DNA of 64,000 nucleotides, taken from Macrostomum lignano. Its lineage: Eukaryota. A program made the position numbers and the translations under genes. Shown piece by piece: positions 1 to 64,000 of this stretch. The notes below the pieces were generated by a model. The model made no database searches. It was not told the origin of the DNA and saw only the letters and a program-made list of their open reading frames with translations. The stretch spans positions 87,468-151,467 of the forward strand of contig NIVC01002662.1 of the NCBI GenBank assembly GCA_002269645.1. The letters are read 5' to 3'. The stretch's first letter is position 1; every line of letters begins with the position of its first letter.

Positions 1-661
1 CTCTCCATTTCTTCCTGAACCTTTCCTATATATGTAGGCTTCATTCGCCCGCCATCCCTCACAAACCCCCGCTGCAGCATGGCAATGTTGCTGACAGAAA
101 TGGCCAACAAAGCTTTTCAACGTACCCCATCAGCAGTCTGCCGCTGGGCGGCAGCTGGCTTCAAGACGCGGATCGCGGACCTGCACTCGCTACGGAGGAC
201 CCCCACTGGGCGCAAAGTTTTGTCCGTACGCGATCAATATGCTTTCGCCAAAATCCCCAAACCCCATGCGGTACAGCCTGCGTAGCTAAAAATGCAATAA
301 AATCGGACGATACCTGGCCTAGAAGAGGCGATATGGTTGCGTCTTTTTACGAATGATGTGATCGAAGTAAAACTGAAGTGATGTTTGTGGGAATAATTCG
401 AGTAATTGTGACGCCTATGGCAACATAGTCCCACAAACAATGCTGATGGCAATTCTGGCCATTCCTCTGACTCCTGAGCATGTTCTCAATGCACACACTC
501 ACACAGGGTGCACACTGGTCCTGACTTTCTAATCCTAAGACGTATACACTCTCTATGCACACAAGCTAATACTACCAAGGGTCAAGATGCGACTGATCCA
601 AAGAAAGGAAGACGTCAAGACATTGTGATGTCACACACTCTTAGAATTTGAGGCGACTCAC

Positions 662-829
662 TTATTTGACTCGATAAGCTTCTTGACATTCTCCAGAGCT
701 TCCAGGTCGTTGACAATCGACTCGCACCAGAAGTTGTAGCCCAGCGACAGCACGCAGCTCGCAATGAGTTCGCTGGTGAAGAGCACGGAGTTAAACAGCA
801 GGGAGGGGAACACCAGGTGCCTCAGGTGT
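662..829 (-). CDS. TMEM179: TMEM179-like membrane protein, coding exon 2 (later exons not identified)
   Basis: Acceptor ttcAG at 831/830 and donor GTGAGT at 661; phase matches exon 1 (GG+A). Reads (G)HLRHLVFPSLLFNSVLFTSELIASCVLSLGYNFWCESIVNDLEALENVKKLIESN, resembling the TMEM179 third TM segment followed by the G(F/Y)xxWC motif (recalled, not searched). Confidence 0.6.
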
Positions 830-1015
830 CTGAAGTTTGTCGGGGTTAGGGGTATATGTTATATTTTTTACATCTTCAATTACACTTCAGCTTCAGAAGC
901 TTTATTTTAAAAGCTTATCAGTTTAAACGCAAGAAAGACGTATCTATAGCTACTTAAAATTAAAGCCCCGAAGGGCGGAAGCTGTGGAAGATGCAATGAT
1001 GAACCACTCACTCAC

Positions 1016-1383
1016 CCTTTTCTAACTTTGCTCGGCGCGCTGAGAAAGCCGTACAAAAGGCCCCACATGAGACTGTAGGAGGCGATGGTGATGTTGAGGT
1101 ACATCGAATAGAAGCAGGTCTTCTTTTCGCCTTTCTTCACCTCGTCGCCCAGGTGCAGCACGTAGGTGCCGTTCTTTGTCGGCTGGAGGTTGACCCGGCC
1201 GGGTTTGGCGTAGAGCGGGCACTCGAATCCCAAGTCCTCGTAGCTGACCTTCAGCGTGATGCAGGACACGAGGGCAAAGACGCAGGAGGCGGCGTACAGA
1301 GTGAGCTGGATCCAGCGCAGGTACCGCTGCATTGGCGCAGTTGGCAGTCTGGAAAACCGGCTGGCAACGCGCGTGACCTTCAT
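1016..1383 (-). CDS. TMEM179: TMEM179-like membrane protein, coding exon 1
   Basis: ORF 1012..1383 ends at donor GTGAGT (1015). TM segment QLTLYAASCVFALVSCITL, then DLGFECPLYA, Cys in KTCFYS and a second TM segment; this pattern matches the recalled TMEM179 family N-terminus. Start could be the ATG at 1383 or the downstream Met (MQRY). Confidence 0.6.
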
Positions 1384-4291
1384 TGTCTTATTATCTGCCT
1401 TGTCTACCTCTCTGAGAAAGACTTCGAGTTCTGCAGCTCAGCCGATATCAAAGAACATGTCGAATTTCTCAGCCGTTTGGGCATGCTATTAAAAACCGTT
1501 CATGCTGCATGATCCTTCGGGTTCTGGTCCGTTCTTCCGGATGTACTATAGTGACTAGAACGCATTGGAAACACTTTTGCTTATAGCAATCTTTTTAAAT
1601 GCAGCTTAAGCCAAGGCGGCCCCGCGAAGCTCGGTACTTGGCCTGAAATTTATTGGCAAACCAGCTGGCAACCAATGAGGAGGAAAGGACGCCTGCAGAG
1701 GCTGCATAGAGAGAAGGAAATTGCCAAGGGGGTGGAATCTGGTAGCCATCATTCATTCGAGTTCTTGCCTTGCCAGCCATGTAGGTACAAAGCATTCAAA
1801 TACGCAAAAAAGCATTTCCATTCCAACCTGTTTTTTGTTGTAAAATGTGTACTGCAGTCTCGAATCGTATAGAAAGAAAATCAAGGACAGCCAGATAGGA
1901 TTCAATATAGGGTTGAGATTGGTAGTTTTCAGCGTATTAGGCACTAAATTCTACAATATTTTACCACCCTGAGGCATCAAATTCCAAATAAAACCAGTGT
2001 TAGTCGGGTTCAAGGTTTTTTCGACGAACTATACGAGCCGCACGTTCCAAGACTGCTTGACGTGAAGCAGCTCATCGCAACCAGCAACCTCATCAATTCA
2101 GTGCTGATTTATCAATAATTGATTAGCAACCGTTGGAAAAAAAAAGAAATTCACCTTATATGGCTTGATGGTGCTGTCAACTGCAACTGTTGGCGAATAC
2201 AGTTGACATTTAGGACACTTTTTAATGAGGAAAAGCCCAAGAGACAGGGGCAGATTTGCTAAGTAGATGATTTGGGAATTTGTTCCCAACAACGCTGTCA
2301 AACGTCTTCAAACGTTTTCTCTTAATTTTTACAACGCGTTCATATCGATGTTGCTTGTGCAATCAAACAAGTTGGACTTTTAATTATCATTTCTCGTCTT
2401 TTCAATACCCCCTTCTCCTACGACCTTACCGCAGAGTTGGGTGGGCAGAACTGCAGTCAGCGTTGCTCGCGGGACGCTCTCCTCCCTCTCTTCTCTCCTT
2501 CTCCTTCCATCTTCATCTTCATAACTCCTCCATCTCCTTATTCGGGAGGCTGCGCTTCGGACATACATCATAGGACTGGCTGAGCAATGTCTCTGTTGGT
2601 AAGAATGCAGGAAAAACGGTGAAATGGTCTTCACGGAGGAGACAGAGACAGGCCAGTTCTGATTAGCCTGACAGGGTTGAACTCAAGGCCCTGATTATGC
2701 TGGAGACTGCGCTGCAGAAGGAAGAGAGAACGGAAATGATGGAGCGGCCAGCATGCCAGATAAAAGGGAACAGGACTGACCCCCGAGGTGTTTCCTCCAG
2801 CGAAGGAGAGGCGGGAAAAGATGGAACTGCTCAGGTTGGCCAGGGAGCTATGAGCTCACAGGAGATGAAGAGGAAATTTGTCCCCAACAGCCCGGCCCGC
2901 CATCCTAGAAAGCGAGAGAGCGAGCGACCCCCGATGCAGCATCCTGTCCTCCAAACCAAGGAAATTGGGAATCTCCATCATTCCTTCACTGCATAACCAT
3001 CCTATAGTGCAACAGGTTCTGGCATGCACTTCTCCTCTCTTCTACCAGCCTGAGCTGCGGCAGACAGCTATGCACTGCAGAAAAGGTGTACAGCAGTACT
3101 GTACATGCAGCCAGCTTGCATTACTTCACCACATTGCACATTTAATTGAAGAGCAGCCAGCAGGTTATATGCTTGAGTAGATCGACTTGCACGTATGCAT
3201 AAAAGCCTCTATTGAACTACATGTATACTTGATGAGAACGCATTTTCAGTACTGGTGTGACGCCGCATGCATAAGCTTCTTCCCACCTATACTGTACTTA
3301 CTACTGTCAGTAGTGATGGCTTTTATTTCTTGGATTGAGAGGCTGTCCAATCTCATGAGGTTTTGATCGTGTATTGTTCAGATTTTTTTAACTGTGACGA
3401 TATGTGTTGAGCTTTGACCTGACATTTAAAAAAACCCACAGGTTTTTACCGCTAGGAACTCAACCTAACGGGTCTCGGCCTCACTCAATGGTACCTGAAG
3501 AAGACTAGCCGGAGACTCTCCGCGTGTCTCCTCCCTCTTCCAGCTGCTGATTTGCCCCGATCCTAATTTTGAATGCGACACCAAGTTAGAACTGTTATAG
3601 AACTTCAATGAGAGTTAGATGTTCATGAGTTACGGTTATTCTGGCGCCTGTGGTCTCAGATTGGTTCCTTGTTGGCCTTCGCCAGTCTGAGTTGTGGGGT
3701 GAGAGCTGGCTAGAATTGAACCTTGTTTATGGCTGAGACGGCACTCTTCATGTGGCCCCCAGTTTCAGTAGTTTGATTGAGAATCGCATTTAATTGCTTG
3801 ATTGCTTTTTATGCGCTGAACTAATTTAGAGGCAGAAATTCAAGGTTAAATTATCTTACTGCCTGCATGATAGCGCGTTGTGAGAAGGCAAATTTTATAG
3901 GATAATTTTTTCGTTTTAATTCTTTCTTTGAATTATCCTTGAGGGTTTCAGAGGTGTAGGTGAGGGTTTCAATGGCCGTGACCGATATTAATTGGCCAAA
4001 CAGTTACTAATCATGCAGTCGCGATAAATCAAATCAATAATTCTAAATCAGAACTTAATAAAAACTTACAGAGTCCGGAATTATTAAGCGACCTAATTTT
4101 TATCTTGTAATGTAAATTCACCATGCAGCATAAAAGTATCAGAGGGCCTTATGACTGCTCAGCTTTTGGTACTATTCAATAATTTTTAGCTTACATTCCT
4201 GCCCAAAAGCTTGCATACAAGAATTTAATTATGAATAATATAGGACGTTCCTTGACCTACATACATTGGTCCATTTGTGTTAATTATTATA

Positions 4292-4551
4292 GGGCCTTTT
4301 CATATTACCAATTCCAGAACCAGAATCGGTTCGGAATTCCAAGAAAAACAGCAGTATAACTATTAAACTCTGTTAATATTTGACTGCCTTAACAGCCTCA
4401 CTTTGCACGATTTTTCACTTTCTTTTTGGCGATTGTCATTCAATAATAAAAACTTTATAGCACGTATCTCCCTCTAGTTATGGAGACAAAAAGTTATACT
4501 TCACAAACTGGTTCTGGTTCTGGAACCAGAACAAGCAATATGAAAAGGCCC
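4292..4551. mobile_element. Non-autonomous MITE, PIF/Harbinger-like (260 bp)
   Basis: Perfect 15-bp TIRs GGGCCTTTTCATATT (4292-4306) / AATATGAAAAGGCCC (4537-4551), flanked both sides by ATA (3-bp TSD); subterminal CCAGAA/TTCTGG repeats. Superfamily is inferred from the GGGCC termini and 3-bp TSD. Confidence 0.6.
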
Positions 4552-4625
4552 ATAGGTTTCAGGTAAAGTTGCTCGCTTTTGGCAAGTAGAATAAAGAGAA
4601 AAGCAAAAATCAACATCAATTTAGT

Positions 4626-4666
4626 TAAACGACCGTTTCGCACAACTCTGTGCATCTTCAGGTTTA
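4626..4666 (-). ncRNA. Minimal type-I hammerhead ribozyme-like motif (copy 1)
   Basis: Minus strand reads TAAAC-CTGAAGA-T-GCACA gagt TGTGC-GAAA-CGGTC-GTTTA: stem I TAAAC/GTTTA, conserved core, perfect 5-bp stem II, GUC triplet. Stem III lacks one base of the ACGCGT palindrome. Confidence 0.6.
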
Positions 4667-5052
4667 TTTTAAGCGTACAGATCGGAAGTTATAAATATGA
4701 AATTTTTGGGTGCAAATTTAATCAAAATTTTAAGTACACTTTTGTTAGTCCGTAAATCGAGAGGCAAAGTCCAGGGACGAATTGTTAGCGTTGCAGCCAA
4801 CAGTACAGAATGTACAGCCAGTGCGGCCCCTCCGTCAGAACACACGGAGAACATGGCCTGCGCCACTGTGTTGGAGTTGAGATGACGCGGATGTTGCAAT
4901 TAAGCGAGTTGGGTAATAATTAGCAGAATTTATTTTTGAAGAGTTAAGAAGGATAGCCAAAGAAAGGGAGGGCAAGTAAATGGTTTTGGATAGCCGACGG
5001 TTTCAGCCAAATTGCGATACCAATTGCGCAATATATTGCACAATTGCTTAAA

Positions 5053-5096
5053 TAAACCTGAAGATGCACATATTGTTGAGCGAAACGCGTCGTTTA
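5053..5096 (+). ncRNA. Minimal type-I hammerhead ribozyme-like motif (copy 2)
   Basis: TAAAC-CTGAAGA-T-GC acatattgttga GC-GAAA-CGCGTC-GTTTA: stem I 5 bp, CUGANGA and GAAA core, palindromic stem III ACGCGT, predicted cleavage after GUC at C5091. Stem II is weaker than in copy 1. Confidence 0.65.
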
Positions 5097-5722
5097 ACTA
5101 AATTAATGTTGATTTTGCTTTTATTTTTATTATAGGTTTCGATACACAGTAATAAAGAATACCTAGTGTTAATAACGATGAATTTGGTAAGAGAACGTAT
5201 TTTCCTCCGTGCCACGCCGGAACTTTTAGCATACTATAACGATTTTTAAGGTAGGTATTTAATTAAGAGACTTAGTCAAATCCATAGGTTTTAAATAAAA
5301 ATATTTAAAAAATATTCGAACGTTAAGATTTTAACCTAAGCTAGCGTTCTATTATGCACAATGATTCAGCTTCAAGCAAGTACAGAGCTCTTTCACAAAT
5401 TTCTGACACGACCTGACACCTCGACTCCTTGTTTCTTCACAAGTGAAAGCAATTTCTGTAAATTTAGCGTAAAACATTTCAACAATATTCATATATTATC
5501 TCTTCATAGTTGCAGATAGATGCACTTAGTTTTATAATATACTTCACATTATTTATAACCCTATGACTGAAAGTGAGACTGTCTTGCCTTAGATTTCAAG
5601 ATCTATAATATTAGAAGAAATACTAGGCGTAGGACCTAATACCATTATTTAATAAACTGTAGTGTAGGCCTAGATAAGTAAAGAATTGGGGTCATTTTAT
5701 TTATTTTATCAATTATCAGTGT

Positions 5723-6059
5723 TGTAATAGTGCTCAATTTGCGTGCGCGTGCACTTCTAGTGTTTTCTCCGTATTTCTTTCTGCGTCACCCCACCCCTGC
5801 GTATAGCCTTTTCTAGAAATTTCTTTTTGTTTCTGATTGGCTGAAAACGCGTGAATAACGAGCCCCAACCAATAGAGTGCTTAGTGCCTACCCTATCGAC
5901 GAAATCCGATTGGTTAGGATTTTCTAAGCTGCGTTTTTCACCCTGCCCTCCCCCATCGCGGTCAGTCTATTTAATCAAGCAAGCTGGAACGCAAATAAAT
6001 CAAGTTTTTCTCTGACTAAAGAAGTCCCGGCAGTTCAAACTCAAGAATACGCGGCTACA
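5723..6059 (+). repeat. 5' LTR of Gypsy element
   Basis: Starts TGTAATAG and ends GGCTACA; identical to 11643-11979; contains CCAAT/ATTGG boxes and AATAAA. Confidence 0.95.
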
Positions 6060-6060
6060 T

Positions 6061-6071
6061 TGGCGACCACG
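6061..6071 (+). promoter_or_regulatory. Primer-binding site (likely tRNA-Arg)
   Basis: TGGCGACCACG 1 nt after the LTR; complementary to a CGTGGTCG-CCA tRNA 3' end as in recalled animal tRNA-Arg(TCG). Confidence 0.75.
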
Positions 6072-6083
6072 CCAGTTTTCCAC

Positions 6084-7208
6084 ATGTGGAATAACGACGA
6101 CTACCTGGAACTACGTGGACGTCTCGTCGGACGACGGCGCAACGCAGGCGACGAGGCAGCTTCCGTTTCTACAGAGTCTACGAACGCGTCCAACCCCTTC
6201 GTGTCGATGACCACAGTCAGCGAAGCCACAAATCCCTTCCTCGTTGCCAACGACCTTCAGAGGGCACACTCGGCGGAAGTCTCAACCAACCCGTTCCTTG
6301 AAGACATCGACCAAGCGTCAGGGCAGGCCTCAGCAATGCAGCAGTACGCCTATCCTCCAGCTCACGGATACGCAGCGCTGCCAGACTACAATCCAGTACC
6401 GGCTCTTCCGCCAGTACCTAAGCCTGCACCGTACAACGGTCGGGAGGATTTCGACGACTTTCTCATCAGGATCAGCGCCTATATTAGCCGGTTCCCAGGC
6501 CTTCGAGACGCCGACAAGATCAACACCCTGACTGCGTTCCTCGGACCGGCTTTTGCAACGTACACCACCTGGCTGGCGATCCAGTGTGCCTACGTCGGAC
6601 TGCCACCGGGGACAACCCTGGACCAGCTACCTGGTGTCCGCTATGAGGGTCTCGTTGAACACCTCCGGTCTCGTCACGGCGGGGCCAAGAGTGCAGCGCT
6701 ACTTCGCCGCGAGTTCCGTGCTCGGCAGCGTCGACCAGAGGAGAGCTTCGAAACGTACCTGACGGAGCTTCAACGGCTAGCTGCAAGGGCATACCCGGAC
6801 CCAAGAGCTCAGGCTTACGTCCAACAGACAGTTAGCGAGCAGTTCATGCATGGTCTCAATGACGGCTACGTCACCGAGCGACTACTGAATCAACCAACAC
6901 CACCAAGCACGGTGGAGCAGGTTCTACGAATAGCCCAGCAGCTTCGAGAAACCCGGGCCTACATGGATGCTGGCCGTGGCGAAATCCAGCCCCAGCAACC
7001 GAGACCACCACAGAGCCAACCTTCAGCGCCACCGAAACCACTAATGCCTCAGCATCCTGCCTCATCAGGCGGTCGAGGACAGCAACGACAGCAATCACCG
7101 GCTAGTTCCAACTGTTTCGGCTGCGGTCAGCCGGGCCACATCCGACGAAATTGCCCAAACGCCGAGGGGGCTGGTTCGCGAGGCCAGCACCGGCCCTCTC
7201 AGCACTAA
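6084..7208 (+). CDS. Gypsy Gag polyprotein
   Basis: First ATG at 6084 within ORF 6060..7208; retrotransposon Gag capsid-like region (LRREFRARQRRPEESFETYLTELQRLAARAY) and CCHC knuckle CFGCGQPGHIRRNC. Confidence 0.92.
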   Translation: MWNNDDYLELRGRLVGRRRNAGDEAASVSTESTNASNPFVSMTTVSEATNPFLVANDLQRAHSAEVSTNPFLEDIDQASGQASAMQQYAYPPAHGYAALPDYNPVPALPPVPKPAPYNGREDFDDFLIRISAYISRFPGLRDADKINTLTAFLGPAFATYTTWLAIQCAYVGLPPGTTLDQLPGVRYEGLVEHLRSRHGGAKSAALLRREFRARQRRPEESFETYLTELQRLAARAYPDPRAQAYVQQTVSEQFMHGLNDGYVTERLLNQPTPPSTVEQVLRIAQQLRETRAYMDAGRGEIQPQQPRPPQSQPSAPPKPLMPQHPASSGGRGQQRQQSPASSNCFGCGQPGHIRRNCPNAEGAGSRGQHRPSQH

Positions 7209-10200
7209 CGCATTCGGCCTCAACACCACGCCTCAGCAGCTGCCAGCCTGGCCAGGTGCGCTTCGTCACAGCGCGCATCCTTAGACGACGGCGCCACTGT
7301 CTGATCGACACCGGGGCAGAGGTGTCCTGCATCAGCGATGACATATGTAAGAAAGCTAGGCGGCGGCTGCAGCCCAGCAGCATCATCATAAGAGGCGTGG
7401 ATGGCAACCTACAGTCTGTGCTGGGCGAGACTACTTTGGCAGTGACTCTGGGAACCGTACAAGTCCATCATCGTTTCGTCGTACTCGAGAAGCTTCACCC
7501 GACGTCCGTCATCCTGGGCTGTGACTTCCTCAGTGAACACGACGTCTCGGTCCATCTCCAAGCCGGTTGCATCACTTTCAACAGCCTAGGCGTGTCGATT
7601 CCAGCTCGAAAAAGTAAAGAGGCAGCACAGACCTGCAAGCTCGTATCAGCGGCCTCCGTGCAGCTGCAGCCAGGGGAGCGCTGGATAATCCCCGTTAAAC
7701 CAGCAAAGTCGGCCTCGTGGACGCGATCGGAGTGTCCAGGAGTCGTCACCGGCACAAGATCACAGGGGCTCCTGGTGGGTCGTTGTGTTGCCAAGCTGGT
7801 CGAGAGAGGCATGGGCCTAGCAGTCATCAACGTCGACGACCACACGGTCAACATCAGCGACGGCGACATTGTTGGCATCTTTTCCCCGCTAGGAAGTCAG
7901 CCATTCGTTCAGCAATCGGGTGCCGCTGGCAGCACGGCGGCGACGGCCGCTGGCAGCACGGCGGCGACGGCCACTGGCAGCACGGCGGCGACGGCCACTG
8001 GCAGCACGGCGGCGACGGCCGCTGGCAGCACGGCGGCGACGGCCGCTGGCAGCACGGCGGCGACGGCCACTGGCAGCACGGCGGCGACGGCCACTGGCAG
8101 CACGGCGGCGACGGCCGCTGGCAGCACGGCGGCGACGGCCGCTGGCAGCACGGCGGCGACGGCCGCTGGCAGCACGGCGGCGACGGCCGCTGGCAGCACG
8201 GCGGCGACGGCCGCTGGCAGCACGGCGGCGACGGTCGCGGTCAGCACGGCTACATCAACAACAGCTTTAGCGACGGACTTACCTCGCACCAACTGGCTGA
8301 ACGACGTGCACATCGAAAGCTCTATCTCCGTCGAAGAGCAACAGTCGGTCAAGGATTTGCTGTTAGAGTTCAGCACCGTTTTTGCATCCCCTGGCAATGC
8401 TGGTCGAACTGCAGTCCTGCAGCATCGCATCGACACCGGCGGGGCAAGGCCGATCCGGCAGGGTTTGCGGCGTGCAGCGCGTCCAGTCATCGACAAGCAG
8501 GCCGAATTGATCGACGACATGCTGACCAAAGGAGTAATCCGGCCGTCTTCATCGCCTTGGGCTTCGCCAATCGTGCTTGTTCGTAAGAAGGACGGGACAG
8601 CGCGCTTTTGCTTAGACTATCGACTGCTCAATGAGGTCACCAAGCCGGACGCTTTTCCAATTCCGAGGATCGACGACACACTCGATGCGCTGCAAGGCAA
8701 CGCCTACTTCTCGGCACTCGATCTGGAGAGTGGCTACTGGCAGGTTGAGGTCGAGGAGCGCGACAAAGAGAAAACTGCTTTCATCTGCCATCAAGGCCTC
8801 TTCGAGTTCAACGTCATGCCGTTTGGTCTGCGCAATGCCCCGGCAACCTTTCAACGCCTCATGCAGCTGGTGCTCCAAGGCCTGACCTGGCAAGCGTGCC
8901 TGGTCTTCATCGACGACGTTATTGTCATGGGCCGGACTATCGAGGAGCACAACTATCGGCTGCGGGCGGTGTTCGAGCGGCTGCGGGACGCGAACCTACG
9001 CTTGAAGCCATCTAAATGCCATTTCGCCAACACCACGATGATCGTCTTGGGCCATCGAGTTTCCAAGTCGGGTATCACCGTCGACGAGTCAAAGACTGCT
9101 GCGATCCGAGACTGGCCTACACCCCGAACTTCCAAGGAGGTCAAGAGCTTCCTAGGTCTCGCAGCCTACTATAGACGGTTCATTCGGGATTATTCAAAGA
9201 TCGCTGAGCCGCTACGACGCCTGACGGTTCCGACAGAAAGGTTTCAGTGGACGTCCAAGGCCCAAGAAGCATTCGACCAACTGAAGGCAACACTGACCTC
9301 TGCTCCAATCCTCGCCTTCCCGGATACTAGTGCGACCAGCTCGGAGTTCATTCTGGACACTGACGCCAGCGACTGCGCCATTGGTGCGGTACTCTCTCAA
9401 CTGCAGGCGGGCGAAGAACGAGTCATCGCGTACTCCAGCAGAGCACTAACGAAAGCCGAGCGCAACTACTGTGTAACGAGGCGGGAGCTGCTGTCCGTCG
9501 TTGAGCATGTCAGGAAGTTCCGGAATTACCTGCTGCCTCGGAAGTTCACCGTGCGGGTCGATCATCAGTCTCTAACGCACCTGCTGACATTCAAGGAGCC
9601 CGAAGGTCAACTCGCGCGGTGGCTGCAGACGCTAGACGAGTTCGACTTCAGAGTACTCTATCGGCCGGGCCGTCAACACAACAACGCCGATGCGCTGTCC
9701 CGTCAGCAGCAGCGCTGTACCAACCAGTGTCGGGTGTGTCGACCAACAAATGAGACCACCAGCAGGACGACATCCTCGGTTGCCTGCCAGACCGACGCCA
9801 ACAGTGATGCCGCCGCTGCCGCCCAGATCAACGCAGCGACCATCAAGCTAGTGTCGACGGCTACCGACGAAGCTGTTCAGACCGACAATGTGCATGTCTG
9901 CGTCGGCACCGTGCCATCAAGGCGCAAGCAAATCCATCAGCCCCGGTCGGACGACAGCGAAGAAAGCAGCAGCAGCGAGGACGACACCAACGAAGATGAA
10001 TCCGCAGCGCCAGCGGCAGACAACAGGCCACCGACGCTACGTATGCTTCAGCTGCAGGATCCGGTTATCAGTCCGGTGTTCCGACTGCTGGCCGACGGCA
10101 AGACTAGGTTTACCGACCGACAACGCGACCGAGTACCGCCGGAGAGCCTGGTGCTGGCGCAGAAGGTGCATGACTTGTGTTTCGTGAACGGTACACTGCA

Positions 10201-11386
10201 CAGGCTGGTCAACACAAAGCCAGTACCCGTCATTCCCCGCTGCCGACAACGCGAATTTGTCGACGAGATTCACAACGTCGGCCACCTGGGCGAAGTCAAG
10301 ACGCTGGCCAGCCTAAAGACGCGTTGCTACTGGCCAAAAATGTCGGAGAGCGTCCGGTTGGCCGTTCGGTCATGCCAGGTTTGCCAGCGGGCAAAGACTC
10401 CGGTTATCAAGCGGGCGCCGCTACAGTCCATCACTGCAGGGTTTCCAATGCAGCGTGTCGGGTTCGACATTGTCAAGGTCGGCGCTTCCAGAAACGGCAA
10501 CGATCGGATCCTGAGCATCGTCGACTACTTCAGCAAGTGGACGGAGCTGGTGCCGATTCCGGACGAGAAGGCGACGACAATTGCCAAGGCCCTCTTCAAC
10601 AACTGGATCTCCAGGTGGGGTGCTCCGCATATTCTCCACTCCGACCGCGGCAAGAGCATCGATGGCCGCATCATTCGCAGTCTCTGTACACTTTTGGAGG
10701 TCGACAAGACTCGGACGTCGGGTTATCATCCTCAATGTGACGGCCTCGTGGAGAGATTTCATCGGACACTCCATCAGATGTTGCGCTGCCACCTTCAAAC
10801 TGTCGATCCGCTGGACTGGGAGGATGCCCTGCCGTACTGTCTCCTAGCCTATCGAAGCAGCATCAGCGCGACGACCGGATTTTCCCCACATTTCCTGATG
10901 ACGGGCCGGGAGGTGGTTCTGCCATTGGACGTTGTCTATCGGTCCCCAGAGCCTCCATCCGTCGTCGGCCAGTACGCAGTAGAGACCATTCAACGACTGC
11001 AGGACGCCTTTGACGCTGTGCGGAGGTCAACTGGCGCGGCTCAACGACGGCAGAAGCGGTACTACGATCTGAAAGCCCAGAAGCGCAAGTTTCGCACCGG
11101 CGATCTAGTGTGGCTGTTCGTTCCGCCTGCTGTGCTGTCCAGGACCAACTGTCTGCCTCCGAAGCATCAATCACCGTGGACAGGCCCATTTAAAGTCATG
11201 CGCAAGACATCACCTGTCAACTACTTGGTGCGGCCGATCAATTACACGGACGGGGAGATCAAGGGGCGCGTCGTGCATGTCAACAAGTTGAAGCGAGCGT
11301 GTCTGCAACGGACCCAGTCTGCTCAGCGTGCTGATCAGGACGCCAGTAGTGACGATGAAGGGCAACTTGTTGACGCTGAGGACTGA
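7151..11386 (+). CDS. Gypsy Pol polyprotein (protease, RT, RNase H, integrase), -1 frame relative to gag
   Basis: Protease LIDTGAEVSCI; RT WASPIVLVRKKDG, FIDD; RNase H TDASDCAIGAVLSQ; integrase HHCC (HNVGH...CQVC), catalytic D-D-E (FDIV, HSDRG, GLVERF) and C-terminal GPF motif. No stops in 1411 codons. Confidence 0.96.
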   Translation: MPKRRGGWFARPAPALSALTHSASTPRLSSCQPGQVRFVTARILRRRRHCLIDTGAEVSCISDDICKKARRRLQPSSIIIRGVDGNLQSVLGETTLAVTLGTVQVHHRFVVLEKLHPTSVILGCDFLSEHDVSVHLQAGCITFNSLGVSIPARKSKEAAQTCKLVSAASVQLQPGERWIIPVKPAKSASWTRSECPGVVTGTRSQGLLVGRCVAKLVERGMGLAVINVDDHTVNISDGDIVGIFSPLGSQPFVQQSGAAGSTAATAAGSTAATATGSTAATATGSTAATAAGSTAATAAGSTAATATGSTAATATGSTAATAAGSTAATAAGSTAATAAGSTAATAAGSTAATAAGSTAATVAVSTATSTTALATDLPRTNWLNDVHIESSISVEEQQSVKDLLLEFSTVFASPGNAGRTAVLQHRIDTGGARPIRQGLRRAARPVIDKQAELIDDMLTKGVIRPSSSPWASPIVLVRKKDGTARFCLDYRLLNEVTKPDAFPIPRIDDTLDALQGNAYFSALDLESGYWQVEVEERDKEKTAFICHQGLFEFNVMPFGLRNAPATFQRLMQLVLQGLTWQACLVFIDDVIVMGRTIEEHNYRLRAVFERLRDANLRLKPSKCHFANTTMIVLGHRVSKSGITVDESKTAAIRDWPTPRTSKEVKSFLGLAAYYRRFIRDYSKIAEPLRRLTVPTERFQWTSKAQEAFDQLKATLTSAPILAFPDTSATSSEFILDTDASDCAIGAVLSQLQAGEERVIAYSSRALTKAERNYCVTRRELLSVVEHVRKFRNYLLPRKFTVRVDHQSLTHLLTFKEPEGQLARWLQTLDEFDFRVLYRPGRQHNNADALSRQQQRCTNQCRVCRPTNETTSRTTSSVACQTDANSDAAAAAQINAATIKLVSTATDEAVQTDNVHVCVGTVPSRRKQIHQPRSDDSEESSSSEDDTNEDESAAPAADNRPPTLRMLQLQDPVISPVFRLLADGKTRFTDRQRDRVPPESLVLAQKVHDLCFVNGTLHRLVNTKPVPVIPRCRQREFVDEIHNVGHLGEVKTLASLKTRCYWPKMSESVRLAVRSCQVCQRAKTPVIKRAPLQSITAGFPMQRVGFDIVKVGASRNGNDRILSIVDYFSKWTELVPIPDEKATTIAKALFNNWISRWGAPHILHSDRGKSIDGRIIRSLCTLLEVDKTRTSGYHPQCDGLVERFHRTLHQMLRCHLQTVDPLDWEDALPYCLLAYRSSISATTGFSPHFLMTGREVVLPLDVVYRSPEPPSVVGQYAVETIQRLQDAFDAVRRSTGAAQRRQKRYYDLKAQKRKFRTGDLVWLFVPPAVLSRTNCLPPKHQSPWTGPFKVMRKTSPVNYLVRPINYTDGEIKGRVVHVNKLKRACLQRTQSAQRADQDASSDDEGQLVDAED
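7154..7200 (+). promoter_or_regulatory. Predicted -1 programmed ribosomal frameshift signal (gag-pol)
   Basis: Heptamer C CCA AAC (7154-7160) is in gag codon phase (X XXY YYZ), followed by a GC-rich stem (GAGGG/CCCTC and GCTGG/CCAGC) at 7164-7198. Confidence 0.7.
7921..8234 (+). repeat. In-frame 24-bp tandem repeat (13 copies) inside pol encoding (A[A/T]GSTAAT)n
   Basis: Unit GC(C)GCTGGCAGCACGGCGGCGACG with a single A/G variant site; lies between the protease region and RT. Confidence 0.95.
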
Positions 11387-11628
11387 CTAACGCACGTTGA
11401 GGACTGACTGACTGGTTGTAGCCAGCAGTTTTGCTTTATAGGTCGTAGGTCTAGAACTTTTTAATAGCGTCTATCTATTAGCTTAGTAATCCTGATTTAG
11501 ATTTAATTGTTCGAAACCCGGTTATCTCGAATTGTTCTATTTGCTACAGCTGGTTCTGTTCTTCCCTATTGGAGTAGCTTTCATCTGTCGTTTCCACCCC
11601 TTGGGTTTAATGAGGACATTAAACTGTT

Positions 11629-11638
11629 GAAAGGGGAG
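11629..11638 (+). promoter_or_regulatory. Polypurine tract
   Basis: GAAAGGGGAG 4 nt before the 3' LTR. Confidence 0.8.
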
Positions 11639-11642
11639 CTTT

Positions 11643-11979
11643 TGTAATAGTGCTCAATTTGCGTGCGCGTGCACTTCTAGTGTTTTCTCCGTATTTCTTT
11701 CTGCGTCACCCCACCCCTGCGTATAGCCTTTTCTAGAAATTTCTTTTTGTTTCTGATTGGCTGAAAACGCGTGAATAACGAGCCCCAACCAATAGAGTGC
11801 TTAGTGCCTACCCTATCGACGAAATCCGATTGGTTAGGATTTTCTAAGCTGCGTTTTTCACCCTGCCCTCCCCCATCGCGGTCAGTCTATTTAATCAAGC
11901 AAGCTGGAACGCAAATAAATCAAGTTTTTCTCTGACTAAAGAAGTCCCGGCAGTTCAAACTCAAGAATACGCGGCTACA
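11643..11979 (+). repeat. 3' LTR of Gypsy element
   Basis: Identical copy of 5723-6059, followed by TSD GTGT. Confidence 0.95.
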
Positions 11980-12254
11980 GTGTTGTCACTAACTGATATA
12001 ATTATTATTTAATTAAAAGGCATCAGCCATCACTAAGTACCTTCCTGATTTCCCTAGCCTGCCCTCTCTCTTCAGTCAAGTTAAGATCGTTTTGTATAGG
12101 CCTAGGCTTCACAATTTTCTAAATTTGGCCTACTGGGCTTAATTGTGCCTCTATATCTATAACAAACTTGTTTTATAGGCCTAAAACTAATTTAACAAGG
12201 CCTTAAATATTATTATATCTTTGACTTTGTCTAGACTAGAGGCCTAAATTGAAT

Positions 12255-12326
12255 ATGAATCTACCTCTATTTACTGGTGAATATCGAAGAAAACCAGTCC
12301 AGTCCCTTGGTGGAGCTTCAAAATCA
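12255..12326 (+). CDS. UBE3C: UBE3C exon 1
   Basis: ATG AAT CTA... reads MNLPLFTGEYRRKPVQSLGGASKS, then donor GTAAGT at 12327; matches the recalled UBE3C N-terminus MFSFEGDFKTRPKVSLGGASRK. Too short to appear in the ORF track. Confidence 0.85.
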
Positions 12327-15300
12327 GTAAGTAAACTTTATAACATGGATTTTTTTAATTAGGCTAACTTATTTTAAATATAGGCATAGCTTAGTGTTTT
12401 CCTAAAATGAAATTTTTGTACAAAATCCTAGACACATTCTATGCATGCTTACAAAAACTTGCACATTTAGTATGCATATTTCTGGCAAACTTGTGCAACT
12501 CTAAAAGGTTTATGTGTATGTAGCTTTTATTTGTTCAAAAATATATGATTTCATTTGAAAATATTTGCAATTCAAAAGGCAATATGTATGCTAGGATAGT
12601 AACAGGCATTTTAATAAGAGCCACTTCAGTAACAAGTAAGAATAATATAGTATGTATTAATTGATATGCTCTGAAAGAATGTATGAACAAACTTTAAAGA
12701 AAGAATAACAAAACACATGCGTACCTGCATATGTTTAACTCTTTTAACAGTGTTTAACCAATCTATTTTAATTTCCAGATGAGTCAGAAACATGCACCCA
12801 AGACATCCTATAATTGACCAAATATTGTACATTGTATACATTAAAATCTCTAATCTAGTTAGCAAATAGCAACTTAAAAGTACATAATCTACTTTTTTGT
12901 TCATTAATTAAAAGTTTCAATTTTAATCAATGCGTAGTATATACAAGCTTGAGCTTTGCTTAATTTTTTGCCTTCAATTTTTTTACAAAGTTAACACACA
13001 ATTTTAAACCAATTATAATACAGTTAAACCCAAAAGTTTAATTGTATTTATATGGCAATAAGATATTTGAAAAGTTTATTTTTAAACTAGTTATTGCTAA
13101 ACCTAATTATCATAAAGTGTTGAAAGTTGTAAATCTGCTTTGTTATTAAAGTGGCTATTACCAAAGTAGTCATTTTTTGTTACCAAAGTGGCTTTTACTG
13201 AAATATCTGTTACCAAAGTAGATTGTATTCATGCTGGGATTTCCCAGTGTACAGCCTATAGTCCAGATTATGCCAGATCAGAGGGTCACAGTGCAACTCT
13301 TAGTACTTCTCTCTGGATTTCTCTCCAACTTTCTCTCTTAGCAAATATTTCCAAACTGCTCTTCAACTTTGAAAAATGAATAACTCTTTAACTCGAAAGC
13401 TCTAAGAATGTATAGGTTGAACTACTAAATAAGTTGCTTGCAAACAGTTGCTCACAGAAGACAGATAGCCAGTTGAGTTTATTTGACAGTGGTTTTGCTC
13501 TTATATATACATAAATTTTCCTGATACAAATATAACAATTTATTTTGTGCATTAAAACAAAAAGTATCTAGTATTTTGTGCAGATTTAGTTTCCTAGAAA
13601 ACATACAATATTCAAGCACTATTACAAATGCATTAATTCATAGAGCCCTACTACGTCTTCTCTATACTAATAAAAAGTAATAAAAATATTTTTAGAATTT
13701 TTTTTCAGAACAACAGAGCATATAGCATATTATGAGCATTGATAGAACCACTTGTATTATGATAGGTCTATTTAAAACACAAGCATAATATCAGTGTTGG
13801 ACACAATACTTTAAAAATTATCATTTTAAAGCAATACTCTGATACCAATACTCTAAAAGGTATTGGCGATATTTGTTGGTCCAATACCAAAATTTGAGTA
13901 TTGCGCGATACTTTATTCTAATACTTAGTCCAATGTATCATTTTTTGCATTTTCTCACTTTTCTGCATCTATCAAGCCAAAAATGAAGAAAAAGCTCTTA
14001 GCTACTTAATTTAAGCCTTAATTTATTCTTTAACTTAAGCCAGGAATAGTATAGTATAGTTTGAATTGAATGATAGGATAGGATAGTTGCTAGTACAATT
14101 AAAAACTCACTAGTCACTACCAGTACCACTAGGCCCTAAGTAAATTTAAAGTTTATAAATATAAAGTATTAAAGTCTTATAAGTTATAATAGAAGGCCTA
14201 CAACTTAAGAAAAAAATTCAGAAATAAATTCAGGCAGTAGTTTTAGTTGTAGTTATTACTAACTTAACTAACTAGTTAGTCATAGCCAAAGTCATTGACT
14301 CATCAGTCTAATGTCTAATATTTTTATATGTAGTTGTAGAATAAAATTGATCAAAATTGAAATTTAAAAGTGTTTATATAATAAATAATAAGTAAATTAT
14401 GTGATTAGCATATTTTTTAATTATCTTTTTGTATTTAAATGTATTGGATTATCAGACTTAAGAAAATGTATTGGCAATACCAAGGTCCAATACTGAGAAA
14501 AAAAGTAACAAGGTCTGATACTCAAATGGTATTGGCAATACTAATGGGGTATCGGAGTATTGGACCTGTGCCCAACATTGCATAATATGTATAATGCAAA
14601 AATTATTACTAATAATTACACAATAGATAAATTGTTGGTTTGGCATACAAAGTATTTATTTAATTTTCATTATTTAAATAGTTGGTAGAACAGTTCTAGT
14701 AGGCCATGGCCTAACCATCCATACCCTGTTGTTAATTGCTACTTGTTCATCATTGGCCAAGGCATCAGCATCTCACAATCAGTGATATAATTTGGTATTG
14801 ATATTGAGTATTATTGACCAACAAACTTAGCAATGTTTCAGAATTGTAAGCCTTGAAATATGCCTTGGTAGTTGATTTTGGTAAGATAGGTACACTATAG
14901 CCATGAGCCATCAACTCTAGCTATTAGGTCAGCTTGGAATAAGAAAAATGTAGTATTTTTAATTAGCATCAATCAAATACACTTAATAGTGATATCATTG
15001 CCATTTATTCCAGTTACTTTATCACCTGAGCTTAAAAGACTTGATAGAATTGCCTATGGCCATTTTTCAATTGCCAAAGTAACTGAGTTAAATGAGGCCA
15101 AATGTTCTAAGATTGTGGCAGTTGAATTAGCACACATAGGACTATAGATGCTCTTATCAATAATATGTCAGTAGCTTACATTGCTTGTATTGCATAGTAG
15201 ACTTTCTAGTTTCAGCTGCTCTAAATGCCGCAGTTAACTTTGAAACTAAAAATTTAAAAAGTTTAAGCTTTCAAAATTTTGATATTTGCTATGCAATATA

Positions 15301-18300
15301 TAAGCTTATATTACTTGTATATAATATTAATACCACAGCTAATTTGCTAATTTGCTAATTTGCTAATTAATCTTTAATTATTAATGTATAACCATTGAAT
15401 GTTTAAAAAACTGGCTCTATCATATATTAGGTATACATGTACAAGGGGTGTCCAAAAAGTGGTGATACTTTTGCTCGTATAGCTTTACTGTATACTTGAA
15501 AATAGTTTGGTGTTGTTGGAGGGCGGAACATGTCAGCTTTAATTTGACTACAAACATTTAACAAAAAACACAACCTATAACAAAGTTATGGATAGAAACA
15601 CACAACAAGGTCGACCATAGAGTTACAATGAATTTGTGCATGGTGCAACAGGTCAAGAAGTTACAACAGTTAGTATGCCTCATCATCATCAGGGAGGGAA
15701 GCTTTCTCGACATAATTGCCCATCAATTGCACGCACTTCTCCCAGCGACAAAACAAGCAATAAATCACATCTGCATAGATCTGTCGTGGAACCACATGCA
15801 GAAGTACTCTGCGGACTTCCTGTTCCAGATGATCACGGTTGGCATGTGGACATGGCCCCTCAGGTGGCGCTTCAATTGAGGGAAAAGGGCAAAATCCGCA
15901 GGTGCCAGATCTGGCGAATTTGGCGGATGAGGCAGAAGGTCAAACTTTAGCTTTTTGATGGCCTCCATTGTTTGGCCAGCAGTATGCGACTGGGCATTGT
16001 CATGATGCAAGATGATTGGCTTGACTCCTGAGCACCGCTTGTTTTGGATGTCTTGCAAGGCTTGCAAGGAGAGATGAATAACGGTCTGTGTTGATCGTTG
16101 TATTCGGCTCCAGGAAGTCAATGGTAATTGGGCCATTACAGTCAAAGAAAACTGACAGCATGATTTTCTTATAGTGAGTTTCATGGCGAGCCTTGAGTGG
16201 TGGGTCAGAACCCTTGAGTGCCCACACTTTAGACTCTTGCTTTATTGACGGGTCAAAATGTGGAACCCACGTCTCGTCGCCAGTAACAATCAACTGGCAG
16301 AACTGATTCCAGCCACCGCGTTGACTCACCAGATTCAAGTTGCTTTGGCATGTCTGCTGGCGCTGCAGTCGCATATTAGCAGTGAGGAGCTTTGGGACTC
16401 AGCGGGCGCTTAGCTTAGCAAAGTTCATGTTGGTCAGGCAGAGATGGACTGTTGATCGTGGGTTGTCGAGTCTGTCAGCAATCTCACAAATTGTCAATCT
16501 GCAGTCTTCTTCCAGAAGATCAAGAATCTGGTCAGCCAAAGCCTTTAAGCTTTGTGCGGATGGCCTTCCTGACCTTGGCAAGTCAGCCAAATTTGTTCTT
16601 CCTGACTCAAATTGCTCGACCCATCGGTACACCGTCATGCAACTTACTGCTTCGGCTCCATGAATGCTTCACAGATGATGGTAAATCTCCTGTCCACTTT
16701 TTCCGATACTCCATAGGGTGTGAATTGCGTGTCGCTGTCCTTCCTTTGAGTGCACATCCATAACTGTCAGCTGAACAAAATCTGGTCTTGAAAAAGCAAG
16801 CGCTTGAGAAAGAAGAATGAAGCAAGCTGGCAGTGCAAAGAAGACTTAGCCATAATTTTACCACAGACAAAACAGCACCACTCGAACGCTTATAAAATGC
16901 TCGTAACAGAGAATATTGAGCGCTCAATATTCTCTGGCTGCTCGATATTCTCCGGCTCGTAAAAACTCAGCAAGATCTACCATACAGTTTTTTTTGTAAG
17001 CCTATGGGCCATCCTTGCTCAAATAGACAGTGATAACTTTCTTTAAAAACAACATACAAGGTTGATTTTTCAGTCAAATTAAAGCTGATGTTTTCCGCTT
17101 TTCAACAGCACCAAACTTGCTGATTTTCAAGCATGCAGTAAAGCTATACAAGCAAAAGTATCACTGCTTTTTGGACACCCCTCGTACATATTACATGTTA
17201 AATATAAAGTAAGAATACTAAAAATTGATACAAGTCCTCAAAATAAGCTATAAAAGTATGCAAATCAATTACACTTAAATAATTATTTAAAACCTATTTA
17301 AAACTTTATATTATAGTTTTATTGTAATATAATAAATCAACTAATAGTAGGATATAATTAAAACTTTGTTATTTATCAAGCTAATATCAAGGTAAAGGGC
17401 CATTTACTAATCTTAATTATATATTTGCCTTCTTAGGCTAAAGCCATTAGATTAGTAACATACCTGGCCAACCCAGCCAATTCAGCCAGGTGGCAAGAGG
17501 TCTGGCCAAGGTAAGTCACAAAAACAACAACCCAAAAAATACAGATTTAGTACTTATTAGATGACGAGGAATTAGCCCTAATAATATAGTTATAGTTACT
17601 CCTACCATTTACCCAAAATTATGTTAATTTTTGCTTTAGGGTTTCTTTTATAGGTAAGTCACATTTTTGGTCAAAAAGTAAGTTGCATGGCTGGTTGAAA
17701 TTTCGAAGTTGGGCATGAATGGTTAGTAATCTTAAGAAATAAATTTGCTAAGTAAACACTTTTTATAGTTATTTATATATAGCTTCTTAATTATTTGCAT
17801 GTTATTTTATTGACATGATTTTTGCTAGCATATCAAATTTCAACTCAATATTTGCTCTGTCTTCTTTATAAATAACTTATGACCAAACCTCACTTTAAGC
17901 CTCTGACTTGAAATGGAGAAGTTCAGCTCAGACAGTATGTGTTTTTATATTAATGCAAGTTCAACATGGAAAAAATATGACAAAAATCTATTGTGACTTA
18001 GCACAGGTTGTAAGTGACTAAGCATTACTAGTACTAGTAGAAGCTGCCTCAGAAACGACCCTTGATCTAGAAGGTCCAACTCTGCTATGCCCAAGAATGC
18101 TTAGTGCTTTTTTAGAATATTGGGTCCTATTGCTATTGTTATAGTGCCCAAAGGTCAAAATATGAATGCTAGCTTCTATAGCACTGCCTTGCCTTCTATT
18201 GTTGATTCCTTCTGAGAGAAATGGCCTAGTAGTACTCTGGCCTAGTTGCTGCTGCATTCATTGGCTAGTCCTTATCTGGGATTTGTGTCACCAATGTTGG

Positions 18301-21300
18301 CACCACAGCCTGCAACTGCTGGATCCGCTCAATAGGGGTGCTCACTATGTGCAAGGTTCTTGAGGTGCATGGCTAAACCTTATGCTTCATTGGTGGCTAA
18401 GTGGCCATGCTTCTGGATGGTGCCTGTTTGGCCTCCTGGCCGTCCTGGGCCACCTTTGCCTTGAGTTGGCGGTTGAGGTGTTCCTGTGCCAATGGCCTTG
18501 TGTTGTGGGCCTGTTTTGCTATTTCACTAGTGATTTTATCCATGTTTAGACACTGGACATTGGCTGTACTTATGCCCTTCTGGGTGCAGATATGGCAAAC
18601 TTCTGTTTTGGCCTGCGCGAGTATGGCATGAAGCAGCTCAAATTTCTTTGTGGCATACCATAACTCACTGTCCCAATCGTCGGGAAGTGCTAGCAGGTTG
18701 GTTATCCTGTTAGAAAGGAAAGCTACTAGAGTTCTTAAAGGCACCCAAAGGAGGTGGACCCTTGCAAATTTAATTGGATAATAAAATTCAATCTGCTTAT
18801 TTAGACTTAACCTACTTTAACTACATTTAATGGAAGCTGTTAGAATAATAGAATTTACATATACACTCATCTGTCAATCATATAGATGATTGATAGAATA
18901 TCTTTGTTAAAGTAGTATGTGTCTAATACAGTAATTAAAGTATATTATGCTAAAAACAACTAAGAAAAGTCTCTTGTTAATCATTATTAAGAAGTTTTGC
19001 ATGAACTTAAATAGTGAAATAACTTTGTAACCTCCCTGCAATCTGATGCGTGCCTGCTCAGGGGAGTCAGTGGAATGAGCAGTAAGGCCTCTTGCCAGTT
19101 GTGGGACAATGTCGCTTAAAGTGCGCCAAGGTTGCACGCAGCCCCTTGCGTCTAATATAAAAAAACAAGATATGACATCAACAGCATTGGCTAAAAAAGT
19201 AAAAGAACTGCATATAATCACACTTATAGTGGGTCTTTTTTTAGTGGATGATATCATAGGGTAGATGAAATCTTGTCTCTACTAATGACAGTAGCATGGC
19301 ACGGACGTGTCTTAACACTCGTAGATTTATTGTTTTTTTATATAAAAAAATCGTCTAGCAAACAATAAATCGGTTCTTTTTCGCAGCTGTTGCCGCAATG
19401 AATTCAGCAATCAGTCTGCAAACCTGCAAAGCTTTTACTTTGACGACAAGTTTGGTAATCTTATTTCTGAGAGGGGAGGAGGAGGCACTGGGCATAGTTT
19501 TTTTCGGCTTGAAATTTGTTTTGGACAGTCAGAAAATTTATTTCCCCCAACGTGGTGCTCCCTCTGTCCTGTCTGAGAACACGGCTCACCTTTTCGTCCC
19601 TGAGCAAAGGCTTGTATTTTTCTGTTATTTACACACGCCGGCACATGGTATGCAAATCCTGCAGTGCAGAAAACACTGCATATAGGCTGACTTCCTTCTC
19701 TTGATTTTGGTGACTGACTGAGTAAGTTTGTACGCAATTGTAGCATGTGTGCGTTACCCTACCCTGCCCTAATCCCTCAATGTGCTGCTTTAAATATTCT
19801 AGCAGAAAATCAGAACTGAACTTCTGTTGCTTAAAGCTTAAAATAAATTTCATTCTCACATTGCTGTCCTTGGCCTAATTCATACCTAGTGTAAGATAAC
19901 GTTATGTACGGAGGTTACGTTACCGATTTTAAAGGTCTACCCGCCTATGACGATGTAAGAATTCTTTAGATGCATAGGCTAGGATATTTTATGATTGATT
20001 TTTTGTAAAATAATCTTTTTCTTGTGTTATTTGAAATTCTAATTTAATTATTTCTTAATTTAACAGGACACAAAGAATGACTTGCTGGAGAAGAGTCGGA
20101 AACAACGACTTCTTAGAGAGGTGAGGTTTGTTGAGTTGATTTTCGATACATATCGGTAACGACTAACTTATTCATTAAATGGAGCTAAGAAACTAAATAA
20201 AACAATTTATAGTGGTCCTTAAGCACTTCATACTACAGCAATTTGTAGTGGTCCTTGAGCACTCCATACTAGAGCAATTTGTAGTGGTCCTTGAGCACTC
20301 CATACTAGAGCACTTTTTAGGTGTCCTTGAGCACTCCATACTAGAGCAGCTTGTAGTGGTCCTTGAGCACTCCATACTAGAGCAATTTGTAGTGGTCCTT
20401 GAGCACTCCATACTACAGCAATTTGTAGTGGTCCTTGAGCACTCCATACTAGAGCAGCTTGTAGTGGTCCTTGAGCACTCCATACTAGAGCAGCTTGTAG
20501 TGGTCCTTGAGCACTCCATACTACAGCAATTTGTAGTGGTCCTTGAGCACTCCATACTACAGCAATTTGTAGTGGTCCTTGAGCACTCCATACTAGAGCA
20601 ATTTGTAGTGGTCCTTGAGCACTCCCTACTAGAGCACTTTTTAGGTGTCCTTGAGCACTCCATACTAGAGCAGCTTGTAGTGGTCCTTGAGCACTCCATA
20701 CTAGAGCAGCTTGTAGTGGTCCTTGAGCACTCCATACTAGAGCAGCTTGTAGTGGTCCTTGAGCACTCCATACTACAGCAATTTGTAGTGGTCCTTGAGC
20801 ACTCCATACTAGAGCAGCTTGTAGTGGTCCTTGAGCACTCCATACTATATCATTTTGGGGGGAATTTCGGATTGCAGCACCGCCGCCAAGAGGAGGAAGC
20901 GGCCACCAGAATCCAAGCTTTCTACCGTGGCAGCCAGAGCCGTCGACTCACTCAAAATCTCACTCGACAACGATTTGATGAACTCGCCGCGGCCGCTGCC
21001 AGCGTTCTGGACAACAGCAGCGGCGATGCCGGAGTCAGGGACAACTTTCTGCTGCTGGCTAAGTGCCTGAATAATTTTTATTTGCCTCATCTGGATGGCG
21101 ATAGGATTGTGAGTATCTTGATTGCTGCTTGTGACCTGTTTCTCACTGCGGTGTCACCTGTGATCACCGGTTTCTCACTGTGGTGTCACCTGTGTGATCA
21201 CCGGTTTCTCACCGCGGTGTCACCTGTGATCACCGGTTTCTCACTGTGGTGTTACCCCTGTGGGATCACCGGTTTCTCACTGCGGTGTCACCTGTGTGAT

Positions 21301-24300
21301 CACCGGTTTCTCACTGTGGTGTCACCCCTGTGTGTTCACCGGTTTCTCACTGCGGTGTCACCCCTGTGTGATCACCGGTTTCTCACTGCGGTGTCACCCC
21401 TGTGTGATCACCGGTTTCTCACTGTGGTGTCACCCCTGTGTGATCACCGGTTTCTCACTCCAGTGTCACCTGTGATCACCGGTTTCTCACTGCAGTGTCA
21501 CCTATGATCACCGGTTTCTCACTGCGGTGTCACCTATGTGATCACCGGTTTCTCACTGCAGTGTCACCCCTGTGTGATCACCGGTTTCTCACTGCGGTGT
21601 CACCTGTGTGATCACAGGTTTCTCACTGTGGTATCACCTGTGTGATCACCGGTTTCTCACTGCAGTGTCACCCCTGTGTGATCACCGGTTTCTCACTGCG
21701 GTGTCACCTGTGTGATCACAGGTTTCTCACTGTGGTATCACCTGTGTGATCACCGGTTTCTCACTGCAGTGTCACCCCTGTGTGATCACCGGTTTCTCAC
21801 TGCGGTGTCACATGTGATCACCGGTTTCTCACTGCGGTGTCACCTGTGTGATCACAGGTTTCTCACTGTGGTATCACCTGTGTGATCACCGCTTTCCCAC
21901 GCGGTCACAACTATTCAATCCTGCCAACCTTTATTTCAGGTGCACCTCTGCTCCCTATACGTGAAGCACCACCGGGCCATCAGCTCTTTTGCTGCCCAGC
22001 GTCCTCCATCTTCCGCTTCCTCATCAGTCGGCCTCGATTTGGACTCATTCGCCCTGGGCAAATTCCTTGGCAACTCGCTGGCGCACCTGTCTCGGCTGGA
22101 CCAGCACGCAGACAGCCGAATGTACGCCGGGCCTCTGCGGGTGCTCGAGCTGGCGCTGCAGGGCGGCGGGGGTGTCTCCCCGGCGCTGCGGCAGTACCTG
22201 GCTAGCAAAGGCTACTTCAGGCACCTGCTGGCCTTCATTGTGACCAGGTGACAGACAGACAGACAGGCAGGCAGACAGACAGACAGACACCAAGACACCA
22301 AGACAAACAGACAGACAGACACCAAGACAAACAGACAGACAGACAGACACCAAGACAAACAGACGGACAGACAGACACCAAGACAAACAGACAGACAGAC
22401 AGACACCAAGACAAACAGACAGACAAACAGACAGACAGACACCAAGACAAACAGACACCAAGACAAACAGACACCAAGACAAACAGACACCAAAACAAAC
22501 AGACAGACAAACAGACAGAAAAATAGACAGACAGACAGACACCAAGAAAAACAGACACCAAGACAAACAGACACCAAGACAAACAGACAGACAAACAGAC
22601 AGACAGACACCAAGACAAACAGACACCAAGACAAACAGACACCAAGACAGACAGACAGACAACAAGACAAACACACAGACAGACACCAAGACAAACAGAC
22701 AGACAGCCACCAAGACACTACTAAGACACAAGAAATCTCGTAAGACAGACAGATAGACACACTTACAGCAGCATCTTGGCCGCTCTCACTCGCAGGTGCG
22801 GTCTGGCGGGTCGCTCCGACCTCTCGGACGCGCTTTCGCAGCCACTGACTCGGTCTCTGTGCAGCCTGCTGCTGCTGCCGCTGACCTCCAGCTTAGCCAA
22901 CGAGTCCGGCAGTGATGGCCCTGAGCAGGAGTGCAGAACGCTGACCGGGCACCTGCTCAGACAGACTCTGTGCTGCCCCACTGCCTGCTCATATCGGTAA
23001 CATACTCTAGCTAAACTCTTAACTCGATGCTTAAGATCCCAACTTGATACTTGAGATCCTACAACTCGATTTTTGAGATCCCACAACTCGATCCATGAGA
23101 TCCCACAACTCGATCCATGAGATCTCAACTCGATCCATGAGACCCAACAACTCGATTCTTGAGATCCCAAAACTCGCTTTTTGAGACCCCACAACTCGAT
23201 TCTTGAGATCCCACAACTCGATTCTTGAGATCCCACAACTCGATCCATGAGATCCCACAACTCGATTCTTAAGATCCCACAGCTCGATCCATGAGACCCA
23301 ACAACTCGATTCTTGAGATCCCAAAACTCGCTTTTTGAGACCCCACAACTCGATTCTTGAGATCCCACAACTCGATTCTTGAGATCCCACAACTCGATCC
23401 ATGAGATCCCACAACTCGATTCTTGAGATCCCACAACTCGATTCTTGAGATCCCACAACTCGATCCATGAGATCCCACAACTCGATTCTTGAGATCCCAC
23501 AACTCGATCCATGAGATCCCACAACTCGATTCTTAAGATCCCACAGCTCGATCCATGAGACCCAACAACTCGATTCTTGAGATCCCAAAACTCGCTTTTT
23601 GAGACCCCACAACTCGATTCTTGAGATCCCACAACTCGATTCTTGAGATCCCACAACTCGATCCATGAGATCCCACAACTCGATTCTTGAGATCCCACAA
23701 CTCGATCCATGAGATCCCACAACTCGATTCTTGAGATCCCACAACTCGATCCATGAGATCCCACAACTCGATTCTTGAGATCCCACAACTCGATCCATGA
23801 GATCCCACAACTCGATTCTTGAGATCCCACAACTCGATCCATGAGATCCCACAGCTCGATCCATGAGACCCAACAACTCGATTCTTGAGATCCCACAACT
23901 CGATCCATGAGATCCCACAACTCGATTCTTGAGATCCCACAACTCGATCCATGAGATCCCACAAATCGATTCTTGAGATCCCACAACTCGATCCATGAGA
24001 TCCCACAACTCGATCCATGAGATCCCACAACTCGATTCTTGAGATCCCACAACTCGTTTCTTGAGACCCCACAACTCGATTCTTGAGATCCCACAACTCG
24101 TTTCTTGAGATCCCACAACTTGATCCATGAGATCCCACAACTCGATTCTTGAGATCCCACAACTCGATCCATGAGATCCTACAACTCGATTCTTGAGATC
24201 CCACAACTCGATCCATGAGATCCCACAACTCGATTCTTGAGATCCCACAACTCGATCCATGAGATCCCACAACTCGATCCTTGAGATCCCACAACTCGAT

Positions 24301-27300
24301 CCATGAGATCCCACAACTCGATTCTTGAGATCCCACAACTCGATCCATGAGATCCCACAACTCGATCCATGAGATCCCACAACTCGATCCATGAGATCCC
24401 ACAACTCGATTCTTGAGATCCCACAAATCGATTCTTGAGATCCTACAACTCGATCCTTGCCTGATATCTCACAACTCGCTTTTTGAGATCCCACAACTCG
24501 CTTTTTGAGATCCCACAACTCGTTTCTTGAGATCCCACAACTCGATTCTTAAGATCCAATAACTGAAGCCAGCCTCAAGCAGCCTCTCCATCCCGATTAC
24601 CCAGAGGCCACCGCGGCTGCATCGGCGGCAGCTTCTTCGCCGTCTCGCAACTGCCTTCGCCGGCCTCGCCGTTAGTCGCCTGCCAGCTGGTCGGCCCCCT
24701 GCTGGCCAGTGCCGCCGCCTCGCAGCCTCGGCTGGGCTCAGCTCTGCTGGCTGCCGCAAACGACGTCACGTCGCCAGCTACCGGCAACGGACAGTCCGGT
24801 CCAGGCCTGCTGCACCTCCTGGCTTGTCAGGGCCGCGAGATTCTTCTGCACAGCGCCACGATGTCACCTGCTGCGAGTGCCAGGCTGATGCTCCAGCTGT
24901 TGCACCTGAGCCGCCCCTGCCTTCGAGAGCTGCCAGCCGACCTCGCCGAGGACGTCGCAGCCGGCCTGTCGAGCGACTGGTTTGCCGAGGTGGCCCGAAC
25001 TGCCGTAGCCGATGGTCCCGACAGCCAAGTGTTTGTGCACCTGAGCAGCGTCATCGAGATGGTGCGTTCTTGGGGCTATTGCTATCGCTGGGTCTTGTTT
25101 GAGATTTTGGTGCGTTAGAAGCGCAGGTTTAGGAAATTTAGTGCCATGCAGGGTTAGTCACTGTATAAGATGTAGGGTTGGTCTGTTTATGAGATGCAGG
25201 GTTGGTCTGTTTATGGGATGCAGGGTTGGTCTGTTTATGAGATGCAGGGTTGGTCTGTTTATGGGATGCAGGGTTGGTCTGTTTATGAGATGCAGGGTTG
25301 GTCTGTTTATGGGATGCAGGGTTGGTCTGTTTATGGGATGCAGGGTTGGTCAGTGCCTGAGATGCAGGGTTGGTCAGTGCCTGAGATGCAGGGTTGGTCA
25401 ATGCCTGAGATGCAGGGTTGGTCAGTTCATTAGATGCAGGGTTAATCAGTTTATGAGATGCAGGGTTAATCAGTTTATGAGATGCAGGGTTAATCAGTTT
25501 ATGAGATGCAGGGTTGGTCAATGCCTGAGATGTAGGGTTAATCAGTTTATGAGATGCAGGGTTGGTCAGTTTATGAGATGCAGGGTTGGTCAATGCCTGA
25601 GATGCAGGGTTGGTCAGTGCCTGAGATGCAGGGTTGGTCAGTGCCTGAGATGCAGGGTTGGTCAGTGCCTGAGATGCAGCCCCCCCCCACCCCGCAGGCC
25701 CCCAGCCTCAGCCTGTACTCCCTGACGCCCGCCGGTCCGGCCCGCTCCGCATTCCTGCGCAGTTTCTGGCAGGCGATCTCGCAGTTCCGTCACGGCCAGC
25801 ACCCGCAGCCGTTGGTGCAGCTGATCTCTCGGGCTGTACAGCCCGAACTGCCTGCCATGGCCGCCCTGCAGCCGCTGCTGGCCGCATTCGCCAGACTTTT
25901 CTCGCCGGAGCCGCTGACTCGCCAGTGCCTGCTGGGCCTGTCTGCCGACCTGCGCGACCTTCTGCTGGGCCTGCTGCTGCTGTCACATCCTGACACGAGG
26001 CCCGACCTGCTCAATGCTGACTACGTGCGAGCTCTGCGGTCTCTAGGCGGCGCTGTGGGACCCGAGGCAGCTGCTGGTGCTGACAATAGCGGAGCTGGCA
26101 GCGGCTCCAGGTGCGGCTCCCAGTCTGACAATATCCCAATCGGTTTCAAATCCCTAGTCTGATAATATCCCAATCAGGGTCAAATCCCCAGTCTGACAAT
26201 ATCCCAATCAGGGTCAAATCCCCAGTCTGACAATATCCCAATCGGTTTCAAATCCCCAGTCTGACAATATCCCAATCAGGGTCAAATCCCCAGTCTGACA
26301 ATATCCCAATCAGGTTGGAATCCCCAGTCTGACAATATCCCAATCAGGTTGAAATCCCCAGTCTGACAATATCCCAATCGGGTTGGAATCCCCAGTCTGA
26401 CAATATCCCAATCGGATTCAAATCCCCAGTCTGACAATATCCCAATCGGTTTCAAATCCCTAGTCTGACAATATCCCAATCGGATTCAAATCCCCAGTCT
26501 GACAATATCCCAATCAGGTTGGAATCCCCAGTCTGACAATATCCCAATCAGGTTGAAATCCCCAGTCTGACAATATCCCAATCGGGTTGGAATCCCCAGT
26601 CTGACAATATCCCAATCAGGGTCAAATCCCCAGTCTGACAATATCCCAATCAGGTTGAAATCCCCAGTCTGACAATATCCCAATCAGGTTGGAATACCCA
26701 GTCTGACAATATCCCAATCAGGTTGGAATCCCCAGTTTGACAATATCCCAATCAGGTTGGAATCCCCAGTCTGACAATATCCCAATCAGGTTGGAATCCC
26801 CAGTCTGACAATATCCCAATCAGGTTGGAATCCCCAGTCTGACAATATCCCAATCAGATTGGAATCCCCAGTCTGACAATATCCCAATCAGGTTGGAATC
26901 CCCAGTCTGACAATATCCCAATCAGGTTGGAATCCCCAGTCTGACAATATCCCAATCAGATTGGAATCCCCAGTCTGACAATATCCCAATCAGGTTGGAA
27001 TCCCCAGTCTGACAATATCCCAATCAGGTTGGAATCCCCAGTTTGACAATATCCCAATCAGGTTGGAATCCCCAGTCTGACAATATCCCAATCAGGTTGG
27101 AATCCCCAGTCTGACAATATCCCAATCGGACTCAAATTCCCAGTCTGACAATATCCCAATCGGTTTCAAATCCCCAGTCTGACAATATCCCAATCGGTTT
27201 CAAATCCCCAGTCTGACAATATCCCAATCGGTTTCAAATTCCCAGTCTGACAATATCCCAATCGGACTCAAATCCCCAGTCTGACAATATCCCAATCGGA

Positions 27301-30300
27301 CTCAAATTCCCAGTCTGACAATATCCCAATCGGGCTCAAATCCCCAGTCTGACAATATCCCAATCGGACTCAAATTCCCAGTCTGACAATATCCCAATCG
27401 GGCTCAAATCCCCAGTCTGACAATATCCCAATCGGGCTCAAATTCCCAGTCTGACAATATCCCAATCGGACTCAAATTCCCAGTCTGACAATATCCCAAT
27501 CGGTTTCAAATCCCCAGTCTGACAATATCCCAATCGGACTCAAATCCCCAGTCTGACAATATCCCAATCGGACTCAAATCCCCAGTCTGACAATATCCCA
27601 ATCGGACTCAAATTCCCAGTCTGACAATATCCCAATCGGACTCAAATTCCCAGTCTGACAATATCCCAATCTGGTTTGAATCCCCAGTCTGACAATATCC
27701 CAATCGGGCTCAAATCCCCAGTCTGACAATATCCCAATCGGTTTCAAATCCCTAGTCTGACAATATCCCAATCGGATTCAAATCCCCAGTCTGACAATAT
27801 CCCAATCGGTTTCAAATCCCTAGTCTGACAATATCCCAATCGGATTCAAATCCCCAGTCTGACAATATCCCAATCGGACTCTCACACCCTCAGGGAGCTA
27901 CTCCAGCTCTACTCCAGCTTGTTCTCCAGCGTGAAGCTCCTGGTGAGCCGCCTGTACAGCCTCGACCAGCTGCGCAAGTTCACTCCGGCCTCGTCAAACG
28001 CCAGCCTGGAATCTTCGGGCACCTCCTCGCACTGGTCTGTGCAGGGCCGCATTCCGCCCATCAAGTCGCTGCAGCCGGCCTACTGGTTGGAGCGCGAGGC
28101 TTCCAACAGTTTTGGCTACTATTCTGTGCTGAATGACTCAATCAGCATTCCTTACCTGTCCTCTACTGAGCGGCTACAGCTGGCCATTCTCACCGAGGCG
28201 CCCTACCTCATCAACTTCTGGGACCGAGTTCGCCTATTCTATTCACTGCTGCACGCCTACAAAGCTTCTATTGATTATGATAGGCACGAGTTTGGCGCCT
28301 CCGGTATCAGGGTCACCGCTAGGCGAGACAAAATCTATGAGGACGCCTTCAGCCAACTGTATGGGGAGGAGAATCTCTATCCTAGGCTTAAGGTGTCGTT
28401 TCGCAACGAGCTGGGCCTGGAGGTGAGCATTCCAATAATTCCATCGATTTGAGAGACTCTAGCTAAGGCTCTGATCCCATATCTCCTATGATCCCATATA
28501 CTCCTTCTATGATCCCATATCTCCTTCTATGATCCCATATCTCCTTCTATGATCCCATATCTCATTCTATGATCCCATATCTTCTTCTATGGTCCTATAT
28601 CTCCTATGATTTCATATATCCTTTTATGATCCTACATCTCCTTCTATGATTCCAAATCTCACTTTCTGATTATATATCTCACTCCATGATCCCCTATCAT
28701 ACCCTCTAAATAAATCTATTACTCACTCTCTGATCCCGTATCTCACTATATTATCCCATATCTCCTATGGTCCCATATCTCTCTGATCCAATATCTCACT
28801 CTCTGATCCCATATCTCACTCTCTGATCCCATATCTCACTCTCTGATCCCATATCTCACTCTCTGATCCCATATCTCACTCTCTGATCCCATATCTCACT
28901 CTCTGATCCCATATCTCACTCTCTGATCCCATATCTCACTCTCTGATCCCATATCTCACTCTCTGATCCCATATCTCACTCTCTGATCCCATATCTCACA
29001 CATGCTTTCAACTATCCCACGGTGCCGTAGGAGGCCGGCATAGACGGTGGCGGGCTGATGCGGGAGTTCCTTGCCCTGGTGCTGTCGGCAGCCTTTGATC
29101 CGCAGCGCGGCTTCTACAGCCAGGCGAGCTCCGGCGCGCTGTACCCGAACCCGTTGAGCGCCGCCATCAATTCGGAGTTCACGTCGCACTATTTCTTTCA
29201 CGGCCGCCTGCTGGGCAAACTGTTGTTCGAACGGCTGCTCATTGACCTGCCGTTGGCGCCGTTCTTCCTCCGGCGGGTGATCATCTACGCCAGCGGGGCG
29301 AGGGACGCCCAGCAGCGGGCGGCGGCCAGTCTTGACGAGCTTGAAGAGCTCGACGCTGAGCTGTATAAGTGAGCAGAGGTTTTTTGAGTTTTTTAGGACC
29401 AGTGTAAACTAAAAAATAGTTAAATGTCCAGCGCCGATATGTATTAAAAGTGCAAAAAATGAGGATTGTCGATGACTCGATATGTATCAGAAGTACAAAT
29501 AATTAGAGTTTCCGATATGTATCGAAAGTTTAAATAATCAGAATCGCCGATATGTATCGAAATTACAAATAATCAGAATCGCCGATATGTATCGAAAGTA
29601 TAAATAGTCAAAATTACCGATATGTATCGAAAATAGGAATAATCAGAATCGCCGATATGTATCGAAAGTAAAAATAATCAGGATCGCCGATATGTATCGA
29701 AAGTAAAAATAATCAGAATCGCCGATATGTATCGAAAGTAAAAATAATCAGGATCGCCGATATGTATCGAAAGTAAAAATAATCAGGATCGCCAATATGT
29801 ATCGAAAATAAAAATAATCAGAATCGCCGATATGTATCGAAAATACGAATAATCAGAATCGCCGATATGTATCGAAAGTAAAAATAATCAGAATCGCCGA
29901 TATGTATCAAAAGTATAAATAACCAGAATCGCCGATATGTATCGAAAGTAAAAATAATCAGAATCGCCGATATGTATCGAAAAATTGCCCCCCCCCTTTC
30001 CCTAGAAACGTGCTAGCCCTAAGCTCGGCAAGCGCCGAGGACCTCGAAGCTATGGAGTTGGACTTCAGCCTCACCGAGGACCGTCTCGGCCGCTCGGAGA
30101 CCGTGGAACTCAAACCGGACGGCAGCAGTGTCCGAGTGACGCCGGACAATGTCACCGAGTACCAGCTGCTGCTCGCCGACTACCGGCTCCGCAGGCAGAC
30201 CGCCGCCCAGACGCAGGCCTTCGCCCAGGGCCTCGTGTCGGTGATCCCCTGCAGCGATTGGCTGGCCTTCTTCTCCCACAACGAGCTGCAGCTGCTCATC

Positions 30301-30657
30301 AGCGGTTCCGACAGTCCGATCGACGTGCTGGATCTTCGCCGACACACGCAGTACCAGAACTGCTCCGCCGAGTCCGACACCGTAGCCGCTTTCTGGCGAC
30401 TCATGCTGGACGACTTCGACGAACTCCAGCGTCGGGCCGTCCTGCGGTTTGTCACCTCGCTGACTCGGGCGCCTCTGTACGGCTGGCAAGAGCTGCAGCC
30501 TGCCTTCACGCTGGCGCTGGTGCCCGAGACCGACCGTCTGCCCACCGCCAGCACCTGCATCAACCTGCTGAAGCTGCCCGACTATGGTGACATGGACACG
30601 CTCAAGCAGAAGCTCATGCTAGCTGTGGAGTCTAATAGCGGATTTGAGCTCAGTTAA
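12255..30657 (+). CDS. UBE3C: HECT E3 ubiquitin ligase UBE3C ortholog, 10 coding exons, about 1093 aa
   Basis: join(12255-12326, 20067-20120, 20878-21108, 21940-22247, 22769-22996, 24605-25061, 25698-26110, 27894-28422, 29031-29368, 30006-30657). All junctions are GT-AG with consistent phases; total 3282 nt. N-terminus FTGEYRRKPVQSLGGASK, IQ motif ATRIQAFYRG, LRDLLLGLLLLSHPDTRPD, HECT EAGIDGGGLMREF ... RLPTASTCINLLKLPDY ... SGFELS*. Confidence 0.92.
13792..14580. mobile_element. Non-autonomous hAT-type element (789 bp) in UBE3C intron 1
   Basis: Imperfect TIRs CAGTGTTGGACAC / GTGCCCAACATTG; exact 8-bp TSD CATAATAT at 13784-13791 and 14581-14588; subterminal CAATAC/GTATTG repeats. Confidence 0.8.
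15442..17184 (-). mobile_element. Tc1/mariner (DD34D mariner) transposon, decayed
   Basis: TIRs C(A/G)AGGGGTGTCCAAAAAG..GTGATACTTTTGCT.GTATAGCTTTACTG with imperfect extension over about 100 bp; TA flanks at 15440-41 and 17185-86. Confidence 0.92.
15670..16761 (-). pseudogene. Mariner transposase pseudogene
   Basis: ATG at 16761 (MDVHSKEGQRHAIH...); motifs RSGRP, KLSAR*VP, IVTGDETWVPHFDP, LHHDNAQSH, HPPNSPDLAPADF, RWEKCVQLMGNYVEK; broken by several stops and frameshifts. Confidence 0.92.
19051..19165 (+). mobile_element. 5'-truncated copy of tRNA-derived SINE family 1 (3' end and A tail)
   Basis: Aligns to 34034-34148 (TGCCTGCTCAGGGGAGTC...ATGTCGCTTAAAGTGCGCCA...CTAAT + A-rich tail). Confidence 0.75.
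20067..20120 (+). CDS. UBE3C: UBE3C exon 2
   Basis: taacAG|GAC...GAG|GTGAGG; reads DTKNDLLEKSRKQRLLRE. Confidence 0.85.
20203..20846. repeat. 36-bp minisatellite (about 18 copies), UBE3C intron 2
   Basis: Unit GTAGTGGTCCTTGAGCACTCCATACTAGAGCAGCTT with variants. Confidence 0.95.
20878..21108 (+). CDS. UBE3C: UBE3C exon 3 (IQ motif)
   Basis: ttgcAG|CAC; reads HRRQEEEAATRIQAFYRG...FYLPHLDGDRI|GTGAGT. Confidence 0.9.
21131..21908. repeat. 32-36-bp minisatellite, UBE3C intron 3
   Basis: Unit GTGATCACCGGTTTCTCACTGCGGTGTCACC(CC)TGT. Confidence 0.95.
21940..22247 (+). CDS. UBE3C: UBE3C exon 4
   Basis: tttcAG|GTG; reads VHLCSLYVKH...KGYFRHLLAFIVT; donor GTGACA at 22248. Confidence 0.85.
22250..22760. 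repeat. (ACAG)n / AGACACCAAGACAAAC compound microsatellite, UBE3C intron 4
   Basis: Directly visible low-complexity array filling the intron. Confidence 0.95.
22769..22996 (+). CDS. UBE3C: UBE3C exon 5
   Basis: ttacAG|C AGC ATC TTG; open frame to donor GTAACA at 22997; phase 2 at both ends. Confidence 0.8.
23030..24556. repeat. 22-bp minisatellite (about 69 copies), UBE3C intron 5
   Basis: Unit GAGATCCCACAACTCGAT(TCTT/CCAT). Confidence 0.97.
24605..25061 (+). CDS. UBE3C: UBE3C exon 6
   Basis: cccAG|A GGC CAC; open frame including ORF 24861; ends ATG|GTGCGT; phases fit the neighbouring exons. Confidence 0.78.
25145..25678. repeat. 24-bp minisatellite (about 22 copies), UBE3C intron 6
   Basis: Unit GAGATGCAGGGTTGGTC(TGTTTAT/AGTGCCT). 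Confidence 0.95.
25698..26110 (+). CDS. UBE3C: UBE3C exon 7
   Basis: ccgcAG|GCC; reads SLYSL...FLRSFWQAIS...LRDLLLGLLLLSHPDTRPD; donor GTGCGG at 26111. Confidence 0.88.
26119..27878. repeat. 34-bp minisatellite (about 52 copies), UBE3C intron 7
   Basis: Unit CCCCAGTCTGACAATATCCCAATC + variable 10 nt (AGGTTGGAAT, GGACTCAAAT, GGTTTCAAAT...); variants are clustered in blocks. Confidence 0.97.
27894..28422 (+). CDS. UBE3C: UBE3C exon 8 (start of HECT region)
   Basis: cctcAG|G GAG; reads EAPYLINFWDRVRLF...VTARRDKIYEDAFSQL...RLKVSFRNELGLE|GTGAGC. Confidence 0.92.
28471..28998. repeat. 20-bp minisatellite, UBE3C intron 8
   Basis: Unit CTCTGATCCCATATCTCACT, homogeneous at the 3' end and degenerate at the 5' end. 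Confidence 0.93.
29031..29368 (+). CDS. UBE3C: UBE3C exon 9 (HECT N-lobe)
   Basis: cgtAG|GAG; reads EAGIDGGGLMREF...LYPNP...GRLLGKLLFE...DAELY; donor GTGAGC at 29369. Confidence 0.93.
29430..29984. repeat. 35-bp minisatellite, UBE3C intron 9
   Basis: Unit AATCAGAATCGCCGATATGTATCGAAAGTAAAAAT. Confidence 0.93.
30006..30657 (+). CDS. UBE3C: UBE3C exon 10 (HECT C-lobe with catalytic Cys)
   Basis: cctAG|A AAC GTG; reads ELKPDG...FSHNELQLLISG...RLPTASTCINLLKLPDY...GFELS TAA; AATAAA at 31212-31217. Confidence 0.95.
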
Positions 30658-30733
30658 CTTGAGTAGCTTTTAAGCTGAGCTGATAGATACGGTAGATACG
30701 GCTGCATGAGCTCAGATTCTTGCTTGGTGCTTC

Positions 30734-31148
30734 ATCAGATCCCAAATTAGCCCAGATCCCAAATGTGCTCAGATCCCACATGATCTCAGATCCCACATGA
30801 GCTCAGATCCCAAATGTGCTCAGATCCCACATGATCTCAGATCCCACATGATCTCAGATCCCACATGATCTCAGATCCCACATGAGCTCAAGATCCCAAA
30901 TGAACTCAGATCACACATGAGCTCAGATCCCACATGATCTCAGATCCCACATGATCTCAGATCCCACATGAGCTCAAGATCCCAAATGAACTCAGATCCT
31001 AAATGAACTCAGATCCCACATGAGCTCAAATCCCACATGAGCTCAAATCCCAAATGAGCTCAAATCCCACATGATCTCAGATCCCAAATGAGCTCAAATC
31101 CCACATGAGCTTCAAATCCCACATGAGCTCAGATCCCACATGAGCCCA
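30734..31148. repeat. 17-bp minisatellite in putative UBE3C 3' UTR
   Basis: Unit AGATCCCACATGATCTC / AGATCCCAAATGAGCTC, between the stop codon and the poly(A) signal. Confidence 0.9.
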
Positions 31149-31744
31149 GACTCCCGGATGCTTCATCAGGTATCACCGCGTAAAGTACATAAATATTGTA
31201 TCATAAAAAATAATAAACGATATGTATAGAAAATCAGCAAGATCCAGATGCCTTCATGTCATGCTGCATCGCTTTCAATGCGAGGCGCTCACCTAATTAT
31301 TTATTCAGACTTAGACTTTTCGTTAAGTGCAACTCTGAATTATTTTTTACAATTGTAATATTTTTTATTTGATGCGTGTTTTTACTACTTATCAATGTCA
31401 GTAGTAATAAGAAAGACTGGTAAGTAGCGGCCGACAGTACGTGCGACGAGACCAATTCGTTTCTTAAAGCCTCCTTTGTTTTTAGTCTGCTTGTCTATAA
31501 TTACTTTTCTGTGCTTGTACTATAACTTAATAATAATTATATAGTGCAATGATTGTCGGGCCTGTTAATAAGCACGGCGTTAAAAATAAACACCTGACAG
31601 AAGTTGACCTGATTTTTTGAGGCTTATAAATTTAATCATTAGTGCTTGCCTTTCATTTTCTCTCGTGGCTTACTTTAGTCTGTGTATATTCGTAGACTGT
31701 GTTAAACTATCGAGGTGCAAAGAGTGTAACATTTTACACCATTA

Positions 31745-32188
31745 AGTACCCATAATCTGTGACCAAATGAGCACACATTGTCCACCATTGAGTACTCATA
31801 ATCTGTGACACAGTGAGCATACATCGTCCACCATTGAGTACTCATAATCTGTGACACAGTGAGCACACATCGTCCACCATTGAGTACTCATAATCTGTGA
31901 CACAGTGAGCACACATCGTCCACCATTGAGTACTCAGAATCTGTGACACAGTGAGCACACATTGTCCACCATTGAGTACCCCAGTATCTGTGACCAAATG
32001 AGCACACATTGTCCACCTGTGAGTACCTAGAATCTGTGACCAAATGAGCACACATTGTACACCATTGAGTACTCAGAATCTGTGACACAGTGAGCACACA
32101 TTGTACACCATTGAGTACCCCAGTATCTGTGACCAAATGAGCACACATTGTCCACCTGTGAGTACCTAGAATCTGTGACGCAGTGAGT
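31745..32188. repeat. 46-bp minisatellite (about 9-10 copies)
   Basis: Unit ATCTGTGACACAGTGAGCACACATCGTCCACCATTGAGTACTCATA. Confidence 0.92.
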
Positions 32189-32519
32189 ACACATTCGGAG
32201 ATGCTGTGTCCTGTTGTCCTCCCAACGCGAAGGGAAGGCCACTGGAGTCCCGAATGACGCATGTAGCTTACTAGCTTGCAGCTCATAGCCCGTACTCCTA
32301 GCGTCCCGATTGGATTACAAAAAGTCTTGATTGTGTAAGGTCTAAAAATTTTCTCGTCAAAAAACCTGTGTTCGACGACCGTTGCTAACGGACCTGATTG
32401 GTCCAAAGGCGGATTTTATGTTTGCCAGTCAGAGTTGCTATAATATAGCTGAGTCTTTTCTGACTTGAGATGCAGAACTGCTTAACTCAGCTGTTCCAAG
32501 TTCCTCTCCTAGCAGAGAA

Positions 32520-33260
32520 ATGTTCCGCCCAACAGCCACTCTCTCCGTTCTGTTCTGCACTGCCCTCTTGCTGACTTGCGTCACCTGCAGATTCGTCCGC
32601 TTCGAATACCTGGGATGCTACAAAGACCGTGTGTCACCCAGAGACCTGAACGGGCTCAGTGGAGGCAGCAGGATCGGTGGATTCGATGTCGAAAATTACA
32701 AGAGAGTCCGCAGCGCGGAGATGTCGCACGAGCTGTGCAGCGGCATCTGCTCGATCGGTAGCTTCCCGTACTTCGGAGTGCAGTACAGCACAGAGTGCTA
32801 CTGCGGCAACTCCTTCGGATCCCATGGCCTGGCGAGCGAAGCCGACTGCAGCATGGATTGCTCGGGAAACGCGATGCAGAAGTGTGGCGGCCCCGTCAAA
32901 AACTCCGTGTTCTCCCTGAGCTACCCAGGTACTGTCCTGATTTCTAAATCCCTGTACCTTTAGTCAGAAAGAAAGCATGCTAATTATTGAAAAGCTGATT
33001 TATCGTGCAATTTTTCAGTTTCGGACAACAACACCTACACGGTAGTGAAGCAGTCCAGCCCTCCCGTGACATCCGGTACCACTTCCGTCTGGCCTGTCGC
33101 TGCCCAGTCCGTCGAGGACTGCCTGCTCCGGTGCAGCGCCAGAGCCGACTGCCAGGCCGCCGTTTTCTCCCGACAGGAGCTCGCCTGCCACCTGCTGGAG
33201 TTCGTGTACCCGCCTGGCCACCTGAGCGGACCCGAGTGGACTCTGTTCGTGCGTGGCTGA
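32520..33260 (+). CDS. Secreted WSC + PAN/Apple domain protein, gene A (intact, 216 aa)
   Basis: join(32520-32928, 33019-33260), phase-1 GT-AG intron. Signal-peptide-like MFRPTATLSVLFCTALLLTCVTC; WSC YLGCYKD...MSHELC...C...YFGVQYSTECYCG...C...C.G....CGG..KNSVF; PAN core EDCLLRCSARADCQAAVFS...ACHL. TATAATA at 32439 and AATAAA at 33358. Confidence 0.88.
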
Positions 33261-33785
33261 GCTGGAGCGGTGCGGTGACCGACTGGCTCAGCTGATGAGC
33301 TGAACAGGGACTCCAGCAAACTGAATCTTTGATGCGAAGTCCCACATCCTCAAGACAAATAAAAGTTTAAGCTAAAAAGCTGTGTTGGTTTCATTCAGAA
33401 ACTCTCTTATTCAGGGGTTCTGTTAGTTTTTGCACTCGTGCTGTTTTTTGCGCCGTGTGCTTCAGAAAAAAAAAGAAATAAAAAATGCCTATGGTTGCAG
33501 ACAAACTTCCTCTTGAAAATTCATCAGCAATTGGTTAGAAATTTTCCGGATTTTTTCTGCTTGATTTTCAACACAAAAGAGATTCATTTCAGAATTATAT
33601 GGATTTCTGCTTTCATTGTATTTTTCTGTGGGCTTTTTCTTCTATAGGATTTGTGGAAGAGCGTCACACACACACACTGACAACTAAAGTGGAAAGTCGA
33701 TGCAAGAAGTTTTCTGTTTCTTTTGGCACATTAGCCGACCGACATCTCGTTTGTAAACTGTTGCCTCTCCAAGAGGAGTTTTAGA

Positions 33786-34148
33786 GGGGGGGCCGTAGCC
33801 CAGCGGTAGCGCAGCTGCTCTGGTGTGCCAGCGACCCAGGCTCGATTCCAAGTGCAGTCACATTAATTTGGGGCTGAATTGGAATCTCGCTTGGCTCTGC
33901 TTGTGCAATTAACGGCCTTGAGAGCCAACCCCCCAAGGCGCAGTGAAGTGTACATGCCTAACGATAATATAAAGTTAGGGCCGCTGTACACTCCTGTGTG
34001 AGTGTGTGCCTGCGTACGTATCCGCGCGCTTGTATGCCTGCTCAGGGGAGTCGGCGGAATGGGCAGTAATGCCTCTCGCCGGTTGTGTGCCTATGTCGCT
34101 TAAAGTGCGCCAGGGTGCACACAACCCCCCTGCCTCTAATAAAAAAAT
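33786..34148 (+). mobile_element. Full-length tRNA-derived SINE (family 1) with 15-bp TSD
   Basis: A box TAGCCCAGCGG, B box GGCTCGATTCC, A-rich tail; TSD AAGAGGAGTTTTAGA at 33771-33785 and 34149-34163; partial copies at 19051 and 59250. Confidence 0.88.
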
Positions 34149-34748
34149 AAGAGGAGTTTTAGACTAGTTAAAGAACATCCGCCCTTCATTGCACTTTCGT
34201 GTTCTTCCATGACTGTACAGTTTGTCCATGACTCCAGCAACTCTATGCTTGGTAAAAAAAAGTCTGAAAATTTTATTCAAACATTTTGCAACGCCTTCTT
34301 GGCGACATATCGTCTCACAACCAGCGCTGACAGCAGACAGCAGAGAGCTGTAGACAGAGGCGCGATCGAGTCCGATCGTAGCGGACCCTTGCACCATAAG
34401 CAACGTTGCAGTGCAGGTGCGGAAACAGTCCATGATGGTTAACAATGGATCAATACAGTTGCTCGCTTCCTGTGGGATTTTCGCTTGATTTCCTGTAGAT
34501 CGCCCATGCTTAACTCCCGTCAAATGTGTGTTGGCTAACTTTGAAATCAAAACATCCATGGTGTTTTGTTATTGTTTATTAGACGACTAATAAACAATAG
34601 AATAGAAAAGCTATTGTTCAGAACTATCTTCCTAGCACAGTCACAATCATCCTAGTTTGCCTGGAAATCGCTTCCGTGATTCCAACTGTAGAACTATAGA
34701 AGTTTGCTAGGCATTGAGCCGATGTTTAACGTGCACTCTGCGGCTATA

Positions 34749-37118
34749 TGTTGTAAAGTGAGTTTACTCACTGGTTTGTTTTGCTAGTCGGTGTTTGGGG
34801 GTCAAGGCATCCGATGTACATGCGCGCTCTGTTTGTATATGTACATGCGTTCTCGAGTAAATATAAGAATAGCTCCACCCTTTGGGTGAGGGTTAGAATT
34901 TTTTTTGTTTGTTGGACTAAACCTGACTGGCTTGTCTCTCGCTCACCACATTTTGGCGTCGCGCGGAGAAATCAATTGATTTGGGCCAGCGTGATTCAGC
35001 ACAAGTGCGAACTCTAAAATCTGCCAAGTCATGAGCAGCACAGAAGGTGCAAATGCAAGTGCAATGGGCGACCCACAGAGAGGGTCTCAACAAGCAGCAG
35101 CCCAACAGTCAAGCAGAGATACAGCCAACAGAATGAGTGTCAACATTTCGCCACCGCAGCCGTTTCTGCCAGCCGCTGGAGCACCGCTGATTGAATGGAA
35201 CCGATGGAAAGCAATGTTCAGCAACTACCTGCTAGCATCGGGAGCCATCGATCTGCCGGAGCAAAGAAAACAAGCGTTGCTCATCCACTGTTTGGGTGCA
35301 GAGGGACAAAACATCTACATGTCTCTACAAGCCAGCAGCAATCAGGAGGAAGGAGAGCAACCGCCATCAACAGTTAATGACACGCTGAAGCTCCTGGACA
35401 CGCACTTCGGACCCAAGGTCAACGCAGTTTCTGAGAGGCACAGATTCCGACAGAGAGCTCAGCGACCGGGCGAAAAGATCAGCGACTTCGTTGCCGCGCT
35501 GCGAAACCTGGCTTCGAACTGCGACTTCAAGACCTTCCAGGAGGAGATGCTGCGTGACCAGCTCGTCGAGAAAGTGCTCAGCAACCACATCAGGGAGCGA
35601 CTGCTTATGGAGCCGGAGCTGACCTTGGCGACAGCTGTGCAGTTGGCGGAGCGACTGGAAACTGGACTGCTGGAGGCCCAGGCCATCAAGGGAGGCAGCC
35701 ACACAGACCCAAGCAGCTCGTGGGGAGTCCAGCAGATCAGCAAGGCCAAGAAAAGTGGAGCGGCGGCAAGACAGCACGAGGCACTGAAGCCGACAACCAA
35801 CGGCCGGAGCTGCGGCTACTGTGGCTCAGCGGCGCATTTCGGTGGACAGACTTGCCCAGCAAAGGGGCAGAAGTGCAAGTCCTGCGGCAAGTGCGGGCAC
35901 TTCGCCAGAGTCTGCAGGAGCGGCAACCGAGTGCGACAGCTTCAGGATGAGTACTCCATCTGCACTGTGTCGACAGCTGCGGCAGCAAGCAAGCACTGCG
36001 AAGTGCTGCTAAACGGGAGGCCTGTCAAGCTGCTCGTTGACTCCGGTTCGCGAGTCTCCATCATCACCAAGACGACGTACAACAGACTTTTTCCAACGTG
36101 CCCCTGCAGGCGTCATCACGGAAGCTGGTCGCTTTCAACGGCAGCAAGATCGGCGTGCTTGGTGACATCCTGACCTCGGTGCAGCTCAAGGACAAAGTAG
36201 TGCCTTACGTCAACCTTAGCGTGGTCAATACCGGATCTGACATCCTGGGGTGCGACCTCATGGATCAGCTGGGACTGCGGATCGTCACTGCAGACGGTGA
36301 GCGAGTGCAGACAGTCGGCACCAGAGCCCTGCCTGACTGGATCCCAGGCCGGTTCGACCAGTTGACTCAGGGACTCGGACACATCAAAGGATTTCAGCAC
36401 AGGCCGCGAGTCAACCCCGCGGTGCAACCGACTGCTCAACCGTTGCGCAGAGTGCCGCTCAGCCTAAGGGATTCGGTTCAAAAGAAGTTCAAGTGGCTCA
36501 AAAGAACCCGACCGCCTCAATTAGGGTGCGGCGACCTGGTGCGAGTGCGATCTCCGCGGATGCGAGGCAAGCTGCAGAGCCACGTGTCACCACCTCTACG
36601 GGTCAACGACATCATCAGCCCGACGATCGTCAGGTTAGAGGACGGCTCAAGGTGGCACACCAGCCTCTGTATGCCTCATGCGGAGCCCGAGGGTGCCAGC
36701 ACGACTTCGGCAACGGCAATGCCGCCACAGCCGCCAGTGGCTGCAGAGCCGGCAGCGCCAGAAGGCCGACGGACCCGCCGCCGGAGACCGTTGAGGCCGA
36801 CGCGGAGCTGCGGCGCAGTGCGCGACTGCGGGCACCACCGTTGTGGTACGGCCAGGTCGTGACGCATTGATTGCCAGCTGTGAAGGGAATTAGTGACTGT
36901 TAAGGAGGAGGGTGAATGTTGTAAAGTGAGTATACTCACTGGTTTGTTTTGCTAGTCGGTGTTTGGGGGTCAAGGCATCCGATGTACATGCGCGCTCTGT
37001 TTGTATATGTACATGCGTTCTCGAGTAAATATAAGAATAGCTCCACCCTTCGGGTGAGGGTTAGAATTTTTTTTGTTTGTTGGACTAAACCTGACTGGCT
37101 TGTCTCTCGCTCACCACA
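34749..37118 (+). mobile_element. Internally deleted Ty3/Gypsy (Mag-like) LTR element, non-autonomous (2370 bp)
   Basis: 202-bp TG...CA LTRs at 34749-34950 and 36917-37118 with 2 differences seen; 5-bp TSD CTATA; PBS TGGCGTCGCG at 34954; PPT AAGGAGGAGGG before the 3' LTR. RT, RNase H and the IN core are absent. Confidence 0.93.
35031..36870 (+). pseudogene. Gag-protease-(deleted RT/RH/IN) polyprotein remnant
   Basis: Gag WNRWKAMFSNYL...ERHRFRQRAQRPGE, two zinc knuckles (CGYCGSAAHFGGQTC, CKSCGKCGHFARVC), protease LLVDSGSRVS. A 1-nt shift in the C run near 36102; sequence jumps at about 36480 from the pre-RT motif PLRRVPLSLRDSV to the integrase C-terminal tail GDLVRVR. Confidence 0.85.
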
Positions 37119-37639
37119 CTATACCCGAAAGATCTCATTTTTAAGACACGATCCTCCTGTGCGCTCCTCCAAATCTTATCTGATCATGGACTTCTCGCTG
37201 TGCAATTTGCAACTAAGTCAGAGTCAAATTTTCATGTCATAAACTAAATTAAAGTGGCTTAAACATTGGCATAAACGAGGGTGAAAATCTTACAACACCA
37301 TGATTCCACCTCAAAGTTGTAAAAGCAGCGTCGCAGGACATCCTGCAGCTCATCCCGGTTTTAGATGACGTAGATTGAAAGGGTCTTGACAACCGTCTGC
37401 TGTAACAATATCTGACTGCAGGGGCCAACTAATGCTTTTGTAATATGCATTTTTTTAAAGATATAATATCGTCTACATGTATGAAGTTAAAGAAATACAA
37501 TATATTATGCGACTGCAGTTGTCCGAATTAGACTACTCGTAAGTAAGCACTGCTGGCTACATTCCGATCAGTTAAACTACGAGCTGGTAAGAAATTTGGC
37601 AGAGCAGTTCATCAGCGGCTACCGAGTCACATAAGAGCG

Positions 37640-38360
37640 CTTGTCAACCATAAAAGAATCGCCATGTCAACCATAAAAAATCGACATGTCAAACATAAAA
37701 GAATCGATATGTCAAACATAAAAGAATCGACATGTCAAACATAAAAGAATGGATATGTCAAACATAAAAGAATCGATATGTCAAACATAAAAGAAGCGAC
37801 ATGTCAAACACAGAAGAAGCGTCATGTCAAACATAGAAGAAGTTACATTTCACCCATAAAAGAAGCGACGTGTCAACCATAAAAGGATCGCCATGTCAAC
37901 CATAAAAAATCGACATGTCAAACATAAAAGAATCGATATGTCAAACATAAAAGAAGCGACATGTCAACCTTGATAGAATCGACATGTCAAACATAAAAGA
38001 AGCGACATGTCAAACATAAAAGAATCGCCATGTCAACCATAAAATAATCGACATCTAAACCATAAAAGAAGCGACATGTCAACCTTGAAAGAATCGACAT
38101 GTCAAACATAAAAGAAGCGACATGTCAAACATAAAAGAAGCGACATGTCAATCGTCAAAGAAGCGACATGTCAAACATAAAAAAGGGTTATGTGAAACAT
38201 AAAAAACACGACATGTCGACCATAAAAAGGGTTATGTGAAGCATAAAAGACATGATATGTCAACCATAAAGGAATCGCCATGTAAACCATAAAAGAGGAT
38301 TATGTGAAACATAAAACACACGACATGTCAACCATAAAAGAAGCGCCCATTCAACCGTAA
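37640..38360. repeat. 23-bp minisatellite (about 30 degenerate copies)
   Basis: Unit CATGTCAAACATAAAAGAATCGA. Confidence 0.92.
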
Positions 38361-39390
38361 AGACTCATCGGAAATCGCAAAGATGTCAAAGCTGATGGGT
38401 GTGAATTGCTAAATTGTCAGGGCTGTTGGTGGAATTTCTAAGATTTCAAAGACTCAGAGAAATTGCCATGAAGTTCTTGGGCTCAGCGGACTCGATGCAA
38501 TGTCAAGGTTCATGGGGGGATTGCTGAATTGCTGTGGCGATCAATGCTCGTTAGAAATTGCTGAGATGTCAAGGCTAACGGGTGGAAGTGCTGAAATGCG
38601 TTGGCTCATCGGGGTTTCTCATCTGCTTTGAGCCAAAGCTCCTGGTAGACCTGATATCGTAGGCCAGATAGCTGTCTTTCAGGGTGGATGCTTTTTTCCT
38701 TTAAAAATCATTTTCCTGAGAGAATAACAATGGTGAGCACACAGGGAAAACTGGAAATGTAGGTTATTCAGATATTTTTTTCCTTTCTTTTGTTGCCTTC
38801 CCAACGGGGAGGCAGATTGCTAGGGAGCTTCACAAAACGCAACTGAGCTATCTGGTCTGCCTGAAGTCAGCGACAATGGCAAACAATAGTTTACTCAGCT
38901 CTTGAGCTGCTTTGATGCGAGACGTACGTCGAGAGTAAGACTGTATTTATGTTGATTGCTTTCTGTAGGATTTGTTTGCAATATCTATCCTGAGAAGGTC
39001 GGGACTCTGGGGGTAGCCACATTCACAGTCAACTGCGTTGTGTTTTCTATAACAAAGAAAGAATACAAAAGATACGAAAGCACCGACTTCGTCAGATCAG
39101 GTGACCCCTATTAACGAGCTGAAAACTACTATTGATAGCTACATTATTTATTTACTAGCTGCAGAAATTTATGATCTACATGTAGTCTTCTAAATGAAAT
39201 TCGTCCAGTCTAAAATAGAAGTCCGCGGCCCACCAAGTTACCGTGCAGTTGCTTTATGACATTGGATTTTTAATACCGTTGCAAATCAGTGAGTGCTTAT
39301 GGTACCTGATCATTCAGCTATTTCTCTAATGAATTTTCTCTCAAAGCTATAGTGCACTGAGAAGCATACATTGTGGAAATAAATTCACAC

Positions 39391-39530
39391 CGCGCTCACA
39401 ACTCACGACTGAAAGGTCGGGGCTTCGATTCTCAACCCAATCGGAACAATTTGTGTCCTTGACAGCAAGACACTTCACTCCGCATTTCTTCAGTTCACCT
39501 AGCCGTAAAATGGTACCAGTATTGGCTGAA
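39391..39530 (+). mobile_element. SINE family 2 fragment with CORE-like domain, followed by (GT)n at about 39536-39574
   Basis: B-box-like GGCTTCGATT, then TGTGTCCTTGACAGCAAGACACTTCACTCCGCATTTCTTCAGTTCACCTAGCCGTAAAATGG; homologous to 59700-59876 (minus strand). Confidence 0.65.
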
Positions 39531-39532
39531 TT

Positions 39533-39576
<44 letters not shown>

Positions 39577-40040
39577 CGAATTAAAGTCCACTGTGACTGA
39601 AACATAATTTGGGTAGCAACAGGAATGTCTCCCAGCTGAAATGCATTAATTAATGTAATGCATCATTTGCTAATGCAGTATACACATTCATTCCTAATGA
39701 TTACTTCTAATTCTGCAAAGTAACGCCCATTAGCTAATTGAGCGTTAGCAATTCAAACACTCGGTGGCGTTGAGTACTTGCTCCTGCAACTTTCGGTTGG
39801 TTACACGATGAGTTAGTAAACGTAAAGTCAGTTACACACTGACTTTGAGTGACTGTACCGGTAGGGCGAAAGCAATCTACCGAATTTAGTCATGCCTGTA
39901 GCGTCACAAATATTTTTAAGGCTTTTATTTTTAGTTAGATCAGGGCTGTGGGACTTCGCATCAAAGACGGTTTGATACGGTTTGCTTGAGTCAATGCTCA
40001 GCTCATCAACAGAGCCAGTCGGTCACTGCACGCCTCGAGC

Positions 40041-40781
40041 TCAGCCACGCACGAACAGAGTCCACTCGGGCCCGCTCAGGTGGCCAGGCGGGTACACGAA
40101 CTCCAGCAGGCGGCAGGCGAGCTCCTGTCGGGAGAAAACGGCGGCCCGGCAGTCGGCTCTGGCGCTGCACCGGAGCAGGCAGTCCTCGACGGACTGGGCA
40201 GCGACAGGCCAGACGGAGGTGGCACCGGATGTCACGGGAGGGCTGGACTGCTTCACTACCGTGTAGGTGTTGTTGTCCGAAACTGAAATTGGAGGTAGAT
40301 GCAGCTTCTCATTAGTAAACATGTTTTTAAACTGACTATAGGCACTGAGCTTTAGAAATCAGAACAGTACCTGGGTAGCTCAGTGAGAACACGGAGTTTC
40401 TGTTGGACCCGCCGCATTTCTGCACCGCGTTTCCTGGGCAATCCATGCTGCAGTCGGCTTCGCTCGCCAAGCCATGGGATCCGAAGGAGTTGCCGCAGTA
40501 GCACTCATCCCGTACTGCACCCCAAAGTACGAGAAGCTGCCGATCGAGCAGATGCTGCTGCACAGCTTGTGCGACATCATGCTCAAATAGACACTACCAG
40601 AAGGGTGATGGACACTGAACCCGCCGATCTTGCTGACTCCACTGAGCCCGTTCAGGTCTCTGGTGGACGGATTGTCTTTATAGCAGCCCAGGTAGGAGAA
40701 GCTGACGAGTCTGCAGGTGACGCAAGTCAGCAGGAATGCAGTGCAGAACAGAACGGAGAGAGTCGCTGCTGGGCGGAACAT
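40041..40781 (-). pseudogene. Secreted WSC + PAN protein, gene B (inverted paralog of A; one 1-nt frameshift, possibly a sequencing error)
   Basis: Exon 1 40781-40371, exon 2 40282-40041. Same signal peptide, intron position and 3' UTR as A. TAC GGG AT GAG TGC lacks 1 nt in the G run (40509-40511); otherwise open. Confidence 0.85.
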
Positions 40782-41994
40782 TTCTCCGCTAGGAGAGGAA
40801 CTTGAAGCACGAATTCGGCAGTTGTGAATTGCCAGGCAGATAAGAGCCAACAGACTTTTTAAGAGATACTCGTAGCGCATCGCTGTTCGACCAATCAGAG
40901 GTCCCAGGGTACAACCCTGCCAAGGTACAGCAAGCACAGGTTTTCTGGTAGTTGAATGCAATTCAAATTCACAAATTCGAAACAAGTCGAAATCAGGCTA
41001 TTTAATTCAGATTTTTTCACTGCGCTATAAAAGCGCTTTGCATCCAGCAAAATTTGAGGGATTTTCGAGACTGTCTATGGTAAAATCCCATTTACTCCAA
41101 TGTATTCAGTCGGTTTCACGGCCCTCTCAAAATGTCTATGGCAAAGTCAGAAGAGAGTGGGGTCAAGGGGGCGCTGAGCGCCTTGCGGGAGTGTTGGGGA
41201 GGAACTTCCACATTTGCACACCAGCACTCTAGACAAAGAAAGAAAGAATGAAATCTAAAAAATTGTCTATGGCCAAAACTCCTTATTCTTCGAATTCAAA
41301 AAATCGTAACTGATCCTAAGCATTTATTAAGAAACTTTTTTCTTGCAAGAAAGCGAGAATTTCTTGCCTTTTTGAATAAGAAAATTACTTTTCTCGCGAG
41401 AATTTCTTCTGAAGATTTTCTTATGAGATTTTGAGACAAAAAAATATTGCTAAGAAAATCTGTGAAGAAAAAGATTTTCTCGCTCTCGTATGAATAAAAT
41501 CACAATTTTCTCAAAGTCTGTGTAAAAACTAGAGTTTTTGACGAGCTTCTTCTTCTAAAGCTCAGAATTTCGATCACTGAATTTTTTTGCTTTAGATTTG
41601 AAATGTTTGCATTAATAAGGAAGCGCAAGGCGTATCAGCCACGACAGGCCTCTCCGCCTGGCGCACATACCAACAGCTGCATCGGTTTTCTGAGGAACAC
41701 GTGTCCTTCCTGGCAGAGAACTTTTTGCGGGAATCAACAGAGACCAGAGGTGGTGCTTTGTCTTCCAGTCGGGCGTTGCGAAAGAGACTGGCGTACATCA
41801 GAGCACAGTGAACCCAGTCTTATTTCTGTCTCTCGAGATTCCACCCAACCCTGCCCAGGTTGGCCCATAGACGACAATTTGCTTCATAAATTCTTGCGAG
41901 AAAGTCTTGCAAGCCAAGAAAACTTTATTCATGTCTTTTGCAGATTTTTTTAGCTTGAGAGAATTTCTACGCGCGAAAATCTCCCAATTCAATC

Positions 41995-42310
41995 CAAGCC
42001 CCCACTTGTCCCTTCTGTGGCATAGGAGAGGAGACTACGGAGCATCACGTCACCTTCTGCCCTTACTTCAATAAGGCGAGACACAAATACGTCGGCCACC
42101 CCAAGTGGATGAACGAGCTGACCATCCCGGACAACATCCGTGACCTTCGCGCTTTCGTCCGAGATACCGGCCGGATGTGGGTCGCTGATGTCTCCCCTGC
42201 AAACCTGTTTACTACTGGTGTGAGCTGGGCGCACCCCCGAGGTTGAACCTTGGTTCCTTTATCTTGGGGTTGCGATAGGAGCCTCGCAACCTAGGCTTGC
42301 TTATCTATCA
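41995..42310 (+). mobile_element. 5'-truncated 3' end of a non-LTR retrotransposon (I/R1/Loa-like)
   Basis: Frame at 42001 reads [21 protein letters not shown]...[10 protein letters not shown]: the C-terminal CCHC finger and L..F...TGR motif of LINE ORF2. Confidence 0.65.
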
Positions 42311-42737
42311 GTCAGAAACAACTCGCCTGTTGTCTATGGTCCAGCCTACCTTGATTTTATAGCACTTTTGTCTGTCTGTTTTTCAACGATTTTCAGGACG
42401 TGCTGCTTCTAGTCAGTAGCTACGTAAGATTTTTAGTCTCATTTTAAAAACATTTGTACACAGCAGTGTACTGCCTTGGTTCGCTCTTGGGTACTAATTG
42501 TCTAAGATGGAAACTCCATCAACTTTCTTAAACTTAAGACACTTTTGGAAACGCTTGGCCTGTGTACGATGGAATTCTACACGTCTGCTGCTCTATTGTC
42601 TGAAAAGAAATGTCAATAACATGAGAGACCGTCTACTGTATAGTAGCTAGAAAGGAATTTTCGTGAAGAAAATCTTACAATTTGTAGAGAATGGCAGTGC
42701 ACTCTTATAAAGATAGCACTTAGTTTCGTATAAACTA

Positions 42738-43026
<289 letters not shown>

Positions 43027-43056
43027 TATTTATATATATATAAGGACGCAAAGATA

Positions 43057-44975
43057 TTATGGTGGGCGTCTTGCGCGCAGACGCTCGGTTGGCTGATGTA
43101 GCAAGGTTAGCGCCAGCGGGTTTTGCTCCCCTCTGCCGTAGCTGCGGAGGCAGTGGCCGATGAGCATTAGCCGGCGCCGCTGGAGAGTGGCACTGAGCTG
43201 AGGCACACGGGCTCTCGCCATCAGCTGGTCCGTCGGCAGCCGCTCTGGGTAATGGATGCCAAGGGCGAACCGCAGCAGCGATCGGTAGGCAGCGTCCAGG
43301 GCTCGGGACCTCGAGTCGGTCATTGGCACTGCCTCCAGTCCGTACAGGAAGATTGGCTCTACGGCAGCGCGGAACAGGCGCATCTTCAGGTCGTCGTTGG
43401 CAGCTGAGCTGAAGACCTCCCTGAGGAGATGAGCCGCGCGCCAGGCCTGTGACCTCCGGTCGGCGATGATGGAGTCAGGGCTCATCACGAAGGAGCCCAG
43501 GTACCGGAAGTCTCTGCAGGCTGAAATGACTTGTCCATCTGGTAGGGTCAGGGTTGGTGCTGCATCGGTGCCCACGTGCAGCACCTTCGTCTTGCGTGCG
43601 TTGATTTGCAGTCCGACTCGGGCGCTCTCCTCATAGAGTCTCGAGAGCGCTCTCTGGGCGGCAGTCGGACTGCGGCACAGCAGGGCAATGTCGTCGGCGT
43701 ATGCGAGGGCGGGCAGAGGGGCAGCACCGCGGCGGGAGCTCCGGCGTGACGCCAGCAGGTAGCTGTCCTCCTCTGTGAGGCTTCGGCGCAGCACGTAGTC
43801 GACGACAAGGATGAAGAGCAGTGGAGCCAACGTGTCACCTTGGAGGACTCCAGAGCTGGTGCAGAAGTCCTCAGTTGGGCCATCGCTGGTTTGGACAAAG
43901 GCTTTGCTGTTGTTGTAGAGGTCCATCACTGCAACGATAAGAGCCGGAGGGACGCCATAGTGTTCGAGCAGCCACGCGATCGCGCGCCGGCACACTGAGT
44001 CAAAAGCTTTGCGGAAGTCCACAAAGACAATTGACACAGCTCTTTGGTGAGTTTTACAGGCCTCGACGACTGCTCGAAGGGCTGCAATCTGCTCTGTTGT
44101 CGAGCGACCGGGCCTGAAGCCACTTTGGAGGCTCAGGATCATTTGGTTGAGGCCAGGCAGCAGTCGATTACGCAGTATAGCATTGAGCAGCTTAGCCAGA
44201 GTGCATTCCAGAGCGATGCCGCGTTGGTTGTCCAGACTGGTGGATGCGCCCTTCTTGGGGATGGAGACGATCTTAGAGGTGCGCCAGCTGTCAGCAGCAG
44301 TAGCACCTGGGTTGCCTCCAAGCGGACAGTGCTTGTTGAGCACAGCTGTGATGTCCTGTGTCAGCTCTGGCAGCTTGAGCACCCTGGGTGGAATGCCATC
44401 TACTCCGGCGGCAGCGTCGGGGCGCATGGTTCTGAGCACTCGGTTCACCTCGTAGGCAGTCAGCGGGCCGGAGTTAAAAGCCGAGGGCTCGGCCGGGGTA
44501 AAGTTTTCGATCGGTAGCAAATCAGCAGAGGGTGGTGAGGCGTTGAGCACATTGTGATAGTGAGTGGCCAGCAGGGCTTTGCGATGGTGTATAGACTCAG
44601 CACCTACAGCGGCATTTGGCCTCTGCTTCCTGCCAGTCAGGCGGTTGATGGTGCGCCAGGCCGCTGTGTGCCGGCAGTTGTCTGTTGCTAGTTGAATCTC
44701 AGCAACAGCCTCCTGGACAAAGGCTTCGGTCCTCCGGGCGTGCGTGTCGCGAAGATGGGCCCAGGCTGTTTCAGCCTGCTCACTGTCTTGGCCAAAGATT
44801 GCGGTTGTTCTTTGCACGTCGCGCCTAGCGATGGAGATCTCCTCGTCGGAGTCCCAGGCGGCTTTTGGCTGGTGCGGTGTTCGTTTTGGTAGGGTCGAGG
44901 CAGCTTTCTCAACAGCTCTGGTGAAGGCGTCCTCCGATTCATTCAGGGCCGGAGTAGCATTTTGCAGCTTTTCAA
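43057..44975 (-). mobile_element. RTE-clade LINE fragment: reverse transcriptase domain, truncated at both ends
   Basis: Uninterrupted frame from about 44975 to 43057 with QSGFRPGRST, FVDFRKAFDSV, GVLQGDTLAP, LAYADD, FRYLGS, LRRRLMLIGHC-type motifs. No endonuclease domain; the normal C-terminus and 3' tail are missing. Confidence 0.92.
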
Positions 44976-45060
44976 TGAACTAAGCTCATTTTCATTGTTC
45001 TCATGTTCATTGAAATGAGCTTTTCAATGAACAATGAACTTTTCAATGAACTTTCAATGA

Positions 45061-45529
<469 letters not shown>

Positions 45530-45713
45530 TTGTTTTTGACAATCTAAATGATCATTTGGACATTCAAAATGAGAAACGCATACAGCGAGCTGCAGCAGCC
45601 ATTGGCCATTCGAGTGTTTCTCATTTTGAATTTTGAATCTCCGTTGCATTGGCAAACGCATTTTGGATTAAATTCAATGCACGAAAGCCCAAATGCGCTG
45701 CAAAAAGCTATAC

Positions 45714-45744
<31 letters not shown>

Positions 45745-46318
45745 GCAGAAAACAAGGAGTGCGTCAGGTGTCCATTAATTAGCAAAAGATTGCTTACTGA
45801 GCTGGAAAAATCTCTCCCAATTCACAGAGCCACTTAGTTGCTAATCAACAGTAAGGCCCCCGAATAGCTTTGCAGCTCCGCGTTGTCAAGAAACTCACAG
45901 ATTAATAATTAATTACTTCCAACGTTCCAAAGCTAGGCAAGCACAATAGCTTTCAGGAGAAGGCTCCGCCAGCTAGTTGGGTAAAAATGGCAGCGGGCAG
46001 GGATGCCCAAGGGATTCTAGGACGGCTTTGTTTAACTATGCTTTACAAGGCAGTACACTTTTGGCACTGAAAAAGATGCATATTTTGAAGAGTATTGCTT
46101 GCGATAGCTGGTTGAAGCTTGTCACGCACTGTGTATTTCCTTCTTTCATGTTGCTTAAAACCGAATATGAAGTTAGCAAGTTAATTATTACATTTTTTTC
46201 TTTAAAAAACTCCCAATGAAGTAGTTTAGACAAATTTTCAAATTCTTTCAAAATATTTTGTCCAGTCTAGAAGCCTTAGGAGCTGAATTATTCCAACGCT
46301 GAATGCTGGACAGCGAGC

Positions 46319-47051
46319 TCAGCCGCGCACGAAGAAGTCTCCATCGGTGCTGCTCAGACTGGCAGGCGGGTAGGCGAACCTCAGCAGGTGGCACAGGCGC
46401 TGCTGGCCAGAGAAAATCACAGCCTGGCAGTCAGCTGAGGCCTCGCACATCATCAAGCACTCGGCCTTGATTTTGGCAGCGCTGGTCCAGTAGGTGCTCT
46501 GGGTGGACTCCACCGTCTGATTGGGCATCTGCGTCTGCTCAAAATACTTTCTATCTGAAAGTGTAGAAAATTTCTGTTAGAGTTGATCATAAATTCTACT
46601 TAAAGACGCTTAAAACATAGAGGTAAAATCAGAACTGCTCACACTGAGCTCACTCACCCGGGTAGGTTAGGGCGAAGACTGAGTTTCGCCACGAGGCTCC
46701 GCACATTTGAGCTCCGTTTCCACCGCAGACGCCGTTGCAGTCGGTCTCGTTTGCAGTTCCGAGAGACCCGTAGGAGCTGCCGCAGAAACAATGATAATTG
46801 GCCTGCACACTGAAGTACGGGAAGCCGCCCAGAGAGCAGACGCTGCTGCAGAGCTCGTGTGTCATATTAAGGCTGCTCAGCGTGAAGCTTTCGATGCTGA
46901 ACTGACCGATTCTGCTCACTCCAGTGAGTCCTCTCAGATCTCTGGTCTCATTGTCCACATAGCAGCCAATGTAGGACACCTGAGTTGCCCTGCCAGAAAT
47001 GCTAACAACCAGAACAGCAAAGTTTGTAAAAAATGAAATCGTCTTGAGCAT
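46319..47051 (-). CDS. Secreted WSC + PAN protein, gene C (intact, 209 aa)
   Basis: Exon 1 47051-46658 (donor GTGAGT), exon 2 46554-46319 (acceptor tttcAG), phase 1. Signal peptide MLKTISFFTNFAVLVVSISG; WSC YIGCYVD...MTHELC...; PAN AECLMMCEASADCQAVIFS...LCHL. Confidence 0.88.
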
Positions 47052-47099
47052 TTTGGGCTTGGTGGAAGGGAGCTGCTAGGAAGTGTTTCCTCCTAGGGC

Positions 47100-47106
47100 T
47101 TTTATA
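47100..47106 (-). promoter_or_regulatory. TATA box of gene C
   Basis: TATAAAA on the minus strand about 50 nt upstream of the ATG; similar boxes precede genes A, G and H. Confidence 0.5.
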
Positions 47107-47402
47107 GTCGTTTTTTAGGAAAGATTTTTGCGTAATCAGATATTTCGTAATGTGCTCAGGGTACTGCTCATAGTAACCTATCTAGCATTAAAAATACATT
47201 ATTAAAATAATTTCATAAAGTTATCGAGACCATCGGTGAGTAGACTAGATTGACAACCCACATAAAACCTAACGGGGTCAGTTATCCCTGACCCCAACCC
47301 TAAAGTGCAGGTCAGTTGATTTACAGTTGCATGCCATCTTTAAATTGCGCTTAGCTCCTAAATTTCGTGCATTTTTAGAGTGAACAATGTTATAATAAAG
47401 TT

Positions 47403-47595
47403 AGAGTCCACCCAGAGCACCTACTGGACCAGCGCTGCCAAAATCAAGGCCGAGTGCTTGATGCTGTGCGAGGCCTCAGCTGACTGCCAGGCTGTGATTT
47501 TCTCTGGCCAGCAGCGCCTGTGCCACCTGCTGAGGTTCGCCTACCCGCCTGCCAGTCTGAGCAGCATCGATGGAGACTACTTTGTGCGCGGCTGA
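47403..47595 (+). pseudogene. Orphan 5'-truncated PAN exon fragment (D), inverted near-identical copy of gene C exon 2
   Basis: ESTQSTYWTSAAKIKAECLMLCEASADC...DYFVRG*, plus homologous 3' flank; no acceptor region and no WSC exon. Confidence 0.85.
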
Positions 47596-47654
47596 GCTCG
47601 CTGTCAAGCATTAAACTTTGGAGTATCTAAGCCTAAAATTTTGAAGGAATTTGA

Positions 47655-48155
47655 GAATTTGTTAAATAACCAGTGGGCGGTGGACTCGGATCAGCCAGTG
47701 GATGGCTTCAAAGCACAGGGAGAGGTGGGCTAATGCCTCCGACTGCAGGCAATCCCGCGCGGCTGTCCCCTGTCCTTAATTCCTCCGCCCTGTGCAGGGC
47801 CCTGCTTGGACTCAACCGCAGGGACATCAGGGCGGTGACATCAGGGTGGTCTCAGGTCATGGCTGCTTGCCAGGCATCGTTACCTCCAGGGAAAAATCAG
47901 TAGCGAGGAATGCCCTTTCTGCCTCTCTGGTGTCGAGAATGCCCCGCCTTCACCAGGACAGGCTCACCTATCTCGGCCCAAACCCGGACCTCTCCGACGC
48001 TACCTAAGGGCTACCGGGCGAGCGACCATCCACCTCCTGGACTCTTCGGAGGGGGACCGCGCTGCGGACACCGGCACCACCGGCAACGCCTCCTCGCTGC
48101 ATCCGGATGCACGGAGGCCCCTTTAGCTAAGTCAAGTAAGTCTAGTGGGCGGTAG
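47655..48155 (+). mobile_element. Decayed 3' fragment of I/R1/Loa-like LINE
   Basis: Frameshifted motifs LLGLNRRDIRAVT, VSGHGCL, RHRYLQG...ECPFCLSG, CPAFTR, YLRATGR; same type of C-terminus as 41995-42310. Confidence 0.6.
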
Positions 48156-48974
48156 ACTTTCCAGCTGCAGTTTTTTGTGCCCAGCTATGTTTTGGATTTT
48201 CAAAAGTGAAACTGTGAGTAATTTACCATGTGCATGAAGGACTGCTTTCTGGTGCAAGTGAAGGTCTCTATGCCAGTTCATTACGGTGTTGGTCCCTGGC
48301 TCAGTGGTTGCTTTTCGTTCAGCCTGACGAAGGAAAGACTTGGAATTTTCGCTCCTTGAATCGTACTCTCCTGTAATTCAAAGGTCAGCTGGGTAATCAA
48401 TTTTCTACTCAATCAGCTCTCAATACGAAGCAATCCAGCACAGTTATTGCAATGCTAGATTGAACATTTTTTTAACTATAAACCAATACCATGGATACTT
48501 GACTTTGTACTAATAGAATTGCTTTAACTTGTTTCTTGCTTCCAAGTTTTCGGCTGTCAACTAGTTTCTGGAGAGGAATCAACAGTAAGCAGACTTCTAA
48601 AGATTTTGCAGAATCGAAAGAATCGAACCCAGAGCTCGCTGCGCTGGAGTCAGACCTACTCTGCCCCAGGGGCTGAGATGACAGCACATTTAGAAAGACG
48701 TCTGCTGGCAGGGCATACGTGAATCTCTTATAATTAGGGATTAGAAAATAGAGAATTACGTTGCAACTGCACGAAAAATATCACTCCTATTGACTTACCT
48801 ATTTTACTCAATTAGCTAAAAAAATCATTTTAGAACACTATTTCCCATTTGAACTACTATAGATGGTGTAAATTGTAGTGATAAATTAAAATATATTTTA
48901 AAAGTTTAGAATAGCATTGTACTCAGTTTTGGTAGGCGGCCTAAGGGAAGCCAGAATCACGTGAACATCAACCA

Positions 48975-49203
48975 TAGATAAATAGCCATAGACAAATGCC
49001 CATAGACAAATGCCCATTGACAAATGCCCATAGACAAATGCCCTTTGACAAATGCCCATTGACAAATGCCCATTGACAAATGCCCATAGACAAATGCCCA
49101 TTGACAAATGCCCATAGACAAATGCCCATAGACAAATGCCCTTTGACAAATGCCCATTGACAAATGCCCATAGACAAATGCCCATAGACAAATGCCCATA
49201 GAC
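48975..49203. repeat. 14-bp minisatellite (about 15 copies)
   Basis: Unit GACAAATGCCCAT(A/T). Confidence 0.95.
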
Positions 49204-49837
49204 AAATTTCCACTGCTTCACACGTGGGTTGTTAGAGATAGATACGAAATTTAAGTCAAGAAAAGAACTGTCCATTTTACAGATAACCTTTTCATGAGTA
49301 GCCCGATGTGATTTTACATCTCTTAAGTAATGCCTACAAGGGGTCTCAGAAAAGTCAGCTGCATGGTCAAATGACTCAGACTTCCCACTAGCATATTTTT
49401 GTCTCAAAAATTTCCAGGGAAATTGTCAAAAACTTTCTTAATCGGCATGAAAACTTAGATGCAGCGTTCAGCTAACAATTCCGGGGTCAGCATGGGAGAG
49501 TCTTACCAGCTTTCGACTGTCGCTATGTAAAAACGATTTCATTTAATCCTAACACCTGCAAACACCTGAAAACTCAAACAATGCCTTGGGAGAGTTCAGG
49601 AGACTCACAGCTGCTCCAATGTGGTGTGAAGAATATTGACAAAAGCCAAGGTTTTTTACTATTTTCCTGTTTGAGGAAGAAGCCCTCAGAGAGGCTGTTT
49701 AGGTAAAACTGAGCCTTGCGCCATACACAATTAGAGAGCATAACTTCTCACGAGAAAAGATAGGAAGAAAGTTTCTCAATACGAGCTATTCCGTTGCATT
49801 CGTAGAAGTTGAGTTCGAAAGAGTTATTTGCGGAGCA

Positions 49838-51022
49838 ATGCAACAGTCCAAATTGGTTACTCTTGTGGCTCTGGCACTGAGCACTGCTCTGCTGACATCC
49901 TGTGCGGACTCCAGAGCGGTCCGACTGTCGTACCTTGGCTGCTTTAAGGATGGCTCGAAAAGAGACCTCACTGGCATCCAATTGGAGTCACCAGAATTGG
50001 AACCTTCACCACCGTTTTTAGTCTGTTGGTGAGCAGCGGCTCCCTGATGACGCCTGAGTACTGCGCCGAAGTCTGCTCGCTCGGTGGATTTCCCTACCTG
50101 GGAGTGCAGACTGGGTCGCAGTGCATGTGCGGCCCCTCTTATGGATCGCTGGGACCGGCCATCGAGACCGACTGCAACACTCCCTGCCGCGGCAACCCAG
50201 GTCGAATGTGCGGAGCCTCCTGGCGCAGTTCGGTGTACGCACTGACCTACCCGGGTGAGCGAAGTTGCTTTACTGGGGATTCAGGCTTTTGACTGCTGGC
50301 GGTTTAGGTTAGGGTTTAGATAAGGGTTTGGGATAGGGTTTAGGTTAGGTTTTAGGTTAGGTTTTGTGTTTGGTTAATGGTACAGTTTTGTTAGAGTTTA
50401 GGTAGTCACTTTGTCGCCTATCGTTAACAATGCATTATTTTTGAAAATTGAAAAATTAACAATGTACTCGTATTTTCTCTGTTCGATGATCAATTTTTTT
50501 CTTCTGGATAAAAGGTTAAATAAAGGTCATGTAAGTTATTTTGTAGTGAAAACGCAAACTGAATTCCCCCTCCTTCAGTTGCTGGTGGCAGAGTTTGCAC
50601 AGTGCAGACTCAACTTCAGCCTTTGTATTTCCATTGCGAATCTGGTATCTGCAGGGGGGGGGGCGCTGACTTACTGGGAATGGGAACTAAGCTAAACTAA
50701 AAAGCATGCATTATAGTAAGCTGAGTACACTAGCTGTTGAAAAAGAAATGTCTGAAACGACCTCAACATACAAGCGACGCGCATTATTATTCCAGAGAAA
50801 AACCTCTTCACTAAGCAGAGCCTGCCTACTTTGACTGTCGAATCCACGAAACCAACGCACTGGATCAGAACTGCCGAGACAGTATTCGAGTGCCTGTCCC
50901 TGTGCGAGGCCTGTCCAGCCTTGATCTTCGCTGCCCAGCAGCGTCTCTGCTACTTGCTGAGGTTCGCCTACCCGCCTGCCAGCTTTAACAGCACCATCGG
51001 AGTGTACTTTCTGCGTGGCTGA
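49838..51022 (+). pseudogene. Secreted WSC + PAN protein, gene E (one frameshift)
   Basis: Exon 1 49838-50254, exon 2 50796-51022. Signal peptide MQQSKLVTLVALALSTALLTSC; frame shifts at ATCCAATTGGA (49976-49986), after which GVTRIGTF...MTPEYC resumes. PAN domain has a 3-aa deletion (CEACPALIF). Confidence 0.85.
50300..50380. repeat. Degenerate TTAGG(G)-like repeat in gene E intron
   Basis: GGTTTAGGTTAGGGTTTAG...GGTTAGGTTTTAGGTTAGG. Confidence 0.7.
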
Positions 51023-51632
51023 GTCTCTGGAAAAGACGTTGATTCGAAATTGGAGCCGAATTCAGGCTGAAACTAATGCTAAAACAAGGTTACCATTGCA
51101 CCCAAAATATTTTAAAGGCTTCAATCAATTTAGTAAAATATCTTAGAGGTGTTAAGATGATTTTTGGACCTATCTATTCAGATGAAGCTGAATGTTCTAC
51201 TGACAGTGGTCCTTGATGCAGATTCACTGTTCCTCAGACAGAAGGGGACCTATGTCATATCGTACCATATTAAACTAACCCCAATCTCAAACAGCAAATT
51301 TATTAGACTTACGTCGTACCATAGTTTCTGGCAATTTCAATTCAACGTGGAATCAGCAAGTTTGCTTTCCAAACTTGGAAATTTTCAGCCTCCATATGTT
51401 AAGCTGTCAAATCGGTCAAAAGTGCTGTGAAGAGGCAGAATATGAGTCTCTTGAAACTCGAATAAACTTTGACTTTACTCTGACTCCCTGTTTCCATGAT
51501 TAATTTCTGGCTGCAAGTTGCTGATTCGGAATTGACGGCGTTTTAACTTTTTTATTCACGTTTTTTAACTGGTTGATTTTCTGGACTGGCCATGAAATTT
51601 TCCAATAAATTAAAAACTGTGATTCCCATCGA

Positions 51633-53020
51633 CACTGGACTGCGTCGCATATCATGTTTATACTCTTAGCTCTCAGATTTGCTGTCTATGGCCTGAAGGA
51701 CACTGGACTGCGTCACATTGCGGTTATATCAATGTTTATACTCTTAGCTCTCAGATTTGCTGTCTATGGCCTGAAGGACACTGGACTGCGTCACATTGCG
51801 GTTATATCAATGTTTATACTCTTAGCTCTCAGATTTGCTGTCTATGGCCTGAAGGACACTGGACTGCGTCACATTGCGGTTATATCAATGTTTATACTCT
51901 TAGCTCTCAGATTTGCTGTCTAAGGCCTGAAGGACACTGGACTGCGTCACATTGCGGTTATATCAATGTTTATACTCTTAGCTCTCAGATTTGCTGTCTA
52001 TGGCCTGAAGGACACTGGACTGCGTCACATTGCGGTTATATCAATGTTTATACTCTTAGCTCTCAGATTTGCTGTCTAAGGCCTGAAGGACACTGGACTG
52101 CGTCACATTGCGGTTATATCAATGTTTATACTCTTAGCTCTCAGATTTGCTGTCTATGGCCTGAAGGACACTGGACTGCGTCACATTGCGGTTATATCAA
52201 TGTTTATACTCTTAGCTCTCAGATTTGCTGTCTATGGCCTGAAGGACACTGGACTGCGTCACATTGCGGTTATATCAATGTTTATACTCTTAGCTCTCAG
52301 ATTTGCTGTCTATGGCCTGAAGGACACTGGACTGCGTCACATTGCGGTTATATCAATGTTTATACTCTTAGCTCTCAGATTTGCTGTCTATGGCCTGAAG
52401 GACACTGGACTGCGTCACATTGCGGTTATATCAATGTTTATACTCTTAGCTCTCAGATTTGCTGTCTAAGGCCTGAAGGACACTGGACTGCGTCACATTG
52501 CGGTTATATCAATGTTTATACTCTTAGCTCTCAGATTTGCTGTCTATGGCCTGAAGGACACTGGACTGCGTCACATTGCGGTTATATCAATGTTTATACT
52601 CTTAGCTCTCAGATTTGCTGTCTAAGGCCTGAAGGACACTGGACTGCGTCACATTGCGGTTATATCAATGTTTATACTCTTAGCTCTCAGATTTGCTGTC
52701 TATGGCCTGAAGGACACTGGACTGCGTCACATTGCGGTTATATCAATGTTTATACTCTTAGCTCTCAGATTTGCTGTCTATGGCCTGAAGGACACTGGAC
52801 TGCGTCACATTGCGGTTATATCAATGTTTATACTCTTAGCTCTCAGATTTGCTGTCTATGGCCTGAAGGACACTGGACTGCGTCACATTGCGGTTATATC
52901 AATGTTTATACTCTTAGCTCTCAGATTTGCTGTCTAAGGCCTGAAGGACACTGGACTGCGTCACATTGCGGTTATATCAATGTTTATACTCTTAGCTCTC
53001 AGATTTGCTGTCTAAGGCCT
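51633..53020. repeat. 78-bp satellite, 18 nearly identical copies
   Basis: Unit ATGTTTATACTCTTAGCTCTCAGATTTGCTGTCTA(T/A)GGCCTGAAGGACACTGGACTGCGTCACATTGCGGTTATATCA; only one variable site seen. Confidence 0.97.
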
Positions 53021-54204
53021 AAAGATTGATTTCAGATTGCGTTTCTATGGGCCAAATTACCAATTATAAGCGTATACAGTAGAGACTAAAAACTCGGGAG
53101 GTGCATCTTTTTTCTATTTAATAGGCTTTGGATTGAAAATATGGAAGCAATACTGCTATCACAAGTCAAAGTCGGACCTACTTGAGGGAGCTAGCGAACA
53201 ATATAGATAAAGAAAACAAGATTTCTTCAAGCGATCAAGAGAATAGGATAACGAGAGCGTAAGACAAGCATAAGACAACAGGACCCCAAAAAACTGAAAT
53301 ATCAAATCACGTGATTTTCCAGTGTGTTTCTCTTAGTTTCAATTAGAATGAAGTTGCTCTCTATAGTCTTGTCATGTGCTGTGCCTGTGTCCATGGCCGT
53401 CGCATGATGTGTACAATTTGCTACATTACGCTCGTATTGTTATCAGTGTGTGCTATATGCTCGCAACCGAACTTCAACCGAAATCCAAAATGATGAAAGA
53501 TAATTAAAGTGCTCCCTCGATAAAAGGTGCTTCGAATGCAACTCTGTCGCAACGACTTCTCACACTCAAGTGGGCTCAGCCTATAATTTGCTATACTCAA
53601 GAGTCCACTAAGGATAAAAAATTCTGGACTTTGAAGCGTTGGCTTCATTTCGATAGTCACTCTTCCAGAGCGAGCTTTCATTATAAGCTGCTTTAGAATT
53701 ACACAAAAAGTTCTGCAAGTCAGCTGAATGCGATGAATAGCACACTCCATTTTAATTGGCATCAAGGTTCTGGAGCTTGAGAAATACATTAACGCACCTG
53801 AGAGGCAGTCATTCGAGCTACTAGAGTGGAATACAAGCATCTGGAGCTTGGGAAAGATATTGACGCGTCTGAGAGGCCGCCATGCGAGCTAATCGATTGG
53901 AATGCAAACCTCCGGCTTTTAGGTTACTTAACTACAAACATGCAGCAAATATTTAATCAGTCCTTTATTAGTAGATATGCAAATTAATTCTATCAGAATT
54001 GTCTCCTTTTGTTTTTCATAAGTGACTTTTTTACCATCCATTTGGATTAACGAACTCGTCAGCCAGTAGGTTTGAGTTGTTTACCGTGGTCTTTCACTCA
54101 TTCGGCAGTTGGGGATAAATTCGCTTCACTCCCGAGCTGATTTGACAGAAGCTTCTCCAGAGAAACAGGACAAAACGCAGTACTGCTGCTTGTCGCTGGA
54201 GACC

Positions 54205-54960
54205 ATGAAGGCACTGAGAAACCGGCAATTGATTTTCATGGCGCTGTCCCTGTGCCTCTTGCTTCTGTGCGCTGCTAGGAGACTCGCCCGATTTGAATAT
54301 CTCGGATGCTACGTAGACGCGAGAGACGGTGCCAGGGACCTTCCCGGACTGCAGGGAGTGCAGAGCCTGGCCGAGTTTTCCGTGCACTCCACCGGCCGCG
54401 TCTCCAACACGTCCATGACGCTGTAACTGTGCAGCCGCATCTGCTCTCTGGGCGGCTTCCCGTACTTCGGCGTGCAGTTCGGCAAGGAGTGCTACCGCGG
54501 GCTCTCGTACGGCTCGCAAGGAGCGGCCAGCACAGACCAATGCTTCGTGAACTGCGCCAGTCAATCGAGCGACATCTGCGGCGGACCAGATCCAAGAATC
54601 GCTTATAGCATTGTAAATATTTTGCTTCGTCCAATGTCTTCTCTCAAGATTGTCAAGAACTGTTACAGAATATATAATTACTATACAAGAACTACCAGTA
54701 TACTGCCACTTTTCAGCAATGAAAAGCTTCAACGTCGCTGTGGATCGCGCCAGCTTCACTGTCTGAGATTCTTTCCCTCGACCGGCTTACCGCGGCATGC
54801 AGTCTGATGACCTGCCTGAATGAGTGCAGCACAACCAACGAATGTCAAGCTGTGTTGCTCTCGCAACATCAGCGCCTGTGCTACCTGCTGCCGTTTGCTG
54901 GAGTGCCGCCGTCTCTGGCGAACGTGACTGGGGAGTTCTTCCCCCGCGCTTGATGGCTTC
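54205..54960 (+). pseudogene. Secreted WSC + PAN protein, gene F (pseudogene)
   Basis: ATG 54205, signal peptide, WSC FEYLGCYVD...; nonsense TAA at 54424-54426 (MTL*LC) and loss of a WSC Cys (ECYRG). The PAN exon from about 54717 has a stop and a frameshift but retains SLMTCLNECSTTNECQAVLLS...LCYLL. Confidence 0.82.
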
Positions 54961-56529
54961 ATAGTAGGGACTCGTACTCGATAAATATTGGACAATAATG
55001 CTGATAAAATTAAGCCTAAAACAAACTTACACTTGATTAAACTTAAACGTGATTTGCTTTTTTCTTTATTTAAATTGGTGTGGTTGGTGCAGATTGGTTC
55101 AGATTTGACCAAATCATTCATGGATAAAACAACAGAAGAGTCGCCATATTTGTGAATTTACCATAGACAAGAAATTATAACAGCAGTGCGGAGCCTTTGA
55201 ACCATAGACTGATTGAAATAAAGTCTGAAATTGATAATCGCAGAGATTTAAGTTGTTTAGCACCTACTAGCTACATGTACGAGTAGCTAAATCACCTTCT
55301 GAATTTTTGAAATTTTCTGTTCAATCGTCTTCTAAAAGATTAAAGAAAGCTTATAGAAGATACTAGCAATCTGCCTTCCTGTGTTAGGGAGTCAACAAAG
55401 AAAGGAATAAAATGTTTGAATAAACTACATGCAGATTTTGACCTTGTACAGTTTCTATTCATATAGAAGTGTGCTAAAAAATGGAGGAATCTCAGCAACT
55501 CCCCCCTTGCGATATTTGTACCAGAGTTTGCAGTTGCCGAGATAAATGTTTGCATATCGCACCAACCCGAGGTCGGATGCGAACTCTCACAAGTAGAGCT
55601 GCTGCTACATGTTGATTTCTTATTCGAGTTTCACGACCGGATCTGAATTTTGCTCAAATAGCGAAGCCTTACTTGGGTTTATATAGGAAAAATTACTCTA
55701 ACACGATTTGCACACTTTCTCTACATTTCTGGATAAAGCTGCGTAGGCGTGCACTGCAGCATACAGATCAGGTCCTACAATGTAAATCATTGCTGTCTCA
55801 TTGTAATTATACTTTTACCCAGACGCAATGAAAAAATATTTTGGCCATTATTCCACAGTTTTGATGTGTACCATACAAAGCCGCAGTTTTCAAAGATGCT
55901 CGACACTTTAGCCTGATGATTTGGCACTGCAAAAGGAGTTGGTCTATGTTGAATGTTTTCTATGAAAGAGGAATACAGGTGCTTAAGTATAGTTGCCGAA
56001 CTTACCATTTGAAAGATGCACGTCTTGGTTAAGTTGGCATGCGACTGATGAGCTTCGTCTGATGAGCTTCTTTGGTACCGCAGTATCCAAGCTGGGATTC
56101 TTTGGGACTGTCGGCTGCTCGACTGAATCGATTGGCCGCTTTCAGGCATCGTTTATAGCCGTCGAGGCGTTGAAGACTGCATGGTCGAGTTTTCTTCCTA
56201 GGTAGCACCGCATGGTTCGTTCAGTCGTCGACAGGAAGATTTTTTCAATTAATAAGCGCGGCTGTTTGACGAGATGCACTAGAGCCATAGTTGTTTGACA
56301 AGACAAATAGCTTTTTCTCCCACTACTCGCTTTCCTGATTTCTTGCAAGACCCAAGCAAAATCAGCACTCATCACAGTGTTGTCTATGGTGAAACTAAGC
56401 CACACAACTCAGTTGTCTTTGGGTAAAACAACTCTTAAAACAGCCAAATGAAGCATGATAAAAAGTGTGGAATAATGACAGCGACAAAAGTGTGGAATAA
56501 TGCCGCAAAAGTGTGGAATAATGATAGAT

Positions 56530-56631
56530 TGTGTATATGGTTTTGGAGGTAGACAATGATAAAATTTTCACGAGTGGCGAAGCCACGAGTGACTAAAATT
56601 TATCATTGTCTATGACAAAACCATATACACA
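56530..56631. repeat. Long imperfect palindrome 1
   Basis: TGTGTATATGGTTTT..TAGACAATGATAAA..CACGAGTGGC GAA GCCACGAGTG..TTTATCATTGTCTA..AAAACCATATACACA. Confidence 0.85.
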
Positions 56632-56752
56632 AACACATTGTCTCATGAATGTATTTTTAGAAGCCTAAAATAATGATCCCTAAGCGTGGAATAATGAGCG
56701 TACAGCATGACACAATGACTGAGCGCTGAGTGAAAGTATCAATACAATGCAC

Positions 56753-56858
56753 TTGTATAGTATGCAACTGAGTTAAATAATGGCCAAAACTCGAGTGCGC
56801 TACGCGCTACGCGCACTCGAGTTTTGGCCATTATTCAACTCAGTTGCATACTATACAA
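56753..56858. repeat. Long near-perfect palindrome 2 (48-bp arms, 1 mismatch, 10-nt loop)
   Basis: Arms 56753-56800 and 56811-56858; loop TACGCGCTAC. Confidence 0.93.
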
Positions 56859-57112
56859 TCTACCATTGCTCATTTTTAGTTATTGCATCAAGTTGTTTCT
56901 TGAATCGTTCATTTGGACGAAACACAAACGAAAAAAGCATTGTATTTTACTTGCGAGAATCAAAAGCCACTGCCTGAACCTGATGGTCAGAGAATCTCAT
57001 CAACTGAAGTTAAAACTACCATCAATATCAATTTAGGTATGCCACTTTAAGTAGTACATTGAGCTCATTAGTTTACTGGCTTTTAACCAACCAGATTGTC
57101 TCTAAAAACCGG

Positions 57113-57119
57113 TATAAAA
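57113..57119 (+). promoter_or_regulatory. TATA box of gene G
   Basis: TATAAAA 80 nt upstream of the ATG at 57199. Confidence 0.5.
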
Positions 57120-57198
57120 GCAGACAAACACAGCTTTTATCGCCTACTGCACTAGTAAGACCAACGGCAGAACTAAAATCCCAGCTACTCAAGTAGCA

Positions 57199-57905
57199 AT
57201 GCTCAAGACTTTCGTCTGCATTGTGGGTCTCGCCGTCAAGGTGCTCTGTGCCGCAATAGAGTAACTCAGGTGTCCTACATTGGCTGCTTTGTGGACAATC
57301 GAGGCAGAGACCTGAGAGGACTCACTGGAGTGAGCAGAATTGGACAGTTTAGCACTGACAGTCTTGGGGTGAGAAGCGCCAGTATGACTCACGAGCTCTG
57401 CAGCAGCGTCTGCTCTCTCGGCGGCTTCCCGTACTTCGGGGTGCAGTTCGGTCTGTTTTGCTCCTGCGGCACCTCCTACGGATCTTTGAGAGCTGCTAGC
57501 GAGACCGACTGCAACCGCGTCTGCACTGGGAACGGAGCTGCTAAATGTGGGGGTCGGTGGCGCAACTCCATGTTCGCTTTGGCCGACCCAGGTGGGCCTT
57601 CTACAATTTTTAAAGAATTTTCAAACAAATTTTTGCCAATTTTGTTAAAGCCAGTTTGTATTTTTACAGATAAAAAGTATTTCAAGCAGTCGCAGATGCC
57701 CAACCAGACGGTGGAGTCCACCCAGAGCACCTACTGGACCAGCGCTGCCCGAACCGACATCGAGTGCATGGGGCTGTGCGAGGCCTCAGCTGACTGCCAG
57801 GCTGCGATTTTCTCTGGCCAGCAGCGTCTGTGCCACCTGCTGAGGTTCGCCTACCCGCCTGCCAGTCTGAGCAGCACCGATGGAGACTACTTCGTGCGTT
57901 GCTGA
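57199..57905 (+). pseudogene. Secreted WSC + PAN protein, gene G (1-nt frameshift in signal peptide, possibly a sequencing error)
   Basis: Exon 1 57199-57591, exon 2 57670-57905. MLKTFVCIVGLAV then 1 nt missing (about 57236-57265) before RVTQVSYIGCFVD; WSC and PAN domains otherwise complete and close to gene C. Confidence 0.85.
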
Positions 57906-59249
57906 CTGACTTTTTATCCTGCCAGGCTATCGATCCGATGTGAAAAAGAAACCAAAACTTCTGGCTAATTTTTCAGATGGAAGGGAAGATAATTGTTTTT
58001 AAATTGGCTTTGAAACAATAAGGTTTTAATTTAGAAATTAATTTTTTAGAAGTTTTCCACTTCAAACTACATGTACTCCCAGCAAACTACTCCTCAAGTA
58101 ACACAGTACAAGTAAGCTCCAAAAATACCCTCGTAACTTCAAAGCCATGAAGTTTTGTTAATTTCGAGGTTTTTCCCACTGTCACTGCTTGTTCAAACTG
58201 ACAAGCCTGAATAAAATCGGATAAAACAACACGAAGAGTCGTCATATTGGCGAATTTACCATAGACAAAAATTATAAGAGCTGTAGTGGAGCCTTTGAAC
58301 GATAGAATAATTTTAGTTCAGCCTGAAACTGATCATTGCAAAGGTTTAAGTTTTTTAGCACCTATAATTCTACATGTAACACTGACAATGCATCACCCGG
58401 AAAGATTTAGAAATTTAGACTAGCCATTTAGCCCCCCGCTGGGGGGCCTTAAAAATGACGCCAAGTTGCCATGAATAAAAATTTCATGAGCCAAAAAAGT
58501 TTCCTTCATCTACCCAAAACCCTTTCTCAATCAGCAAATAGAAGATACTATCAATCGGCGCCTTCATTTTTGTTTGGGGAGGCAACAAATAAAGGAATAC
58601 CAAAAATTCCAAATTAACCCTCGGCATCTGAGCAACTCCTCCCCCTATGAGCCACAGCATTTCAGCAATGTCCCCCTTGACATCTCAGCTATTCCCACCA
58701 TGAGCCAAAGCATTTCGCAGAGCCCCTGCAGTGCTGTTCAGACGATTTAGCAGACTAGTTTTAATTTTGATAAAAGACAAATCCTTCATTTTTTTAGAGT
58801 TCAATAAAAACTGAACTCGCTGGGAAAACTTTTTGTTAGCCCCGACTAAATCAGCGTTAAATATCAGAGTTTGCAGTTGCCAAGATAAATGTTTACATGT
58901 CGCACCAAACCCGATGATGGCCGAATGCAAACTCTCACACAAGTCGCTGTTGCATGTTGATTTCTTATTAAGTTTCACAACCGGATCTGAATTTGGCTCA
59001 AATAATGAAGCCCGACCTGGTTTACAGTAGAATGGGAACAAATGAATCTAAAGGTAGTTGCACAATTCTCTCTCTCTACATTTCTGGATAAAGTTGCGTG
59101 GCTTCTACAAAGTAAATTTAGAGACTGGTGGAGAGTATAAAAATTAATATTGGGTATACTTTTTTCAAGAAAGTGAAATGAATTGTCAAAATTTGAGAAA
59201 CCCTAGCGAAGCTTTGCAGGAAATTCTCCATTTTTCCAATGCAGAAAAG

Positions 59250-59472
59250 GCAACACGCGGATACGTACGCAGTCATACGCACAGGCACATATGCACTCAC
59301 ACAGAACTTTATTATCGTTAGGATGCAGTATGCCTCGGGGGTTGGCCCGCAAGGACGTTAATTGCACGAGCAGAGCCAAGCCAAGATTCCAATGTGACTG
59401 CATTTGGAATCGAGCCTGGGCCGCTGGAACATACCCCTGTGTAGCCTCCCGCTAGCAATCTGCGCCGTCTCC
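59250..59472 (-). mobile_element. SINE family 1 copy (3'-truncated)
   Basis: Minus strand CCAGGCTCGATTCCAAATGCAGTCACATT...GTGCAATTAAC...GCGTACGTATCCGCG aligns to 33830-34030. Confidence 0.75.
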
Positions 59473-59699
59473 TGTTGGGAGGCAACAATTTAAGAAAGCA
59501 ATATAATTTTTTAATCAACTACATTTTGGTTTTGACCATTTAGGTTGCTATTTGGTACGAGTAGTATCCTCAGGAAACTGATGTCTAGAGCAAAGCATCA
59601 GCTCAAAATTCAGCTATGGAGTCCAAGATGTCAGCATCACCTGTGAGCTTTGGCATCAAAGTCTACGAAGGCTTGGCAACTGAAGGACTGGAGGGGGGT

Positions 59700-59876
59700 C
59701 CCAGGACACCCCTCAATTACCCCAGCTAATGCTGGCGCCCATTTTACAGCTGGGTGAACTGAAGCAATGCAGAGTTAAGTGTCATGCTCAAGGACACAAA
59801 TTGTTCCGAGTGGGTCGAAAATCGAACCCCCGACCTTTTAGTCATGAGTCCGACGCTCTATGCAATAGGCTACACA
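59700..59876 (-). mobile_element. SINE family 2 copy: tRNA head + CORE-like domain
   Basis: Minus strand: A-box-like TAGCCTATTG, B box GGTTCGATT, then TGTGTCCTTGAGCATGACACTTAACTCTGCATTGCTTCAGTTCACCCAGCTGTAAAATGGG, resembling the recalled MIR CORE consensus. Confidence 0.7.
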
Positions 59877-60299
59877 TGCAGGCGAAGTCAAGAGCTGACC
59901 AAGAACTAATAAAGCATACTAGACAAGGACTCACAGTATCGTCAGAAGTTTTAATATGCGTGTCTAGTTTGTTTACTTTCTGATTTGAAAGTTTATCAAG
60001 GTAAAATCTTGGAGACAAGAATGTATTGAAGTCCGTAAAACCTGCACAGGCCCTCCAGGGCAATTTGTAAGATTTACGGGTTCAGCCCAAAAATGCTCAA
60101 CTTGTGGAAACAAGAATAATGAAGGAAAGCATTCATCAATGAGAAAGTGAAAATGAAAGTTCGTCAATGGTTGGTCTGACTTCTGTTCTACTGGATTTGA
60201 ACCTGAATGACTCAATCTTTGTGGTTGGTTAATTTTTCTTAAACTTAACTATAACAATATGACAGTGCTCTACGTGCAGTACACGGAATACATAGAACA

Positions 60300-60378
60300 T
60301 AGATAGAGAGATAGATAGATAGAGAGATAGATAGATAGATAGATTAGATTAGATTAGATTAATTAGATTAGATAGATT
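60300..60378. repeat. (GATA)n/(GATTA)n microsatellite
   Basis: Directly visible. Confidence 0.9.
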
Positions 60379-61211
60379 GAAATCCAGTGGAAAGCAAGTC
60401 CGCATTTCCCAGAATTGAAAAAGAGGACCGTAGCAGCCTTTTTATCCCTAGCCCTCTAGATGCACCAGTCGCTGGTCAGGCCTGGACAACTCAAACAATT
60501 CAAACAAAAGTACTTGAGAAATTTTACTTTTTCTAAAAAAGTAGAAACTTTGTGTAAGCAAAATAGATGTGCTGCCGATGCTCAGGGCTTACGTTTGTTA
60601 CTAAGTTAAGTTGACCAAATCACCAACACGCGACGGTATCGCCGGTCCATCCAAGCGGATTTTGGCGTCGTCGCGACTCCAACTGGTCTAGAAAGTGTCC
60701 CTGCTGATAACTGGGCCAGAGCTATGCCCCAGCCTCTATTCAGGACGTCCTGCTGCTGACCTTTGGGCACACCATCAAGCTCACCCTGACTGCATGACCT
60801 TAACTTGTTTAGTGGTGTTTTTGTTGTTGTGAATAAACATTGCAATATTATTGTTTCGTTTGTATACGAGTATATATAGTGAAAGACTCTATCTCAAGCC
60901 ACTAATCCGCGTTTCAGATGCGAGGAAAATTCCGTTTTGCAAAATTTATTGAATTCGCCCTGGCTTCTTTAGTTTATATTGAAATCGGTTGTTTAACAAC
61001 GGGTAGTCCATAGGCCGATAAGGAATCAGTGATTTACTTTAATCAAGACAGAACCATTACTTTGACGGGTCTTAGGAAATCCTAGGTATTGTAACTGCTG
61101 GAAATCTACATTAATGTTTCCAAAATAAAACATATCAAGTGGTTCATAGTTCATAATTCGTCTTCTCCATGCCAACACACTCCAGTCGCAGGACTCAAGC
61201 CAATTTTGCTC

Positions 61212-61998
61212 TCAGCCACGCTGGAATAGTCCAGTCGGGTCCGGTCAGGCCGGCTGGCGGGTAGGCGAACGCCAGCAGGTGGCAGGCGAGCAGCCGCTCG
61301 GAGAAAACGGCAGCCTGGCAGTCGGCTGCGGTGCTGCACCGGAGAAGGCAGTCTACGACAGAATGGACAGCGGCCGGCCAGGACGAGGTCTTGGTGCTGT
61401 TGGTCTTGACGAAGAGGCTGTTGTCCTTCTCAACCAGGTAGTAACGGTCTGAAATAAAAATTCATAAACAAGTTTTAGAGCCACGTTTTTCTGCTATCTA
61501 TTTCATAAGGTCTTGAGAAAAAATAAATAGCTGCCTCAAAAGACGAGCTAGTCGATTAAAAATTATTTTTGACCATGGATTAATCGCCCGTCACTCACAG
61601 GGGTAGGTCAGAGCGAACACCTAATTTCGAAATCGACCTCCGCATATTTGCTGCGAGTTTCCACTGCACTGTCTGTTGCAGTCGCTCTCATTGCCTTTGC
61701 CTGCGATCGATTGAGTTGCCGCAGAAGCACTCGACACCAACCTGCACCCCGAAGTACGAGAATCCGCCAGAGAGCAGGCGCTGCTGCACAGCTCGAGAGT
61801 CATGCTTGCTCTTATGTGAGGGTCGCCTGAGCGAACCTCAAACGGACCCAGCTGGGTGACTCCAGTCAGTCCGTCTAAGTCTCTGGCCTTGCCCGTGTAG
61901 TCCACGTAGCAACCCACGTAGGAGTAATTGACAGACCTGCAGGTCGCACAGGTGAGCAGAGCGCCGAGTAAAATCAAAATTCGCGATATCTGTTCCAT
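61212..61998 (-). pseudogene. Secreted WSC + PAN protein, gene H (pseudogene)
   Basis: Exon 1 61998-61599, exon 2 61448 to about 61212. Signal peptide MEQISRILILLGALLTCATC; two compensating frameshifts (about 61767 and 61700), nonsense TAG at 61621-61623 (N*VF), and a small deletion before the ancestral RG* end. PAN domain VDCLLRCSTAADCQAAVFS...ACHLL is A/B-type. Confidence 0.85.
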
Positions 61999-62043
61999 GT
62001 TGTTCTCGACTTAAAGTTTTTTATGTCAATGGAATTAGTCGGG

Positions 62044-62051
62044 TTTATATA
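62044..62051 (-). promoter_or_regulatory. TATA box of gene H
   Basis: TATATAAA on the minus strand about 46 nt upstream of the ATG. Confidence 0.45.
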
Positions 62052-63430
62052 GCTTAGTATGAAACCAGTTGGTAGTGGATAACAGATCAGCAACCAATCA
62101 CATCGGCCGCGTGCTTTCACTAGTTTTTTTTCTAGGACGAATCCGATGCAAATCGCGCACACACCAGTTGACTCAATACTGTAACAGTTATGCTACTAAC
62201 TGATACTAAATAGTAGTACTGTTGTGTCCAGATGCTCTTGGCATATATTCGGTTTCTGAGTAAGGCTGCGATTGCTAACTTTATTCGCCCAGAATGGACA
62301 AATACTGCAGCTCATTTTAGCTTCCCGATAAGACTTGTTATGAGCATAGATCTGGTATATGATCTATGTATGTACGAGTATATATGAGTGTTTTTTATGA
62401 TCTTCGGTTATGAGCCATGGCAGTTATTTCGATTGATTTTCTGCTAAGTGTTACATTCTCAATGTAAATGTTACATTCTCGCGAAAAACTTGAGCTTTTT
62501 ATTTTGAAACAGCTTGCGTCTACCTAACGTTTCTCTGGGATGATATTGGAATTAAGCGCAGATGCAACGGACTTCAATGACTATACTTCCATTGTCTAAG
62601 CGACAGAAGCTTTTACGAAGGCGCAACTTGTGAAAATGAAATTGGAATTCGCCATCACAACTGAAGACTGATTTAGCTTATTGTAATTCAAAACTTTAGC
62701 AGCTCAGTGTATATGTACAAGCCTATAACAATTTTTGGATCTATAGTTGTATGTAGTACCGGATGCGCAGTAAAGTTTGCAGAGCCACTGAAACTTCCAT
62801 TAGTTATTTTTACCATCTTGCTAGAGCTGCATTCCTAGCTGCTGCTCCGAGTACTGAGCCAGGTGAAACACGTCTTATCGCTTCTGCAAAGAAGCAAGCA
62901 CTGGCAACAGAAGTTGCAGCAGACTTCATCGCGGCACTGAATCTGCCTGAGCGAGGCCAAGCCTGATTACACAGCGACTTTGCTTACCGAAGCGAGAGAT
63001 AAAAAGCGCTTAAAATGTTTGTTAAGTCGAAATATTTGTAGCGAGACCGGCAAACTCCATCAAGCTGGATACAAAACGTTTTAAATTTTTAACAGAAAGC
63101 ATTGCGAAGCACGTACGCTCGTAGATGCTTCCCGTAGCATTTTGGCTGTTAAGGAATAATGGATCTGCGGAAGATCACCCACCATTAGGAGAGGCAGCTA
63201 TCAACACAGCATATTATTTGTACAACCATTAACTCAACTTAAAATACCTTTTAAGGCAGAAGTTTCTTTCACTATTCACTGAATAATTCTCTGTTGAATG
63301 AACCCAGGCTAAATTAACTTTTGAAAGTAAAACTTTTGCAAGCAAAAACTTTTCACAACCAATTTGCAAAATGAATTTTGTTCAAATTACCTAATTTGAA
63401 AAATCTGATTCATTCCCTTTGAATCTGCAT

Positions 63431-64000
63431 ACAACAACAACACAACAAAATACGTTGTCAATCAGTTAGCAGGCAACGTAACATGGCGCGTTTCAAGGCC
63501 TGGGCGCGAACGTAAGCCGCCCCCGGCAGTGTACGGGGCGCCAGCATCAGCCAGAAGGCAGCCAACGAAACGCCGAGTACGCGCTTGCCCTGCCGGTAGG
63601 GTGCCTGTAGCGTCAGCAGCAGCACCTCCTGCACCGGCTGTGGCAGTAGGACTCGTCGCTCGGATAAAATGGCCTACTAGCTGGAGTCGCCGACGGCGCA
63701 ACAGTTCGCTGGGACGGGACGGCCTGTGCGGCGATAGAGTGCCGCATTGGTGACTCGCTCGTAGTCGAGCTTGAAGGCGGCGCGCAGCAGGCCAGCGTGC
63801 GCCTCATCGATCTGCTGTTCGAGCGAATCCGTCAGCGTCCAGGTCTCTTGTTTTTCGTTGTACAACAAGACGATCTCAATCACCGCCTGGAACAACGCCG
63901 CCCTCTGGCGTCGGGCAGGGCCTTGGACTGCAGGACAACCTCGCGAACGTCAGGCACCAGACCGTCGAGGTAGACGAACTGCTGACAGCAGGAAGCTTCG
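63431..64000 (-). mobile_element. Decayed RTE-clade LINE 3' end (continues beyond the window)
   Basis: Minus-strand frameshifted motifs QQFVYLGG, FQAVIEIVLLY...ETWTLT, RRRRLQLVGH, GQARTR; (TTG)n tail at 63431-63448. Confidence 0.8.

What the first reader, a model, noticed from the sequence alone, without database searches (positions are those of the whole stretch)
32520..61998. Cluster of small secreted WSC + PAN/Apple proteins evolving by birth-and-death (candidate undescribed lectin-like recognition family)
Seen: seven two-exon genes (A+, B-, C-, E+, F+, G+, H-) and one fragment (D) in 30 kb. All share signal peptide, 8-Cys WSC domain, a phase-1 intron at YP(G), a 4-Cys PAN core and a short FVRG-type end. 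Two PAN subtypes occur (A/B/H and C/D/E/G; F is divergent), four genes have TATA-like boxes, and only A and C are cleanly intact. Known: WSC domains (yeast Wsc sensors, Kremen, fungal beta-glucanases) and PAN/Apple domains are carbohydrate- or protein-binding modules. I do not recall this minimal two-domain secreted architecture as a characterised family. Inference: a lineage-specific expanded family of mucus, adhesion or innate-immune recognition proteins.
Basis: partly seen in the sequence, partly recalled or inferred. Interest (0 to 1): 0.8.

Follow-up and report, generated by a model that had tools for sequence, protein, structure and literature searches.

The report
Flatworm secreted WSC–PAN gene cluster
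The window holds a real tandem cluster of small, probably secreted two-domain (WSC + PAN/apple) genes of the flatworm Macrostomum lignano. They belong to an uncharacterised family of about 200 copies seen only in this species, and they most likely bind sugars or proteins outside the cell.

Summary
Window 32.5-62 kb carries seven two-exon WSC+PAN genes (A, B, C, E, F, G, H) and one exon-2 fragment (D). All have a phase-1 GT..AG intron after the YP codons, an 8-Cys WSC domain and a 4-Cys PAN core. There are two PAN subtypes, A/B/H and C/D/E/G.

The genome is Macrostomum lignano, assembly Mlig_3_7. A and C are intact. B differs from a duplicate copy with an otherwise identical coding region only by one G in a G-run, which is probably an assembly error. 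E and G each have one frameshift. F and H are true pseudogenes.

The cluster is a slice of a much larger family. A PAN-exon 24-mer occurs 213 times genome-wide, and most sampled paralogs are intact. Several members have RNA-based gene models. Copies on duplicated contigs show dN/dS of about 0.13-0.2.

The family evolves by block duplication, deletion and pseudogenisation, and the PAN exon is homogenised (dS 0.10 against 0.47 in the WSC exon). Full-length relatives were found only in M. lignano.

Its role in mucus, immunity or adhesion is untested. Known prostate (seminal-fluid) WSC genes of this species belong to other subfamilies. This is a new variant of known domains, of moderate interest.

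The parts
32520..32928 (+). Gene A exon 1: signal peptide and WSC domain. Intact.
   Evidence: ATG to a GT donor. Pfam WSC 1.5e-16. 100% identical to UniRef A0A1I8GI38.
33019..33260 (+). Gene A exon 2: linker, 4-Cys PAN core and an FVRG stop. The spliced protein is 216 aa.
   Evidence: AG acceptor, phase 1. PAN_1 9.8e-7, above the cut-off. The AF2 model has pLDDT 80.8. Fold hits are Kremen and Wsc1 for the WSC part, and plasminogen, HGF and SML-2 for the PAN part.
40041..40781 (-). Gene B (exon 1 40371-40781, exon 2 40041-40282). It is A-type. It has a single 1-nt deletion in a G-run near 40511 and is otherwise an intact 217-codon gene.
   Evidence: There are 0 mismatches and 1 gap over 742 nt against C462:684k, which encodes NCBI BOX15_Mlig003751g3. 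A transcript-derived ORF (P0013) is on record for this contig.
46319..47051 (-). Gene C (exon 1 46658-47051, exon 2 46319-46554). Intact, 209 aa, PAN subtype 2. TATAAAA at -55.
   Evidence: Pfam WSC 2e-12 and PAN_1 2.4e-5.
47401..47595 (+). Fragment D: only the 3' two-thirds of a subtype-2 PAN exon with its stop codon, lying head-to-head with C.
   Evidence: PAN_1 7e-6. The duplicated contig C462 has a fuller gene in the same position next to its C copy (573340-573681).
49838..51022 (+). Gene E (exon 1 49838-50254, 541-nt intron, exon 2 50796-51022). It has a 2-nt TT insertion near 49982 that shifts the frame, and a 3-residue deletion in the PAN core.
   Evidence: The C462:571k copy lacks the TT and is intact. 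PAN_1 is not detected.
54205..54953 (+). Pseudogene F. It has an in-frame TAA at 54424-54426, a conserved Cys changed to Arg at 54496, a lost donor and exon-2 frame, and a divergent PAN.
   Evidence: WSC 1.9e-12, no PAN hit. The copy at C462:568k is also broken.
57199..57905 (+). Gene G (exon 1 57199-57591, exon 2 57670-57905). The ATG is out of frame with the mature part because of a 1-nt shift in the signal-peptide region. It has DP instead of YP and ends FVRC.
   Evidence: WSC 1.4e-12 and PAN_1 8.9e-5. TATAAAA at -86.
61195..61998 (-). Pseudogene H (exon 1 61599-61998, exon 2 61195-61448), PAN subtype 1. It has two compensating frameshifts in the WSC part, a TAG at 61621-61623, and a frameshift at the C-terminal FVRG.
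   Evidence: WSC 7e-14 and PAN_1 1.4e-5 on the read-through translation.
34757..37242 (+). LTR-retrotransposon remnant between A and B: a gag/PNMA-like ORF bracketed by direct repeats.
   Evidence: It is shared with C462 at 99.4% identity.
42738..45529 (-). Non-LTR reverse-transcriptase ORF (43057-44979) flanked by long (ACT)n arrays. It lies at the point where colinearity with the duplicated contig C462 breaks.
   Evidence: RVT_1 3e-32, tandem repeats, synteny break.

Best explanation
This is the proximal end of a large tandem array of a Macrostomum-lignano-restricted multigene family.

The protein. Each gene encodes a protein of about 190 residues after signal-peptide removal. The protein is disulfide-rich and soluble, and it is built from two modules of the PAN/apple superfold. 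The first is an N-terminal WSC domain with 8 Cys. The second is a C-terminal minimal PAN core with 4 Cys, which would form the two core disulfides.

Proposed mechanism (inferred, not shown). The proteins are secreted binding proteins that act like lectins. The WSC module diverges about ten times faster between paralogs than the PAN module. It also carries a family-specific, highly variable beta-hairpin inserted between strand 1 and helix 1. I propose that this module gives each paralog its own glycan or ligand specificity. The PAN module is kept nearly identical across paralogs, and I propose that it supplies a common function such as docking to a shared partner or self-association.

How the array evolves (shown). 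It changes by tandem and block duplication and deletion, occasional pseudogenisation and truncation, one lineage with intron loss, and homogenisation of exon 2 (most simply gene conversion).

The tissue and biological role are not known.
For: Shown:
- Domains, Cys patterns and splice structure.
- The AF2 model has pLDDT 80.8. Its WSC part superposes on the yeast Wsc1 cysteine-rich domain (TM 0.78, rmsd 2.6-3.0 A) and on Kremen. Its PAN part matches plasminogen, HGF and the galactose lectin SML-2.
- WSC is itself a PAN/apple fold. WSC domains bind beta-glucan in fungal lectins and bind protein in Kremen (PMC9024836).
- The N-termini are hydrophobic, and there is no second hydrophobic segment or other domain.

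The genes look functional:
- A compared with its two duplicated-contig copies gives dN/dS 0.13-0.21 in WSC and dN = 0 in PAN.
- 15 of 18 copies in C462 560-740 kb, and 22 of the 30 best loci, give intact two-exon ORFs.
- At least 10 members have NCBI models, and that annotation derives from RNA-seq (PMC5730564).

Expansion and turnover:
- 213 motif hits against 0 in the control.
- About 55 kb and 53 kb that are present in C462 are absent from the window contig.
- Pseudogenes F and H and fragment D.

Asymmetry between the modules:
- dS is 0.47 in the WSC exon and 0.098 in the PAN exon.
- A against B is 85% identical in exon 1, 78% in the intron and 97.9% in exon 2.
- Median terminal branch length is 0.63 for WSC and 0.059 for PAN.
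- The most variable stretch is residues 51-67 (pN 0.28-0.38). It aligns to a gap in Kremen and is modelled as a beta-hairpin.
Against: - There is no binding, secretion or expression-site data for any member.
- No SignalP-type tool was available, so the signal peptide is read from the sequence only.
- No sliding window reaches pN/pS > 1 in the WSC exon (maximum about 0.7). The divergence is therefore compatible with relaxed constraint rather than selection for diversity.
- The near-identity of exon 2 could be a neutral by-product of gene conversion, with no 'constant module' meaning.
- Only two of the eight copies in this window are cleanly intact.
- RNA-based gene models in a redundant genome may rest on multi-mapping reads.
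Confidence: 0.6

Rival explanations
1. Reproductive role. The family encodes seminal-fluid or other genital-gland secretions, and its expansion and turnover are driven by sperm competition or sexual conflict.
For: [quoted passage not shown] RNAi of one of them, Mlig-pro46, lowers sperm competitive ability (PMC6953679). Several of those transcripts are 0.65-1.0 kb long with single-WSC-length alignments, which would fit a transcript for a 210-aa protein. Rapid duplication and loss is typical of seminal-fluid genes (general knowledge).
Against: None of the 36 primers of the 18 RNAi-tested candidates maps in the window. The Mlig_3_7 gene IDs of those candidates do not overlap the 12 family IDs recovered here. 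Four candidates located in the genome (pro46, pro38, pro11, pro28) lie on other contigs. Their loci are AT-rich (36-41% GC, against 55-61% for the coding sequences of this family). They match the family's WSC profile only weakly and have no family PAN exon within 3 kb.
Confidence: 0.2
2. Surface, mucus or immune role. The proteins form a diversified repertoire of soluble pattern-recognition lectins secreted by epidermal or gland cells against microbes.
For: The layout is a variable module plus a constant module in about 200 tandem copies. This resembles invertebrate recognition repertoires such as VCBPs or FREPs (general knowledge). WSC domains bind beta-glucan and chitin-type polymers in fungi (PMC9024836).
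Against: There is no expression, challenge or binding data. There is no signal of positive selection at window level. No paper links any member to immunity.
Confidence: 0.2
3. Digestive role. The proteins are gut-secreted carbohydrate-binding proteins aimed at dietary algal polysaccharides; the worm is fed diatoms.
For: In other spiralians, WSC repeats are fused to glycoside hydrolases. One example is Octopus GH10 xylanase with five WSC domains. Fungal exoglucanases and glyoxal or copper oxidases also carry WSC domains.
Against: These proteins have no catalytic domain. There is no expression data. The diet argument comes from general knowledge only.
Confidence: 0.1
4. Mostly dead DNA. The array is a decaying segmental duplication with no present function, and the apparent family size comes from assembly redundancy.
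For: Five of the seven genes in the window carry lesions. The assembly holds 180 Mb of blocks at least 95% identical (PMC5730564).
Against: Duplicated copies show purifying selection (dN/dS 0.13-0.21). 15 of 18 neighbouring copies on C462 are intact. RNA-based gene models exist for many members. All 12 Cys are invariant. The 213 copies fall into several distinct subtypes on many contigs, which about 1.5-fold redundancy cannot explain.
Confidence: 0.05

Closest known systems
Fungal WSC-domain lectins and sensors (Serendipita indica WSC3, yeast Wsc1 cysteine-rich domain)
   Same: An 8-Cys WSC domain with a PAN/apple-type fold. The model superposes on the Wsc1 cysteine-rich domain at TM 0.78. The fungal WSC lectins are also secreted carbohydrate binders (PMC9024836).
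   Different: The fungal proteins have several WSC repeats, or a WSC domain plus a Ser/Thr-rich stalk and a membrane anchor. None has a C-terminal PAN core. Here the WSC carries a 15-residue hairpin insertion in loop 1.
Kremen1/2 (vertebrate Dickkopf receptors)
   Same: Best sequence and fold match for the WSC module in the PDB. Kremen shows that an animal WSC domain can bind protein rather than sugar.
   Different: Kremen is a membrane protein with Kringle, WSC and CUB domains. Here there is no kringle, CUB or membrane anchor.
M. lignano prostate-limited WSC proteins (Mlig-pro46 and others; seminal-fluid candidates)
   Same: Same species, and a WSC domain. They are also multi-copy gene clusters (PMC5977470, PMC6953679).
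   Different: Different subfamilies. They are AT-rich, often have two WSC domains, lie on other contigs, and have no family PAN exon nearby.
Spiralian multi-WSC proteins (oyster 'putative fungistatic metabolite', Mytilus five-WSC plus Kringle, Octopus GH10 plus five WSC)
   Same: Nearest non-Macrostomum WSC sequences from animals.
   Different: These are 600-950 aa proteins with 5-8 WSC repeats. None of the sampled proteins has a PAN domain.
Two-module PAN/apple lectins and adhesins (Sarcocystis SML-2, Toxoplasma MIC4, oomycete CBEL)
   Same: Small secreted proteins that pair PAN/apple-type modules, sometimes with a carbohydrate-binding module, for glycan binding or adhesion. SML-2 is a fold hit for the PAN part. 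CBEL is described in PMC3532174.
   Different: No detectable sequence relationship. These proteins use canonical PAN/apple domains or CBM1, not WSC.

Membership tests
WSC domain (Pfam PF01822) | Profile score above Pfam's gathering cut-off (27.8 bits) | tested here: met
   47.5-60.8 bits in A, B, C, E, F, G and H.
WSC domain (Pfam PF01822) | Eight conserved cysteines (four disulfides) and the CGG motif | tested here: met
   C33, C73, C77, C93, C95, C110, C114 and C122, plus G123, are invariant in 9 paralogs. F has lost one (Cys to Arg at 54496).
WSC domain (Pfam PF01822) | WSC-type PAN/apple fold | tested here: met
   In the AF2 model the blocks of residues 31-130 have pLDDT 86-97. Foldseek finds Kremen at 6.5e-8 and the Wsc1 cysteine-rich domain at 8.5e-6 with TM 0.78.
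WSC domain (Pfam PF01822) | Carbohydrate binding | not testable with these tools
   This needs recombinant protein and glycan or polysaccharide binding assays.
PAN/apple domain (Pfam PF00024 PAN_1) | Profile score above the gathering cut-off (21.4 bits) | tested here: met
   22.7-29.0 bits in A, B, C, D, G and H. The matches cover only profile positions 8-56 of 76. E and F do not reach the cut-off.
PAN/apple domain (Pfam PF00024 PAN_1) | The two core disulfides (four Cys, helix to strand) | tested here: met
   C171, C175, C181 and C193 are invariant. The model places a helix at 168-176 and strands at 183-187 and 192-196.
PAN/apple domain (Pfam PF00024 PAN_1) | Canonical six-Cys apple pattern with the disulfide that links the N- and C-termini | tested here: not met
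   Exon 2 has only four Cys. This is a minimal PAN core, like the HGF N domain, and not a full apple domain.
PAN/apple domain (Pfam PF00024 PAN_1) | PAN fold | tested here: met
   Foldseek finds plasminogen PAN (probability 1.00, 80 columns), HGF N domain (0.97-0.99) and SML-2 (1.00, rmsd 2.3 A over 58 columns). E-values are only 0.01-0.1, and pLDDT is 60-85 in this part.
Kremen family | Kringle + WSC + CUB + membrane anchor | tested here: not met
   Pfam finds only WSC and PAN in a 216-aa protein.
M. lignano prostate-limited seminal-fluid candidates (Weber 2018; Patlar 2019) | Identity with a listed transcript or gene ID, or a primer match | tested here: not met
   0 of 36 primers map in the window with up to 3 mismatches allowed. 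There is no overlap of gene IDs. The other 58 candidates could not be checked because no sequences are held.
M. lignano prostate-limited seminal-fluid candidates (Weber 2018; Patlar 2019) | Expression limited to prostate gland cells | not testable with these tools
   No expression data are reachable. ID searches in papers and supplements found nothing.
Secreted protein | Cleavable N-terminal signal peptide, with no membrane anchor | tested here: inconclusive
   Residues 1-23 are hydrophobic and end in small residues before Arg (for example ...LLLTCVTC|RF). AF2 models this stretch as a low-confidence helix and finds no other hydrophobic segment. No signal-peptide predictor was available.
Birth-and-death multigene family | Tandem paralogs, pseudogenes or fragments, and copy-number change between related haplotypes | tested here: met
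   In addition, exon 2 shows concerted evolution, which the pure model does not include.

The most novel reading that the evidence does not exclude
The roughly 200 genes form a recognition repertoire of a 'variable WSC head, constant PAN tail' kind that is unique to macrostomid flatworms. The hypervariable loop-1 hairpin would set the ligand specificity and the homogenised PAN module would couple every variant to one common partner. This would be a lectin-based counterpart of VCBP- or FREP-type innate recognition systems, or of rapidly evolving mating proteins.
Probability: 0.2. Interest if true: 0.7.

Novelty: new variant of a known kind. Interest (0 to 1): 0.42.

Why it matters
If the proteins are secreted binders, this is one of the largest families of small secreted proteins in a laboratory flatworm that has transgenesis and RNAi, and nobody has studied it. 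The strong contrast between a fast-diverging WSC exon and a homogenised PAN exon gives a clear hypothesis to test about modular recognition proteins. It also offers a worked example of gene conversion limited to one exon. The family adds a separate branch to the WSC expansion that was already noticed among seminal-fluid candidates of this species. For genome annotation, it shows that single-base homopolymer indels in Mlig_3_7 can make live genes look dead; gene B is the example.

Tried and rejected
- The first AlphaFold run used a 9-sequence alignment and gave pLDDT 48, which is unusable. It was replaced by a 21-sequence run.
- An exact look-up of protein A on public contigs, hoping for RNA-seq assemblies with sample information, found nothing.
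- Full-text searches for the family's gene IDs found nothing.
- Supplement searches in three Macrostomum transcriptome papers found no IDs or no files.
- Searches for Macrostomum or flatworm papers on WSC or PAN gave only the two seminal-fluid papers.
- I considered that the cluster equals the known prostate WSC seminal-fluid genes. I rejected this for the 18 candidates that have primers and for the four I located.
- I looked for positive selection with sliding-window pN/pS. No window in the WSC exon exceeds about 0.7. The single value above 1 lies in the PAN exon and rests on very few changes. I therefore make no claim of diversifying selection.
- I considered that the 'Plasminogen [Crassostrea gigas]' best hits of two prostate transcripts indicate a PAN domain. 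More likely they reflect WSC repeats plus a kringle, as in the Mytilus relative. I did not use them as evidence.
- The copy at C462:565k proved too divergent from G (96 mismatches in 737 nt) to judge G's lesion.


Full report
WHAT THE SEQUENCE IS

The window is G000:C2662:87468-151467, the last 64 kb of a 151-kb contig of a 764-Mb, 5269-contig assembly. Protein A is 100% identical to UniRef A0A1I8GI38, and every close homologue is from Macrostomum lignano. The size and contig number match the Mlig_3_7 assembly of the DV1 line. That assembly was built with Canu from PacBio reads and polished with Pilon. It holds 180 Mb of redundant blocks at least 95% identical, because DV1 carries duplicated chromosomes. 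Its NCBI annotation derives from a genome-guided RNA-seq transcriptome (PMC5730564).

CHECK OF THE OBSERVATION

A tblastn search with A finds eight copies between 32.5 and 62 kb and none elsewhere in the window. I read each copy in three frames and verified the exon borders.

- A, B, C, E, G and H each have a first exon of 393-417 nt. It encodes the signal peptide and the WSC domain and ends one base after the YP codons.
- The intron is phase 1 and GT..AG. It is 78-150 nt long, except in E where it is 541 nt.
- The second exon is 227-254 nt. It encodes a linker, a 4-Cys PAN core and a short FVRG-type end.
- Pfam WSC is above its cut-off in all seven genes. PAN_1 is above its cut-off in A, B, C, D, G and H, but not in E or F.
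- The 8 + 4 cysteines are invariant among paralogs.
- A PAN-exon tree separates A/B/H (100/100 support) from the C/D/E/G group, and F is a long branch.
- TATA-like boxes lie at -53 to -86 for A, C, G and H. A, B and H also share an inverted CCAAT motif, TGATTGGT.

INTEGRITY OF THE COPIES

- A (216 aa) and C (209 aa) are intact.
- B has one missing G in a G-run (GGG against GGGG). Its twin on contig C462 is identical over the other 742 nt and encodes NCBI BOX15_Mlig003751g3. This is either a residual long-read consensus error or a very young null allele.
- E has a 2-nt TT insertion that the intact C462 copy lacks. It also has a 3-residue deletion in the PAN core.
- G has its ATG out of frame with the mature part.
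- F has a TAA stop, a Cys-to-Arg change and a broken splice frame. Its C462 counterpart is also broken.
- H has a frame excursion in the WSC part, a TAG stop and a C-terminal frameshift.
- D holds only the last two-thirds of a PAN exon.

THE CLUSTER IS THE EDGE OF A MUCH LARGER FAMILY

The window is colinear, in inverted orientation, with C462 from 722 kb down to 682 kb. It then jumps to 627-625 kb (gene C) and to 572-568 kb (genes E and F). About 55 kb and 53 kb of array that are present in C462 are therefore missing here. The first break coincides with a non-LTR reverse-transcriptase element flanked by (ACT)n arrays.

C462 560-740 kb carries 18 WSC exons, of which 15 give intact two-exon ORFs. 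They are arranged in repeated multi-gene blocks. Of the 30 best loci genome-wide, 22 give intact 210-217-aa models, and two more are intact intronless copies.

A 24-nt PAN-exon motif occurs 213 times in the assembly and 0 times in the reversed control. Three sequence variants account for nearly all of the 100 places that were listed. The protein search scored only 150 of 2329 candidate segments and still found 209 significant exon matches on dozens of contigs.

EVIDENCE THAT THE GENES ARE ALIVE

- A compared with its two duplicated-contig copies gives dN/dS of 0.13-0.21 in the WSC exon and dN = 0 in PAN.
- At least ten family members have RNA-derived NCBI models. The B locus on this very contig also has a recorded ORF (P0013).
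- Coding-sequence GC is 55-61%, against about 45% for the region.

HOW THE FAMILY EVOLVES

Among 20 non-identical A/B-type paralogs, dS averages 0.47 in the WSC exon but 0.098 in the PAN exon. Median dN/dS is 0.42 for WSC, rising to 0.8-0.9 between A-type and B-type copies, and 0.37 for PAN.

Within the window, A against B is 85% identical in exon 1, 78% in the intron, 97.9% in exon 2 and about 65% in the flanks. C against G is 79%, 59% and 91% in exon 1, intron and exon 2. A five- to eight-fold drop in synonymous divergence confined to one exon cannot come from selection on the protein. It points to homogenisation of exon 2, most simply by gene conversion.

Sliding windows show the most variable stretch at residues 51-67 (pN 0.28-0.38), but pN/pS stays at or below 0.7. 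I therefore do not claim positive selection.

STRUCTURE

With a 21-sequence alignment, AlphaFold gives pLDDT 80.8 and pTM 0.68. Foldseek matches the N-terminal module to Kremen WSC (6.5e-8), to the Wsc1 cysteine-rich domain (TM 0.78, rmsd 2.6-3.0 A) and to glyoxal-oxidase WSC. It matches the C-terminal module to plasminogen PAN, the HGF N domain, factor XI and kallikrein apple domains, and the galactose lectin SML-2.

WSC is itself a PAN/apple fold that shares the two core disulfides (PMC9024836). The protein is therefore a tandem of two PAN-superfold modules. The variable stretch aligns to a 15-residue gap in Kremen and is modelled as a beta-hairpin (strands 55-58 and 62-64). Canonical PAN/apple domains have a hairpin insertion at this position.

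DISTRIBUTION

A profile HMM search of 1.84 billion representative proteins found 9315 hits. Every hit among the best 150 that covers both modules is from M. lignano. A profile-seeded word search of 5.8 billion proteins gave the same result: non-Macrostomum hits cover only the WSC half. Sampled multi-domain spiralian hits are WSC repeats with or without a kringle or GH10 domain, and none has PAN.

Weaker WSC+PAN proteins ranked below the top 150 cannot be excluded. Other Macrostomum species are not in these databases.

FUNCTION

Nothing is published on these genes. In this species about a third of prostate-limited transcripts hit WSC proteins, and one of them affects sperm competitiveness (PMC5977470, PMC6953679).

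However, none of the 36 primers of the 18 tested candidates maps here, and their gene IDs differ from those of this family. The four candidates I located lie on other contigs. They are AT-rich, match the family's WSC profile only weakly, and lack the family PAN exon within 3 kb.

The link to seminal fluid is therefore only the shared domain.

MOST LIKELY MECHANISM

The domains, fold, hydrophobic N-termini, purifying selection and modular asymmetry are shown. Binding and secretion are inferred.

I propose that these are secreted soluble binding proteins. The divergent WSC module, and above all its variable loop-1 hairpin, would set a paralog-specific glycan or ligand specificity. The homogenised PAN module would provide a shared docking or self-association function. 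Confidence is about 0.6 for the molecular picture. No biological role exceeds about 0.2.

VERDICT

The feature is real and correctly described. It is a new architectural variant of known domains, forming a very large species-restricted family. Interest is moderate. The point that best merits follow-up is the variable-head, constant-tail pattern across about 200 copies in a genetically tractable flatworm.

Noticed in passing
window 5928-11386 (+): A Ty3/gypsy-type LTR retrotransposon with long open gag and pol frames (protease, RT, RNase H, integrase). A 24-bp x 13.7 tandem repeat sits inside the pol frame at 7922-8250.
   Followed up: partly
window 15765-16398 (-): Remnant of a mariner/DDE-type transposase, split over two frames.
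   Followed up: partly
window ~20900-30657 (+): A HECT-domain E3 ubiquitin ligase gene; its last exon scores HECT 1e-63. It lies immediately upstream of the cluster, and its introns are filled with minisatellites of 17-46-bp units.
   Followed up: partly
window 42738-45529: A non-LTR reverse-transcriptase ORF bracketed by two long (ACT)n arrays. It sits exactly where colinearity with the duplicated contig C462 breaks, which suggests it marks a rearrangement junction.
   Followed up: partly
window 51649-53024: A 78-bp satellite of 17.7 copies with 99% matches, between genes E and F. One frame is open for 468 codons, but it is only repeat sequence.
   Followed up: no
window 34757-37242: A gag/PNMA-like ORF flanked by direct repeats (an LTR-element remnant) between A and B. 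It is shared at 99.4% identity with C462, so it predates the split of the two contigs.
   Followed up: partly
G000:C85:742580-743239 and G000:C2066:148936-149595 (L001, L002): Intact intronless paralogs (220 aa) in which the phase-1 intron is gone and the junction reads YPGTQDTQ. This is intron loss in one lineage of the family.
   Followed up: partly
window, about 110-125 nt upstream of the ATGs at 32520, 40781 and 61998: A shared TGATTGGT motif (inverted CCAAT box) upstream of the subtype-1 genes A, B and H. It was not seen upstream of the subtype-2 genes.
   Followed up: no
C-termini of all family members (for example window 33252-33257): Arg215 is invariant in 9 paralogs and the last residue is Gly in 7 of them, so most proteins end in Arg-Gly. 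A terminal Gly could serve as an amidation donor, but this is pure speculation.
   Followed up: no
G000:C40:1208361, C93:446301, C313:352, C84:47742 (L031, L050-L053): Genomic loci of the published seminal-fluid candidates Mlig-pro46, -pro38, -pro11 and -pro28. These are AT-rich WSC genes of other subfamilies, and pro38 is present on three contigs.
   Followed up: partly
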